Origin: Phyllosticta citribraziliensis
Taxonomy: Eukaryota
Reading direction: 5' to 3'
NCBI RefSeq assembly: GCF_038025025.1
Contig: NW_027117340.1
Coordinates: 1,922,001 to 1,986,000, forward strand
Length of the DNA stretch: 64,000 nt
Shown: piece after piece, positions 1-64,000 of the stretch
Layout of the letters: every line of letters starts with the position of its first letter
Position numbering within the stretch: position 1 is the first letter of the stretch
Made by a program: the position numbers and the translations under genes
Notes under the pieces: generated by a model
What the model was told of the DNA's origin: nothing
The model's database searches: none
Seen by the model: only the letters and a program-made list of their open reading frames with translations

Positions 1-818
1 GTGGCTAATGCACACGCGTTGACGTCGCCATCTCCTCGCTCAGCAAGAAATCCGTCTACGATATTGCTGTGGGAGTCTCCTGGAACATTAAGACCTGAAA
101 GCTCTCTAGGGGGGATCTGATCCAGCGGGGGAAGGACGGTCGCAAGGTCGACGAGGGAACCCATGCCTTTGGTGTCGATTGACATTGTGAGCAGCGGCAC
201 TGCGACAGATGGATAAGAACCCATTTTGAAGATTGGGATAACAAAAGCAACATCCAGCTCACTGGAATGGATGCGAAGACACAGCGTGGACGTTGGAGGA
301 AACTTAAGGACTTCCATTTGAGTCGACCGAGAACATCGTGATGTGACCTCACGAAACACGAGACGGGACTTGATTGCTTGCTGGCTCAGTTTGCTTTTCG
401 TGTTGGAGTTGGAGTCTGTCGTGATGTACATGTGCTGCTCTGTTCAGGATACAAAGGTTGTAGTAACACGTTACTGGAGAGCGTCGTTGTGAGAAGCTCA
501 AAAGGCTCTTTCCGGAGGTACAGCGAGCTTTCGACCTCCGTCAAGGTGATTCAATATGAAAACTCAAACTCAAAGACAGACGGATAGTCAACTTCGCTCC
601 TCCATGAGGCAGCCATCTTCTTATGAGACCAACTGTGTGCAATAAACTATAACAGTGTAACAAAGTTCGTACAGGTAATGCACCAAATTTAGACAATTGT
701 TGGACGGTGGGTATAAAAACGGTAGATGTACAACATACCTGCGGTCTCAAGCCACCCGAACTTGAATCAAAGCTTTCTATGCCTCTCTTGTAATGTAAGA
801 ACGCCCTCCATGCGCCCA

Positions 819-1691
819 TCACGAGGGATCTACTCTGCGGATTCCCACGACCCTTGTCATTCTCTGCTCCATGCCCCACACGCGGTCGTCGACCAGTTGG
901 ATGTCCCTCTCGACTCCTCTGACAATCCTTGACACTTGGTGAGCTCCGAGTTCCAAGAGCGAGATTAATGGCACTTACAAACAAGCGTCACCAATCTCCT
1001 TTGCGATTCGTCTCGTTTCCAGTCGGGCCAAAGTATTCATCATTTCAACAACATCGCCCTTCTTTCGAAGCCAAAGATAGCGCTCACGAAAACCTGCTTT
1101 TCGGTATTCCGTCTTGTAGTAGTCATCGTCGTCGCTGGGCGCATATCCTTCGCCATTACGCACATTAGGATCGTGAGATGGACTCCGTCCCATTTCCACA
1201 TCGTCGCGCAAGAACGGTCGCTCTAGCTCCCGAAAATCGCGAATCAGATGCCTTATCGCTTCGCGCATGACACGGGTGCTGACGTCGTCGTCGTGTATGT
1301 CCTTGGCGTCCGTGACTGCGTGACTGTCCAACCGCATTCCAATGATCTCTTTCTCCGAGGCACTACTGTACCCATTGTTGTTGTTGGGGTATCTGTTGGT
1401 GCCGCTGCCCCTTCGCTTCCTGAGTCTGTTGCGAGCGCCCCCCACGAAACTGCTCCGCCGGCGCTGGAAGCGCCGCACTTTGCGTAGATGTGCGCGTTCC
1501 TCGTAAAGACCCTGCTTCAGGTTGCCGAGGAAGTCTGGAATTTGGGTCTGAGCCGCTGCGATGGTTTGCAAATTCTCCCAAGAGACGCGCAGGAACGTGG
1601 CGACGGTGAAGGCGAAGCTGACGAAGCCGATCGTTGTACTTATGAGCGAGAGCGGCGAAATCTCCGTATGGGTGCTGAGGACGACGCCCAT
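819..1691 (-). CDS. Hypothetical fungal protein with an N-terminal transmembrane helix; 2 exons
   Basis: ORF 975-1691 begins with a hydrophobic helix (ISTTIGFVSFAFTVATFL). A GTAAGT donor near 978 splices to a last exon reading LIVRGVERDIQLVDDRVWGMEQRMTRVVGIRRVDPS, with a stop at 819-821. Confidence 0.7.
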
Positions 1692-2533
1692 GGCTTGACT
1701 GTTGGCTTGGCGGGCTTGGGCTTGAAACGGAGAGGCCCTAGTGGACGATATTGGTGTAAGCGATGATGAATTATTGGACCGTCGTCTTGGACTCCCAGGT
1801 TGTATATGAGCTTTTTTGACAAATCCTCTGGGCGGGAGGAAGCATCACAGGGTTTGTTCTGTTCGAAGCGCTTACCTTGTTGGAAATCCTCCACCTTGCG
1901 AACTAAAGACATAACCCCAGTGTGAAAGCTACGCGTGGGTTAAGACATGAAGAGAAAGATAAGAGCTTTTGGGGGACCGAAAAGCGTCAAGCCGACGAGC
2001 TTGTGGCTGGGAGGGGCGTATATAAGCGGCGGCCATCAGAGCCACCTCGTGCATTATGCGGCGGTATCGTCATGATAGGGACCGGTCGGGGAGTCGACGC
2101 GCGAATCCGGGGAAAGAATTGGCATGTCGAGGTCAGATGGCGTTGAGACGTGATGAACGTGACCAGTGGACAAGGACCACGCGGGCCGACAAGCAGATGG
2201 GTTTAGCGGCGTGGGCGAGGTCATGAAAGAGTTGGGCTGACTAGGAGGGTTCGACAGTGCGACGCGGGCAGGTCTGCGGACGTGGATAGCTGGCCAGGGA
2301 GGCGCAGGTGAGGTGGTTGAGAGAAACCAAAGGTCGTGTCTGTTGGCCGTTGTCGTCACTGCCAAGCGAGCGGCCGAGCTCCAAGAGCTCCTCCATCGCG
2401 TGTGCCAACCCAACCCAACGCCTGCGCCTCCTTCGGTTCCCTTCCGCTTGACAGTTCTCCAGCTCATGTAGTCCTCACTCGACCCGACACTCGACTCCTC
2501 AAATCTCCCATCGCTAGCTCCATCCCACTCAAC

Positions 2534-3138
2534 ATGTTCTTCTTCTTCACCTGCGGCTCGCACAGTATGTCGATCAGCTGCTCCGCCGCCGTGCCATACA
2601 TGTACCGTAGCTAACACTCAACCAGCGTTCCAGTCGCCTCTCAAGGGCTACGAGAACGTCACGGTCCAGTGCCAAAACTGCGGCAACTGGAGTGGGCGCG
2701 TCTACAGGCGTTGGTAAGCGTCAGCAGGAGCTTTCCCCGGTCTGCGCGTGCGCACGCGCCGGGCCTCCCGCCTCTCCACAGCTTCTCCACACTCCCCATG
2801 CTGACTCGGCACAGGCAGTGGTTCACCTTTTGCTTTGTGCCCATCATTCCCTTTTCCCTGAAGCCATGGCATGAAGTCGGCTGTCACATTTGCAACTTTT
2901 TCCAGGACATCAAGTAAGCCATCGCCCGCCTCTCCAAGTCTCTTCCGCCACTCCACGTCTCGTCCGCCACTGACCATCACCTCCCTACAGATACCGCCCC
3001 GACGTTCAGGCTCAGGCTAACGGCGGTGGCCCGCAGTATGGCGGACAAATTCCCATGGAAAACTACGGAGGCAAGCAGCCGGAGACACAGCCGGCGCCGG
3101 AGCCGCAAGCCCAGTACCAGCAGCCGCAGTACAAGTAA
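2534..3138 (+). CDS. Small zinc-ribbon protein (two CxxC pairs, Gln/Pro-rich tail); 4 exons
   Basis: Spliced product is MFFFFTCGSHTFQSPLKGYENVTVQCQNCGNWSGRVYRRWQWFTFCFVPIIPFSLKPWHEVGCHICNFFQDIKYRPDV...QYK. Three GT-AG introns carry CTAAC/CTGAC branch points. Confidence 0.85.
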
Positions 3139-5182
3139 CGCGTCGATGCTGGCAAGCTATTCCGCCATTCAAACTATGCCGCCCGTCCTATCATACTCCA
3201 ACCATCATTGCACATGCGCGCGTCAGGCTTTAGCTGCAAACAGTCTGTTCTGATCTGGCGGCTGCGACGGGATGAAGAGGCAAAGCTGCACGAGCAAGCG
3301 CAGATGCGGAATGCGGACTCTTATGGTAATAGGCTGGGCTGAGGTAGTGCGGCCGGGCGTTTTGGTTTTTGTTGCATGGGTTTGGTGGGGATTGATACCA
3401 GATACCTGAGGCTCCTCAAAAATGTTTACTTTCTCCTAATCTTGAATTTCTGTGAACTGGGCCTTGAAAGCTACTCATTGTTCTACCCCAGGCCATATCT
3501 TGTGCGTATCACGACTCTGGGGCACTGTGGTCGTCAACGGAACATTACGCAACGTTGGCTCAAATTGTGTTGGGTTGGCGGTGTCAGTGATGAGTATGTT
3601 GTGTTGAATTAGGTTGACAAATATTAACTCCGACGATGTACTAGTAATTTTATGCTTAGACTGATCATTACTTTTTTGTTCTTTTCCCTCCCTGAGCCAC
3701 TCACGAGCTGTATAGTAGGTAGTAGTAGTAGGGGTGGTGAGGTGCTAGGCATCAGGGAAAACCCACCTTATTAAATTTCTAATTAACAATTGTCAACCCA
3801 ACTCCGTGCAATGAGGGTGCCACATTATGTACATTGACAAATCAGAGGGCGCTATTTGGTTGTGCTGATGTTGACTTTATCAATGTCTGTTGTCAATCAC
3901 TGAAATATATTGAACTGACGACCATCCTGTTTTGAGGGATAATTAGGAATCTGGTGAGGAACGTTGCATTCTTAGTATTTCTAACTTCAACATGGCGCGA
4001 CTATTACGCATCTGCAGTTTGGCGAGGTGGATAGATCTTATAAAGCTTTTGTTGTTCACATTCTACAGCTCCTCCAACCAAAACTACATTCTTCACCTCT
4101 GGCCATCTCGAACACAAATATGTACACTCTCAACATCTAAAACAGAATGAGAGTCCCTCAAGGAGCTTCGGGGCAAAAGGCAAAAGAAGATGCAGCTTCT
4201 GTGGATCGAACACAGTACCTCCAGATACCGCACAGGTGCTTGTAGGCTGAAGTGGACTTCAGTCTGGCGCTCTCCCAAGTGAGCTAAAGCTGCTACTTGA
4301 AATTTCTAATGCATTTATCAATCTATAGTCTGCAAAATTGTTGTGACGTCACTTGGAAGACTTCATCACTCGCCGACATGGCGCGGAAGGCGGCGCGGAA
4401 GGCGGAGAGAGGTGAGATTGAGATGTTGGGATAGATTTGTGTAAATTCAGTTGCTCGGCTTCCAGCATTGAAGATGCTCTTTTGACAAAACGCGCATCTT
4501 CGATTGCTTTTTTGCATGCGTCGAGGTCTGAGAGAGTCCTGTATGACAATTCTCTTGTTTCCTTTGCTAGTTAGAGCTTTATTATCGCCGTCTTGCGCAC
4601 CTTGCACGACGGACTCAATCAAGCTGTTTTCACACTGTCTTCAGTCATCATCACGTCGCCATGGATCTGTCGTTCAGTTGCGTCGCAATTGCTTCATCAG
4701 ATGCGCTCGCGTGGTGCGACACGTTGAACGGACCGTCCCACGACTAAGCGAGATCTTCCCGGCGATCTCTCGGACTAAAAATAAAAATATTCGGTTCCGG
4801 CGCGGGCCTCACCCCTTTGAAGCCCAAAGTCAAGGAGACGATCTAGGACTTGGGAAAGCTGTTGCTATGTTGCTACAGACTAGAAATATATTTCCTGCTC
4901 GTCTCGTGTCTCGCTGGAGCGTCGTTGTTCCGCTGTGCCACTAATCGACCGAAAAGTGCCCCGGCTCTCACCTCCAAACTTGAAGTCCAAAATGGAGGAA
5001 TCATTGTGTTTTTTGTTGATGGACTGGACTCTGGCATGTTGATTATGCGTCTTCTAAATGTATGGGGTCTGCCAGAGGCGTTGTTGGTCGGCTATCCCGC
5101 TAATCGACCAAAAACACACCCCGGCCTTCAGGACCCACCCACAACCACCGCCACGGTCTAGAACTGTACAAAAATAAAGATA

Positions 5183-5254
5183 TGACCACGGCAGGGATCG
5201 AACCTGCAATCTCTTGATTCGTAGTCAAGCGCCTTGCCATTGGGCCACGCGGCC
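5183..5254 (-). tRNA. tRNA-Arg(ACG), intronless, 72 nt
   Basis: Reverse complement is GGCCGCGTGGCCCAATGGCAAGGCGCTTGACT-ACG-AATCAAGAGATTGCAGGTTCGATCCCTGCCGTGGTCA. It forms a cloverleaf with anticodon stem CTTGA/TCAAG and a GGTTCGA T-loop. A T-run Pol III terminator follows at 5170-5174. Confidence 0.97.
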
Positions 5255-6460
5255 AGTCACTTTAAGCTCGTTGGTGTTACGGGCTTCGTTGGAGAAGACC
5301 CGGGCTTTTGTGTATATATTCTCCATTATTTTAGACCATTTTCAAGCTGATCTCAACGTCTTCTTCTACTCCAGAAAAAACCGGGACGAAAAAGAGCCAA
5401 AAACGCATGAAATTCCACACTGAAGACGTCAGAGGCAGCTAGGAGAACCAGCTGGCTTGACTGCGCGCCTCTCTCCGAACCACGACCAGACAGCAAGGGA
5501 GAACAAGCCTGACAAGGAAACTCTCACAAGAGCTTTTCCAAATTCATAATTCAATCGACCCAAACCGGTTCCTGAACTATACAACTAACACCATCCTAGC
5601 AAGGGCACATCGGAGAAATGATGAGACAGTGCAACTGCGTTTCGGCATGAGTCTGGGACATACAGAGACGAAAGCGTGCCTTGTAAGCGTGTCACTATGC
5701 CCGCAAGTATCTGATGTGGTACAGTGATGCAGACATGTCTTGGAGCAGGCCGAGAGGTACAACCTCTCCGCATCTCGCTGCAAAGCAACCGCACATCCGC
5801 GCCCGTGATCAATCAAACGTTGCATTCGTCGTCCAAACCGGAGAGACCTGCTCGAGGTCTTGTTGAATAAAACGGATGTTGGTCAGGGGCAAGCCCGTTG
5901 CTGTCTCCCTCGCTTGCAAGGCATGAAGAGACAATGAAATGCGCCAACATTCCAAAACAGAACAATCCGTCCACCACAGTTTGTCAAGCACAACAATGGC
6001 CTCATACACGGTCGGTCACTATTGACCTGCAAAAGAGGACACGGCAAGTCGGCCGGGAGGCAGAGTTTCCGTCCCGTCTCATGGCAAATGCTCCGTGCAT
6101 CAGCAAACTGGTCCGACCGCGCGGGCCGGAGATACTGCACGCTGACCACACCACAACTCCGACACCGATTCCATCCCCTCCTTGTCAGCGCACGCATCAA
6201 GAGAGGCGCGAGGTTGGATCAGGTCAGCAGCTGTCGCGATCGCAGCAACGCGGCAGCGTTTGTCAGCCATGTCGACATTTCGCGACTTCTCGAAAGAACC
6301 CCTCACTAGTCGCCTGGACCTTGAGAGCTTGCCCCACATTACGTCAAGACATATATATTCACGCTATGAGCATTCGACGCTTTCTCCTGTCAACAGCTTG
6401 TCTGCATCTTCTGCATTTGCCGCCGTAATCTGAGAAGATCACACTCGAAATCCATCGAAA

Positions 6461-7553
6461 ATGAAAGAAGCCATTGTAACCGACGCCGAGCATGCAAGTC
6501 CACTCACCACACCTGCGCAAGACTGCCATGCTAACTTACACTCAGGTCGCCATCGTCGACTCTCCCATTCCCAAGCCGGGACCCGACCAAGTCGTAATCA
6601 AGGTCATTGCCAGCGGCTCCAACCCCAAGGACTGGAAGACGCCCGAATGGTCGCAGAATCCCCACAACTCTGGCGACGACATTGCTGGTATCGTACACGC
6701 CGTCGGGGAAAATGTGTACGAATTCAAGCCCGGCGACCGCGTCGCCGCATTCCACGAAATGACCAAACCGCATGGCTCCTTTGCCGAGTACGCTCTGGCC
6801 TGGGCGCACACGACTTCGCACATTCCATCGACCCTTAGTTTTGAAGAGGCCGCCACTATCCCGCTGGCTGCGCTGACGGCTGTCATTGGATTATACGTCC
6901 GTCTTGGCCTGCCTGAGCCCTGGCACCCGGCCACGGAGAAGACGCCATTGATTGTTTACGGTGGAGCGTCCGCAGTGGGCGCGTTCGCTATCAAACTGGC
7001 GCAGCTGTCCAACATCCATCCCATCATTGCGGTCGCGGGTAAAGGTATCCCGTTCGTTGAGGGCTTGATCGATCAAAGCAAAGGCGATGCCGTCGTCGAT
7101 TACCGGAACGGCGACGAGGCGTTGGTCAAGTCGATCAAGGACGCGCTCGCAAAGGTGGGCGTTGGTGCGCCGAAGCACGCTTTCGATGCCGTGTCTGAGA
7201 AGGGCAGTCATGAGAACCTGCTCTCTGTTCTTGCTCCCGACACCAAAATCACCAACGTATTGCCGATCGAAAGGTTTGCTTCGCCTGGCTTCAAGTACCC
7301 AGACACTTACCAGGCGACCGAGTGGACCATGGTGGGTGATGTGCACCAGAGGAACAAGGAAATCGGCTTCATCTACTTTAGGTGGCTCTTCAGGATGATT
7401 TATGAGGGCAAGTTTTCGGCACATCCCCACGAGATTATTCCTGGCGGCTTGGCTGGCGTCACCAGCGTGCTACAGAACTTGAAGAACGGCAAGGCGAGCG
7501 CGGTAAAATACGTCGTCAAGGTGCCTGAGACGGAGGGCGCTGGAAAGGACTAA
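6461..7553 (+). CDS. MDR-family oxidoreductase (enoyl-reductase-like, zinc-binding alcohol dehydrogenase superfamily)
   Basis: Motifs GSNPKDWK, GDDIAG, GSFAEYA, SFEEAATIPL and the Rossmann YGGASAVG. A short first exon MKEAIVTDAEH is spliced to VAIVDSPIP at 6546. Confidence 0.9.
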
Positions 7554-9716
7554 GTGTAGGACAAGGAGCTTGACATATAGAAAGCGCCTCGAGCCATAGT
7601 TCACGAATAACGAGAATTGTTCTGCTGGACACTCGAGCTCGTTTGCTATCGACGTATTTGTTGTGTTCCGATTCGGAAATGGAAAGCGGCTGCCTGCGCA
7701 ATGCGACTTCCTTTCCTACGGCTTCAAGGCGCGCCCACCTTTCCTTCTCTTTTCCTCCATTCTACGATTAGCTCAAACTTTCAACCACCCACGTCCGCGA
7801 CGTGGATGCTGCGAACAACCAGCTCCGAAGCCAGACAGCTAACAACCTCACCGGCATTCGGACTTTGCGAAGGAGACATTCGCGTCGCGGTCTCGCCGGT
7901 GAGTTCTTGCCTCGATTTAGCTGAATCAGAACATGCCTTCAAACACCTCGAACTCAAAGTCCACGAGAGGACAAAGCCCATTGTCCGAAACTCGTGTTCC
8001 CTCTTCATGTTCTTTACATTAGGTACTGACATGAGGAGCGAAAGACACCTATACCCTCCTCCGAATTTACAATCATCCAACTCTGGCGTGGCCTGAATCT
8101 GTTCCACCCTTGATCTCATCCAGCAGTACGGCCCACCATCCAGGCCATTTGTCTCAGAGGTCCTACTCGAAGTCCTGTCTCAAGTGCGATGCTACGCTAC
8201 CCGTTACTGCAGTATCCATACACCCACAAACAAACCATCCCTCCATCCCAGGGCCCAACAACCCGTACCGTGTCTTCCACGAACGACGCCACCAAGATGA
8301 CGGAGCATCGCATCCTTGAAACACCCAGAGATGTACGTCTGCCCACGCATCAGACGTCAGCGTTCAGCACACTGCCGCAGAATATTGACGGCTCACCCTG
8401 TGTTAACTTTGCCAACTTATGTCGTCAGAACATGCAGGATGGTACGTCGATTGGTCGTCAGCCTCCTCCACTCGTGTAACGCTTGCACAACACAATCAAC
8501 TTGAACCAGGGCACAACCAAGGGAAGGAAGAAAGAGAGAGAAGGAAGGAAAAATTATCATCTCTCCACCCCCGCACGATAAGATCCCTTCGGCACACAGC
8601 ATCCGGGTAATGTTTCTCTTTTTCCTCGCGCCCTGCCCCAGGCCGTCCCCACTCCCTCCTCCCTCCAGTCTGGGCAACCAAGGGAGAGCAGTCCTGGCCG
8701 AGACGACGACGATCATCGACCGCGACTTACCACTCGCTTGGGACACGACAGGGCCAGGACGGGACGACGAGGCGCGTCGCCGCAGGACGAGTCGGGTCGA
8801 ATCGAGTCGTCACCCATCCCACCTCAGCTCATCTCGCACCCTTCCTACCGCATTGAGAGGGCCAGCCGGGCCAGCGCGTGCAAACGCCCAGCGCCGCCAA
8901 CCCGTTTTTCCTAGGTCGCGTTTAATTACTGCAGGGCCAAGGGCGTTTTCTGGGGATGGCGCCCAGGGGTCGAGACGACGACCGACACACGCACCTAGAC
9001 ACTGGTGACGCGGAGCGCAAGCCACACGTGTACGAGGCAAACAGGCTGGATGAAGACGGGGGTGGAAACTCGTTTCGGTCTTTGTCTACTCCTTCCTAAC
9101 AACGCGCCATCCATCTCCATCGCGCAACCGGTCAATCGACCCACACGCGTACGCACTGCACGTTTCCGGGTCGCGAAAAACTCGAGAGGGTGCCTCCTGC
9201 ACCAAATCTGCCGTGAAAATGCTTGCTCATTTTGAATTAGAGCCTTTTTGGCTCCTCTTTCAATTGACGTACTTTTGCGAGTGTCGCCACTAGACTACAG
9301 ACTATGGTATACATATTTTACTATTGGACGGGCTGCGGGCTTCAAGACTTGATAGGAAATAGACCGAAAAAGAGTGACAAAAGGAAAGTCTCGGCGGCCA
9401 TCATCGCAACAACCAAAAAGAAAAAAGCAATATCATCAGGAGAATGGAAGTAAGAAAAGGCTGTATCTAGACATGATCGGTACCATACTACTTGAACCGA
9501 GTCTCTCGTTCTTCTCGGGCCTTCCAAGCCAGTCTTGCAAAACGAGCGCGGAACTTTTAGGGTATATAATTGGTTGGGTAGGAGCGCGTTCAGGCGGCGG
9601 CTGCTTTTTCCCCTCAGTAATAATGCACAGTCATTTTTGGTCTCATACCTTCCACGACTTGTCGTCTCCGTCGTAGTCCTCATCTTCATCACAAAACGTC
9701 ATCGTACAGCAAACAA

Positions 9717-12128
9717 TTACAGCCCGAGCATGCCGCTATCCCTCCTGCCACTGGACATTGGGCCTTCGAGATAGCCGCCGCCGCCTCCCATCCCCTGCTG
9801 CCCCTGGGACTGCCCGCTCTTGCCCTTCTCCAGCGAGACTTGGCCGGTGGGGTCGCCGTAGCCCGCGTCGGCACCGTACCCGGCGTGGCCGCCATACATG
9901 TCGGCGTCCATGAGGCCGCCATACGCGCTCCAGCTCTGGCGCGGATTGTACGCGGCGAGGTGGTCGAAGACGGGCGTGTGCGGCTGCTGGCTGTCGAGCA
10001 CCTGCTGCTGCTGCGGGTGCGGGGTCGGCGCCTGCTGGTGATGGTGGTGCTGGTGGTGGTGCTGCGAGTGCTGAGACGATCCAGGATGGCCGGCGCCAAT
10101 GTCGTAGTAACCCCCTCCGCCGCCGCCGCCGTTGTTGGTCGTCGATGCGTTGCTCCCGCCGTGCATGCTCACGGCTGGCTCCATCCACACGTTGATATGA
10201 CCGCCGGTGAAGTCGAGCGCGTTGGCGTCCATCTCGGCGCTCATGTGGGGTCCGCCGCCTGAAGATGCCAGGCTGAGCGGCATGGGCTGTGGCAGCGTCA
10301 ACCCCATGGACGTGAGCGGGTCGAGGTCGAACGGATTTCCTGACGCGGTGCCGTCGAAGCTGGGCTGTGTCGAGGTCGTGGGCGTGATGAGACCGGATGC
10401 TGTGGGCGGGATTTCGAAGCTGTACTGCGACTCTTGCTTCGGCACGGCAGCAAACGACTCCTGGTGCTTCAGGGGCTCGTCTTTGCACGAAGGGGGCGTC
10501 TGATGGGGGAGCATGACGCGCCTCCACGTCGTTTCTCCTTCTGTTCCCGGCTCTGCGTGCCTGAAAGTCCAGCCGACGACGAGGATGCGGTTGTGCGGCT
10601 CGGGATATCCGTTGCCACCCTCGCGCGGTATGGCGAAAATCTCTTGCACGGCCGACAGGGACGCCAGCGCCGCCTTGACGTTTTCCTTGACCTTGAGCAG
10701 CTCTTCGTCCTCGGCCTGAGCGGCGCCCATTGCCGGGATCAGCGTCTTTGCCTTTTTGTTGGCCTCGCGCATCTTCATCGATAGGGGCCCCAGCTTGGCT
10801 GCCCAGAAGCCGCTGCCAAAGGTGCCGGCAACGGCGTGCAGCCTTCGCGAATTCATGTCGTAGCCCAAGACGCTGCGAATAGGGGATGTGGCGAGGTCGT
10901 TGCCGTTGTAGAAGCGCGTGTGAGACTCGAATCGGTCGTAGTGGGAGTGGTTGTAGCTGCTGCTGAACTCAATCTGAATTCCTAGCTCGTCCGAATCTTT
11001 GGCAATGTGTTTTGCCATGAGCATGATGGAAGAGTCGGCGAGGATCACATCCGAGTCCGTTGTCCTATCCTCGAGCAATTCTCGCAGATGCTTTGGCAAA
11101 TTTGCCGTTTGTGGATCGTTGTAGGCAAGGCTCTGCCGTTCTGCCCGCTTTGCAAAGTGTGTGAAGCAGTGGAGGGAGCGCGGAGGGTCTGATGTCGTGT
11201 CCCGTGCATTCATTTCGAAACAAGCCGGAGTCAATGTCGTGGACGAGGAGAGAATTTGCTGGGGAGGTGGCAGCTGTGCATGGTGTAGATAGGTGTCTTG
11301 GATCACTGGATTGTATTCGAGCGACCGCATGCTTGCTTGCGGACCAATTGGCCGTCGCAGCAAGTCTGTCGAATGGTGACGCTTGTGCCGACCGCTGGTG
11401 TCGACCTTGGCCATATACCTCATTACTAGGCAGAGTCAGCATAACTCCAAAGCCACTCCTTGAACCACACACTTTTTGGAAATTCCTTGAAGAGCGGCTT
11501 CAAAACTTGAATGTGACTGGACACTTGCTTCCTGGTCCTGCCCTCGCCGGTCCACTTTTCGATTGCATATGCGATCAGTTCGTTGCGACCGCGAAGTTTG
11601 CCCTCGTGCGGCTGCTTTTGGCGGCCCATGGGAGGGTACTTGACCAAGGCTACAGATATGTCAGACCCCAACCCTCGAACGCAGGAGATGGAAATTACCA
11701 GCAAAGAAGGCCATCTCCATGTGCTCTGGCCACTTTTGGTCTTGCTTGTTGTCCGGCGTGCCGTCGTCCGACTTGGGCTGGCGTGCCCGATACTTGCGGT
11801 ATGCGTCAGAACGCTGAAGCATTGCCCAGAGCCTTTGTGCCTCGTGAGCCACTCGTTCATCTGGTTCATTCATCATCATCATGAGACCATGACTTGACGT
11901 TGAACGAGAGCTCTGAGACGGAGGGAGGTATCCGTGTGGCGAGCCGCCAAAATAGTTCTCGGTGGGCTGATACAGCCCATGCTTGCGCTGGTCTTGGTCT
12001 AGAAAATCCTGCTGGCGATTGTTGCAACGCTCTTGGAGGATTCTGTTTTGCACTCCCAGGTCGTCAAAGGTGCTCTCGTGATGAATAGACGGGGCGTTTG
12101 ATGGCAGTACGCATGAGGTTCTGTCCAT
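9717..12128 (-). CDS. TEA/ATTS-domain transcription factor (AbaA/Tec1 family); 3 exons
   Basis: TEA domain [23 protein letters not shown]...GRNELIA...[14 protein letters not shown] is split by introns at ~11651-11700 and ~11427-11472. The C-terminus is rich in G, H and Q. Confidence 0.9.
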
Positions 12129-13069
12129 AGCCGTCCGGGAATGTTGCAGTAAGAATGAGGTCAGAAAAAGTAAGAATGTCTGGGGCGGGCTGCACTCTCT
12201 CGAAAAGAGTACACGATGACGAAGGAACGTAGAGAGCTGGACCAAAGGAATGACTTGACAGAGAAAGAGAATGTGGACGAGAACTGTGGGAATGCACGAG
12301 ACGTAGACGTTGTTTATAGGAAGGCTGGGTATGGACTCAGAAAGGAGTCTTGGGTCCTCGAACAATGCCACACGGTACCGTAGAAACGCCTGGCAGGAAA
12401 AGCTTGGGTCAATCAATGACATAAGATGGGTAAATTCTGCCCACGATTCACCGGGGGACAGGATTGGCTGAATCTCAGGTTCGTTTGTTGTCGTGAATGA
12501 TGGATTTTCATGGATTGACTACTTGAAGAATGCTGACTTGCTTCTATTCTATCACGTTAGCCGGACAAGCAAGGGTCAAAAGGCTCCCATTCGCCATGAC
12601 AAGTCGCTTTTCTGGTGAGGGTCTAGTTGAGACCCTTTGGAGGTTCGATGGGCCAGGGATGTGGCCAATGCGAGGAATGTTCTTTACACCCACACAGTAC
12701 AGTTTCTACAATCGAGCCGAGTCTCTCAACAGGAATGCGACGGAAGTTAGCGTGTATGATAAGAAAGAAATTGGTTCGCTAGGCGTCATTGCCCTTGACT
12801 TCTCGACAGCATGGAGTAAACTCGCGCCTAAGACATCAGTCGCAGCAAGGTCATTCACGTACGCGTATGGAAAAGGCCACGGGCGTTTGGTATCCGGTCG
12901 ACTGCTGCCGGGACGAGATCGTGCTGGTCGGGCCGCGGTGGCGGACCCCGCCAATGGGAAGGGGGAGCAAACCGGAGGAGCGCGTCCAAGGTCGCGTTTC
13001 GCCGACGAAGCAAGGGGGCGCGGCCTGCAACGGCCAAAGGGCTGTCTGTGGAGCACCCTTTGGACCAGC

Positions 13070-15816
13070 TTAAGCCTCGTCGAGGTCATCGTTGCCTGCA
13101 ACGTTAAATTTCTTCCGGCCCGCTCCGGTGAGATTTTGCAAGGCCACCTTGTTGACTTGCGTGCCAACTTTCTTCTGCATCTTGGCGATCTCTTCTTCAG
13201 CGTCCTCTGGGTCTTCAGAGGCAAAGTCAAGGACCAGCTTGCGACCCAGCAAGTGGGTGCTCCGCAGCGCGTCCATGGCGTTCTCCGCCTCGCGAGGAGT
13301 TGTGAAGTCTGCGAACGCGAAACCCCTCGCTGAGGCGTCAAATTTCTTCGGCACGCGAACAGAGCGCAGCTGGCCGTAGGCTCCAAATAAGGCGCGAACG
13401 TCCTTCTTGGTTGCTTGGAAGGGCAGGTTTTTGATTATAATCTTGGTCGTCGCGGCCTTCTTCGCTTTGTCCTCTCTGCGACGCTCTTCTGCAGCATCCA
13501 AGCCCTTGTGAGAGGCCTTGATGCTGAGCTGATGTCCGTCGAGGTTGTAGCCGTCCATGGCAGCGAGGGCAGCCTGGGCCTGTTGCTTGGTTCGGAACTC
13601 GAGGAAACCAAAGCCCATACTCAAGGTTTGACCAGGCTTCTTTGGATCCGTCTTTGTTCTGACAGTCGCAGAAACAAATCCGTCCAAAGGTTTAAAGACC
13701 TCGGCCAGGCGCTGAGTCGTGGTGGCAAAGTTGAGGTTTCGAACGTAAAGGGTAGAGGTTTCAATCTGTTCGGGTGCCGCCGGCGCGGCCAGCAAATCAC
13801 TGGCAGCCAATTTGACTTTGCCCTCTTCGATCGAAGGCAAAGAAGCACCTGGTGCAGTGATGGGCTGGATGCCTTCCTTGAAGAGGTCTTTGGGGGCCTT
13901 TTCCAGAAAAAGAATGGAGTCTTTGATCTTGCGATACGCCAGAGACGCAAAAGCGGAGCGAGCTTGAGGGGGGCTTGCAAACTCAACAACAGCGATTGTG
14001 CCGCTGGGAGGCATGAGAAACCGGGTGACCTTGCCGTGGTCTTCAAACATCTTCTTGAGCTCATCCGGTTTCGTCCCATACGGAAAGTTCTTGACAAGGA
14101 TCGCGGTATCTCCCCTAGCCTTGTGCTTGAACGCGTCAAGATCTACTCCGTTCTGGGTAAAATATGCTTTGGTCTCCTGGATGACGTGCGTTTCTGCGTG
14201 AGCCTGTTTGACTGCGGCGTCTGCGGAAGTCGGATCAAGAAGCTCGGATTTGCTGACACCAAGACGATCAGCGACGGAGGACATTACGGAGTCTGCGTTC
14301 ATGTAGAGCGAGTTCCAGTTGAACGTCGTTTTGGACGACTCGGCCTTGCGCATGATTTGCTTTTGCTTCTTGAGAGGGAGCTTGGAGATGGCAAACTCGT
14401 CAAGCTTGTTCTCTCTTTTGGCGGCAGCTGGCAGGATATGCAAGAGACGACCTTGAAAGATCCGACCGTCCATTTCCTCGTAAGCCTGGACAGCGTGATC
14501 CGGTTCCTGGAAAAGCACGTACGCAAACCCTTTGCCTGAGTTGGTCTTGGGGTCGAGCGGCACATGCACCTATTGGCGTCAGCGACTGTACATGAAAAGT
14601 GACGCCTGGTATGAAAAGGTGGGCCCGCAATGGTTCAGAACGTGAGAAGCATCTACTAAAATATTCTCCCAGGATATCCTCAGCTGCATAGCATCGGTTG
14701 TCCCTATCTGTGTTCATCATGCAAAAAATATGGAAATGAGACTTTGGCGACTTACCTCCTCAAGGTCTCCATGCGTGCGGAATGCTTTGCGAATCTCATC
14801 TTCAGAAACATCATATGGAAGGTTCCTCAGGAAAAGACGTCCCGTTTGGTGAATCTTGTCGATTTCCGTTTCCACTTGTTCTGATGACTTGTTGTCCGGA
14901 CTCTGCTCTTCCTGGTCTTGAGCGACATCTTGAGCGACGTCATGAGCGACATCTTTGGGGTGTGAGTTGCCGCTCACATTGGCAATTTCGTCAACGTCGG
15001 TGGGCTTTGGCCGAAGAGTGACCTCCTCTTCATCGTCGTCTACCAGACCAAGCAGTCGGCTCGTCTTTGACCGCAACCAATCATCGTCCGTAACAGGCCC
15101 AGCAGGAGCTTGGGCATCTGCGGCATCTTCAAGGGCTGGTTGTGAGGCTTCAGGTTCGGTTTCCTTGGTGTCCTTTGGTGCCGGGATAGGCTCAGCTGGG
15201 GGAGGCGGCGAGACGCGTTTGGGCTTCTTTTCCACCGTCTGATATTCTTCATCGCTTTCTGCCTCCTCCACCTGGACTGCCTCGACATTGGTATCTGGCT
15301 CGCCAACGGTTTGGTCGACTTGAATGTCGTCGTTTTGCCAAGCCTTCACCTTGGAGGGTGCCTTCATCACCTCCATAAACTCTTTGAGCTTGGGATCCGA
15401 GGCAACTTCCTGATCAACACCACGTTTGCGCTTCAGGGCATTTTCGGGCGAGGCAGGAGACTTGTGCTCCTTTTCATCGGACACTTGGGCGGTCGGCGCT
15501 CTCTTTCGTTTCCTGGGTTCTGGGGCTTGACCTACCTGGAGTGAGGGGTTAGCAAAATCTTGCGCAGCGACTCCAGGCTCAAGCTTACGGGATCGGCTAA
15601 CGTGACTCCTATTCTCGACATGCGGATGAATGTCTTGTTGAAGTACTTGACAGCTTTGGCCGCAGCCTCTGGTGTTTTGTAGCCAACGAAGCCGATGCGG
15701 CGGTGCGCCAGCAGCTTAGCGTCAGTGATGGCATCTTGCTGCGCAAAGTGCTTCTTGAACTCGGCGTCGGACAAGGTTGGGGGGAGGTTCGAAACGTAAA
15801 TGCGTGAGGAAGCCAT
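13070..15816 (-). CDS. MRD1: Multiple RNA-binding domain protein 1 (5 RRMs, 40S ribosome biogenesis); 3 exons
   Basis: N-terminal RRM RIYVSNLPP..IGFVGYK; further RRMs RLFLRNLPY, ILVKNFPYG, LYVRNLNF and IIIKNLPF; conserved NWNSLYMN and AHAETHVIQET. Confidence 0.95.
14630..14725 (-). ncRNA. Intronic C/D-box snoRNA, probably a snR64/SNORD74-type guide for 2'-O-methylation of a large-subunit rRNA cytidine
   Basis: Lies in the ~185-nt second MRD1 intron. Box C ATGATGA is at 14720-14714, guide AGATAGGGACA at 14709-14699, D' CCGA at 14697-14694 and box D CTGA at 14638-14635. The guide is complementary to UGUCCCUAUCU, recalled as conserved 25S rRNA sequence. Confidence 0.85.
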
Positions 15817-16134
15817 GGCACGGCAGGTGTTGTGGAAAAGTTGGAGTGTAAATAGTGTCGCGGAAAATTTCGCGCGACCCGAGTGTCCTTCTCGCTACTA
15901 GCGTTGTGATCGCCCGCGCCAAAGCCGAGGGCCGCCAAGCTCGCATCCCGCTTCCACCCCCTGCTCCAGTCCTGCAACATCACCAGTCTCCAACTCTTTC
16001 GGACACACACACACACGCGCCGCATTCAACCAATCACACGAGCCATCGGTCGCTGCCCGGACTCAGATTCGCGTCCATCTGCCTCGATTTCCTCTCCTTG
16101 CGCGCAGCTTTCTCAGTCGACATCGGTCAGCGCC

Positions 16135-16734
16135 ATGGCTAATGAGAAGGGGCAGAATGCGGACCTGAAGCTTGAAGGTTGGTGCTGCTTTTCGGGCCTT
16201 TGAACCACGTTCGCTAAATTGTACTCGCAGCCCAAGTCAAGTCTGCAGACATGGTAAATCGCTGTCCATGACTAGTCAGATTTGGCGTTGCTAAGAGTAG
16301 TGCAGACCTTGGAGATGCAGGAGCAGGCAATTGAAGTTGGTAAGCGAGAAGCTGTTGACGTTTTACGCATGGAATCTGATCTTCTTCAGCGATGGAGGCC
16401 ATGCAAAAGTTCAACATTGAAAAGGTGGGGCGTTCGACCAACATCTGATGTACGCCAGCTGAACCAGAGTAGGACATTGCGCAGTACATCAAGAAAGAGG
16501 TGAGTGAGCTGAGTACGCCTGCAGATTTCTATACTGACATGTCCCAGTTTGACGACAAGCGCGGTGCAACTTGGCACTGTATCGTTGGAAGGAACTTCGG
16601 CAGCTTCGTAACTCACGGTACGCGCGTGAGCTTTTCCCCTCCTCGGACCAGTACTAATCCATTGACCAGAGACGAAGCATTTCATATACTTTTACCTGGG
16701 TCACTCGGCCATCCTGCTCTTCAAGACCCAGTAG
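16135..16734 (+). CDS. DYN2: Dynein light chain LC8 (nudG); 7 exons
   Basis: Spliced product is [98 protein letters not shown], across six ~50-nt GT-AG introns. Confidence 0.96.
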
Positions 16735-17380
16735 GGACCTGGAACCGAGCAACATTCTCACGGCTCCTTGAACTTAGCAAAGCGAATCAGTTTGTCCTTG
16801 CTTATGCAATGCGGTTATCGACTGGAGTTGGTCCCCTGCAGCATTCTCTCGTCGTGTAGCAATACCCGCGGCTCGCTCGGTTTGTTAGATATGTCTAATG
16901 ACTTTCAATACGGTTAAGTTTTCCCAGCCAGATTGTGGTGACATGGGAAATCAAATATCAAAGCAAGACTGCAGAAGCCAGCCGTTGATGGAACACAAGG
17001 GCGTTAGGAAGGTACTCCCATTGGCAACGGTCCGGGTATCTTTGTGGATCCGCTTGGAGGTTGCCCAAAATGGCCGAAATTGAAATGGTATTTCCTATCT
17101 CGGATTGAGGAGTTTACTTTCCCCAATGACGTAGCTATCATTGATTGCAGGGAATGAAGAATTTCGGCGTGGAATCAGCATGACTTCTTCCATTCCAGCT
17201 TCCCTCGCTCGTCGGGTCCTGCCATCCAAAACTCACGTGACCGGCTTGATGTTTTCCGTTGGTTCAGGTTGCCCCCATGGACCAGAGGCCCGTGCGGCCG
17301 TCACGCGGCGCGCACCACAAACGCACTCTCCAACTGTGCAACTCGTTCTTCCAAGACTTTTGCGCAACAACACATCAAGA

Positions 17381-19400
17381 ATGGTGTACGAATGGGAAGG
17401 CAAAGAAGCCGACAGCTATCGGCTGTATGTCGAGGAGCGGAGATCTCTCGATGAAGTCATGGAGTACTGGAAGCTACGGGGTTTCACGCCAAGGTTCGTT
17501 CGTTTGGCTCAGCAGTCCACCGTACACGACTACGGCCGTCGAGTCGGACAACTTGCACACCCCAGCGGGCCGCAGCTGACAGCGACAGTAAACGAGCTTT
17601 CCAGACACAATTCAAGGTCAGACCAAACTCTTCAGAACGACTGGCTGCAGTCTAAACCTTCTTGCAGCGATGGGACTTTCCAAGCAAGCAGAATCCGGCG
17701 CACAAGAATCCCGCCCTCGTTGCCCGCGTCAAAGAGCTATGGGAGACGAACACCAGCCAGAGGGACATGCTGGAAATATTGAACGATGAGGGGTTTGAAC
17801 TGCGAGAGCGTGAGCTCATGCGCGTCAGAGCGAAGAATCGCTGGCTCCTCAGAGCGGCCAATGGAATGAAAGGCGCACCTACCATGCCTCCGCCCCAGAG
17901 AATGGGCTCATTGTCGGATGCGCTCATGACGGAGGTACAAAATGCAGTAGGCGTACGTAGCCCCATCTCGTCCTCACTATCAGGTTCTGATCGCGGCCGT
18001 AGCAAGAGAATTCGAGGACGAGTGCAGCACCCGAGTCATCGGCCCCCATAGATACCGCATCCGAGCAGAGCCCGGAAGTGCTTCGCGAAAGGCAAGACCG
18101 CCTGGAAAAGCGAAAGCAGGAAAGCGAGGAAAGATGGGCTAGCAAGAAGAGGAGGCGGCGGACTAGAAACTGGGCAGGCTTACCTCCGGATCCAGCGCAA
18201 CCTCCTCGTTACCCATCAGAGACGACAATTGACGAAAGCAAAGCATACCTCGACTTGGACAACGAAAAGTATCGAGAGTTGAGGGATCAATTCCAGGCCA
18301 TTTGCAGTGAAGAGGATGTCATCAAAAAGAGACTGGCAGGTCCAGAGAGATGGCAAGGAGTCAAGGACCGCTTAATTGCCGAAAACGAACACCTCTCTGG
18401 TGTCTTTGCCCGGGACCATGCTGGAGAAGAAGGCGACAAACGAGCACTGTCGTTGGACGTCATTTGCACCGACGTCACAAAGCGCATGCGGACCATGGAC
18501 CGTAGGATGACGGTTGCCGAAGCAAAGAATATCATTGGTGTTAACCCGGAAGAGAGCCGGGTCATCAGAAATAATTTTTACGATATCCTCAAAGCCGAAC
18601 ATTTCACAAGCAAGCTGGAGATGGGTATTGAGCATTGGGAGAAGCTCAAAGAGCAATGGATATCTGATTGTCCAATCCTGCAGCGCATTCTCTCTGAAGG
18701 AGACGCGGAAGCTCAACAGGCACAAAAGCTCAAGGCGTTGGAGTTTTTGTGTCGAGACGTGGTCAAGCGCCTACATGACGACCTCTCCAGGCGGAATCCT
18801 TCGGGCAAGAGACTGCTCAACAACGGACCGGGGCCCGGACCGGCTCCCCCCAAACCAGGACAGAGCATTGCTCGAGAGCCAGCATCGCAGAATCATGGAC
18901 CAAGCCCTGCGAAGCCAGCTCCTCTGGGATATGCGCAGGCCATGAATAGCACGGCAGGTCCACCAAACGCTGCAGAACTCCAAATAGATCCTTCGCTCCT
19001 TTTGGCGGCCAGCGATCTCGCAGACCAACAGAATGAAGAGTACAGCCGTCAGCCTTCAAGCGAGCCAGAATACATGGCAGCTCAGCCAGCACAAGAATAT
19101 TCCTACTACGCCGAGCCGTCGCCGACGCCGATTCCAGTCTACTTTAGGTTGCACCAGCACTCGCAGATCCAAGCAGAGCCTCGAATATGGCTAGGGGCGC
19201 TGACTTCGGGGACGATGGAGGAGCTGCGCGATCTGTCGACGCGGGCTCACCCGGGAAGCAGTGTTGTGAGGATTGAGGGCGTGGTCAAAGGGCCTGATCT
19301 CAAGGAAGTCAACTACCCAATCGACGACAACGAGGAGCTCGGAGGATACCTGGCTCACATGAGCTCTGGTAAGGTCACGTTTGCCGTGCAGCTTGCGTAA
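17381..19400 (+). CDS. Clr5-domain protein; 4 exons
   Basis: The spliced N-terminus MVYEWEGKEADSYRLYVEERRSLDEVMEYWKLRGFTPSKRAFQTQFKRWDFPSK matches the Clr5 pattern and continues into ORF 18078-19400. Confidence 0.85.
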
Positions 19401-19876
19401 GGGTTGGAGCACAGGGCAAGTAGGCAGCAAACAGGATTGCTGATGGCCGTGTTGCGACCATGTACGTCAGCGGCGGGGATTCGGATCCCTGCGGCTATCA
19501 GGGCCGGCGGTTGTGACGTGAAAGTTTGGTTGGTCGCGTCCCGTGTCGTCTGCACGCGCGAAGGAAGCCAACGCAAGACAGACCCTTGATAGAGCCATGA
19601 GTTGGTGATAATTGATAGGTCCAACCACCCTCCGAGTAGCTCAAACTCCCTGTGCATCTCTCACAGCAGTCGCTGACGGTTGCTGTGTCGAATGCAAGCA
19701 CTCTTGGCGCCAAGTGCCAAGCACCCCTCCTGTTGTTACAGCTGCGCAGCTCATGACCCCACCAAGCTCCTAAACACGAACACCTCTTCAACCGCCTTTT
19801 CGCCTCTCTGTCTCCTTACCTATCCTACGGTCGAAAATTCACTTAGCGTCTTCTGAATCACCATCATCTCAGAAAA

Positions 19877-22800
19877 ATGCCGACTCTTCGGCTCTCCCCA
19901 ACCCTTCTACTCTCATGCCTAGTCCTGCTAGTCTTCCTAGCCACTCCGGGCGCCTGCTTTGGAGCTGGCAACGTCGCCTCGGTCTCGCGCATTGAAGGCA
20001 TCAACTGGCGCCATGGTGACATTGAAGATGTACGCTTTCCGCCCAGATACGAACAATGAGCCTTACTAACGCCCGTCGACAGACCCTGCTCAACATTCTT
20101 ATGGGCAAGATTGGCAAGGGCAAGAAGTTCTCCAAAATGGATGTCAAGCGTGTTTACTTTGGGTATGTCGCACCGGAAAGCTCGCCGAGGTTTTGGTAGC
20201 TGATACCGCCACAGAAATTGGCTCCGCGACTACAGCCAGGCTGTCGACGTAAGTTTCGCGCGAACGATCCACCAAGCCACCGCTGACCTTTCCTTCCCAG
20301 GTCGGAGCTCTCAAGATGGTCTCTTCTGAGGCCATTCGTCTGCTTCTCTGGATCCTCGGCTTCATGAGCTTTGGCTTCGCCACTGGCGAGTTTGAAGTGA
20401 CTCGTGACAGGTACACAGCGCCTGCTTCCGGCCTGTTTACACAACGCTGACTTGTTTAGGATTGGCTGCTACCGCCCCGAGGAACACATTGACAATCCCA
20501 AAGGCGAGTTTACAAACCACAAAGACCCAAACCGAAGCTAACTTGCCGCCCAGACTATGCCGACAACCTGGACGCTCGCGAATACGACCGCCGTCTTCGC
20601 GGACCTGTCGATGAGGAGGTTGAACTCGCCATCGACGAGCGCAGCGGACTCAAGAACTACATTGCCAACGAGAGGGCTGGGATTGACACTTCTGCTGGTC
20701 TTGTGCGTAAGCTGTTTGGCCGTTCCGTTGAGCTCGCTCGACGCTACCGCAGGGACGGCAACAAGGATGACTTTTACGAGGCACTGCGTCTCTTGGGTAC
20801 TGGTACTCACTGTCTTGAAGGTATGTGATGAATCCGTCATGCACGTGAATGCCCCTGGAGGCTAGATCCGCCCTGCACTTGATGCTCCTGAAGGCTAACG
20901 GATTGAAGACTTTTCTGCTCACTCCAACTACACGGAATTGGCTCTGATTGAGCTCGGAGAGCGCGACATCTTCCCCCATGTCGGTAACCGCACCAAGGTC
21001 GAGGTCGAGGGCAAGCGTGTCTGGCCCTGTGTCACTGGTAGGTACTTCAGATTTGCCCTTCACGCCAAAGGCTAACCTATCAAGGAACGTTCGGTGGTGT
21101 TGATTTCCTTCACTCTGTGATGGGCGAGGTCAACGACAAGGCAACCCAGTCTGAGGTCCAGGAGCTTGAAGGTGCCATTAGTAACGCGCAGTCCAACCAC
21201 GAAGCCAAGTCCATGGTCAAAGATCTCCTGAGCCAGCTCCCCGACGGTCTTCTTGGTGGCGACAACGCCTCGAAGGCTGACGAGATGGAGGAAACGGCTA
21301 CTGCTGGGCAGATGGAGAACATGAGCGTCAACCCAAAGGACCCGGAAGCATTCGTTGAACAGATGGACCAGATCCGGCGCCAGATCTACCCGATTCTGGA
21401 GTGGCACGACAACCTCATGCAGAACATCAACGAGGCCATTGAGAAGGTGCCCGTCCTGCCGGACCTGCTCGAAAAGTTTTCCGAAAACATGAGCATCTTT
21501 GTCTTCTCGCTCATTGCTCCCTTCATCCTTCCGGTCATCCAACAGGTCAAGGCTGAGCTGCAGACCGGCTCATCAGAGGTCATTCAAAGCTCAGTGGACA
21601 AGCAGCACATTGTCTTCAACGACGACTCGTGCTCTGACCCTACACACTCCATGTTGGCCAAGGACCACTTTTCCAACGTTTTGAACGAGCCCGCCGGCAA
21701 GGTTGCCAGCCAGGTATTGAAGTGGGCCATTCCCCAGATTGTCGAATGCTGGGACGATGAGGGCATTGACGCGGACCGCACCATCAGCCGTATCATTGAC
21801 GGCGTCTTGCACCACCCGGCCCTTCGCGACTACGGCGAGGATGGCGCCAGTGAAGGTCGCCAGCTCATGTTCCGCGTCGTGGAGCAGTGGTGGGAAGAGA
21901 AGGACGACGGCGACAAGGACGACTTCCGCGAAAGATTGAGCCGCGATGGCGTGCAAGAAGGAAGAAACCATCGCGAGGGCGTAGAAGACTCTGGTCATGG
22001 CTGCGGCAAGCCCCTTGCCATGTCCAGCTCCATCGCCGGCGGTAACTACAGCCAACAGTCGTCCAATTCGGGCAACAAGATCGTAGACCATGTCGGCAAC
22101 CTTGCGGGAGAGGCTGTTGGAGGCGGTGCCTTGGGCGGCATGGTCGGCGGTCTCGTCGGCAACGTCCTAGGAGGCGTTCTTGACAATGGCAAGTCCGAGA
22201 AGAAGGAGTACGAGTCGCAGGGGTACGGCGATGACGGCTCTCGCCAGGAGTCATACATGCAGACCAGCCGCCAGCGTCGTGGCTCTGGAGAGCAAGATCG
22301 CTACGGACAGTCCGAATACCGCCGCGAAGAGTATAGTGGAGGTCGCGGTGAGCGCGAGGAATACTCGCGTTACGAGCAAGAAGGCCGTTCGGGTGGTGGC
22401 TTCCAGGCCAGCGTTGAAGAGCGCAACTACGGATCTGGAGGATATGAAAGGCGCCAGGAGGAACGCTACGACAACTCCGGTGGTGGCTATGAGACGAGGC
22501 AGCGAACCGAGGGCTATGGAGAGAGCGGCGATTACTACAAGCAGGAGTCTCGGTAAGATTCTGAGGCCAGTGTCTCGAACTTTGACTGACCCATACGACA
22601 GTGACCACGGCCGTCGTTCCGATGAGGAGGACGAAAACTCCGACGAAGAGAAGCGCAGGAAGAAAGAGCGCAAGCGTCAAGAGAAAGAGCGTCGCCGCCG
22701 TGAAGAGGGCGACTATGACTCGGAGGATAGCAACGACTCCAAGAAGCACCGCCGCCGCAAGTCTGGCTCGCGCGAACGCCGCTCCTCGCGTGATCGTCGC

Positions 22801-23298
22801 TCGTCTCGTGATCGTGAATCTCGTGGCGACGATGGATACGGCATGAGTTCAGGTTATGGAGGAGCACAGTCTTCTGAGGGTTTCGGTCAATCCCAGTACA
22901 GCGGAAGTGGTGGGCACGGCCAATCCAGTGGATACGGCCAATCCCAGTACAGCGGAAGCGGTGGATACGGCCAATCCAGTGGATACGGCCAATCCCAATA
23001 CAGCGAAGGGGAGAGTGGATACGGCCAATCCCAGTACAGCGGCGGTGGTAGTGGATATGGCCAATCCCAATACAGCGGCGGTGGTGGATATAGCCAGTCC
23101 AGCGGTGGACCTCCTGGCGGCTTCGGCAGTGGAGACTACGAAGGCCAATCCGGCTATACTGATCGCAGCGAGGACTACGGTCGCGGACCCCCTGGCGGCT
23201 TCGGCGGTGGACCCCCTGGTGGTTTTGGCGATCAAGACGAGTACGGCAGACCTCGTGGCGGTGGTGGCTATGGCGGCGGTTATGGAGGTGGATATTAA
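19877..23298 (+). CDS. het-c: Heterokaryon incompatibility Het-C family protein (signal peptide, Het-C domain, glycine-rich C-terminus); many introns
   Basis: Signal peptide followed by FGAGNVAS..WRHGDIED, VKRVYFGNWLRDYSQAVD, LGTGTHCLEDFSAHSNYTEL, TGTFGGVDFLHS, DPTHSMLAKDHF and GHGCGKP. Confidence 0.93.
22883..23105 (+). repeat. Coding tandem repeats GGATACGGCCAATCCCAGTACAGC (YGQSQYSG / YGQSSG units) in het-c
   Basis: Five GQSQYS units alternate with GQSSG units in the last exon. Confidence 0.9.
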
Positions 23299-24532
23299 GT
23301 CCCGGGGTCCTCCCCTTGCTCCTGGAGTTGTTGGTAGACTGAGCTGAGCGGAAATGATGATGGTCTGGTGGACGTAGACAAAAAAAGCGCTGCTGTTGAC
23401 GATGATGACGATGATGAGGGCTTTCTTTATGCAATGGACTCAAACTTTGACAGAATGAAATGAATTGGTTTCAGAAGACATTATTAACTTGGTTTCCTTA
23501 CCTAAAGTCATGACGGAATGAGTGAGCTCCCTATCTCCATCCTTCAAGTGGAAAAGCTAAGTGAAGGCACCTAGACGTATCTTGGAGCTGGCTGAGCTAG
23601 ATGTGGTGGTGTGGTGGGGCGAGCGCGCTTGTTTTCGTTGTGTGGATAGTGCAGTGCAGTGAAGGAAGAGAAGATTATTGAGTGAAAGGGGGGGAAGGAG
23701 ATATCATGGGAAGAAGAAGGAAAGGAAGAAGGGGCAGAAGGAGATGCTTAAGGTAGGTAGTGCGTGATGTGTGGGTGTGGGACATCAAGGTACTATTCTC
23801 AGACCGCATCGTACCCACATGCTGTATGGCCATTGACGTCAGTCACCATTTATGGACTTACTCACCCAACCAGGAGGCACAAGAGGTCATGTTACCCACA
23901 ACGGCTTCATCTCATTTTTCTCACTTTCCACATGTACGACATGATGCATGAGATGATGTACTGTACCAGGGCATCAAATTAACTACCTACCTGTCTTCCC
24001 CTGATGATGGCAGACTGACGATGATTGGATAGCTGACAATGGCAGGCGATTAGGAGGTTGGCAGGAGATAGAATAGAAGAAGTCATATTTACAAGTAAGT
24101 TATGTATAAAACGGAGAGAAGTGAATTCCTGAACAGCTCGTCGCGGACTGACTGACTGACTGACTGAAACGCTGCGCAAGAACGAGATATCTGGCTGCTG
24201 AGCAATGAAACGATCGTCGACACTTTTCCTCCTTTTAACATAGTGGGTAGGGTAACGAAGGGAGACAAGGATGAGATTGAAAATGTCTGGGGTGTCTTGA
24301 GGGGTGCGGTCTTTGGTGATGGAAAGACCCAAGAGCTACCTGGTAGGAGAAGTGAATTTGTGAAGTAGTTCAGAGAGACGTAGGTGGAGGAAAGGATGGA
24401 TAGATAGATAGAATAGCTCGATGGGGCCCGTGATCGGTCTGAGTGAGCCGCCTCTAGCCGGCTGCGGCGAAGAGGGAGAGACAGGGGAGGAGGATAGTGT
24501 AGGATAGCAGCCATGGCAGGCAGCCTGGTAGA

Positions 24533-25907
24533 CTACACCACCGCACTTGGACTTTGAGGGCGAGGGTGGTGGTCGTCCTCACACGTGTTCTCAGTCTCGA
24601 GTCTTTCGTTTTGCAGTTCTGTCTCCAGCATTAGCAAAATTGCACGCACCTTCTTTGGAAGAACGGACAAATTGCCGCAAAGAAGCGAAAGGGAAGAAAA
24701 GAACTCACCGTAGTACGTCGACACGGCCGAGAAAGCCGGCTGTACCAGCATGATCAACGACAGAATCTCGCCAAAGCCAAACACATTGGTCGACGGCAGA
24801 TTCAACCCGCACAGCCGCGGGCCCTCGTCGTCTTCGGTCTGCGGCGGCTCGGCAAACTTTTGCAAAAAGACAAATGCTAGGCTGATGCTGACGAAGAAGA
24901 GCTGCTGCACAAAGGCCAGGTGCAGGTTGCCGAAGAGGACGAACCAAAAGGCGGCGACGAGACCGCGGCCGGTCGACGACAGGGCACGCCCGGCGGCCGG
25001 CCAGCGCTTGGCGATGCGGGCGTGCAGATGGAGGCGCGGACACAGCGGCGCGAGGCAAGTGGCGGTGGTGCGGATGGCCGACTCGCTGAGGCGGCGGGCG
25101 CCCTCGAAGACCTGGCAAAAGGCAACCCAGAAAGGGTAGAAGACGAAGACGACGGTGAGGAAGTAGAAGACGATGTAGGGAAGCGTGCTGGCGCAGTCAA
25201 AGTCGTCGCAGCGGAAGACGTGGTTGAGGAAGAAGACGAGGGCCTGGTAGAAGGGCGGAAAAGGCATGGTGATGATGATGGACGACGTCAGGAACAGCGC
25301 GTACAGGATTATCAACACCATGCGCAGTCGCGCCGTCATGCTGTGCTCCTTGAAGTACCTTTTGAGCGTAATGACCGATGCGAGATGCGACGACGAAGAC
25401 AGGCAGCTCAAATACATGACCAAGTCGACGTGGTTGCGGTGGTGGTCGTTGTAGTCGTGGTACCGCAGCCAGAAGGATATCATTATGGCGAAGCCCGTCA
25501 GGAGCTGCTGGTCTGCCAGCGACAGCATCACCCGGTCTATCATTTTGCGTGTCAGGCTGTATCGCCCCTTGACCGAGAGACCGACGCCCCATCGATCGTG
25601 GAGTCGCTTCACCGTTTTGGCTGGTAATACGGCGTCCGAATGGCCTTGGAGAATCTGGTCCTGCGTCAGAAGATGTCGGCATCGTCGTGGATGTACTTAC
25701 ATCTAGTATGGCTGCGCAGACGGCCAGTCCCGTTGTCATGGCTGCAGCAACGACGAACGCCGCAATGACCTGTTACCCAGTCTCAGAGCAGGTTCTTGGA
25801 GACTTGATGATCGGGGACATTACCCCAAGTCCAGCAATATCCGAGTCCACCTGACATTTCCCATGTTCGCCCGGCAGCGAGGCAAAGTTGACAATCGGAA
25901 AGCCCAT
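24533..25907 (-). CDS. Multi-pass membrane protein of unknown function (DxDIAGxG / LADQQL family), paralog A
   Basis: Exon 1 reads MGFPIVNF...QVDSDIAGLG. Later motifs are AAILD, LSLADQQLLTG, SSHLASVITLKRYF, QKFAEPP and VFGFGE. Confidence 0.8.
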
Positions 25908-26935
25908 GGTTATAGGACGGCGTCTAGTCGAGGACAAGTCTCATGTCTGCGTAAAAAAAATACGATATTAATTATTCTTTGGCAAGTAAGAGGACGAGAA
26001 AGAGCCACGTCTAATATCGAGATTGTGAGATGTAACCACGAGACTGGCCGGAGTCGGATATAGAGGCATATAGAGAACGATCGATCGCCATCCGACGAGA
26101 CTCGCGACGTTGATAAGAGCACTGCAATTCAGGACTTGGACCTGCCGCGTTCGAGGAGTGATTTTCACCGCCTAGCAGTAGTGCGCGTGTATGGCAGCCG
26201 ACCCGCATGTTTAGCATCAGTCCGGAGCTGTAAGCTCACGACGGAGTTGGAGCTAGCGAGGCTCCTTTGCACAACGGCCGCTCTTGGCCTCTACAGCGGT
26301 GAAAGTCCATGAGCCTTGTCATGCACGATGAAGCAAAGGCAGCAGTAGCTTTCTCTTCTTGACACGGAACGGGAGAAGTTGGCAGTCGAGGATTGAGCTG
26401 GGCGGTCGAAAGGCAGAGCGGCATCGTCTAGGCACATGTTGGTCCACACCTCCTCAATCTTCCTCAACTTGGGGCAAGATGCGAATTTGCGGTCTTGAAC
26501 ACGGACGGCGGCTTTGCGGGAATAGGTGGTTGTATAGTGATACCGATCAGACATATGTTGTCACGAGGTCCAACTGCTTCCTCCAATGCACTGTAATCGG
26601 CCGAGATGTTCCTTCACAAAACCTGCTCTCCATTAGCCATTTCGAAGATATTAGCAGTTTGCAAGCCCTGAAACTGCCTATAATAACTCGACCACTTCGA
26701 AACCACTCACCTTCAGTTGAAGCCCAGCTAGCCGAGTATCACCAAGGGCAAGGTTCAGAGGACGTCTTTCCTACTCATACAGCCTTGATTCTCCTATGAT
26801 ACAAAGCTACCACCAACAAACTCAGTCGAAGAGGCCCGACCTTAGACTTGTGCAGACGAGACATGAAGCATTTCATGTGATCATGATATAAACAGGAAGC
26901 GAAACAAATGGACGAAGAGGAAATCGAGCTCATTT

Positions 26936-27602
26936 TTAGTCCTTGGCAGGAGGCTCGGGCTTGACGTCCGTGACGGCGGCAAGCAGCTGCTCCACGACTT
27001 TGCTCCCGCTCTTGCTGCCAATATCCTTGATCTCCTTGAGCTTGGCCTCGGTCTCTTTGTTGGCCTCCTCTTCGGCCTTTTGGTTGCCGCTCGAGTGCTG
27101 TATCGCGGTGTCAGCCGTACACCATGTCAGAGGCCGTCTGCGGGCGTGCTTGGCATACCTCAGACTCAAACTTCTTGAACTCTTCTTCCTTTTGCTTCTT
27201 GTACTCCTCGACCTCCTTTTGGGCCTCGCTACGGGCGTCCTTTACGCGCTTGGTGCGGTCTGTATGGGGCCGTTAGACGTCATTCGACAGGGTCAGGTCG
27301 TCGGAGCGGCGGTGCGGCGGTGGGGAGGCAGCTTGGTGCTACGTACACTCTCTGGCTGCGAGGCATTAGCTTGACATTGGAATCCAACAGCACGAAGCAT
27401 ACCCTTCTGAACAATCTTTTGCGCCTCACGCTCAGCCTATTGGTTGCGGTCGGTTAGCTATCTTGTTGTCGTTGACGACTTGGCCCGGAGTGGCTTCGGA
27501 GCGACTTACGTCGAGCAACGTCTGGATGCCCGCAGAGTTTTGGGCGGACTGCAAGACAGTTAGCAAGCTTCTCGGACAGCGACGAGATGCAGGACTGACC
27601 AT
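26936..27602 (-). CDS. VMA10: V-type ATPase subunit G; 6 exons including an ATG-only exon and a 9-nt microexon
   Basis: Spliced product is M-SAQNSAGIQTLLD-AEREAQKIVQK-ARE-YRTKRVKDARSEAQKEVEEYK...HSSGNQKAEEEANKETE. Confidence 0.95.
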
Positions 27603-27820
27603 GGTGGCGGGTAGGCGAGTAGAGGGTTATGGAGAGTCGATCTGGAGAGCAGCTTGGAGGAGGATGCCCGAATGTCAGGCACGCCAGTGCTGGAGCTCGC
27701 CGCCAAGGAGCTCCAAAGCGGGTGCACGAGCCGCCGGCCACAATTTCTTTCCTCTGGTCTGCTGGGCTGGCTGGACTTCGAAGTCCATGGTCTGCGTCGT
27801 TTGTCAACCTCACCTTCGCC

Positions 27821-28113
27821 ATGTCGACCGCATCCAAATTGACGCTCACCGGGACAGCCCTCGGTGCCTTGGGGATCGTTGCCGCCGTGCATTTCCAGCA
27901 AAAGTCCGAGCAAGCTGTACGGTTTCGCCCCCCCAGATCCAATCGCATTGCATCGTCTAACTACCGCGACAGGCCATGCACGCCGGTGTCATTCGCGACC
28001 TGGAGCAGCAACGTCTGAAGCGTGAGCGCCAACTCGACTTTGACATGCAGCGAAAATTGGAAGAAGAGTACAGGAAGATTCAGACAGTGTCGGAAACCAA
28101 GCCAAGCGGCTAG
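27821..28113 (+). CDS. PET117: Cytochrome c oxidase assembly factor Pet117; 2 exons
   Basis: MSTASKLTLTGTALGALGIVAAVHFQQKSEQA-AMHAGVIRDLEQQRLKRERQLDFDMQRKLEEEYRKIQTVSE. Confidence 0.92.
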
Positions 28114-28512
28114 CAGAGAATGAAACTCCCAGCTTTGGATTTCCACCCTCCGATCTACACATACTGGTCCAAGAAACAGCCTGGAAAGGCCATGGTCTGA
28201 AAGGACTACATCCCGTCCAAAACTCGCAGCAGCCCTGCAAACAAGGAGTCCCCTTGAACCGAGGCACACCTGCCAGAGCCCACCGAAGGCCTAGGACCAC
28301 TTTCCACTGCAGCGTTATCAAAAGCGACGTAGGCAATGGAAGTAAAACTAGTTTGGAATGTCTACTAGAGAGCGCTCATGGTGCAATGTCCGTTCAATTC
28401 TATCCTGACGCCCAAGAAGAAGATCGAATCAGTCTACGCCTTTCCACTCCGGCAGAATGCTCAACCTCGACCTCAACACTTTGAAAAGAAAGAACTTTTC
28501 CGTAACAAAAGC

Positions 28513-29332
28513 CTAGCCCCTCATCTTGACGTCGGAATCCTCATTCGCAACATCCACCAACTTTCTCTTTGCGGATCCAGAGGTCTCGCCCTCGTCAACG
28601 CCATCACTCCACTCGACCACCTCCCACTCCTCTCTGACGCTGCCGTCTGTTGACGAATACACGCCCCTAGTCTTCCGAATCTTTCCTAAGCGGCTGTCCT
28701 CGATCATGGTCTCGAACCACGGTGCGCCTCTTTCTGCTGTGACCTGCAGCGGTCCGAACAAGTCGGCATTCTGCAGGCCGACCTCGCTGGTGCCGCCGCT
28801 TTCGCTCTGAACCTGCTCCTGTCTCTCTTCCTCGTCGCTGGACCCGTTGAACAATCCCATGTCTTCCAATTTGCGAACATCACTGTCGCGGAGGCTGCCT
28901 AGGGTCAGGCTGATGAAATCGGCATCCTCCTTGGTATGCTCGTGCCAGGCCGAGAGCGGTGTGCCGCAGTAGCCGCAGAACTGTCTGCGGATGCCGGCGC
29001 GTGGGTATGCAGCGGATCCGCTAGGGGGCGGCTGTTCCAAGAAGGTGCGGCGAATGTGGTTTGGCTGCTCATCGGGGAAGAATGGCGTGGTCGAGCTTGA
29101 TAGCCAGTTGAGTGGCACTCGGAGGAAAGCGGCGAATGGCGATGCTGCGTGGTGAGCGCCTGTTGAGGAGACACAGAAATGGTTAGTCCTGGCTCTATGA
29201 GATCTTGGCGGTACGCGGCTACTTACGAGCTCGACGTGTGTTGTCGAAGAGAACGCTGGCTAGTTGAGCGGACGATGTAGGCCTGACGACATACTCATTG
29301 CGTCCGCAGGCACATGCGCCGTGAAGCTCCAT
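28513..29332 (-). CDS. GFA/CENP-V (Mss4-like) fold protein; 2 exons
   Basis: N-terminus LHGACACGRNEY, plus RRQFCGYCGTPLS and ISLTLGSL. Confidence 0.8.
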
Positions 29333-30249
29333 GGCGATGTGACGGGAATCTGACAGGTGGGAGCTTGTCCAGCGGATTTTTTGACTGCTCTGACTGTCGG
29401 TGACCAAAGATGACACCGCAAATTATTTCCTTGCTAGCGCCGAGGTGTGCTGCTCGGGTGGCGCTGTCGTGTCTTCAATGACTGTCTCAATGGCAAGTTC
29501 GAGTGAGTCGGTGGCAGCAACGGTTTTCGCCGCAGCTGTCCGAGGGTCGGATCCAAGGTGTTGACTGCGTGCTTTGAGGGTTGATGGAAGCTGAAGCCCT
29601 TCCGGACTGTGCTCGTGTGTGGTCGAGCGTACGAATGGCGGTGACAGAGACGATTCGGGGTTTGATAAGTTGACGCATATGTAGAAATGTTAGGCGCGTC
29701 TTGTCAGTTATGTCATGGGTCGACGACAGCGCCAGGGCCATGTCGCCGCACGGACCACGTCGACCCCGCGGCTCGCATCCGTCAATGGAATCATCCTGAA
29801 CCCTCCATCCGCCTTCGACCTTTTTCGTTGCCTTGCCGCTGATGCTGGGGGTGTCCTTTTTGTTTGCCATCGTTGCAGCTTGGAGGATAGACCCAGACCC
29901 AGGGTCTTTCCGCCCTGCCCTCAGCCTTGGAAGTCGGAACAGCCTGACCCACGGATCAGCATCCCACGCCAACCGTCCTGATTGGTCCGAGACGCCACCC
30001 TTTCGAGTTGCTTCTCATTGTGGTGGCGTGAAGAATTGAGGTGCTACCAGAATTCAACAGTGTCACCAACGCAGGTCATGCAGGCAAGCATCTCGACACT
30101 TCGTTGACGCTTCATGGACGTTCCAACCGGCTTTCGATTTTGCTATACGATCAAATTGAACGAGAGAAGTGTGAGTTTGATTGGGGAGCACTATTGTCTA
30201 CAGTGCAGCCCAGGAGAAGATTTTCAGCCTTACAGCCTCACGCCTATTC

Positions 30250-30458
30250 AGTAAAAGTCGTGGCACACACAATCTCCCACTCACTACAACAATGCTTGAA
30301 TGCTCCCTATCAGTCGCCAGTACGGGATATGAATGCTCCCTATTAGTCGTCGGTATTAGGGTCTTGACTGCCCTGACCACATACTCTGGCCCATCCTGAG
30401 GGCGATACTGATTCCCGACCTGAATCTTGTGTGTGCCACGACTTTTACTACCAAGCCT
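30250..30458. mobile_element. MITE-like fold-back element, copy A
   Basis: Perfect 23-bp inverted repeat AGTAAAAGTCGTGGCACACACAA (30250-30272 / 30427-30449). It encloses a direct repeat TGAATGCTCCCTAT(C/T)AGTCG with a 33-bp period. Confidence 0.7.
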
Positions 30459-30463
30459 CGGTC

Positions 30464-30627
30464 GGTGTCAAAAGGAGTACCCTTTGGCACGGTGGCTGCA
30501 TCTTGGGAGCATTCTTTACTACAACATCTGCGCCTAGGGAGTCGACGTCCGCTATCATGTTTGCGCCTTGGGGAGTTGTCGTTCAATATTGCCGCTAGGC
30601 CTAGGTAGTGTATTTTCTCACGACACC
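30464..30627. mobile_element. Degenerate fold-back element, copy B, adjoining copy A
   Basis: Starts GGTGTCAAAAG; core GGCTGC-N6-GGAGCATTC at 30494-30514; ends GACACC. An internal imperfect repeat TGCGCCT..GGGAGT has a ~34-bp period. Confidence 0.45.
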
Positions 30628-31065
30628 TACTGTGGTGGGTTTTCCATCTTCTCTATTTTAAAACTCTCCTAATGTCATATCTCTCAATTCACTCTTGCAG
30701 TTGCTCGCCGACTCTCCTGTCAACGCCGTCCTTTCGTCATCACCAAATTCGTCAGCAGAGACATTTTATTACCAAGCCTCTTGCAGCATCCCCTGGAAGT
30801 ACGACTTGCGAAAGCGTGCCGCCATTATGGGGCCAAAACTGCCTTGCCGTACAGCACCGCATCGAGGCTTCGCACGAGGTCGCAGCAGGCTGGGGCCGAA
30901 ACGCTCTCTATCTTGAGGGCTCAGCACTGCTTACCAGCACCCGTGTAACAACATATGCAGCCATCTGCTCTTGAGTATGATCAGGCTGAGATCTGACCGT
31001 TGGTTAAAAGTTCCGTGATTCGGCGACTGGAACTTGGGCAATTCCAAGTCTTAGTCCAGTCCAAC

Positions 31066-32674
31066 ATGGGTCTCGAAGATATTGTGTTTTTCAACTTGGC
31101 AGACGGGAAAGACTGCGATGTGGATCCCGACATAGCTGGCATAGGAGTATGTTACGATGCTGTCAACCCCCATTCATGCATCTTGCTAATTTATCTCTCA
31201 GGTGGTGTCTTCTTTCTTTGCCGCCGCTCTCATGACAACCTTGGCGTCGATATATGCAGCAATTTTGGACGGTTTGATCGGCGAAGCTACTGTCCTTCCT
31301 GATTGGATCAACAGGAGGCTTCAACAGAAGGGTGATAAAGTCGAAACATACAAGTTCCACCGTGAGGTGTGTAGACTCGGCACCGACACATCATGATTGC
31401 TGATTGGGAGCGTTTAGGTGGTAGAGAAAGTCATGATCACACTCGCCGACCAACAGCTCATGACCGGCTATGCCATAGTCATAAGTGGCTACATCCGCGC
31501 CAATCGATCCAACCCACGAATACCAACGTGGGACCCCACGCCGGACACTTCGTACCACGCAAAGCTTCGTGACGCGCATTTTGACCTGATAATATTCCTC
31601 TCCTGCCTTTCGGCCAGTAGTCACTTGGCCAGCGTGCTTGTGCTGAAGAGATATTTCAAGAAGAGCAAGGTGGTCATGTCCATCCGAATGACACTCATCG
31701 TCTGCTTTACGATCTTGCTCGCCGTCACCATTGGTCTTTCGCCGCCCCTGAGCTTTGGTTATCGCATCATTTATGGCAAATCGCCCAACGAGCCTATATA
31801 CAATCTGAAACTAACCAAGACGGTATCTCTCTCCATTCTGGTTATGTACCTGGCAGTGGCGAGCTTTTTCGTCGCCCTTTTTGTCGAAGAAATCCACGAG
31901 AAGTGGAACACGATCCTCGGTCTCTTAGGCTCACGATTGGGTCCACGTCGACGACCCACAGTGACGAGGACCGGGCGGCTTTCTTCGTGGGGCCTCTCGG
32001 TCTTGCCGACTGTCCAGTTCATCTCACAGCTCTTTTTCTTCACATTTGCTTTTATTCTAGCCGCGTCGCAAAAGTTTGCAGAGCCTCCTTCCCATGAAAA
32101 TCAACCAAAAATGTGCTCTCTCGACAGCGCCGAGGCCAACGTCTGGGGGTTTGGGCAGACCCTCCCCATGTTCTTCCTGCTGCAGCCGGTGCTCACCGGA
32201 ATAGGCGAATACTACGGTTCGTCAGCGAGATCAACATGCAACGACAGACACTGACAAACAACAGATATCAAAAAACAAAAGGCCAAAGACAAGACTGATT
32301 CCAAGGGACATTCGTCGACGACGAACATGCTGAGTCCACCACCGCAGAGCCCCGCGTCTTCGGCATACTCGCTCCCAATGCACCGCATCAGCCTCGACCT
32401 CGACAGAACCCAACGCCTCTCGGGCGATTGGCACAGGCGAAGTCCTTCAATGGTCTCGTTGCCAATGAGAAATAGCTACGAAATGGCAGAGGAGTCTCCT
32501 AGCCTAGCGGCATCCGTTGATGTCGAAGCATCAAGACAAAACTCCGTGCAGAAGACGCAAAACAACTCGCGCGTGTCAACCCCAAGGCAACAAGACGCTA
32601 GTGACGCCTCGTCCTACGGAGACAATCCAGCACTGCTGGAGAACCTCTGGTACCCGAAATCTGACAGGCCGTGA
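31066..32674 (+). CDS. Multi-pass membrane protein of unknown function, paralog B
   Basis: Exon 1 reads MGLEDIVFFN...DVDPDIAGIG. Later motifs are AAILD, ITLADQQLMTG, SSHLASVLVLKRYF, QKFAEPP and VWGFGQ. The last exon joins ORF 32327-32674. Confidence 0.8.
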
Positions 32675-33815
32675 GAGTGTGTTGATGGAGATGGGCGAGG
32701 CAGTATGAGGAGGGACGTTCTGGAATGCATACAGCGCACCATCCAGCGAATCAAAACGACATCTGAGGAATTCATGCCACACAGTCATCTAATGGACAGC
32801 CTCAACTGCGCAACCAGCACGGCTCGGCCGAACCCAACACACAGCGGTCATCGCCATCAATGCCGTCGCCTTCGATCGCAATCTCGTCGCGAAACCATCC
32901 GTCTCACCACCATGCCGCTCTTGCGTCGTATTCCAGCAATCCAACACAATCGATCGCAATAAACCCTCACCACTTGCTCGAACACTCAATTTAATCTCGC
33001 ATTCCCTCGTCGCCACCCACTCTCTGACTCGAAGCGCACTCGGAAATCCACACACGCAAGACGTGCTGCAGCACAACGTGTTCAACACCATTATTGGATT
33101 CGAAATCAGCTTGCCTTGCTTTGCGCATATCCCATCATCCCACACGCCATCTCCCCATCTCGCCACCCCCAACCGGAGCCGTGCCGAAGGAAGGGAGGCA
33201 AGGAACAGAGAGGTAGGGTGTGCCACGCACGCACGCACGAGTGTGGCGGCCCACGGGTGCTGGTTGGGGACCACAAGGAAAATTCAAGCATCCTAGCATT
33301 CCTGAGAGGGTGTGATGGCATGCACGTGGCTGACTGGCTCTCTGGCCAATGGAGATATCGGTGATTCGGCGATTGAGGCAGGCAGGGCAAGGAGCATTCC
33401 TCAAATTACCCAACCATGATGACGACGACGACGACGGGAGGTGTGTTGTGCTCCGCGATAAACTTTGCTATGCGGGTTGCTCTTGCGCACGGCTGGTAGT
33501 CGAGGATTGAGGGCTGGGGTGTTTGAAGTTTGAGGTACTGATTCATTGGCACATTGAGGCTTTGAGGATAATGTGATGATCGCTCTGGGACGAGGTAGAA
33601 AACTGTCTGGTATCTTTTCTTGCTGTATACTATTTCAAGCCAGAAATTTACTTTGACGCTGTCTATGTCTGTAAAAATTTATGCTGATGCTGTACTGGTA
33701 TGTCATCTGTCTGTACAATGCTCATGCAATGCTGATGCTCCGAAGCCGTGAAAATGCCACACAAAAGCCGCCGTCATGCTGAATGCTCTTCCTCATCCTC
33801 TCACGTCCAACAAAA

Positions 33816-35213
33816 TTAACAGCCGACGCCAAAGTCCTTGCAGATCTCTCTTCCCTGCGCCTTGATGCCACTGACCAACCAGAGGCGGTTGTTGGTAAAA
33901 ACAAGCACGCCGCCGGGGATGAAAGCAAAGTTGTTACTCGTCTCGCCAATGTAAATCTTGCCAATGAGAATGCCCTCGGGGTTCCAGACGTGGACGCCGT
34001 CGCCATTGGCGACCCACAGGTTGCCTTCCGTGTCAGCGTGGATGCCGTCAGGGACGCCGTTGTCGGCGAAGGCAAACGTGCGTCGGTTCGCGAGCCGCTT
34101 GTTGTCGATGATGTCGTACGCGTAGACGGTGCTGGGCCGCGTGTAGTTGAACTGCATCCATTGCGCGGCACCACTGTCGGTAACGTAGCTGTAGATGTGT
34201 TAGCTCTCTACTAGGGGATGGAGTGGAAGGGGAAGGACGCACAGAGTCTTTTCGTCAGGAGAGAATTCAAGGCCGTTGGGCTCGACAAAGCCGTCAGCTA
34301 CCACTTGGATGACACCCGTGCCGGGCTCGAAGCGGTAGACCTGCTTGGGAACCGTGGCTTCGGGTCTGAAGTACTGGAACCTGTTTGGGGGAATGATTGA
34401 TTAGTTGCGAGTCAGGGGTAGATGGTTAAAAGGGGGCGAAGAGCTTGGCGTACCATCCGTAGTCGGCATCAGTGAACCAAATGTCGCCCGTCTGGCTGTG
34501 CTGGCGCACGTCGTTGATGGACGAGAAGTTGCGGCCGCCTAAGAAAGAGTTGAGGATCACTTCGGTCTTGTTGTTCGCGACGTCGACGGACACAAGCGAA
34601 GATGGGTGCTCCTAAAGCGGGTCAGCAATGCTGGACAAACCACAGTGGTCCAAATCCACAGATGATTTTCAATCTTACAAGGTCGCCCTCGTCTGCCCAA
34701 ACTTGATGGCGCGGCGGGGCCGAAGTGTTAGATCCCGGAGGATAGTACGAAGTGCCACCATTTGCGTTCCAGAGGTCGGGGTATGCGGTCGATTGAATGG
34801 ACCAGTCGTCAAGTGACAGGATGGTGATGTTGATATTGTCAGGGGGAGGACCGACGTCGTAGTTGGACGAAATAATCATGGTGTTGGTCTCCTTGTTGTA
34901 CACACCACCCTATTTGGAATGGTTAGCTTTTGGTCGGCATTAGCGTCCGGCTGGATGACGTGCCTCGTGAAATGCCTGGTGCGAGTAGTTGCCAATCAGC
35001 TTGGCCGTCGCGTTGGGGCCCAGCAAGTCTTTGAAGCTATCATGGTAGCTCAGCAAGGAAACTGCTGGTTCTACTCCGCTGGTTGCTGGAAGGGTAGAAA
35101 AATAGCTCGGGTTTGTGGCAAGTGCCAACAAATCGACTACACAAGTCAGAATCACAAGAGCAAGGCTGAGGGATTTCTGGGACAGTACCGCTGACGAACG
35201 GAACGGCAGCCAT
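33816..35213 (-). CDS. SMP-30/gluconolactonase (lactonohydrolase) beta-propeller protein; multiple introns
   Basis: Motifs AFHEGGVY, NANGGT, NFSSINDV, IWFTDADYG, PNGLEFSPD, GVPDGIHADTEGNLWV and GDGVHVWNPEG. The start codon is uncertain. Confidence 0.88.
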
Positions 35214-36501
35214 TATGTAGATAGCTATACACGAAACCAGTGCGGAGAACCAAAAGAACCAGCTTCGAGGGAGAGTTTCTGCGGAAAAGCGCCAGCGTCC
35301 CCAAGGCGGCTGCTGGTGCTTATAACGGTGCGCCCGCGCGATGGCCATGGGGAGACAAGTGCAAAAGGATTTGATGCCACGGGCCTTGCCAAGTGCCGGC
35401 CTATTCTCGACCGAGGGAAGCGGGGTCTAGAGGAGAACATGATGAAGTGCGGATTAGTTGCAGTGGTGATGTGCACCCCACCGGAGGCCATGACCAAGAA
35501 GAGTTCGGCCCGAGCTCTCAGGCACCGGCACGCCGACCTTGGAAGTTTACCGCCGACCGCCAACGACCTTTCTCCATCATCCCTCTCAGCCTCCTGCTTG
35601 GCACCCATCAACACCTCTGGGGCCCTGGTCTTGGCTCATTTCCTCGTCGCCGAAAGTCCATCACGGTGTCGTTTGCCCGCGAGTCCCTGAAGAATGACGT
35701 CCTTCCCGCCTGGCCAAGCCCGAATCGCGCCGTCAACTCGCCATGGCCGCCATATTCTGCCACGCCGCGGACAGCAGACCGGCTCGTGCTGCGCTTGCTG
35801 CGCAGCTTCACAGTGTCCGTCTTCGGCGTGGGGATGAGCAGACCAAGTAGCGAGCAACATGTACGGCTCCCTCCGCTGGCGACCGACCGAGACTGGGATG
35901 CGTATCCGTATATTATGCGACGGCTAGCAACTGGATTGAGATGCGCATCCGTCGATTAGGCGACTCTCTGCCCTTGTCCCTGACTCTTGTCCTGCTTGCC
36001 AATTTCTTGGTCGTTGGGCCAGGCTACGGCACTCTTTGGGCCTGGATCATCCGGACGTCTAATGAGACGTTGCGCAAGGCGATACAAGAACGGTGTCAAC
36101 GGCCACAGCGTGCCACAAGCAGCCACAGACGTTCGTCTTCTCTTGACTGTTGTTTACCTCACGTGCCTGCCGATACGGGTCGTTGTTCGTCTCCTTGCTG
36201 CCTTTTCATGCACGATTCTGCGGGTGGGACCGCTTTTTACTCATAAAGGCAATTCGGCTACGTAGAAAGGGATTCATCACCAGTTTCCAGTTAGCAGTAT
36301 GTTGAATTCACGACGTGAGGGAGACGCGCGACGCGAGGACGACTGGAATGTGGGACGTCTAGTAGGACAGGATTGCCACCCCGTCGGTTCTCATTTCTCG
36401 CTTCAGCTTCGAAGAGGCCATACAAAACCGACTTGGTTGTCTGCGACAGAGGTAGGAACATCTCACAAACATCGACACTCTTTTGCGACGTTCTTTCCAA
36501 A

Positions 36502-39448
36502 ATGCCACTCTTTTTCTCCAGCATCGCTGTGGCGCTGCTTTTCCTTTTCCCCAACTCGCTTGCTCTCCCACACCAAGCCGTGAATGATTTGCGGCCAAGA
36601 CAGACAGCTTCGGCCCCTGCCGGAGCATCAAGCTCCACGGCCGATCAATTGATTGAAGATATTGAGCGCCTGAACCAGACTCTGGTAAATACGAATCAGG
36701 CACTTTGGGTGGATAGAAGACTAAAGCAACACAGACCGACCTCCCAGAAGACGCCTACAATTTCTTGAATGAAGTAGGCGACAAGGTAGAAGCGCTGGAG
36801 AGTTTGTTTGCAAGCCTCCTCGGCATCTCCACATCTGCGAGATCCTCAGCGGCATACGCAACGCCAAGTCCATCTGCTTCTGCATCCCGGAGCGTCTTCA
36901 ACTCTTCCTCACCTGTGCTTACTCCGGCCATCCCCACCAACGAGCCGTTTCTCACCATACTGCCTATCCTTGAGTCGCTTATACCGACCCTCACTCCGAC
37001 GCCAGGGAACAGCACCATCTCTCCTCTCAACACTTCACTGCCAGTTGTGCCTTCGGTAAATAGCACTTCGACCCCAGTCACAAGCTTTTTGGTACCTTCG
37101 GCTCCATCGTATCAAACGCCAAACATTACATCAACGCCACTGGTGTCTACACCGACAGCGCTGAACCTCACTACGCCTTCAATTCTGACACCGACCCCCT
37201 CTTTGGCGAACGTTACGACGCCGGTGGTTTCCTTGCCAGTTGCGTCCAACGTTACTACACCTTCGCTGGCTCCTTTGATTCCCAGTCCATCCTTGGTGAA
37301 TCTCACGACGCCAGTAGTTTCCTATCCGGCACCATCCAACGTTACTACACCTTCGCTGGCTCCCTTGATTCCCAGTCCGTCCCTGGCGAACTTCACAACG
37401 CCAGTGGTTTCCTATCCGACACCATCTAACGTTACTACGCCCTCGCTCGCTCCCAGCCCTTCGTCGGTAAACGGCACAGCACCACTGGCTTCCTACGCTG
37501 CTCCATCAAACATTACAACGCCTTCGATGGCCCCTATAATTCCCAGCCCATCCTTGGCAAACGTCACGACACCGCTGGTTTTGCCCACGCCTTCCAACGT
37601 CACTGCGCCCGTGGTCTCACCTGCAGTGCCCAGCACAACACTGGGCTCTCTGAGCACAGGAGCCCCCCTCAGTCCAAGCTCGTTTTCGAGCGCTCCCTAC
37701 TCCAATATTACCAGTCACGTGATTCCACCGTATCAAGCTCCCACGTTCAGCTACGCCCCCCTGACCCCTGACTCGACAAGCGTTGGAACAGTTAGTTATT
37801 CCTCCCTTTTGCCTCCTCTGGTCCCATCCCTGGCCCCACTTTCTTCAAACAGTATCAGTCAACTTCCCTTGATCCCTGTTCCTACAAGTAGCGATGGCCC
37901 TTTCAGCAACTATCCTCTTCCTTCCCTCCTTCTACCTTCTCCCTCAGTCAATGGATCCATTCTCCATATCCCGACCCGAATGCCAATTCCACTCTCTGCC
38001 CTCTCGGCTCTCAATGCTAGCTTGGCAACCCGGACTGCCAACGTGAGCTATGCCACCCCCATCATTTCTACCTCTCTTCTGTCATCTCTAGTCACCTCCG
38101 TCCTTGGAGGCTCAGTCACTACAGTCTATCTTTCAGTAAGCTAAAGGCTGCATTTCCAATCCTCCATTTCTTTATTAATTCCTTTACATCAGACCGAGAC
38201 CCTCACAACGACAGTATGGGTGTCGCCAACCCCGTTGGCATCTCCACCCTACCGAAACTCGACGAGTGAGGAACGCTCGCTCGCCTTGGAGGACGTTTGA
38301 CTGACTTTTCGCAGCCCTCTTCAACCCCACTGGTACCAGCTAGAAACGTTTCGTTCGACCCTCTTGCTCGCAACAACATCGCCTTGTACTATAATCCACA
38401 AGAAAACAGCTCGCCCCTTGACCTCGAAAACTTTTGCCGAAATAATTCCAACTTTGACGTCATAAATTTACCCATCATCTCCGGCTTCAATGGCTCTCTT
38501 CCCATCATCACCGATTTTCCAGGCTGCGGCCCTCTGGACGAACTCACTGGCCTCCGCGACTGCACTGAACTTGGATCCAGCATCTCAGCGTGCCAGTCCC
38601 AAGGCAAGAAGGTCCTTATCAGCTTGACTGCCGGCCGCTTCAACCAAAATGGCAACACGACAGCAACACCAACAGACATTGCGCCCAGCGTTAGTTCGCC
38701 TTCGGTCACCGCCCTTGCCTACACTCTCTGGTCCATGTTCAGTGGGCAACGCCTCAACGGCTCGACATTTGCCCCGCAGCCACTCGGTAGCTCCACGGCC
38801 GTCGACGGCTTCGGTATCGAAGACGACCTGGCGCTCGCCTATCCCTTCTACTACACGCTGTCTGTCGAGCTGCGGCGCCTCTTCTCCTCCCCAGCCATCT
38901 CCACTCGCATTTTCCGCGGCGCCACACCTTCGCTGCTGTCGGTTGCGCAACCTTGCGTCCCGCTCACGGCGCAAGCGTCAGCCTCGCTGCCGCTGTTCGA
39001 CCTCGTCTACCTGCGCACGCAGGGCACTGATTGCGCATCGAGCGCCGACGAGCTGCGCGACGCGACCGAGGCCTGGACCAGCGCCTTACAGACAATCAAC
39101 CTCGAGCTGCAGCTACAGGAGGGCGTCGTTCGTGCCAACGAAACCAAAATCTATCTTGGCGACTTGTTGCTGAGCGGTGGTGCGGTTGCCGACGGAGAGG
39201 GTGCATCCTTCAGAGCTGCCAATGGCGTTGGCCCTGGCTCTGTCATCGGCGCTGCTGCGACTGCTGCGCTGGACAAGGCCCAACAAGCTCAATCTGCGGC
39301 GTCCTTCGTGGACAAAATTGACGCGCTGTGGAGCGAAAAGCCGCGCGTGGCCGACTTGGGTGGTGCTGCCGTCTGGGTCGATGGTGCAGATACAGCCGTG
39401 GTGAGCGAGTTCCTCGCAAGCTTGAAGGGCGCCATGACCGTGCCGTGA
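36502..39448 (+). CDS. Secreted Ser/Thr/Pro-rich mucin-like protein with a C-terminal degenerate GH18 (class III chitinase-like) domain
   Basis: Signal peptide MPLFFSSIAVALLFLFPNSLA, then an S/T/P-rich region. GH18-like motifs follow: NIALYY, ISACQSQGKKVLISL, LWSMFSG, PLGSSTAVDGFGIED and LGGAAVW. Joining of the exons into one gene is inferred from splice signals. Confidence 0.75.
37195..37610 (+). repeat. Coding tandem repeat with a 90-bp (30-aa) period: SNVTTPSLAPLIPSPSLxNxTTPVVSYPxP
   Basis: TCCAACGTTACTAC recurs at ~37245, 37335 and 37425 (the last with one mismatch), with further degenerate copies downstream. Confidence 0.9.
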
Positions 39449-40353
39449 TGACGATGGTCACAGCATCGCTTTCGATTCTCTCTTCTTCCCATTTTTTCTT
39501 CTCTCTTCTAACATTTTCATGAAACTTCTTCTTTCGGGTCAGGCGACAGGCGGTGCAAACAAGCAAGCGAGCAAGAGGAGTTGGGATGATTATGCGGTGT
39601 CGCGGCGCTGTTTCTACTGTCTGTTTGTGTACTTGATGTGAAGGTCTCTCTGTCTGTCTTTCCTTACATCTCCATGTCTCTCTCCAACTACTCACCTTCT
39701 CACATCATCATCATAGTCGCTCTTTAATCACTGGTTACGGAAGGGCAGGATTTGGGGGTTCGGAGTCTTCTTTTGCTTCGTCACAACATCTTTACCTATT
39801 TTGGTCCACCACTCTTTCTAATATGATATCCCAATTGTCTTCTTGTACTTCGCGCTGACGCGCTCCCAGTGACTGGTGATTGGCCTTCTGAGCATGCTGC
39901 TCGATTGCAGTCTTCAGACCAACCACTGGCTCTGTCCTGAAACAATTCGTGCCGTAAATATTGCTCGCCTCTTCAGCATCGTCATCCCCTTTTTTCCACT
40001 TCGCCCCCTACTCACGGATCAAGGGGGAATCACACCAGGACCTGGCAACCGGATGACATGCGTCCCCATCACCCGGTCAATCATGTAGACTTTCCCTGGT
40101 AACGGCTTACTGGGGTGTGCAACATGGGAGTGAGGGAGACTTTTTCCTGTTCCTTGCCTCGGCGTCTCCATCTCTCCCTCTTGCTTATTTTTACTCGTCA
40201 CCCTGGCTGTTTACCGGTTGCCCCTTGCGGAGTGTGTCATCTGCTCGCTAACACTATCAATGCAGCCGAGACGCACCTGTGAATAGACATCGGTACATTA
40301 AAGGATTCTCGTATTGAAAGTCGTCTCACCGCTACAGAATAAACATCAACCAA

Positions 40354-42423
40354 TCAATTCACATCCCTCGAATGCTCCAACACGCCCTTCTTTTCCACAA
40401 TGACGTCCGTCTCCCGTGCAGAGCTGTCGATATCAGTCTCCTCGACTGAGGTCTGGTCGTATTGCTCTTTTCCTGCTGCTTGCTTCCGCCAGTACCACCG
40501 CTCCACGAATCCCATGACCAGGGAGCACCAGATGGTCAGCGCGACGACGAAGACGAGAGCCGCTGGGTACCCGTGCGTTTTGCGGTACGTGGGAGCATCG
40601 GACGCGGGGAACATGTATTGCGAGAAGGGCGTGAAAAAGGCGCTGTGAGGTTGTTAGACTAGTTTAATGTGGAAGAATCTCTCCAGCCCAACAAAGTGGA
40701 GCAGAGAGGAAAAATGTTACTCACTTTCCGATAGACATCATCATCGCCATCACAAAGGCGCGAAGCTGATTGTCACCACCGCAAAGACTGTTGACCCATC
40801 CGCTGAGCAGCGGCGAAAAGCAGCCGTACGACCCTTGCATAAAGAAGGCCGCCATCTTGAGCGCCGTGCTGGCCGGCCATACCACGTAGATGACGTAGCA
40901 AAAGACCATGACGGAGCCGACGAACGCCATGACAGGCGCGCGGCTCCCAATCAGGTCGCTTGCCGTGCCGCTGCCGACCATGAAGAAGAAGTTGACAGCG
41001 CCAACAACAGTCGGGATATTGTTGATTTGCGGAACCGAGTAAACGTTGCTGCCATCGGCACGCTTTTCACTCTTGAGCCACAGCGCCATCCATGTTTGCA
41101 CGTTCGTGCCGCAGGTGAGACACCATAAGCTGTAGAAACGGGGTCAGCAGATATCCACAGATTCGGATAGGGGGACCTCTCACCTCCACGCAATGCAAAA
41201 GACATAGAGTTGCCAGCTCTTTGCGATGCGTTTGACTGCATCCCAGTCTAGTTTGCCCCATTCTTCCCTTCCTTCCTCGCGGATACGCTCGCGTGCGCGC
41301 TCTTTCTCCCATTCTGTCAACCAAAACGCCGTTGTCGTCGATGGCGTGTCCGGGAAGAACACCATTCCGTAGATAACGACAGGCATAGCTAAACACGCGT
41401 CGAAAACAAACAGCCACCTCCATGCGCTTAGACCTCCTACTCCGTCCATCCCGGTGTAAAGTCCCGACTGGAGATACCCAGAGAACATTTGGCCGAGCAC
41501 TCCGCTGATGACGAAGAAGGCGGAGCGGCGTCCCAGCTCTGACGCACGGTACCACGAGCCGATCTATGGAGGGTTAGTATCTGAACAAGGACCATTGCGG
41601 GGATTCGTGTAAAAACAGAAGACGGAGTAGCGCGCGGGGAAAAGGGGAAAAGGGTGGGTTTTGCGGAGCCGAGCTGTTCAGGCGCAGACCGAAGGCGAAG
41701 AGGGGAAGAAGAAAAGCATAAGGACTGAAGAGCGGGGAAATAGGAGTGTGGATGTGGCTTCGCAGATCTCCACTCCCGTCCCAGGTTCAATTGCTTGTCG
41801 ATTTAGCCTTTAAGGTTGTTCGGGACAAGCTTTTCTCGGAAAAACAGGCTGCAGCGGTTCTGGCAAGGAAAGACTCGAAAGAAGAGCCACAGGAGACAAA
41901 AGATGAAAAGCAATTTCACTCACCACATAATGTAGCCCTGGAAGAGCTGCAGACTCAAACATGCCGATGAAGAAACGCAAGACGTAAATCTGCCACGCGT
42001 GGTCCGACTTGTAGATGCCTAGGACGAAGAACGACCAGGTAAGCAGACACATTGGAAGCCATATGCGCGGCCGAACCACTGTCAAGATCAGATTCGAGAT
42101 GGGAGCGCCGATGATGTATCCAATGTTGTAATAGGTGGTAAACAGATTAAGTTCATTGCCGTCTGCTTTCAGTCAGCACTTTGCTTGTGCGCATTAGAGC
42201 AGTGATTTGGACACTCACACAATTTAAGCTCTTCCTTCATGCCAGAAACGTATGCGTTGGAGACATTGCCCGTATCCAGGTATTTGATGAAGAAACACAA
42301 GCAGCTGTATGTCAAGATGAAAATGTCCAGCTTGCGAATCAGCCATTTCTCTTCTTTACTCGTGCCCGGCTCGTGCCAGTGAAGCAGCGATGGTCTGGCT
42401 GGCCGAGCTTTGCTGCTAGACAT
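40354..42423 (-). CDS. MFS transporter of the allantoate/pantothenate (Dal5/Fen2/Liz1-like) family; multiple introns, one ~355 nt
   Basis: Motifs EEKWLIRKLDIFILTYSCLCFFIKYLDTGNVSNAYVSGMKEEL, FESAALPGLHY, GQMFSGYLQSG, GGLSAWRWLF and FFPDTP. Confidence 0.92.
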
Positions 42424-42937
42424 GGTGGCGGCTGTGTTTGAGGAAGCGCCGCTGCCGGTGTACTGCAAAAGCGCCGCGGCGACCACACGGCTTCTTCAGC
42501 ATTTTCTAGTGCTACTCTTTTATCGCCACGCTACCTTGGCATTGAAAAGCTGGAGCGTTCGTGTCGTCTGTCGAATGAAAACTCTGGATGGCGCAATCAG
42601 TTCGACGACGGCTCAGTATTCTGTTTTGGTCGGGCAAGAGTGGGGTTTCGGTTGAGATAGGCATGCCGACGCCGGGGCGATGGCCGGACTTTGTTCACAG
42701 CATGACTGGCTATGCGATTTGCCATATTCGCGCAAGTATCTGACATCCAGAAGCTTTGGTGGGTGTTGCGCTCGTCAAAATCCCGAGTTGTGTCGAAAGT
42801 TTGGTGTGTGCCGCCGTTTCCTAGCCCTTGAAAATCCAAGGAACATCAGAAAAACGTGCTCGCCGAAAGTCAAGTAAGTAGGTCGTTTCGGGCGAAAACA
42901 TATCTCAAAATGCTCATTAATCACAGTAGATCGCAAA

Positions 42938-43970
42938 ATGCCAAGGGTCACTCTGAACGGAGCGAATTTCGAATACAGCTTGAAAGGTCCAGAGAACGCA
43001 CCTCTTGTCATCCTTCTCCACGGAGGTCGCGGATTTGGTAAGTTGAATCGGCAACTGCAGACTGAGGAGAGACTCATTCAGACAGGTGACCATCGCTCGG
43101 ACTTTGCCGCATTTCAAGGGCTCTCCAGCGACCATCGAGTTCTCGGATTCGACTTCCGCGGCCATGGATTGAGCTCGTCCACAAAACCGTACACGTTCAA
43201 GCAACTAGTCGATGACATTGAAGCCTTCCGCCAGCATTTTGCCGGCACGGAAAGAGCAATTGTTGCTGGAGGTAGCTTTGGAGGATATCTTGCGCAGCAA
43301 TATGCCATCACATATCCGGAAAAGGTGTCACACCTAATCTTGCGAGGCACAGCTCCATCTCACCACCGTACGTATGCAGCCCTGCTTGTCGAAAGCGCTG
43401 ATTGAGACCGTGCAGATGAAGAAGAGGCCATCGCGACCTTCAAGGCCCGTTTGTACAGAGCCCCAAACGCTTCTTTGGCCATGCTGGAGAAGGTGTTTTC
43501 AAAATTCGAGGATGATGAAGAGTTCCGTTTGATCATGTTTGCTCTGGGACCTCTTTACGTCGAAGAATACAACGCGGATGCTGCACTGAGGAAGAACCGC
43601 AACACCGTCTTCCGGGCGGAAACTCATAGTAAGAGGCTCATGAAGAAGAGATGTTACCGCCGCGCTGACAATGTTTGGTAGACGACCTGTACAGCGAAGG
43701 CGAAAAGTATTTTGATTATCGCAACGACCTGGTCTCGGTCAAGGCCAAGACATTGGTCATAGTAGGAAGCGAGGACTGGATCTGCCCGCCAAGTACGTCG
43801 CAAAATCATGGAAAGAGTCCCAGCTGACGTGCTTGACAGCCCAATCGAGGAGCATTGCGGAGCGCATTCCAAAGGCGCGTTTGGTGGTGGTTCCGGGAGC
43901 AAATCACTCGGTCCAGGCGGAGAAGAACGATGTCTTCATTGGCGAAGTAAGGAAGCTGTTGGCGGCATGA
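42938..43970 (+). CDS. Alpha/beta hydrolase, proline iminopeptidase-like; 5 exons
   Basis: Oxyanion motif LHGGRG, FDFRGHG, nucleophile elbow GGSFGG, acid VGSEDWICP and histidine GANHSV. Confidence 0.9.
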
Positions 43971-43980
43971 TGTGGTACCA

Positions 43981-44156
43981 CAGTGGATATTGAAAGAAAT
44001 GAGGCCTGCTCAGTCTACAGCTGCAGCAACAAACAACTCCCTGTGCGCAATTACGATGGCTCACGACTGCTCACTAAGCGCAACAGTCATAGAGAATGAA
44101 TGCTCCCTACGCGCAGCTGCATCACTGGAATGTCTCATTTCTTTCAAATCCCACTG
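43981..44156. mobile_element. Fold-back element, copy C
   Basis: Inverted repeat CAGTGGATATTGAAAGAAATGAG / CTCATTTCTTTCAAATCCCACTG. The minus-strand core is GCAGCTGCGCGTAGGGAGCATTCATT. Confidence 0.65.
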
Positions 44157-44468
44157 GAGATGGAGTGTGGTGACAGGAACGATGGAAAGAAGGATGGGAA
44201 GTGTTTGGGCGCAACGAACTAGCCGACAGACTACCCGGCGATAAGCCCACTGCTCCGACGTCGGCCGCCGGATCACGCAATCTCAGACCGACCGTGAGCA
44301 ACCACACGCTCTCTCGTAAACTCCACCCAATTCGGCTCGGCAAACGATCCCGATAACGATCATTTCGCCGGCCTTTGCTCTTGGTACCTCGAACGATGGA
44401 GAATTCTGTTGCGTCGCGACGTGGGATGACCACGCCTGATTTTCCATCTCTCCACGTGAAACCTGACA

Positions 44469-47400
44469 ATGGCTGAGAGAGGAATCTCCATTACCATTGG
44501 TGAGCCACTTCTATGCTAATGAAATGGAACAAAAGCTGACCTGAAAGACCGTGGTGGAACATTTTGCGATGTCTGGGCAACGACTGCCGACGGGAGAGAG
44601 TTCGTCTTCAAGCTTTTGTCCGAGGATCCGAGTGCATACAAAGATGCGCCGACAGAGGGCGTCAGAAGAGTACTGGAGCTCGTGACTAGATCATCACTGC
44701 CAAAGAATGAACCAATCGACGGAAGCTTGATCGAGTCAATAAGAGTCGGCACCACCGTTGCAACAAAGTAGGTCAACTTGATGAATTCTCCCCGGAGCCT
44801 GCGTATCCATGCTGACCCAACAGCGCGCTTCTCGAACGCAAGGGAGAAAAGATTGCGTTGCTCACCACAGATGGCTTCAAAGATGTCTGTCGCATTGGAG
44901 ATCAGACGCGACCAAAGCGTAAGGACTGCAGCCATTCAGCCATCTCTTGGGACTCGCACTGACTGCCTTCAGTATTCGAATTGAACATCAAGAAACCTGG
45001 TGCCCTTTACTCAAAAGTCGTCACCATTGATGAAAGAGTTACCGTCGAAGACTATATTCTCAATCCATCTCCAGTGCCCATCGATATCGCGAGTGATCCT
45101 GCCCTGGTCAAAACAACCAGCGGTGAGATTGTGCGAATTCTCAAACCTCTGCAGGATGTGCAGGTAAGAGAGAAGCTGCAGGCTCTGTTTGACGAAGGAT
45201 TCCGGTCCGTGGCTGTTGCTTTTCTTCACTCATATATCTTTCCAGGTTTGTTCCGCGCAGCAGCACCTCAATCACTTCTAACAAAGAGACAGAACACGAA
45301 CGAAAGGTGGCAGAGATTGCTCGCCAAATCGGGTTTGAATTCGTCTCCCTTTCTTCGGATTCTAGCGCAAACATTAAGATTCTGAACCGTGCTACGTCTG
45401 CGTGTGCCGATGCATATCTTTCACCTCACGTAAAGCGCTACGTCGATGGATTCCTCTCTGGCTTCTCAAAACTGCCCAAAAGAGTCGACTTTATGCAGTC
45501 AGATGGCGGTCTTTGCACTGCATCCAAATTTACTGGCTTGAAAGCAATTTTGAGCGGCCCGGCCGGCGGTGTTGTGGCCATAGCCAAGACCTGTTATGAT
45601 CCTTTAGAAGGGAGCTCCGTTATTGGGTTTGACATGGTAAGTTTGAAATCCAGAATCGAACGTACTAGAGCTCACTCTTCTACAGGGTGGAACAAGCACA
45701 GATGTTAGCCGATTCGCCAAGAAATTCGAACATGTCTTTGACACCAACATTAGTGGGACGACCATTACTGCGCCCATGCTTGATGTCCGGACAGTCGCCG
45801 CTGGCGGAGGCTCTATCCTCAGTTGGCGGAATGGATTATTTGTCGTTGGACCAGAAGTAAATCCCCAGACCTCGTTGCAAAATTGTTCCTGACAGTTCGA
45901 AGAGCGCAGGAGCAAACCCAGGTCCAGCCTGTTATCGCAAGGGAGGCCCATTGACTGTAACGGACGCAAATCTCTTCCTTGGTCGACTGCTCCCTGAAAG
46001 GTTTCCGTCGATATTTGGCCCGTCTGGGGACCAGCCTCTGGATGCAGAAATTGTCAAACAAAAATTCCAGGAACTAACTGCGACCATCAACAACTCTTTC
46101 GATAGCGAGGAATTAATGACGCCGGAAGAAGTTGCTTTCGGCTTTTTAGCAATGGCAAACGAAACAATGAGCCGCCCGATTCGGAACATCACAGAAGCAA
46201 GGGGATTCACCATAAGCTCGCATAACCTTGCAAGCTTTGGAGGTGCAGGAGGTCAGCACGCTTGCGCCATCGCTCAAATTCTGGACATTCCCCGAATCAT
46301 CATCCACCGGTTCTCGTCGATCCTCTCTGCCTACGGCATCGGTCTGGCAGATATTGTTGCAGAAACCGCCGCACCATCAGCATGCCGATACTCGGAAGAC
46401 AACTTGAAAGATATTCTCGTCCAGTTTGAGGAATTGAAAGCGAAGACGACAAATGATCTGGTCTCCCAGGATGTCCGCCAAGAGCTCGTAGAGCACGAAT
46501 GCTTCCTGAACATGAGATATGAAGGATCGGACACAAGCCTTTCCATACGTCAGCCAGAGAACGACGACTTTCAGACGTCTTTTGTTGAAACGCATCGTCG
46601 GGAGTTCGCCTTTGAGCTGGCCCGCCCAATCGTGGTCGATTCTATCCGTGTACGCGGTGTCGGCAAGAGCAGAGATCAGGACACACAATCCGCCAGTCTT
46701 TTCCAGGAATTGGAAAAGCTGCAGAGGCTTCCTGCGCCAGAGGTACAAAGTACACAATCGGTCTTCATACAAAATGCCTGGATCGACGTGCCGGTATTCG
46801 AGCTTCCTTTGCTCGACAAAGGAGCTGTCCTGTTTGGGCCGGCCCTCATTGTCGACAATACGCAAACCATTCTCGTCGATCCTGCCTGGAAAGTCACCGT
46901 CCTGCAATCTCACATTCTAATCGATGCTCCTGTTAAGGAAAAGAAGGAATCCGGCGATCAGAAAGGAGTCAGCCCCGTCGAACTGTCCACTTTTGCCAGT
47001 CGTTTCATGAGTATAGCGGAACAAATGGGGAACACGCTCCAGAGGTAAGAGCATCAAGGTGGGTGTCAATGGCACCGCCGGGAACTGCGGCTGCGTCCAC
47101 GGAGCATTCGTTCCCTGCCACGGCGTTCTTTTGACACCCAGTGTACATGTTTCCACTGTAGACCAAAATTACTAATTTTGACCAGGACATCCATCAGCAC
47201 ATCGATCAAGGAAAGATTGGACTTTTCGTGCGCTCTTTTCACACCTGATGGAAAGCTAGTAGCCAACGCACCACACATTCCAGTCCAGTAGGTCACTGAC
47301 TCACAGGAAAATGTCAAACTGCTGACCGAACGTCCAGCCTGGGCTCCATGCAATTTGCGATCCAATACCAGCATCAGCTATGGGATGGTAAACTTGCTCC

Positions 47401-49018
47401 TGGAGACGTTCTCCTGACAAATCACCCCGACTGCGGAGGCACTCATCTGCCTGACCTGACGGTCGTGACGCCGGTCTTCAACGACGGCCAGCTCATCTTC
47501 TACGTGGCCTCGCGAGGTCACCACACGGACATTGGTGGCATCGGCATTACAAGCATGATACCAGATTCGAAGTTCCTTTGGCAAGAAGGCCTCGCAATTA
47601 AGAGTCTCAAAATTGTCAGCGGCGGTGTGTTCAGCGAAGACATAGTGCGCAAAGCATTTGCAGACGTGGCCAACATGCCCGGATGTAGCGCGACGCGCCG
47701 AATCAACGACAACATTTCTGATCTCAAGGCTCAAATCGCGGCGAACCAGCGCGGCATCACGCTGCTCCAAAGGATGTGCGGTGAATTCGGTACTCCCAGC
47801 GTCCAGAAGTACATGTACGCCATCCAAGACAACGCTGAACTGGTAAGCAAATTCACCTATTCAAGGCTTGGTAGCAAAAGTTTTGGCACACAGAACCTCA
47901 AATTGGGGGCGGATAGGGAGCATTCAAGCTACCCTGCAGGAGGGTTCTCAGGAGCGTTCATTAGCTCCAACATGCGGGGGCTCATATCTGGGTGTGCCAG
48001 GGCTTTGGCGACCGAGCCCCGTTCGCAGCGTTCAAATGGCTGATCAAAGGTTCAACAGGCTGTCAGGAATCTGCTGAAGCGCGTCGCAGCCTCTCATGAA
48101 GGGAAGGCGCTGCAAGCAATTGACTTCTACGATGACGGGACGCCCGTCGCGCTCCGCGTCAGTATCGACGGCGACTCTGGCTCCGCCGTCTTCGACTTTA
48201 CCGGCACCGGTCCACAGACTCTGGGCAACATGAACTCGCCCATCTCGATCACCCATTCGGCCGTCATCTATAGCTTGCGCTGCATGATCGACCTCGACAT
48301 CCCACTCAACCAAGGCTGTCTGGCACCAATCGACATCCGCGTCCCCAAGGGCACAATCCTCAACCCTTCTTCCTCCGTCGCCGTGTGCGGCTCGACCATC
48401 GCCAGCCAACGCGTGACAGACGTGATCCTCCGCGCCTTCAGAGCTGCCGCCGCGTCGCAAGGCTGCGCCAACTCGTTCGGCTGGGGCATGGGCGGCAAGG
48501 ACCCAGAAACGGGTATCACGACGCCGGGCTGGAACTACGGCGAAGCGCTCGGCGGCGGCAGCGGTGCCGGCCCTGGCTGGCACGGCACGTCGGCCGTCCA
48601 GGTGCACTCGACAAACACGAAGACGACGGACCCCGAGGTCATCGAGAAGCGCACGCCCGTCTTGGTGCGCCGCTACGAAGTCCGCGAGGGCACGGGTGGA
48701 CGCGGCGCCTGGAATGGCGGTGACGGCGTCGTCAGGGACATCGAAGCCCGCGTGCCGCTCAAGTTCAGCATTTTGAGTGAGCGCCGCGTGTACAGTCCGT
48801 ATGGCATGAACGGGGGCCGTGATGGCAGCGTGGGAAAGAACTTTTGGATTCGTTCGAACGAGGATGGCGAGCCGGAGACGATCTCGCTCGGCGGAAAAGC
48901 GGTTCTGAATGCGCAGAAGGGCGATAGGGTCGTCATTTGCACGCCTGGTGGCGGTGGATGGGGCGCTCCTGAACGAGATGCACCAGACGGAGATGTCAGA
49001 CCGTTGCCGACGCAGTGA
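44469..49018 (+). CDS. 5-oxoprolinase / hydantoinase-oxoprolinase family enzyme (fused A+B type); about 10 introns
   Basis: Motifs [90 protein letters not shown] and TPGGGGWG. Orthology to canonical OXP1 is not established. Confidence 0.95.
47060..47140. mobile_element. Fold-back element, copy D, inside oxoprolinase intron 47045-47185
   Basis: Terminal repeat TGGGTGTCAA / TTGACACCCA, inner stems CGCCG/CGGCG and GGAAC/GTTCC, core GGCTGC-N6-GGAGCATTC. Confidence 0.6.
47865..48018. mobile_element. Fold-back element, copy E, inside oxoprolinase intron 47843-48058
   Basis: Left arm GGCTTGGTAGCAAAAGTTTTGGCACACAGA pairs with TCTGGGTGTGCCAGGGCTTTGGCGACCGAGCC. It shares its arm and the 18-mer GATAGGGAGCATTCAAGC with copy A in reverse orientation. 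Confidence 0.7.
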
Positions 49019-49360
49019 TGAGTGGAAAGGCTACGATTGTTTCAAACGAGCGCTGTAGTGGAATGGCACGCGCGTAGTCTTGTTAGCAGAAACGGAACCA
49101 GTCAAAACCTCTGAGATTTCTCTCAACCTCCTGACGGCAACATGCATCCGTTTTTGAATTTCAATGCCTACATGTGTAACGTGCCTTCAAGAAGTGCCCT
49201 CGGATGTTGGTATAGCCAGTGAGCAAACGGCAAGAGTAAGAGCAAAGGGATGGACATGGCAAAGTCTCCTCCGAATCCCGACACATCATCAGGGCATTGC
49301 ACCCCAATTTGCAGCAAGAACTCACCACCCCCTCAATTCTGCCACGAGCCCTCTCAGTGC

Positions 49361-52300
49361 TCACAGCACGCCGTATCTCGCCTCGTCCAAGCGCGTCGTC
49401 TCGCGCCAGCTGTCCTCCAACCAGTCGACCTTCACCACCCGCGGCACGCGCGCTCCAGGTGCCATAGTCTCAGAGATGCGACTGCGCAGCAGCTTTGCGC
49501 GCTGCTTGAGTGCTGTGTCGACTTTGGTGTTGTCCCCTGCGGCCTCAACCTCAGCGCCAACAACAATATGTGTCACAGCCTCTTCATCCAGCCTGCGTGC
49601 AACCTGTCCGCCAGCAAAGCGGACGGTATTCTCAGCAAGCGCAAGGCGAGTCGAAGTGGGGGCGCGCGACGGATCATTGTCAAAGAAGACGACGCAGCCG
49701 CGGAACATCCACCCAGGCAAGTCATTAAGTTCATCGCCGCCTTCGTCGTGCTCTTCCATAACCTGTTGCAGAAAGCGCTCAGCCGCGCTCTTGCCCTCGC
49801 CCGACGAGTGCTGCGCCGGCATGCGCTCAACCAGTTCGCGCAGCTCCGCCACACCGGAAAAGTCGCGCGTGAAGCTGTCACCAAAAGCGTCGACGGCGGT
49901 CGCGACCGTGTCAGGCGCGGCTGAGGGGCAGTCGGGCTTAGCGTGCAAGACGTGGATGGGCTCGAACGGCAGCAAGACGGGGCCTCGCGGAAGGTCGGCT
50001 TGAGCCTGCGCGACGCAGGATTGCAGCCAGGCTGGGCGGTATATGGAGTGCGTGTTTTTCTTGCGCAACGAAGCTACGGCGACCACGTTCTTGTCGGCGA
50101 TACAGATGATGGGCGGGGTTCCGGGAGCAGGAGGGGTAGAAGGATTCGCCGTTTGGATGATGGAGCCGCCGTTCGCTTTGACGAGGGCTTCCAGTTCCGC
50201 TTTGGTCTTCTTGGGCGGCGCTGTTTCTTGTCCGGTCATAATGTCTGCCGTATATATTGTCAGCCTGTTGTTGGTCAAGTCCCAAGAGGAATATTCGCAA
50301 CCTACAAAACGTCATGCCTTCAAACACTTTGGTCTGCAGCCCAGCATACGGCGTTGCCACCTCTCCATCTTGCCCAGCAACGACCATTTGCTTCTTTTTC
50401 CTGCGGCCGCCCCTTTTCCTTGTATCGTCGACCTTGAACTCCTTTTTTTCAGCATGTTCCTTTTCCACGTTGGCTTTGAGCTCCAGAAATTCCTGAATGG
50501 ACAGGGCCTGGTCCCACTTCTTGTCCTTGCGTAGTGCCTTGAATCGCGGAAACCTCAATGTGAAGCCCATACGGAACTGATCTGTACCTGTTATTGAGGC
50601 TGCCTTCACAGACACGACAACAGACTCGTCCGGTCTAATCCACACATCCGGTCGCTCATATTGCTTGTCGCCGCCACCGAGCTCAATGAATTCAGTCGGT
50701 GGTCGTTTAGGATCCCATTTCCGCCACTTGTCGCCCGTGTAGTGACGGATATTGGCATAATCATCTGAAGTCATGCCACCGCCCACCTTGAAAAACGAAT
50801 AACACTTCATGGGATTTGCGCCATGGCTGATTTGATGCTGGTCCACGCGCAGCCCACACATGAAACTAGACAGCTTGCCGCCCCGGTGTCCGGATCCGTA
50901 GTATCCACCGACGATGACGCAGTCGAGATCTTCGCCGAACTCGGTCATGTACTCCGGCTTGACCTTTATCCAGTCGTCGTTGCGCTCGTTCAAGCGGTAT
51001 GCAGATCGCGGATTCTTGAGGACGAGACCTTCTGAGGCGTCTGCCACCACTTGACGCAGCAATGGGTCGATTTCGGATGCGCTGCGAGCCTTAATGTGGG
51101 GATGAATTTCCAGACGACGATCGATGGACTTTACCGTCGACTCGAGCGCATTTCTGCGGTCGCGAAGCGTCCATTGAGTGAGCGGCTGATTGTTCATGTA
51201 AAGGCAATCGAACACCTTGAACAATGGCCTCCTGACGCCTCCGAACGGATTCTGTTGCTCTGACAAGGCCGCAGTCTTGAGCGTCCCGAAAGGCGCCATG
51301 GCATCCTGTTCCATGTCCCAGGTGATCATTTCTCCGTCAAGAATAATATTGTTGACGCGTTCATCGAATGCATCCTTCAAATGCCGGGTCAGAGCGCTCT
51401 TGTCATCTTCAAAACTGCTTCCGTATAGATAGGTGTATTCCTTGGCCTTGCGAGACCAAAATGCGAATCGCTTGCCACCAGGAACGCTTTCATCTTCCAT
51501 CATGTGCAGCTGCATGCGCTCGCCGTCCAGTTTTTCTTCAATCCAGAACTCATCGTCGTCTTCTTTTGGTTTCATCCTCTTGACCATTTGATCAAAAGAT
51601 CGCATTTGGAAGGCGGCCAATTGGGGCTGAAAGCATTGCATCAAGTTGACGCCTCTCTCCTCTCCATCAAGGCGGATCGAAGGGTCGTAAAGTTCCCAGC
51701 ACACTCTACGCAGGCTAGACGAGACGTTGAATAGACTCTCAGCATCTGGGTGCCAGCTGTTGAAAAGGGTCTTTTCCGTGGCTCCCACCTTCATCTGGCG
51801 GAGAATGATTCGGATGAGCCACATCATCTCCTCAGGATTCATGCGCTGGTAGAACTCGCGGAAGATGGGGAGTTGATCGTCTTCTTTGGACAGGACAGAG
51901 AGCTTGTCGAGCTTTGCATTCACCTCGGCAATGGTCATGTCGCCAGGTTTGGTCCGGATAGGCCTTTTCAACACGACTTCGTAGCATCGTCCAGCGAAGT
52001 CGCCGGCCATGGCTGCTGTAGCTTTGAGTCCAGGCAGCTTCCAGTTGAGCAAGTTGAATCCGTCTTCAGAATTCTTGTCAATGCGCAGTACACGAACCAA
52101 GAGCTTCCCAATGGCCTTTTCTTTGAGGCCGTACATGGCTCTGTCGCGATCTTTCTCTGGCACAATCAGGCGGAAGGCTGGATAAATGTCGTTGCCGACC
52201 TGCGTGCGCCATTTTGAGATGAAGCGATCGATGATGTTTGCTCGAACTTCATGCGGCGCCGGATTCGAGGGACCGTACGGCCTCTTCTTGAGAGCAGCGC

Positions 52301-52594
52301 TTCCAGGTTTTTTCTTGTTGTCATTCAGAGGGTTGAATAAGTTCAAGTAAAGCTCGTGGAATGGCAGCGTCTTGGAATGATTGTGGGGACGGTTTGGGTA
52401 TCTGGGTAGCTTTCAACACCCGTGGACTTGACCAATCTCCAAAGGCCTGAGAGTGCAAGGAGTGACCGCAATGTCGGGAATATGTTGGAAACCTACTTTT
52501 CATTCAACTCGGCTTCGGAGAGAGCACCGTGGCCATACATCATCTGTTCCTCGTCGGCAGCAGCCAAATCTTGCATTATGGCGTCGGCAGCCAT
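49361..52594 (-). CDS. LIG4: DNA ligase IV (non-homologous end joining); 3 exons
   Basis: Adenylation motif EEKLDGERMQLH, plus EGLVLKNP, WIKVKPEY, TLRFPRF and two C-terminal BRCT-like regions. Confidence 0.96.
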
Positions 52595-53014
52595 GGCGGT
52601 GTAATTTCGTGTTCAGCCAGCCTTGTCGCGTGGATGGGCGGGCTCCAGATGCAACAAAGAGGCGCGAGGTTGCCGGGCAAAGCCGCCAAGGGAGGGTGCG
52701 ACAGACACAAGGGACGATGAAGCTGTTGGCATGTTTTGGCGTTGACGTGTTTGGTCGGGGGAGAGAAGAGGGACGCCACTAGGTGCAGGCAGCAAACGCC
52801 TTCCTATCACGGCTGGCAAGGAACCAAGCGAGCGAGACGAGACGCGCCGACGCGTGCCTGGTCAGGCCGCCTCACCCAGGTCCCGCCCGCCGTCTCCACA
52901 GCATGCTCACCTCACCTCCGCTCCCGAATCCCCGCCGCCTCTTGCACTGCCCTCTCCGCCCGACTCCGCTCGACATGCTCCTTTCGCGCACCAGATTCCA
53001 GTTCCCATGCCTCC

Positions 53015-54934
53015 ATGACCGCCGGTCCTCCTCATGCCCGGATGCCTTCGGCTTCCGCAAACCACCCTGACGCCCCCGTCCCCCACAACACTCGCAATGC
53101 CGCTCTTGTTGGAGCATCGACCGCCTTTGCCAAACCGCCCGTTAAACCAAAGCCCGCCATCAACACTTACAGTGGGAACAATGGAGCCTTGGCTGCTGCG
53201 AGACAGACGGCCACTGCTACTCCGCAGCCGCTGCTGCCGCAGGGAACTGGAAACAGCACCTCTTCGCGGGCCTCCCACGCTTCTTTCTCCCTGAAAGCTG
53301 GCACTGCTGGGTCTTTGGGTGTCCCTTCAGTGCCAGGAGATCGATCGCGTTCCCCATCGATTGTTGCGGCTACTCGAGCAGCTGCGAAGCACACTCCTGT
53401 ACCAGACTCCTCGACCAACAAACGCAAGAGCTGGAACAACACTTCGAACGAGTCATTGCCTGGTTCTGGACATGTTGGGGACCTGCGTTCGAGGTTCGAT
53501 GGATCTTTCAGAATACCATCGCGGTCGCCCCCAAAGCACACAAGAATCTCTCGATCTCCGAGTCCCAAAACCGTGATTCAGCCCAAGCAGTCGACGACAT
53601 CCTTGGTCCAGCCGCTCCAAAAGCGAGATGTGGAAACTTCGTCCTCAGCGAAACCTCCCCCTCGGAAACCCAATCCCAAACCCAAGCCAATCCTGACGTC
53701 GCAAGGCCCGCCTCCGCCTGTCAAATCTCCAAAACCTCAGCGCAATTTCACTACTCCTTTGGCATATCCAGGCCTTCGGGAACCTGCACATGATGAGGTA
53801 CCGCTCTTCCCCAGAGCTGCTAGCGTAGGACAATCAGGATCATCTCCGGTCAGATCGAAGCCACCCCCGAGACCTGCACCGAAACCCGCCAAGTTCTCAG
53901 GCGAGTACAGGCGGGCCAGCGCGGCGTCTTCTTCGCAGGCTCCACTAAAAGTAGCATCGCCAGCTTCTTTGCGTGAAATTCCGGCCGAGGCCATTTCAGA
54001 CTCGGACGAGGATGCTCCATACCTTTCTGCTCCAGAGACTAGAGAGGAGACCAAGACAAAACCGATACTTCCTCCACCACGCCGCAGTAATTTGATAAAG
54101 CCTGCACCGCGGACGCAGAGTGTTGATTTCACCAAGGGAACTTCGACTCCGGCCGATGAGCGGGCATCTTTCCTGGCCAGGTCTGCGAACCACACCCCAC
54201 TTTCCGCAACCAACTCAAGGTTACAACCGACAAGCTCTGCGTACAAGCGAGAGTCTGCGAAAATGCTGGAGCCGCACTTCACGGGAGACTCGCTTGCCAA
54301 TGCCATAGTGGGTGCCTCTTTGGCTACTTCTAGGACGTCTACGCCTGCCACAGCACCTCCCCCGCCGGCTCCACGTCGTGGTGGGCACCAGAGCAAACAT
54401 CACTTAAAGTCTCGTTCGCGAAATCCGAGTCCTCAGAAACGACCTGGTCATCTTCTCCAAACGCTGCGCAAGGAGCCCTCTTCCAGTGATGACAGCGACT
54501 CTGGGCGGGATATGAAGCACAAAAAGAAACGTCACTTCCGGCCCAAGCACCCCAACAAGCACAAGGAGGGTTCGCGCAAGCGATGGCGCGAAAGGGTGAC
54601 GGAACGGGAGAGAAAAAGGTATGACGGAGTCTGGGCAGCGAATCGCGGCGAGTTTCTACCGCAGGAGTATCAAGACTGCGTCCACGGTTTTGTGGTCAAG
54701 GACATTTGGAGCAGAAGCCGGCTGCCTTCGCATGTGCTGGAAGTGATATGGGACTTGGTCGATCACCACGGCATCGGGGTGCTGTCCAAAGAGGAGTTTG
54801 TCGTTGGCTTGTGGGTCATTGACCAAGCGCTCAAGGGTAGAAAGGTTCCGGTGAACATTCAAGAGAGTGTCTGGGAAAGCGTTAGAGGATTGGGCGTGAA
54901 GGTGAGAAAAGTGCGCGGAGGTAATAGGCGGTAA
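53015..54934 (+). CDS. IRS4: Irs4/Tax4-like Pro/Ser-rich protein with a C-terminal EH domain
   Basis: Motifs SLANAIVGASLA, ERERKRYDGVWAANRG and VVKDIWSRSRLP..L..IWDLVD..LSKEEFVVGLWVIDQALKGRKVP. The start codon is uncertain (53015 or 53042). Confidence 0.8.
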   Translation: MTAGPPHARMPSASANHPDAPVPHNTRNAALVGASTAFAKPPVKPKPAINTYSGNNGALAAARQTATATPQPLLPQGTGNSTSSRASHASFSLKAGTAGSLGVPSVPGDRSRSPSIVAATRAAAKHTPVPDSSTNKRKSWNNTSNESLPGSGHVGDLRSRFDGSFRIPSRSPPKHTRISRSPSPKTVIQPKQSTTSLVQPLQKRDVETSSSAKPPPRKPNPKPKPILTSQGPPPPVKSPKPQRNFTTPLAYPGLREPAHDEVPLFPRAASVGQSGSSPVRSKPPPRPAPKPAKFSGEYRRASAASSSQAPLKVASPASLREIPAEAISDSDEDAPYLSAPETREETKTKPILPPPRRSNLIKPAPRTQSVDFTKGTSTPADERASFLARSANHTPLSATNSRLQPTSSAYKRESAKMLEPHFTGDSLANAIVGASLATSRTSTPATAPPPPAPRRGGHQSKHHLKSRSRNPSPQKRPGHLLQTLRKEPSSSDDSDSGRDMKHKKKRHFRPKHPNKHKEGSRKRWRERVTERERKRYDGVWAANRGEFLPQEYQDCVHGFVVKDIWSRSRLPSHVLEVIWDLVDHHGIGVLSKEEFVVGLWVIDQALKGRKVPVNIQESVWESVRGLGVKVRKVRGGNRR

Positions 54935-55742
54935 TCGTGCGAGACAGCGCCTTGCTTCTAGAGCGACACTCAGATGATCTCCTTTCTGGCTTAGCACAAT
55001 ACCCCAAATCAAGTTTGACAATTCGACAGTGGCCTACATGGCACTCGAAATGGCTCCCAACGACTTGTCATTACACCGTGAAAGATTGCGTCTATTCTTC
55101 CTCTGACTAGATGTAGATGGACACCCAGGGCCGATTGACCCCTTTCAGCCGCGTGCTACACGCAACGGCGCGTGGCTCGGAGCGATCCTAACTCTGGGCC
55201 CGGTCCCGAAACCAAGCCTACTTGGCACTGGTTTGCTCCTCGGGTACTCCCGACGACGTTCGAGGTTAACAAGCTTCCCGCCGGTCGACCCCGGGATCTT
55301 CGCTGGACCGCAACTGCCGAGACTTGACGGCGGACGACCACTTCGGATGTCAAAAGATGGAGCATGTCACTTCCTGGCCTTGCGCTTCGGCTTAGGGAGA
55401 AGTCGTTCTTCACCGCAGCTGCGTTCAGGGAGCAGTCGTTGAACACCGCCGCTGCGCCTGGGAACTGTCGTTTACTATTCTCGTTGCGCTCAGGGCGCTG
55501 CCATTCATTTCACGTCCACTGTACGGACACTGTTTGCAAAGCACCATTTCGACACAGGAACAACGATCGAAGGGTGAAAAATTGCAATTCTTGCGGCTAT
55601 TACAGAAACGCTATGAGATGCCACGCTAACTCCCCATTCAAGACTGCCTCTTTTCTGACCAGTAAACCTCTACTTGCGACGCCAATCCGTTGAGAAGAAG
55701 GAAAAAGAGAAGGGAAAGAAAAGCTTTTCCGAACAAGCGAAT

Positions 55743-56650
55743 TCAGCTGCTGAACTCCATCTCCTCCTGCGGCACGGCCATGTTCTTGTGCGAGATGATG
55801 GTGCTGGGGTGCCAGATGTTGAAGATGATGCAGGTGATGAACATCAGGAGGGCGTCAAAGACGTACAAGTACGCCTCGTGCATCTGGAGGGTACCATCTG
55901 AGCCCTGGATGTACTCGGCCAGACGGTAGATGGAACGCCACAGGATGAGCAAGCTGGCGACGTAGAGGATGACGAGGTAGCGCTCCCACGGGACGGAGAT
56001 GGTCTGGGAGCGGTTCGTGGGGTAGGCGCGGATGCGGTAGTGGAAGAGGCCAGACGCGACGACGAAGAAGCCGAAGAAGAGAATCTGGACAATCAGACCG
56101 CCGACAATGATGTGCTCGCCCAGCTCTTGGTCGTCCGCGCTGTTTGCCTTGGCCAGCATGCCACCGCCCGCCGACTGCATCAGGAACGACAGCACGTCGC
56201 CGGCCACGAAGATCTTGGTGACCCAGGTCGCCCGCACCACGCTATGGGCCTCGCCGTTGGTCAGCCGGATGATGCGGCCCAGGATCATGTAGATGGATGC
56301 AGCGAAGAAGGTGGGACCGATGAGGAGCAGAAGCGACTGGATGATGTACGCGTTGATGGACCAGTTGGGCGCTTTATCCTGGGAGTTCATGGCACGACCG
56401 ACGTAACCGACTGCTTCGACTGTGTGGGAAAGGCCAATTAGTCTTTGCAATGGGTGGAATACGGGGTTGGGAGCAACGTACAGAGTCCTCCAATGACGAA
56501 GGGGATGAAGTACCATGTCTTCTTCATGGTGAGTTGGATGACATGGGCGACGGAGCTGATACCGAAGCAGGCGATGAAGATGACCGCAGCCGCGAGGCTG
56601 GGCGAGTAGTTGTAGAGCGTGTATTCGACGGTACCAGAATCCGAAGCCAT
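55743..56650 (-). CDS. RTA1-like 7-TM lipid-translocating exporter; 2 exons
   Basis: Motifs LYNYSPSLAAA, EAVGYVGR, PTFFAASIYMILGRII, TKIFVAGDVLSFLMQ, RSIYRLAEY and HEAYLYVFDA. Confidence 0.93.
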
Positions 56651-59600
56651 CTTGATGGTCTTGCTTGGTTGGTGTCGAGGTTCAAGTCCAAGGTCTGTCG
56701 TGGTTTGTTGTCTGTGTAGAGAGGAGAACTGGAAAGAACAGCGGGCAAAGGTTTTGATTACTGCGGCGCTGGAAGTGACGAATGAGGAGGAGTGCCGAGG
56801 AGCTGTCTCGATGCGCCGAATGAAGGTGTGTTGTGTAGTGTGTGCCTGAGAAGCAAGTCACTGGGGAAAAGTCAAAAACATAAGTAGAAAGTTGGAGCCT
56901 GGAGGAGCATCAAGGCGTTCTGGTGGCTGTACATTTTTTGACCCTGTGTACCCACTTGTTTCGTTTATTCTTATCGTTTGCAAACGGTTCCTTCGTAAGG
57001 CGCAGCCGTCGGAGGGGTTTTTTTGGTGGTTGGAGCATTTGTCGTTTTCGTATCTGCCGATACGAAAATCATTCGTGCCTGAATCTGGCTAAAAGCCCGT
57101 GCAGGACCCACTCCTCCCGCGCTTCTTCCAAGGGCCTTGGCAACACGAGTACGATTATTCTTTGCCATCAAACATCCGCCGAATCTGATTGGACGCTTGC
57201 CTTCAACATGCGGACGGCAGGCGGCTCTGTCCGCCATTTGCGGCTAAAACCTTTTCTTGTCCCTGTCGAAAATCTTTCTTGGCCTTGACCACATCGATGA
57301 ACATTCGAATTCTCTTCTCAACAGTCAACCGTTGACAGGGAAAACGGCATTGAGCAGTTTCCTACCTAGCCATCATCGAGCAACGTCGATGCCTTCAACT
57401 CGCCGACATGTGGCACTTGCGAATCCCCAGCAAGAAAGGCGCAAGTTTCGCATCAGATGAAGGCAGGCTCTCTTTGTTGTTTGTCTGAAAGTCGGCAAGA
57501 GGATACCCACGGCGATCATACTCGGCTCGCATCCGTGTTCGTTCCTTCGGTTTCGGCTGTGTCTTCCAATTTTCCGGACCGCATTTTGCAAATATGCGGA
57601 GCATACATATGTGGCTGTCTAGAGCCCTGCATGTTACACGTGTTGCCTAGCTGTCCTACTGGCCCCTCATCCTGCGAAAACAACATCTGCTCCGCGCACA
57701 ACTCAGAATACGGGAAGAGCACAGCCTCGAATGGCTCGACGCGTCGGGACTCTGGTCTTCAGCGGCCCAGCCTCCCTCGGGCTTCCGATGTTCTTCGGTT
57801 TGCCGAACGGATGTCCGCATTTAAAACCGAGAGCAATCGCTGAATTCCTCCTGCTGTTCTGCTCCCACCCTTGAGTCGACGGGTCTGCCATTAACGTTTC
57901 CTGGACCAAATGTAGCAAACGGCAGAACGGCTTGGAAGATCGTCCATCTCCCTTCTGCGTCCCCACCAGGAGAGAGCATTAGCAGCAGTGCTTGCGTTGT
58001 TTGCGATTCGTTCAAGACGTCGTTGCACCGGAACTGATACTTCGGCTGCCATTCCAGACCAGAGAAGAACCACACATCGGATTTGAGGGTGGAGCTGCGT
58101 CAAGGAATCTTTCAATAGCTGCGTCACGGAAGAGATGGAAAACAAGACGTATCGTTGGGACATCCATGCGGAAAGATTGCGAAAACTCAGCCGGAGCGCT
58201 TGCTACGCTACCTGCGATGACGTTGGTGCGCAAGGCGGCCCGGAAAGAGATGACCACCGGCTCCGTTGCCGTCGTTATCAGGGCACCAGGCTGGATTTAC
58301 GCACTCTGGTGGTCCGGATTCGAATGAAAGACGATCTCTGAGCTATTCCCGGGAGCTCGAAAGCCCGAAAAATCGTAGTCACTTCAGGCTGCCGAGGCTG
58401 GAAGATTGCTGTTCTCAAGAACGTCATCAGCGTGGTGACTGGCATGGTCTATCGATGGAAAGACAACGTACAGCTAGTTGGTTTTGTGTGGGATGGCTAG
58501 CGCCGAACCGGACAAGCGGGCAGACGAATTGCGTCAATCCAGCTAGAAGCGACTCGGCGCATGCAGCAAGACGCTTCGAAGGCGATTTTGGCCTAACTGA
58601 CACCTCGATGTCTCGTACACTTTGCTGCCCTATTGGTGGTTCCGACAAGCGAGCTCTAATGCGCCTGACCTAGGAGCCGCGCTACTGTCTATTCCTCGGT
58701 TGATGCTCTCACGCCAAGGTCTCAAACGCACCCCAAGTGGCGAAGAGGAGAGTTGGAGGTACCTTCTCGATTGTCGATTGAGCCAGAATTCTAGAAGTAT
58801 CGGCAACCGCGGGATCGACCGAAGAAAGCTCCAACGGTCCAAGTCTTGTTCGCCGTCAAGCCTCGTCGGTATCTTGGCTACTCAGTCACCGACTTGGCTG
58901 GGCCCAGTAAAACACCACGATCCTCCAGACGGACTCCCTGAATCTTTTGCAAAGACTAGCTTTTATGCCTCGGTAAGATAGTGGACCTTGGTAACGCCAT
59001 CAAACGGTCTTGCCAATGTTTTTCTCTCTTCTGCGCGACCCACGTGGCCGTTGAGGCCTAGAGGTTCTCCGTTGTCGTCACTTGCCTGGAGTAGCCAGGG
59101 CCTTCCCATCGGCCTCGCGTGCAAACAACAGACTGCATCCATGGCGGCCGTAGCGGACGTAACCGAGGACCTGGAGCCTTGGGATCCGGGCATGACGGCC
59201 ATGCGCAATTCGAAGTTTCATGCCAGCGCTAGAACGATCCCGCTTTCCGGAACCCGGGGAAAGTGAGATCGTTGCCTGTGGCCTTGGAGATACTGACCAA
59301 GCGGAGGTGATAGATGATACCTCCTTTTACCACGGTGACATCCAGGGGATCTGCATCCCCCTCTGCAGATGAGTCCGGGGAGCTGTCGTCCAACACCACA
59401 GTTGCGCCTGAGACACTGTCGTTTACCACTGCTGTTAGACTGAGGGAGCATCAATTCTTTTGGCATCTACTGCGCTGAAGATCTGCGACGCGGAGTTGCC
59501 TACCTTCCGGTGCTAGACCAGAAGCACGTTAGTCTCCGACGCCCAAAGTTCCATGTTTCGCTGAGGCTCGAGTTATCCACGATACACCGGTCAGTCTTGG

Positions 59601-59879
59601 TCGCTTTGGTGCTAGCGCTCTTGGATACGCAGAGGTCCCGTATACTGAAGCGGAGGTATAGGCGATTTTTCGCCGACTGTTGCTTGAGCTTGTTGACGTC
59701 TAGGCCAGTTCCTGTTCCAAGGCAGCATCGTGAAGTAGGCCTCCGGATCCTGGAAACGCCCGAGAGGGTGTGGCAGTATACCTATATATCTGCTCTTGCT
59801 CTCCCTTATTTCCCTATCATCATCTCCACACACAACAAATCCAAACACACAGATCTTCCAAGCACACACAGATCTAGCA

Positions 59880-60645
59880 ATGGTTCTCAAGTCTTCTCTC
59901 GTCCTTTCAGCATTCCTTGGACTGGCTGCCGCAGCGGCTATCCCCCGATGTGACGAATTCGAGTCTGAACAGGGGACAATCAGCCGACGGTCGGATGTCG
60001 ATATACAGGCCGAAGTCGAAGTCGAACAAGACAACAAGGGAAAGATTGGCAAAGGAAAATGCGCCTCCGTAATGGTCGTCTTCGCTCGTGGGACGACTGA
60101 GATTGCTCCGCTCGGAACGATTGTGGGCCCTCCTCTCGAAACCGCATTAGAGGCCATGGTGGGCAAGAAGAAGGAGGTCATGGTCATGGGCGTGGACTAC
60201 CCTGCCGACGTTGCCGGATTCTTGGTGGGTGGTGACGCCAACGGGAGCGCCATGATGGCCGCGACGGTCAAGGAAATGGTGAAGAGCTGTCCAAATTCGA
60301 AGGTCGCAATGGTCGGCTACAGGTGAGATATTTCCTCCCTGTCCTGTTTTGCGTGGCCTCGGAATTCCAACTGACAATCTCTATAGTCAAGGAGGACAAC
60401 TCGTCCACAACGCAGCCGCACAGCTCGACACTGCCGTTGCCGCTCGGGTCTCTGCTGCCGTCATCTTTGGAGATCCAGACTTCCCCAAGCCTGTTCCAAA
60501 GATCGATCCGGAAAAACAAAAGGTCTTTTGCGCCAAGGGAGACGCCATTTGCAAGGGACAAGCCATCATCCTGCCTCCTCACCTGAGCTATGGTAGCGAC
60601 GCAGAGGCCGCGGCTCAGTTCATCATGGCCAGCTATGACGTCTAG
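59880..60645 (+). CDS. Secreted cutinase (CE5); 2 exons
   Basis: Signal peptide, VFARGTTE, GVDYPAD, GYSQGG split by the intron, IFGDP, CAKGDAIC and HLSYG; the catalytic triad is intact. Confidence 0.95.
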
Positions 60646-61150
60646 AGAGTACATCAATGTCGGGGCGTGGGCGTCACACCTTTTCTCTTCAGGGACTTTG
60701 CGATTCGTTGATAGATTTCTCTGCACCTAATTTTCCTGGCCCTTTTCATCAGCAAAGGCATAGCGTTTTAGCGTGGTAGTACAGGACGGCGTTGATGATA
60801 ATAGAAAGAGTCGACAATGGCCAGTATGCCTTTGTTCATGTGTGCCATGACAAACGATTCGCGGCGTGGAGGCGTCCGGAGACAACACCGGGATGACGTC
60901 TAGAGAGTACATCAATGTCGGGGCGTGGGCGTCACACCTTTTCTCTTCAGGGACTTTGCGATTCGTTGATAGATTTCTCTGCACCTAATTTTCCTGGCCC
61001 TTTTCATCAGCAAAGGCATAGCGTTTTAGCGTGGTAGTACAGGACGGCGTTGATGATAATAGAAAGAGTCGACAATGGCCAGTATGCCTTTGTTCATGTG
61101 TGCCATGACAAACGATTCGCGGCGTGGAGGCGTCCGGAGACAACACCGGG
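60635..61150. repeat. Perfect 258-bp direct tandem duplication
   Basis: 60635-60892 and 60893-61150 are identical by eye (ATGACGTCTAGAGAG...GACAACACCGGG). Confidence 0.95.
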
Positions 61151-62326
61151 TTTTAACCGTAGCGGAATGCAGGTGGCATTGCCAGCGGGCGACAGACAGG
61201 GAGCGTCCAACTATTCGAACATGGGACAACTGCGTCAAGTACGCCTTCCCGACGAAATATTGTAGACTCACACGCACAGTCCTCTCCTGCACTCGCATCC
61301 GTAGTGCCTTCAGGCCGCTTGAGAGCAGATAAGGAACCGCCATAACGGAGTCTCAAGAATCAAGGGGATTGTTGTGCATTCTCTACGCGATGGGCAAGCC
61401 TCAACTCATCGACTCCAGTGATCTCCGATTCCCAGTGTGGCAATTGCGAACGCAACGACTTTCCACAAGAGGCCTCGGAGAACTGGGCGAGCAGATGACC
61501 TCTTCAAGAGGGACGATAGATGACCGAGAGAATTGAGCGAAGAGGTACATCGGTGCGTGTTCTGGAGAGCCGTGAAAAACTGGACCAATAACCCACGCCA
61601 AAGCGCGACAGGACGATGTTACCCTGAGGCCGCTGTCCTCAAATCTGACCACATCGACGCCGAGTGATCCAGTGGAAGCGATTGACCTTCCGTCAGTGTC
61701 AGACCTAAGTTCAGGGCATCGGTTCCAAAATCTGCCGGATTAAAGGTTGACTTGCTGGCTTGAATCTCAGTTTCCACGAACAGCACCCACTGGTGCAAGA
61801 CGGCGTTGAAAACAGGCAATCAGTGTCGATGATATGGAGGTCGTTGATCATACGAGATCGCGCAAAATCCAAGATTCAGAAAGAGGTTTCTCAAGGAGCA
61901 TTCAAGCACGGGTTGGTTGTTCTGCGTAAGCTGAGAGGATCGTTTCTTCCCGTGCCCGGCCGCAGCGACGGACGGCATCCAGGCGGCATCCAGCGGTGAG
62001 CCTAATCATCGTCATGGCTTGGGATCGACACGAGATGAAAGACAAAAGGTTGTAGTGAGTTGAGATGACTGCGAGCCTTGGGTGGGTGAGTGACGGGGAG
62101 TATGGTCAATGAGCTGTGCCGGGTTTCTGCCGCTCCGCAGAGTCTTGGCCGCGAACCGGAGTCGACGATGCCGCCTGGCCTGATCCTGGGCACGGGCAGC
62201 CGCCCGCTCCTCAAGGTTCAAAACAACTCGAAGAACCTTTTGGCGTCCACTTGTTGGAGCCTCACTCGACATTCGCGACAGGATCTTGCTTCCAGCGTTC
62301 CCTCAAACCCCTTCGACATTGCCTCA

Positions 62327-63149
62327 ATGGCTTCCATACGTACCCTAAGCATCGTCGCGGTGCTCGCCGCAATTCTCTTTCCCGTGTACAACTGGCTGGA
62401 AGCAAACCTCGAGAGCTTCTACATCTTCGATCCCACGGACCTTCACAGCCTATCCCTGCGCGCCATTGAGACTCACAGCAACGATACCAAGGCCATCGTC
62501 AACTACATCACGTCTGAGCTGTCGGGGAGGGACTCTATCACGACCCATGTCAACATCGAGGAGGAGTGGGTTTTCAACAATGCTGGAGGGGCCATGGGAG
62601 CCATGTATATCATCCACGCCAGTGAGTCCGAGGGTCCCTTGCAGGAATGAGTGAAGGCGCCGTACCAATCATCTTCCAGGTATAACCGAGTATTTGATCA
62701 TCTTTGGTAAGCACAAGAAAGGTCGCAGCCTGGGGGTTTAGATTGTTGAACCAGATGCAGGCACCGCCATCGGCACCGAAGGTCACACTGGCCGTCACAC
62801 GGCTGATGACTACTTCAACATCCTCACGGGCGAGCAGCGCGCCTATGTGCCCGGAGCATACGAGCCCGAAGTACGTGCCCTCGTTTATGCATGTCACTGG
62901 CCATAGCTGATCGCCGAATAGGTCTACCCCGCCGGAAGTGTCCACCACCTGCACCGCGGTGATGTCAAGCAATACAAGATGGAGGCGTCCTGCTTTGCGC
63001 TCGAATATGCTAGGGGCTGGATTCCACCCATGCTTTTCTTCGGATACGCGGACACCTTTTCGAGCACGCTCGACTTTCCAACTCTTTGGGCTACAACTAG
63101 GATCACGGGTCGCGAGATGATTTCGAATCTGCTAAAGGGGAAGTTCTGA
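62327..63149 (+). CDS. ERG2: C-8 sterol isomerase; 4 exons
   Basis: [51 protein letters not shown], then [16 protein letters not shown], ending NLLKGKF. Confidence 0.96.
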
Positions 63150-63866
63150 GCGTGGTCGTGTCGTGTTTACCGTGCACTCTGAAGATATCCGAGGAACGGA
63201 ACAGGCCTCCCACGCCGCCAAGCGTCCAAGTCGAAGAGCACAATCACCGAAGGGCCGCAACCCCATGGCACCCGAGTCGGTCGCCAGCACCTTCGGCTTC
63301 GAGACATTTGTAAACGCCGAATGGCGGATCCACTGTAATGTGAACAATGCGATTGGGGAAAAACAAGTACAGCAACAAGCAGTGTCTTAGGCAAGTCTCG
63401 ATTTGATCACGAGTCTGCTGTGTAAATGGAATCCATGTTCAATATGAATGCGCAGTTGACGAAATGGTTGGTCGCGGCTAGCTCCGAATCTGCGGTTAAA
63501 GGCAAGCTACCCCGGAGATCCAGAGCGTTAGAGTCTCCTAGCGGCATGAGCGGCCCCTGTGGCTAACGGCTTTCTGCTCGAGCCGTCGCTAAAATATCAG
63601 TCTCCTTCCCAATCCAGGCAAAGTGCCCGTTGACCATAATGGCCTCTTCTCTGCTTGCACCGTCCCTCCAAGCAACCCGTGTACCCGTGGCCGTGCAGCT
63701 GTCGGCCATAGGGTAGCCGTGTGCCTTGCACGAGGAGCTGGCGGGTCTCCAACGCAAAGCTTATATAGACACTATGAATTGCATCTACGACTGCAACTCC
63801 ATGGGTGTCGCGCTCCCGCCGTTTTTCTTCCCCGGACCTGGACCTTGAGCCCACTGACCGCCGGTC

Positions 63867-64000
63867 ATGGCTTTCCTCAAGCTGTGCTCTTTGTCTTTCC
63901 TTTTGTCTACTGCCTTTGCTGCCGATACGTACGCTCCTGTTTCGGCAACATGCGCCTCGACGGCCCTGGTTCGCGATGCGTCGGGTCTCTCGACTGAAGA
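63867..64000 (+). CDS. 5' end of a secreted lysophospholipase / phospholipase B (truncated by the window)
   Basis: Signal peptide MAFLKLCSLSFLLSTAFA, then YAPVSATCASTALVRDASGLSTE, which resembles fungal PLB N-termini. A TATA-like TTATATA lies at ~63761. Confidence 0.7.
   Translation, partial: MAFLKLCSLSFLLSTAFAADTYAPVSATCASTALVRDASGLSTE

Follow-up and report, generated by a model that had tools for sequence, protein, structure and literature searches.

Analysis of a 64,000-nucleotide (nt) stretch of fungal nuclear DNA (the window), in which genes are spliced, indicates that the 9-mer GGAGCATTC probably marks old, non-autonomous DNA-transposon relics (MITE-like) in a Phyllosticta genome, which form a family with two related subfamilies and are possibly derived from Tc1/mariner. 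In particular, the elements are 88–226 bp long, non-coding, and bounded by fold-back terminal inverted repeats of about 20–30 nt, and the interior between these repeats consists of one to four direct tandem units of ~33 bp each, with GGAGCATTC as part of the unit (consensus roughly GYTGCGCYTAGGGAGC(ATTC/WGTC)GTT...). On this reading, common descent of the copies, rather than separate selection at each one, accounts for the over-representation of GGAGCATTC. The original prediction had offered a MITE-like family, a REP/REPIN-like family, or a structured RNA motif; the first of these agrees with the terminal inverted repeats, the fold-back, the recovery of members by leave-one-out profiles, contigs that match element ends and then diverge, and two inflated introns.

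GGAGCATTC has nine exact matches in the 64,000-nt window, both strands counted, at every position and on every strand previously listed, and ranks second by frequency among window 9-mers. The expectation is 0.91 by dinucleotide-preserving shuffling, with a count of nine reached in 0 of 100 shuffles, and 0.51–0.98 under Markov models of order 0–4; the enrichment first claimed against ~0.5 expected copies is borne out, with about 0.5–1.0 expected across these models. The Poisson tail, corrected over 131,072 canonical 9-mers, is 6e-4 to 0.13, and the count by itself is therefore only moderately strong evidence. Chance clustering of the 9-mer without a common origin would accommodate the corrected tail of only 0.13 under Markov order 4, together with three solitary copies (33391, 40370, and 61895) that have no wider similarity and whose number is close to the ~0.9 expected, but the elements that hold six of the nine copies are homologous over 90–190 nt. 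Chance is thus extremely unlikely as an account of the whole set: it is refuted for the six in-element copies and likely covers one to three of the solitary ones.

The first solitary copy (33391..33399, plus strand) lies in a transcribed zone between two convergent genes and is covered by contigs (X1 record 1 and X3 record 7); its surroundings contain no element-like sequence and no unit-profile match at E ≤ 5 or E ≤ 10. The second (40370..40378, minus strand) occupies the last codons of an MFS-transporter open reading frame (ORF), the last ORF of a minus-strand gene, where it reads Leu-Glu-His-Ser 16 nt ahead of the stop; its earlier description as coding is reasonable, and chance is its simplest explanation. 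The third (61895..61908, plus strand) is a 14-mer in common with element A and may be a small relic. A literature search with the words themselves returned nothing but primers in unrelated papers. A TEA/AbaA-type site (motif CATTCY) was considered and dropped, a pyrimidine coming next in only two of the nine copies. Separately, the 12-mer CGAATCGCAAAG has three exact copies in the window, two of which are merely a 258-bp tandem duplication.

The six other copies fall within five inverted-repeat units, A to E, found as originally claimed and real in each case, as in the perfect arms of A and the 44-nt arms of C. Element A (30250..30463, minus strand, right terminus at 30459–30463) has a 23-nt arm pair at 100% identity (30250–30272 and 30427–30449) and two 33-bp direct units with GGAGCATTC at 30298 and 30331; its left arm is without its outer part (GGCTTGGT...), its DNA fold has a z of −4.68, and its lag-33 autocorrelation of 0.37 is matched by 1 of 2000 shuffles. 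A contig joint at 30274->30427 (152 nt skipped, 22-nt sides) reflects the inverted arms of A matching each other, not excision. The right end of A adjoins element B (30460..30637, plus strand, 178 bp), which has degenerate arms and four units of ~33–34 bp, with GGAGCATTC in unit 1 (30506). Element C (43978..44158, minus strand, 181 bp), located between an alpha/beta-hydrolase gene and an oxoprolinase gene, has 44-nt arms (43981–44024 and 44113–44156) that are 70% complementary and start CAGTGG, and three to four units with GGAGCATTC in unit 1 (44098; fold z −4.15). The short element D (47058..47145, plus strand, 88 bp) has arms GGGTGTCAA.../...TTGACACCC around one unit with GGAGCATTC at 47101 (fold z −2.78), while element E (47864..48018, plus strand, 155 bp) has arm GGCTTGGTAGCAAAAGTTTTGGCACAC and a diverged inverted partner around two units, one with exact GGAGCATTC at 47917 and one with a one-mismatch copy at 47951 (fold z −3.37).

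These units fall into the two subtypes originally described: A and E agree in their arm (90% over 29 nt) and in an 18-mer that surrounds the core, and B, C, and D are mutually alignable. A profile of B, C, and D recovers two more full-length members, F (E 3.4e-12) and G (E 1.3e-10), although neither contains exact GGAGCATTC. Element F (59296..59478, plus strand, 183 bp), with a cutinase gene downstream, has four units, a right arm ...TTTTGGCATCTACTG, and a lag-33 autocorrelation of 0.39 (0 of 2000 shuffles). Element G (55341..55527, plus strand, 187 bp), flanked by an EH-domain gene and an RTA1 gene in convergent orientation, comprises four units of 33 bp, one of them reading GGAGCAGTC, and has a TRF period of 33, a lag-33 autocorrelation of 0.40 (0 of 2000 shuffles), and a right arm ending ...CCACTG followed by TA. 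Leave-one-out profiles recover four of the five members of this B-G subfamily at E 5e-15 to 3e-19 (B, 4.6e-15; C, 1.4e-18; G, 9.9e-18; F, 3e-19) and D at 1.7e-4; the best such match outside the elements has E 0.003. The match at 15344–15455 (E 0.003–0.03) was rejected as chance: it lies inside a long ORF with an RRM match and has no arms. Both subfamilies have an arm framework GGT(R)(K)YAAAAG...TGGCAC, a 12–14-nt core, and a 33-bp period, so their sequences probably derive from one ancestral element, a link made through short similarities (a unit profile from B-G only gives A and E at E 3.4 and 6.3).

Throughout the family, the internal period is 33–34 bp, unit-profile matches being spaced 33–34 nt apart in one orientation per element. 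Single-stranded DNA folds of A, C, D, and E beat shuffles (z from −2.8 to −4.7), and the arms pair with each other in every element folded. In B, F, and G the left arms show decay, and left arms are far more decayed than right arms. All elements are under the length of about 500 bp associated with MITEs, and none bears an ORF with a Pfam match.

The 9-mer had been put forward as a candidate protein-recognition core. In its broader form, this idea treats the tandem units of ~33 bp with AGGGAGCATTC as a functional array on MITE-like carriers, recognised by a sequence-specific protein (either the transposase that mobilises the family or a DNA- or RNA-binding protein of the host), with selection keeping the arrays in introns, leaders, and 3′ regions. 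Consistent with it, the longest invariant run is 11 columns in B, C, and D (9 of 20000 column shuffles) and 9 columns in A, E, B, C, and D (1 of 20000), one-mismatch variants of GGAGCATTC are at background (32 matches, the nine exact ones included, versus 19.8 expected), the units are tandem, as often in arrays of binding sites, and the elements are transcribed in leaders, introns, and 3′ regions. However, possession of the 9-mer was the basis on which copies A to E were chosen, and it also anchors the alignment; among B, C, F, and G, a set free of this bias, invariant runs extend to no more than 5 columns (reached by 2272 of 20000 shuffles). Exact GGAGCATTC is present in only 6 of 21 units (unit 1 of B, C, and D, and units of A and E) and absent from two of the seven elements, F and G. 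Since F and G were found without it, the "core" partly reflects the way in which copies were identified. Transposase sites in Tc1-like ends of the inverted-repeat/direct-repeat type are symmetric, unlike the single unit direction seen within each element here, and no binding protein is known. We therefore regard a recognition-site array as unlikely and a special role for the 9-mer within it as unsupported. If the array reading were true, many genes of the genus would have received recognition arrays from the elements in their leaders, introns, and 3′ regions, and the seeded arrays would affect expression or RNA processing.

The contig data point to dispersed copies with defined ends. Contigs that agree with an element end and continue into unlike sequence number in the tens, counting this organism and two related ones: breaks fall at 30253 (X1, 6; X3, 7; X5, 12), at 30459/61/63 (X5, 8+18+19; X8, 2+4), and at 47864 (X5, 11). 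Summed contig depth in the bin of A and B is 1743 versus about 640 (X1) and 1062 versus about 220 (X5). The contig tallies combine RNA contigs and, for X5, possibly sequence of more than one genome, and no copy number is derivable from them. Some copies among the contigs have one additional 33–34-nt unit. This variation in unit number, together with the lack of a visible target-site duplication at the seven copies and of a transposase among 88 ORFs, could also be explained if the elements were pieces of a minisatellite-like ~33-bp array, moved by recombination, segmental duplication, or another element class (e.g., Helitron-type), with incidental terminal inverted repeats. That origin is quite improbable given that the four full-length members (B, C, F, and G; 178–187 bp) align end to end with both termini included, that the arms pair in each element folded, that contigs elsewhere break exactly at arm ends, and that the seven window copies, like dispersed MITE copies, sit beside unrelated genes.

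The MITE-like relics appear to be old. As in the original prediction, flanks of the seven copies contain no matching target-site duplication, and translations of the 88 window ORFs contain no Pfam match to a transposase family and no autonomous element. Among the contigs listed, none joins across an element to give an empty site, and no presence/absence polymorphism is seen. Organism B has an ungapped copy of element E at the same site (X5 record 18), and organism D has part of element D (X8 record 25), indicating that the copies examined are old and fixed, not polymorphic. A metagenome scan with a 25-nt arm pattern gave no matches; four loci matching the 18-mer around the core, with unrelated context and G+C of 0.35–0.67, were set aside as chance.

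Two elements lie within introns of the oxoprolinase gene. Specifically, D lies in an intron at 47045..47185 (plus strand), which is 141 nt long and would be ~53 nt without D, and E lies in an intron at 47843..48058 (plus strand), which is 216 nt long and would be ~61 nt without E, corresponding to lengthening of about 2.7- and 3.5-fold. The D intron is spliced in X1 and X3 contigs (joint 47042->47184, GT..AG), as is the E intron (joint 47841->48058), and 12 other intron-sized joints among those listed span 48–73 nt. The X1 and X3 contig sets, which no record labels as RNA, are treated as RNA since GT..AG joints are present and they behave accordingly. The splice sites lie 13–40 nt outside the arms of D and E, so that the elements fill the intron middles. 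In RNA contigs, elements A, B, and C have not been spliced out (X1 record 3, for example, spans 42219–44165 and includes C), and contig matches place elements within transcribed leaders, introns, and 3′ regions.

Transcription of elements that fold into long hairpins would fit a family of structured non-coding RNAs or cis-acting RNA hairpins inside host transcripts, and RNAalifold on four members finds double changes in 12 of 41 pairs. But four sequences are too few to establish covariation; the consensus structure is weak (−18.6 kcal/mol), leaves the terminal arms unused, and has a poorly aligned left arm; and no Rfam family matches any element at gathering score or even at E ≤ 5. Moreover, both orientations relative to neighbouring genes occur, and arm complementarity is expected for any inverted-repeat transposon. 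The structured-RNA option of the original prediction thus finds no support, and we consider it very unlikely.

For the MITE-like relics, the following history can be envisaged. The elements would have spread by cut-and-paste with a transposase supplied in trans, which to judge by the CAGTGG-type ends was perhaps of the Tc1/mariner type; they would have landed in gene-rich DNA, two pre-existing introns among the sites, been tolerated because of their size of under 400 bp, and then decayed in place. MITE-like relics are a well-known kind of genomic passenger and no new type of signal. The accessible published Phyllosticta repeat surveys give only bulk transposable-element percentages and unclassified repeats, and a repeat family with coordinates, ends, and unit structure is usable for annotating Phyllosticta genomes. 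Both the lengthening of two introns and the presence of elements in transcribed leaders and 3′ regions are relevant to gene prediction and possibly to the regulation of neighbouring genes, the cutinase gene among them. For a fungal MITE, an internal array of 33-bp tandem units is unusual, and it is a potential marker for tracing the family.

Among known systems, foldback-type transposons have long inverted arms composed of tandem subrepeats, unlike the present elements, in which unit matches lie on one strand per element and fill the interior, not the arms. REP/REPIN sequences are likewise short, dispersed, hairpin-forming repeats, but REPINs are bacterial and dependent on a RAYT transposase, whereas the present locus is in a fungal nuclear genome and no RAYT-type protein family is found among the 88 window ORFs; this option of the original prediction is unsupported. 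Introner-like elements are similar in occurring in Dothideomycetes and in being short, multi-copy, and intron-associated (two of seven elements here are intronic); however, in the part of PMC4457414 accessible they are whole spliceosomal introns in many near-identical copies, unlike D and E, which occupy the intron middle only, and A, B, and C, which are retained.

The mimps of Fusarium (miniature impala, mobilised by the Tc1-like impala transposase), given as 180–220 bp in the accessible text of PMC5579170, are similar in size to B, C, F, and G, and similar in being non-coding, in having terminal inverted repeats, and in having sites close to genes; a mimp-like CAGTRG-type motif begins the C arms and the right arms of B, F, and G. 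The published 16-nt mimp end consensus has no window match at 0–1 mismatch, and at 3 mismatches it touches only two element arms, with a total of 74 versus 61 expected, which is background. TA adjoins 2 of 10 B-G arm ends (the right ends of D and G) versus 150 of 158 mimp ends (PMC3599309, accessible part), internal 33-bp tandem units are not described for mimps in the accessible portions of these sources, and the mimp host class differs from the class of this fungus.

The MITEs of Zymoseptoria tritici (Mycosphaerella graminicola) and other Dothideomycetes, by contrast, come from the same fungal class. In a comparison by description only, the accessible part of PMC4522978 reports 13 MITE families in Z. 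tritici with defined duplications (TA in 8 of the 13) versus none definable here. The likenesses are that those MITEs are short (<200 bp), have inverted ends, lie mostly in gene-rich regions, are too short for RIP, which short ones escape, and form superfamilies with common ends and differing interiors (PMC4522978, accessible part).

Scattered through the window is a family of short elements that are non-coding, have inverted repeats around an internal 33-bp tandem array, reside in introns, leaders, and intergenic DNA, and occur in at least three related organisms. The inverted-repeat character of the units claimed in the original prediction is borne out by a perfect 23-nt inverted pair in element A (30250–30463) and by single-stranded DNA folds with paired ends for elements A, C, D, and E (z = −4.68, −4.15, −2.78, and −3.37, respectively). 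The proposed division into two subtypes also holds: element E (47864–48018) matches A over a 29-nt arm (90%) and over an 18-mer that includes the core word GGAGCATTC, whereas elements B (30460–30637), C (43978–44158), and D (47058–47145) align with each other. Searching with a profile built from B, C, and D recovers two further full-length members, both lacking the exact 9-mer: F (59296–59478; E = 3.4e-12) and G (55341–55527; E = 1.3e-10). The four longer members of this group (B, C, F, and G; 178–187 bp) align end to end and have the right terminus ...CYACTG in common. Leave-one-out profiles recover each of these four from the remaining members at E = 4.6e-15 to 3e-19, and D at E = 1.7e-4; the best match outside the elements has E = 0.003. 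Both subfamilies, A/E and B–G (B, C, D, F, and G), have the same arm framework, comprising GGT(R)(K)YAAAAG and then, after a spacer of varying length, TGGCAC. A unit profile from B–G alone scores A and E no better than E = 3.4 and 6.3, so the two subfamilies probably, but not certainly, share an origin. At 30455–30465, the right terminus of A and the left terminus of B adjoin or share a few bases, so one of the two seems to have inserted at the extreme end of the other. A and E have the 8-mer CCTATTCA in front of their left arms (30238–30249 and 47855–47863), although other copies of the family already diverge ahead of this point.

The internal array is detected as a 33-bp period in G (TRF) and as a 33-bp direct repeat in A. 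Autocorrelation at lag 32–35 stands above shuffles in A (1/2000), C (14/2000), and F and G (0/2000 each), and more weakly in B (51/2000) and E (60/2000). A unit profile gives three to four matches per long element, at 33–34-nt spacing and on one strand throughout. The seven elements together hold 21 units, 6 with the exact 9-mer, 10 with GGAGC, and 12 with GGGAG, so the 9-mer represents one variant of a unit reading roughly GYTGCGCYTAGGGAGC(ATTC or WGTC)GTT. The proposal that the 9-mer is a recognition core is not sustained, given this frequency among units and its absence from F and G. Copies picked for the 9-mer do have invariant runs exceeding column shuffles (11 columns, 9/20000; 9 columns, 1/20000), as expected because they were chosen by the word; in B, C, F, and G, whose grouping does not depend on the word, no invariant run exceeds 5 columns, a length reached in 2272/20000 shuffles. 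The alternative that the elements are a structured RNA is likewise disfavored: no element matched an Rfam family, whether at gathering score or with the cutoff relaxed to E ≤ 5, and RNAalifold with four members yields a weak structure in which the arms are unused.

GGAGCATTC occurs exactly nine times in the window, and its reported positions, strands, and enrichment all stand: 0.51–0.98 copies are expected under Markov backgrounds of order 0 to 4, and 0.91 in dinucleotide-preserving shuffles, with nine reached in 0 of 100. The word ranks second among window 9-mers by frequency. The count taken alone is only suggestive, because correction for all 131,072 canonical 9-mers gives a Poisson tail of 6e-4 to 0.13; the case for a family rests on the sequence surrounding the copies. 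One-mismatch variants in the window are at background level (32 matches, including the nine exact, versus 19.8 expected). Three copies (33391, 40370, and 61895) are solitary, with no unit or element similarity, a number not far from the chance expectation of ~0.9. The copy at 61895 is the sole one of the three to have a 14-mer in common with A, and the copy at 40370 lies close to the stop codon of an MFS-transporter ORF, where it is read as Leu-Glu-His-Ser.

Two sets of contigs matched to the window, X1 and X3, show GT..AG and CT..AC joints and therefore behave as RNA. In both sets, joint 47042→47184 removes 141 nt with D inside, and joint 47841→48058 removes 216 nt with E inside; the other 12 intron-sized joints among those listed are 48–73 nt (64 more joints lie beyond the list). 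The splice sites lie 13–40 nt beyond the arms of D and E, and the intron remainders are ~53 nt without D and ~61 nt without E. These look like ordinary introns, both of them in an oxoprolinase gene, that took an insertion. A and B lie within a transcribed leader region (X1 record 1 begins at 30272), C forms the end of a contig spanning an alpha/beta-hydrolase gene, F lies upstream of a cutinase gene, and G lies between convergent EH-domain and RTA1 genes.

The window comes from the nuclear genome of a Phyllosticta species (Dothideomycetes). The last exon of the oxoprolinase gene has 96% identity to the Phyllosticta citrichinensis protein and 92% to that of P. capitalensis; the window also has spliced genes, one tRNA, and a match to a fungal C/D snoRNA (Afu_335). 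REPINs are bacterial, and the suggested REP/REPIN-like identity is set aside for this fungal nuclear DNA. The Afu_335 match (66.9 bits; 14633–14724, minus strand) lies between two minus-strand RRM-domain ORFs and is probably hosted in an intron of an RRM-domain gene. An ORF at 11429–11869 (minus strand) encodes a TEA/ATTS DNA-binding domain (AbaA/TEC1-type regulator). Tandem repeats of 36–51 bp at 22876–23105, downstream of an ORF with a Het-C domain, code for a stretch rich in Gly/Tyr/Gln/Ser. A 475-codon ORF without a Pfam match includes about four 90-bp repeats in tandem at 37186–37536 (64–100% identity to the reference copy), and X1 RNA-contig depth over 36.7–40.0 kb is ~10 times that of neighboring regions; the ORF may encode a repeat-containing protein with high expression. 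A 258-bp unit downstream of the cutinase gene is perfectly duplicated in tandem (100%; 60635–61150), perhaps through a very recent event or as an artefact of assembly.

When contigs were compared to the window at 80% likeness, many matched element ends and then carried on with unlike sequence. In particular, loose contig ends fall at 30253 (6 in X1, 7 in X3, and 12 in X5, from organism B), at 30427 (14 in X5), at 30459, 30461, and 30463 (8, 18, and 19 in X5), at 30462 and 30463 (2 and 4 in X8, from organism D), and at 47864 (11 in X5). These contig figures, and the summed depth of the A+B bin (1743 versus ~640 in X1; 1062 versus ~220 in X5), are not copy numbers, because X1 and X3 are RNA and X5 may mix several genomes. 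At 30253, the consensus of the loose ends retains GGCTTGGTAGC before turning random, which shows that the outer part of A's left arm has been lost. Some copies have one extra 33–34-nt unit. Organism B has E, ungapped, at the corresponding site (X5 record 18; 646 nt with 38 differences), and the left part of D is found in organism D (X8 record 25), so these two insertions are older than the species splits. No empty sites were found among the contig joints listed, and metagenome scans for the element sequence yielded nothing useful.

In line with the original prediction, no transposase was found in the window: 0 of 88 ORF translations match a transposase family. The elements would have spread by cut-and-paste, with transposase provided in trans; CAGTGG-like ends, and TA adjoining 2 of 10 arm ends, suggest that the mobilizing enzyme may be of Tc1/mariner type. 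Copies may be tolerated owing to their shortness. Our literature search (MITE, transposable or inverted-repeat elements) found no paper describing MITEs for the genus Phyllosticta. Two Phyllosticta genome papers, in the portions available, give repeats as bulk figures from REPET or RepeatModeler, and the family may already be in those libraries as an unnamed consensus. The published mimp end pattern, as given in the accessible text of PMC5579170, does not fit the elements. MITEs shorter than 200 bp in another Dothideomycete are described, in the available part of PMC4522978, as being without RIP bias and as favoring gene-rich DNA. Introner-like elements, as portrayed in the accessible part of PMC4457414, are entire introns occurring as near-identical copies, which the present elements are not.

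Follow-up and report, generated by a model that had tools for sequence, protein, structure and literature searches.

A MITE-like inverted-repeat element inside a spliced intron of a Phyllosticta 5-oxoprolinase gene

Introduction

MITEs, of which the mimp elements of Fusarium are an example, provide a close template for a repeat that we describe here from an intron of a 5-oxoprolinase gene of Phyllosticta citribraziliensis (contig NW_027117340.1, positions 1,922,001 to 1,986,000; this whole 64,000-nt stretch is hereafter the window, and all positions are counted from its first letter). Like a MITE, the repeat is non-coding, measures about 155-210 nt, has no Pfam match, and carries terminal inverted repeats, with 27-nt arms that are 78% complementary in the intron copy and exact 23-nt ends in a second copy, element A. 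Its copies are dispersed over promoter or UTR regions as well as an intron, with two in the window and more among the contig rows listed for four public sequencing runs, and it forms a predicted hairpin once transcribed. It departs from a MITE in that no target-site duplication was recognised, in that it comes without a known autonomous partner or link to a transposase, and in that its interior is built of a ~33-nt unit that further inverted-repeat elements and a short tandem array also contain.

Elements that create introns form a second point of comparison. Introner-like elements of Dothideomycetes exceed regular introns in length, are structured, and have been linked to the gain of introns (PMC3609843). 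The intron studied here likewise belongs to a Dothideomycete, occupies a lineage-specific position, measures 216 nt against 48-73 nt for regular introns among the joints listed, and has a stable predicted structure (z -3.9). Unlike introner-like elements, the repeat unit here carries neither splice sites nor intron ends (similarity starts at 47865), and its family also has copies outside introns. Introners derived from DNA transposons (PMC9860276; PMC12130899) share with our repeat a non-autonomous nature, inverted ends, and removal by the spliceosome. Their intron borders coincide with the element ends, adjoin them, or fall within the target-site duplication (PMC9860276), whereas here 17-40 nt of unrelated sequence separate the borders from the repeat and no exon sequence was recruited. 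Judged by this placement of unit and borders, the intron repeat is neither an introner-like element nor an introner. Nothing relevant on MITEs or introners in Phyllosticta or Botryosphaeriales turned up in the literature searched.

Two further systems involve pairing within introns. Zipper stems of Saccharomyces cerevisiae form between the donor and the branch point (PMC12350175), which is also where the stem predicted here lies, with linkers within the published limits. Unlike the yeast stems, this stem consists of the inverted ends of a repeat, belongs to a genome whose introns are very short, and is a predicted fold. The symmetrical stwintrons of Hypoxylaceae (PMC8469720) are likewise fungal, have inverted repeats of tens of nucleotides that may give double-stranded intron RNA, and are without flanking duplications. 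Their inverted repeats are terminal and the whole intron proliferates, whereas the arms here are internal and the family is also found outside introns. Set against these systems, the locus works like a MITE passenger with a zipper-stem-like fold and is no new kind of system. Our preferred reading, to which we give a probability of roughly 0.6, is that a MITE-like repeat entered a short intron downstream of its donor and upstream of its branch point, and that splicing removes it as a passenger.

Results

The 5-oxoprolinase gene covers at least 44523-49018 on the plus strand, its start being unmapped, and its 216-nt phase-0 spliceosomal intron occupies 47843-48058, beginning with GTAAGC and ending with AACAG. 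Two lines of evidence establish that this intron is real. First, the Pfam domain Hydantoinase_B continues across it. The exon on its 5' side (47300-47842) matches profile positions 58-218 (E 8e-60) and the exon on its 3' side (48059-49015) matches positions 221-519 (E 2e-100), so that the profile runs from 218 to 221 over the intron; the 66 residues translated from the intron itself matched no Pfam family. Second, contigs of four public runs (X1, X2, X3, and X5) were compared with positions 29500-49400, a comparison in which 15 of 71 joints, 24 of 263 loose-end rows, and 26 of 743 pieces were listed. One contig each in X1 and X3 joins 47841/2 to 48058/9, skipping exactly 216 nt with GT..AG ends, at a contig depth of 300 in X1 and 4.67 in X3, and the DNA-like runs X2 and X5 have no such joint among the listed rows. 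X1 and X3 represent one coded organism from two studies; the RNA label of both is a guess, and their RNA-like reading relies on the GT..AG joints. A preliminary description of this DNA had proposed a search for RNA splice junctions, and the joint was found in both RNA-like runs.

The 14 listed joints that resemble introns all come from X1 and X3. Twelve of them skip 48-73 nt, in keeping with the earlier remark that most introns here are short, and the remaining two, of 141 and 216 nt, both lie within the 5-oxoprolinase gene. Between these two long introns is a plain 50-nt intron (47288-47337, plus strand) that is absent from the listed joints and was recognised from reading frames and the ortholog alignment. 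The 216-nt intron is in frame with both exons, comprising 72 codons with a single stop at 48041-48043, and its retention would truncate the protein. A protein search for reading frames of close relatives that run into the intron yielded, among the best 120 of 1285 matches, none above 79% identity and none covering the intron-coded tail. Within the 3' part of the intron, the motif CTGAT (48040-48044, plus strand), read by eye, lies 15 nt before the acceptor and 21 nt after the stem described below; it fits the fungal CTRAY consensus and is the putative branch point.

The repeat copy in the intron extends approximately over 47860-48023 on the plus strand, with the stem proper at 47865-48018. Its homology to an intergenic repeat some 17 kb away had been claimed before and is borne out by our comparison. 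That relative, element A (30250-30460, minus strand), sits between divergent genes; its inverted ends are exact over 23 nt and separated by 154 nt, and it has two internal 33-nt units. Aligned with the reverse-complemented right end of element A, the left arm of the intron copy (47865-47891) has 28 identities in 32 positions (E 9e-5 within the window). The right arm agrees with element A at 28 of 37 positions, and an internal stretch agrees at 23 of 26. A 20-mer pattern of the arm core had 3 matches against 0.00 expected from shuffles, and an internal 14-mer had 4 against 0.39, a count that none of 100 shuffles reached. The longest exact string common to the two copies is the 18-mer previously noted (47912-47929). 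Its existence is confirmed, but it is internal to the repeat rather than part of the arm, within which the longest exact run is 11 nt. The 18-mer lies in an internal unit of ~33 nt (47903-47935, plus strand), followed near 47946 by a diverged second copy of the unit.

Contigs that follow the repeat and then continue into unlike flanks mark its ends. Among the rows listed, such contigs end at 30253 (6 in X1, 7 in X3, 6 in X2, and 12 in X5) and at 30459-30463 (8, 18, and 19 in X5), and others stop matching at 47864 (3 in X2 and 11 in X5). Further copies of the family are thus present elsewhere in the genome. The consensus of the loose ends at 30253 corresponds to the outer arm of the intron copy, which implies a full arm of ~32-35 nt and a copy spanning roughly 47860-48023; on that span, ~52 nt of unique intron sequence remain. 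Because only two full copies are readable, the ends of the family are approximate. No flanking direct repeat that might be a target-site duplication was seen by eye at either copy, where the ends are certain only within a few nucleotides, and a search of Rfam over 46900-48200 gave 0 matches at E values up to 1. The preliminary description had placed the element within the intron rather than equating it with the intron. This placement holds, since the other copies diverge at 47864, element A has no counterparts of the flanks of the 216-nt intron, the splice signals all lie in those non-repeat flanks, and the ortholog junction considered below has neither lost nor gained residues.

The inverted ends are predicted to pair in the pre-mRNA with high probability. 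The left arm and the right arm (47992-48018, plus strand) are 27 nt each, and 25 of the 27 arm positions are paired in the MFE fold, four of them as G-U (at 47869 and 47881-47883), with two positions unpaired. A stem of ~30 bp with several G-U pairs had been noted; the G-U pairs are there, and the length comes down to about 25 bp. The fold of the intron has an MFE of -81.8 kcal/mol against -64.9 +/- 4.3 for shuffled sequences (z -3.90), with 1 of 200 shuffles as good, and in a 416-nt context the 25 stem pairs have a mean probability of 0.97 and a minimum of 0.61. The antisense strand folds less well (-65.9, z -2.6), leaving the sense strand 16 kcal/mol better. All six differences between the arms are G on the plus strand in the right arm, and four of the six form G-U pairs on the sense strand, for which the binomial P is 0.04-0.10. 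The stem is flanked by 22 nt toward the donor and 40 nt toward the acceptor, and these flanks together hold the donor, the putative branch point, and the acceptor. The resulting 62 nt agrees with the earlier estimate that folding would return the donor-to-acceptor distance to ~60 nt.

The second long intron of the gene (141 nt, 47045-47185, plus strand), seen as a GT..AG joint in X1 and X3, also carries a hairpin, and a ~33-nt unit is common to both hairpins and to other repeats of the window; neither point figured in the earlier account. This hairpin (47061-47139) spans 79 nt with 12 pairs at a median probability of 0.99, and has in its loop one ~30-nt unit related to the interior of the 216-nt intron element. 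Its distance is 16 nt to the donor and 30 nt to a TACTAAT motif. The intron folds with z -2.5 in sense and z -0.9 in antisense. Without their hairpins, the 141-nt and the 216-nt intron both come down to 62 nt. Their flanks resemble neither each other nor those of element A.

Upstream of the 5-oxoprolinase gene lies a distinct inverted-repeat element (43981-44156, minus strand) with 44-nt arms that are 70% complementary, which holds one ~33-nt unit on the minus strand. Near it, contigs of other copies end at 43973 and 44008 in X1 and X3 among the listed rows. The unit is further found twice in element A, once just after it (30492-30522), and in an intergenic array with a 33-nt period at 55394-55456 (TRF: 1.9 copies, 83% matches). 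Another short intergenic array of the unit is seen at about 59370-59450, and neither array has obvious inverted ends. An nhmmer profile built from seven units recovered only its 7 training units and 5 weak neighbors (E 0.22-9.7); the search is circular and added no new members. When the four inverted-repeat elements were compared by strand (30235-30465, 43975-44162, 47045-47185, and 47843-48058), the G-rich, unit-sense strand folded better in all of them, also relative to shuffles, which suggests that the asymmetry is family-wide. The better-folding strand is the sense strand of the gene in both hairpin introns, although two cases carry little weight. Transcription-linked mutation bias was considered as the sole cause of the asymmetry and rejected, since element A folds better on the minus strand and the transcript contig there follows the plus-strand gene.

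The named proteins nearest to the 5-oxoprolinase are the oxoprolinases of Phyllosticta citrichinensis (96%) and P. capitalensis (93%), followed by that of Neofusicoccum parvum (77%), which places the DNA in a Phyllosticta-like member of the Botryosphaeriales (Dothideomycetes). The proteins of P. capitalensis and Neofusicoccum read NAEL directly into AVRN, without a gap, at the junction 47842/48059, and thus no residues are lost or gained at the 216-nt intron. In the P. citrichinensis protein model (P0121), DNAEL is followed by VSKN, the first codons of the intron, and part of the next exon is then skipped. This suggests that the intron is present in P. citrichinensis and mis-annotated there, the model error probably being caused by the length of the intron. 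In X5, a coded relative, a contig over 47794-48439 has 38 differences in 646 nt and 0 gaps, so the intron of that relative is equally long. X5 also has two or three versions of the locus at 45423-46389, with 30, 46, and 157 differences among the listed pieces, indicating that this run holds more than one related genome or haplotype.

Among uninterrupted reading-frame fragments of more distant fungi, all 12 that span the site of the 216-nt intron (6 of the 10 relatives in one alignment and 6 of 6 in another, with 8 of the 12 on contigs of at least 20 kb) read straight through it. They include P0128, which is closest among the sequences from outside Phyllosticta. This makes the position of the intron lineage-specific, and the intron could be young. 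The site of the 141-nt intron is read through in 7 of 8 fragments, the eighth (P0006) diverging 4 codons upstream. The site of the plain 50-nt intron is read through in 9 of 10 spanning fragments, P0128 breaking there. The hairpin introns are thus not singled out by an unusual position. The short, empty orthologous intron that the preliminary description had proposed to look for was not found: the X5 relative has the full-length intron, and the 12 more distant fragments have none. A metagenome scan for orthologous loci reduced 289 pattern matches to 3 confirmed loci, all at 43% identity and as such uninformative for an empty-site comparison.

Several other features of the window were recorded. 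A perfect tandem duplication occupies 60635-61150 (258-nt unit, 2.0 copies, 100% matches). A repeat with a 90-nt period at 37245-37454 (2.3 copies, 89% matches) lies inside a region of very high depth in X1 (36804-39459) and probably represents repetitive coding sequence within a strongly expressed gene. Three inverted-repeat pairs, at 3606-3804, 9592-9786, and 26902-27085, have arms of 19-22 nt about 145-157 nt apart and may be further MITE-like elements.

Discussion

We propose that a non-coding, multi-copy repeat of about 155-165 nt with terminal inverted repeats landed in an ordinary short intron. The host intron would have existed beforehand at a length of about 52-62 nt. Pairing of the repeat ends would then loop out about 154 nt, and the linkers between donor and branch point, 22 and 21 nt, would stay in the range of the usual 48-73-nt introns, so that the repeat could be removed together with its host. 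Three observations bear on how the repeat came to lie there, namely splice signals outside the repeat, copies outside introns, and seamless orthologs. Together they rule out insertion of a transposon into an exon with recruitment of splice sites close by, for which residues missing from the ortholog alignment were sought and none found, and they argue against a repeat unit that comprises the whole intron. Whether the stem contributes to splicing is a separate matter. We consider it possible, at somewhat below even odds, that the stem measurably helps; otherwise it would be a neutral by-product of the inverted ends.

A stronger version of this idea holds that the hairpin is needed for splicing or clearly improves it, in the manner of a zipper stem, and that this is why the insert survived. 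Such a role does not exclude the insertion of a passenger repeat. The linkers of 22 + 21 = 43 nt in the 216-nt intron and 16 + 30 = 46 nt in the 141-nt intron fall within the limits given for yeast zipper stems (PMC12350175), a fit that for the 216-nt intron relies on the branch-point motif read by eye. The 62 nt left in both long introns, the better fold of the sense strand, and the G-U pairs at four of the six arm differences point the same way. However, any insert with inverted repeats would produce this geometry in a normal intron, and the spacing arithmetic is therefore no evidence of selection. The binomial P for the G-U pairs is modest, six G-ward differences on the plus strand would also be expected from a mutation bias of the sense strand, and the two copies outside introns show this strand asymmetry too, so that it characterises the family rather than the intron setting. 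Nor are such stems always helpful, as disruption of one yeast zipper stem lowered intron retention (PMC12350175). The hints of selection on the stem are accordingly weak. The earlier proposal that the insert is tolerated because folding restores the spacing is compatible with these data, and we regard a clear benefit to splicing as plausible but somewhat doubtful.

Birth of the intron together with the element, as an introner-like element, an introner, or a captured filler fragment, would replace the invasion of an older intron. The Dothideomycete host and the length and strong structure of the intron recall the introner-like elements linked to intron gains (PMC3609843), and the sites of the 216-nt and 141-nt introns are read through in 12 of 12 and 7 of 8 fungal fragments, respectively, P0128 included in the former. 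Against this, the repeated part falls short of both splice sites, by 17-22 nt at the donor and by 35-40 nt at the acceptor, and the two long introns and element A have unlike flanks. The missing residues that landing in an exon with recruitment of splice sites would entail are not seen, and the plain 50-nt intron is lineage-restricted as well. Because no empty ortholog has been seen, birth with the element retains some probability, but we think it unlikely.

The hairpin might instead have a function of its own as intronic RNA, be it as precursor of small RNAs, as a snoRNA-like RNA, or as a regulatory structure. In favor of this, the hairpin is long, near-perfect, and transcribed in sense orientation, and several family copies appear in the rows listed for the RNA-like runs. 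Yet Rfam gave no match, and the structure derives from the inverted ends of a dispersed repeat, and we hold this explanation to be very improbable. That the similarity and the hairpin arose by chance, for which only the short length of the matches speaks, is already refuted by the 20-mer and 14-mer counts, the fold z-score, and the independent copies in four runs.

This locus is a clean case of a repeat hairpin riding in an intron, backed by RNA-like runs. It is also of use for annotation, as the P. citrichinensis gene model appears mis-spliced at the 216-nt intron. A bolder reading is that the inverted-repeat elements with ~33-nt units form an undescribed family of Phyllosticta-like Botryosphaeriales, whose G-rich strand is selected to fold as RNA, which colonises or founds introns in sense orientation, and whose hairpin looping is a general rule that lets a fungus with ~50-nt introns carry inserts of 80-160 nt. 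We rate this as speculative and unlikely; if true, it would link MITEs, introner-like elements, and zipper stems. If the stem does buffer the insert, it would offer a simple physical reason why transposon inserts can persist in very short, intron-defined fungal introns, and the 5-oxoprolinase gene would hold a natural test pair, the 141-nt and 216-nt introns, both of which would fold back to 62 nt.
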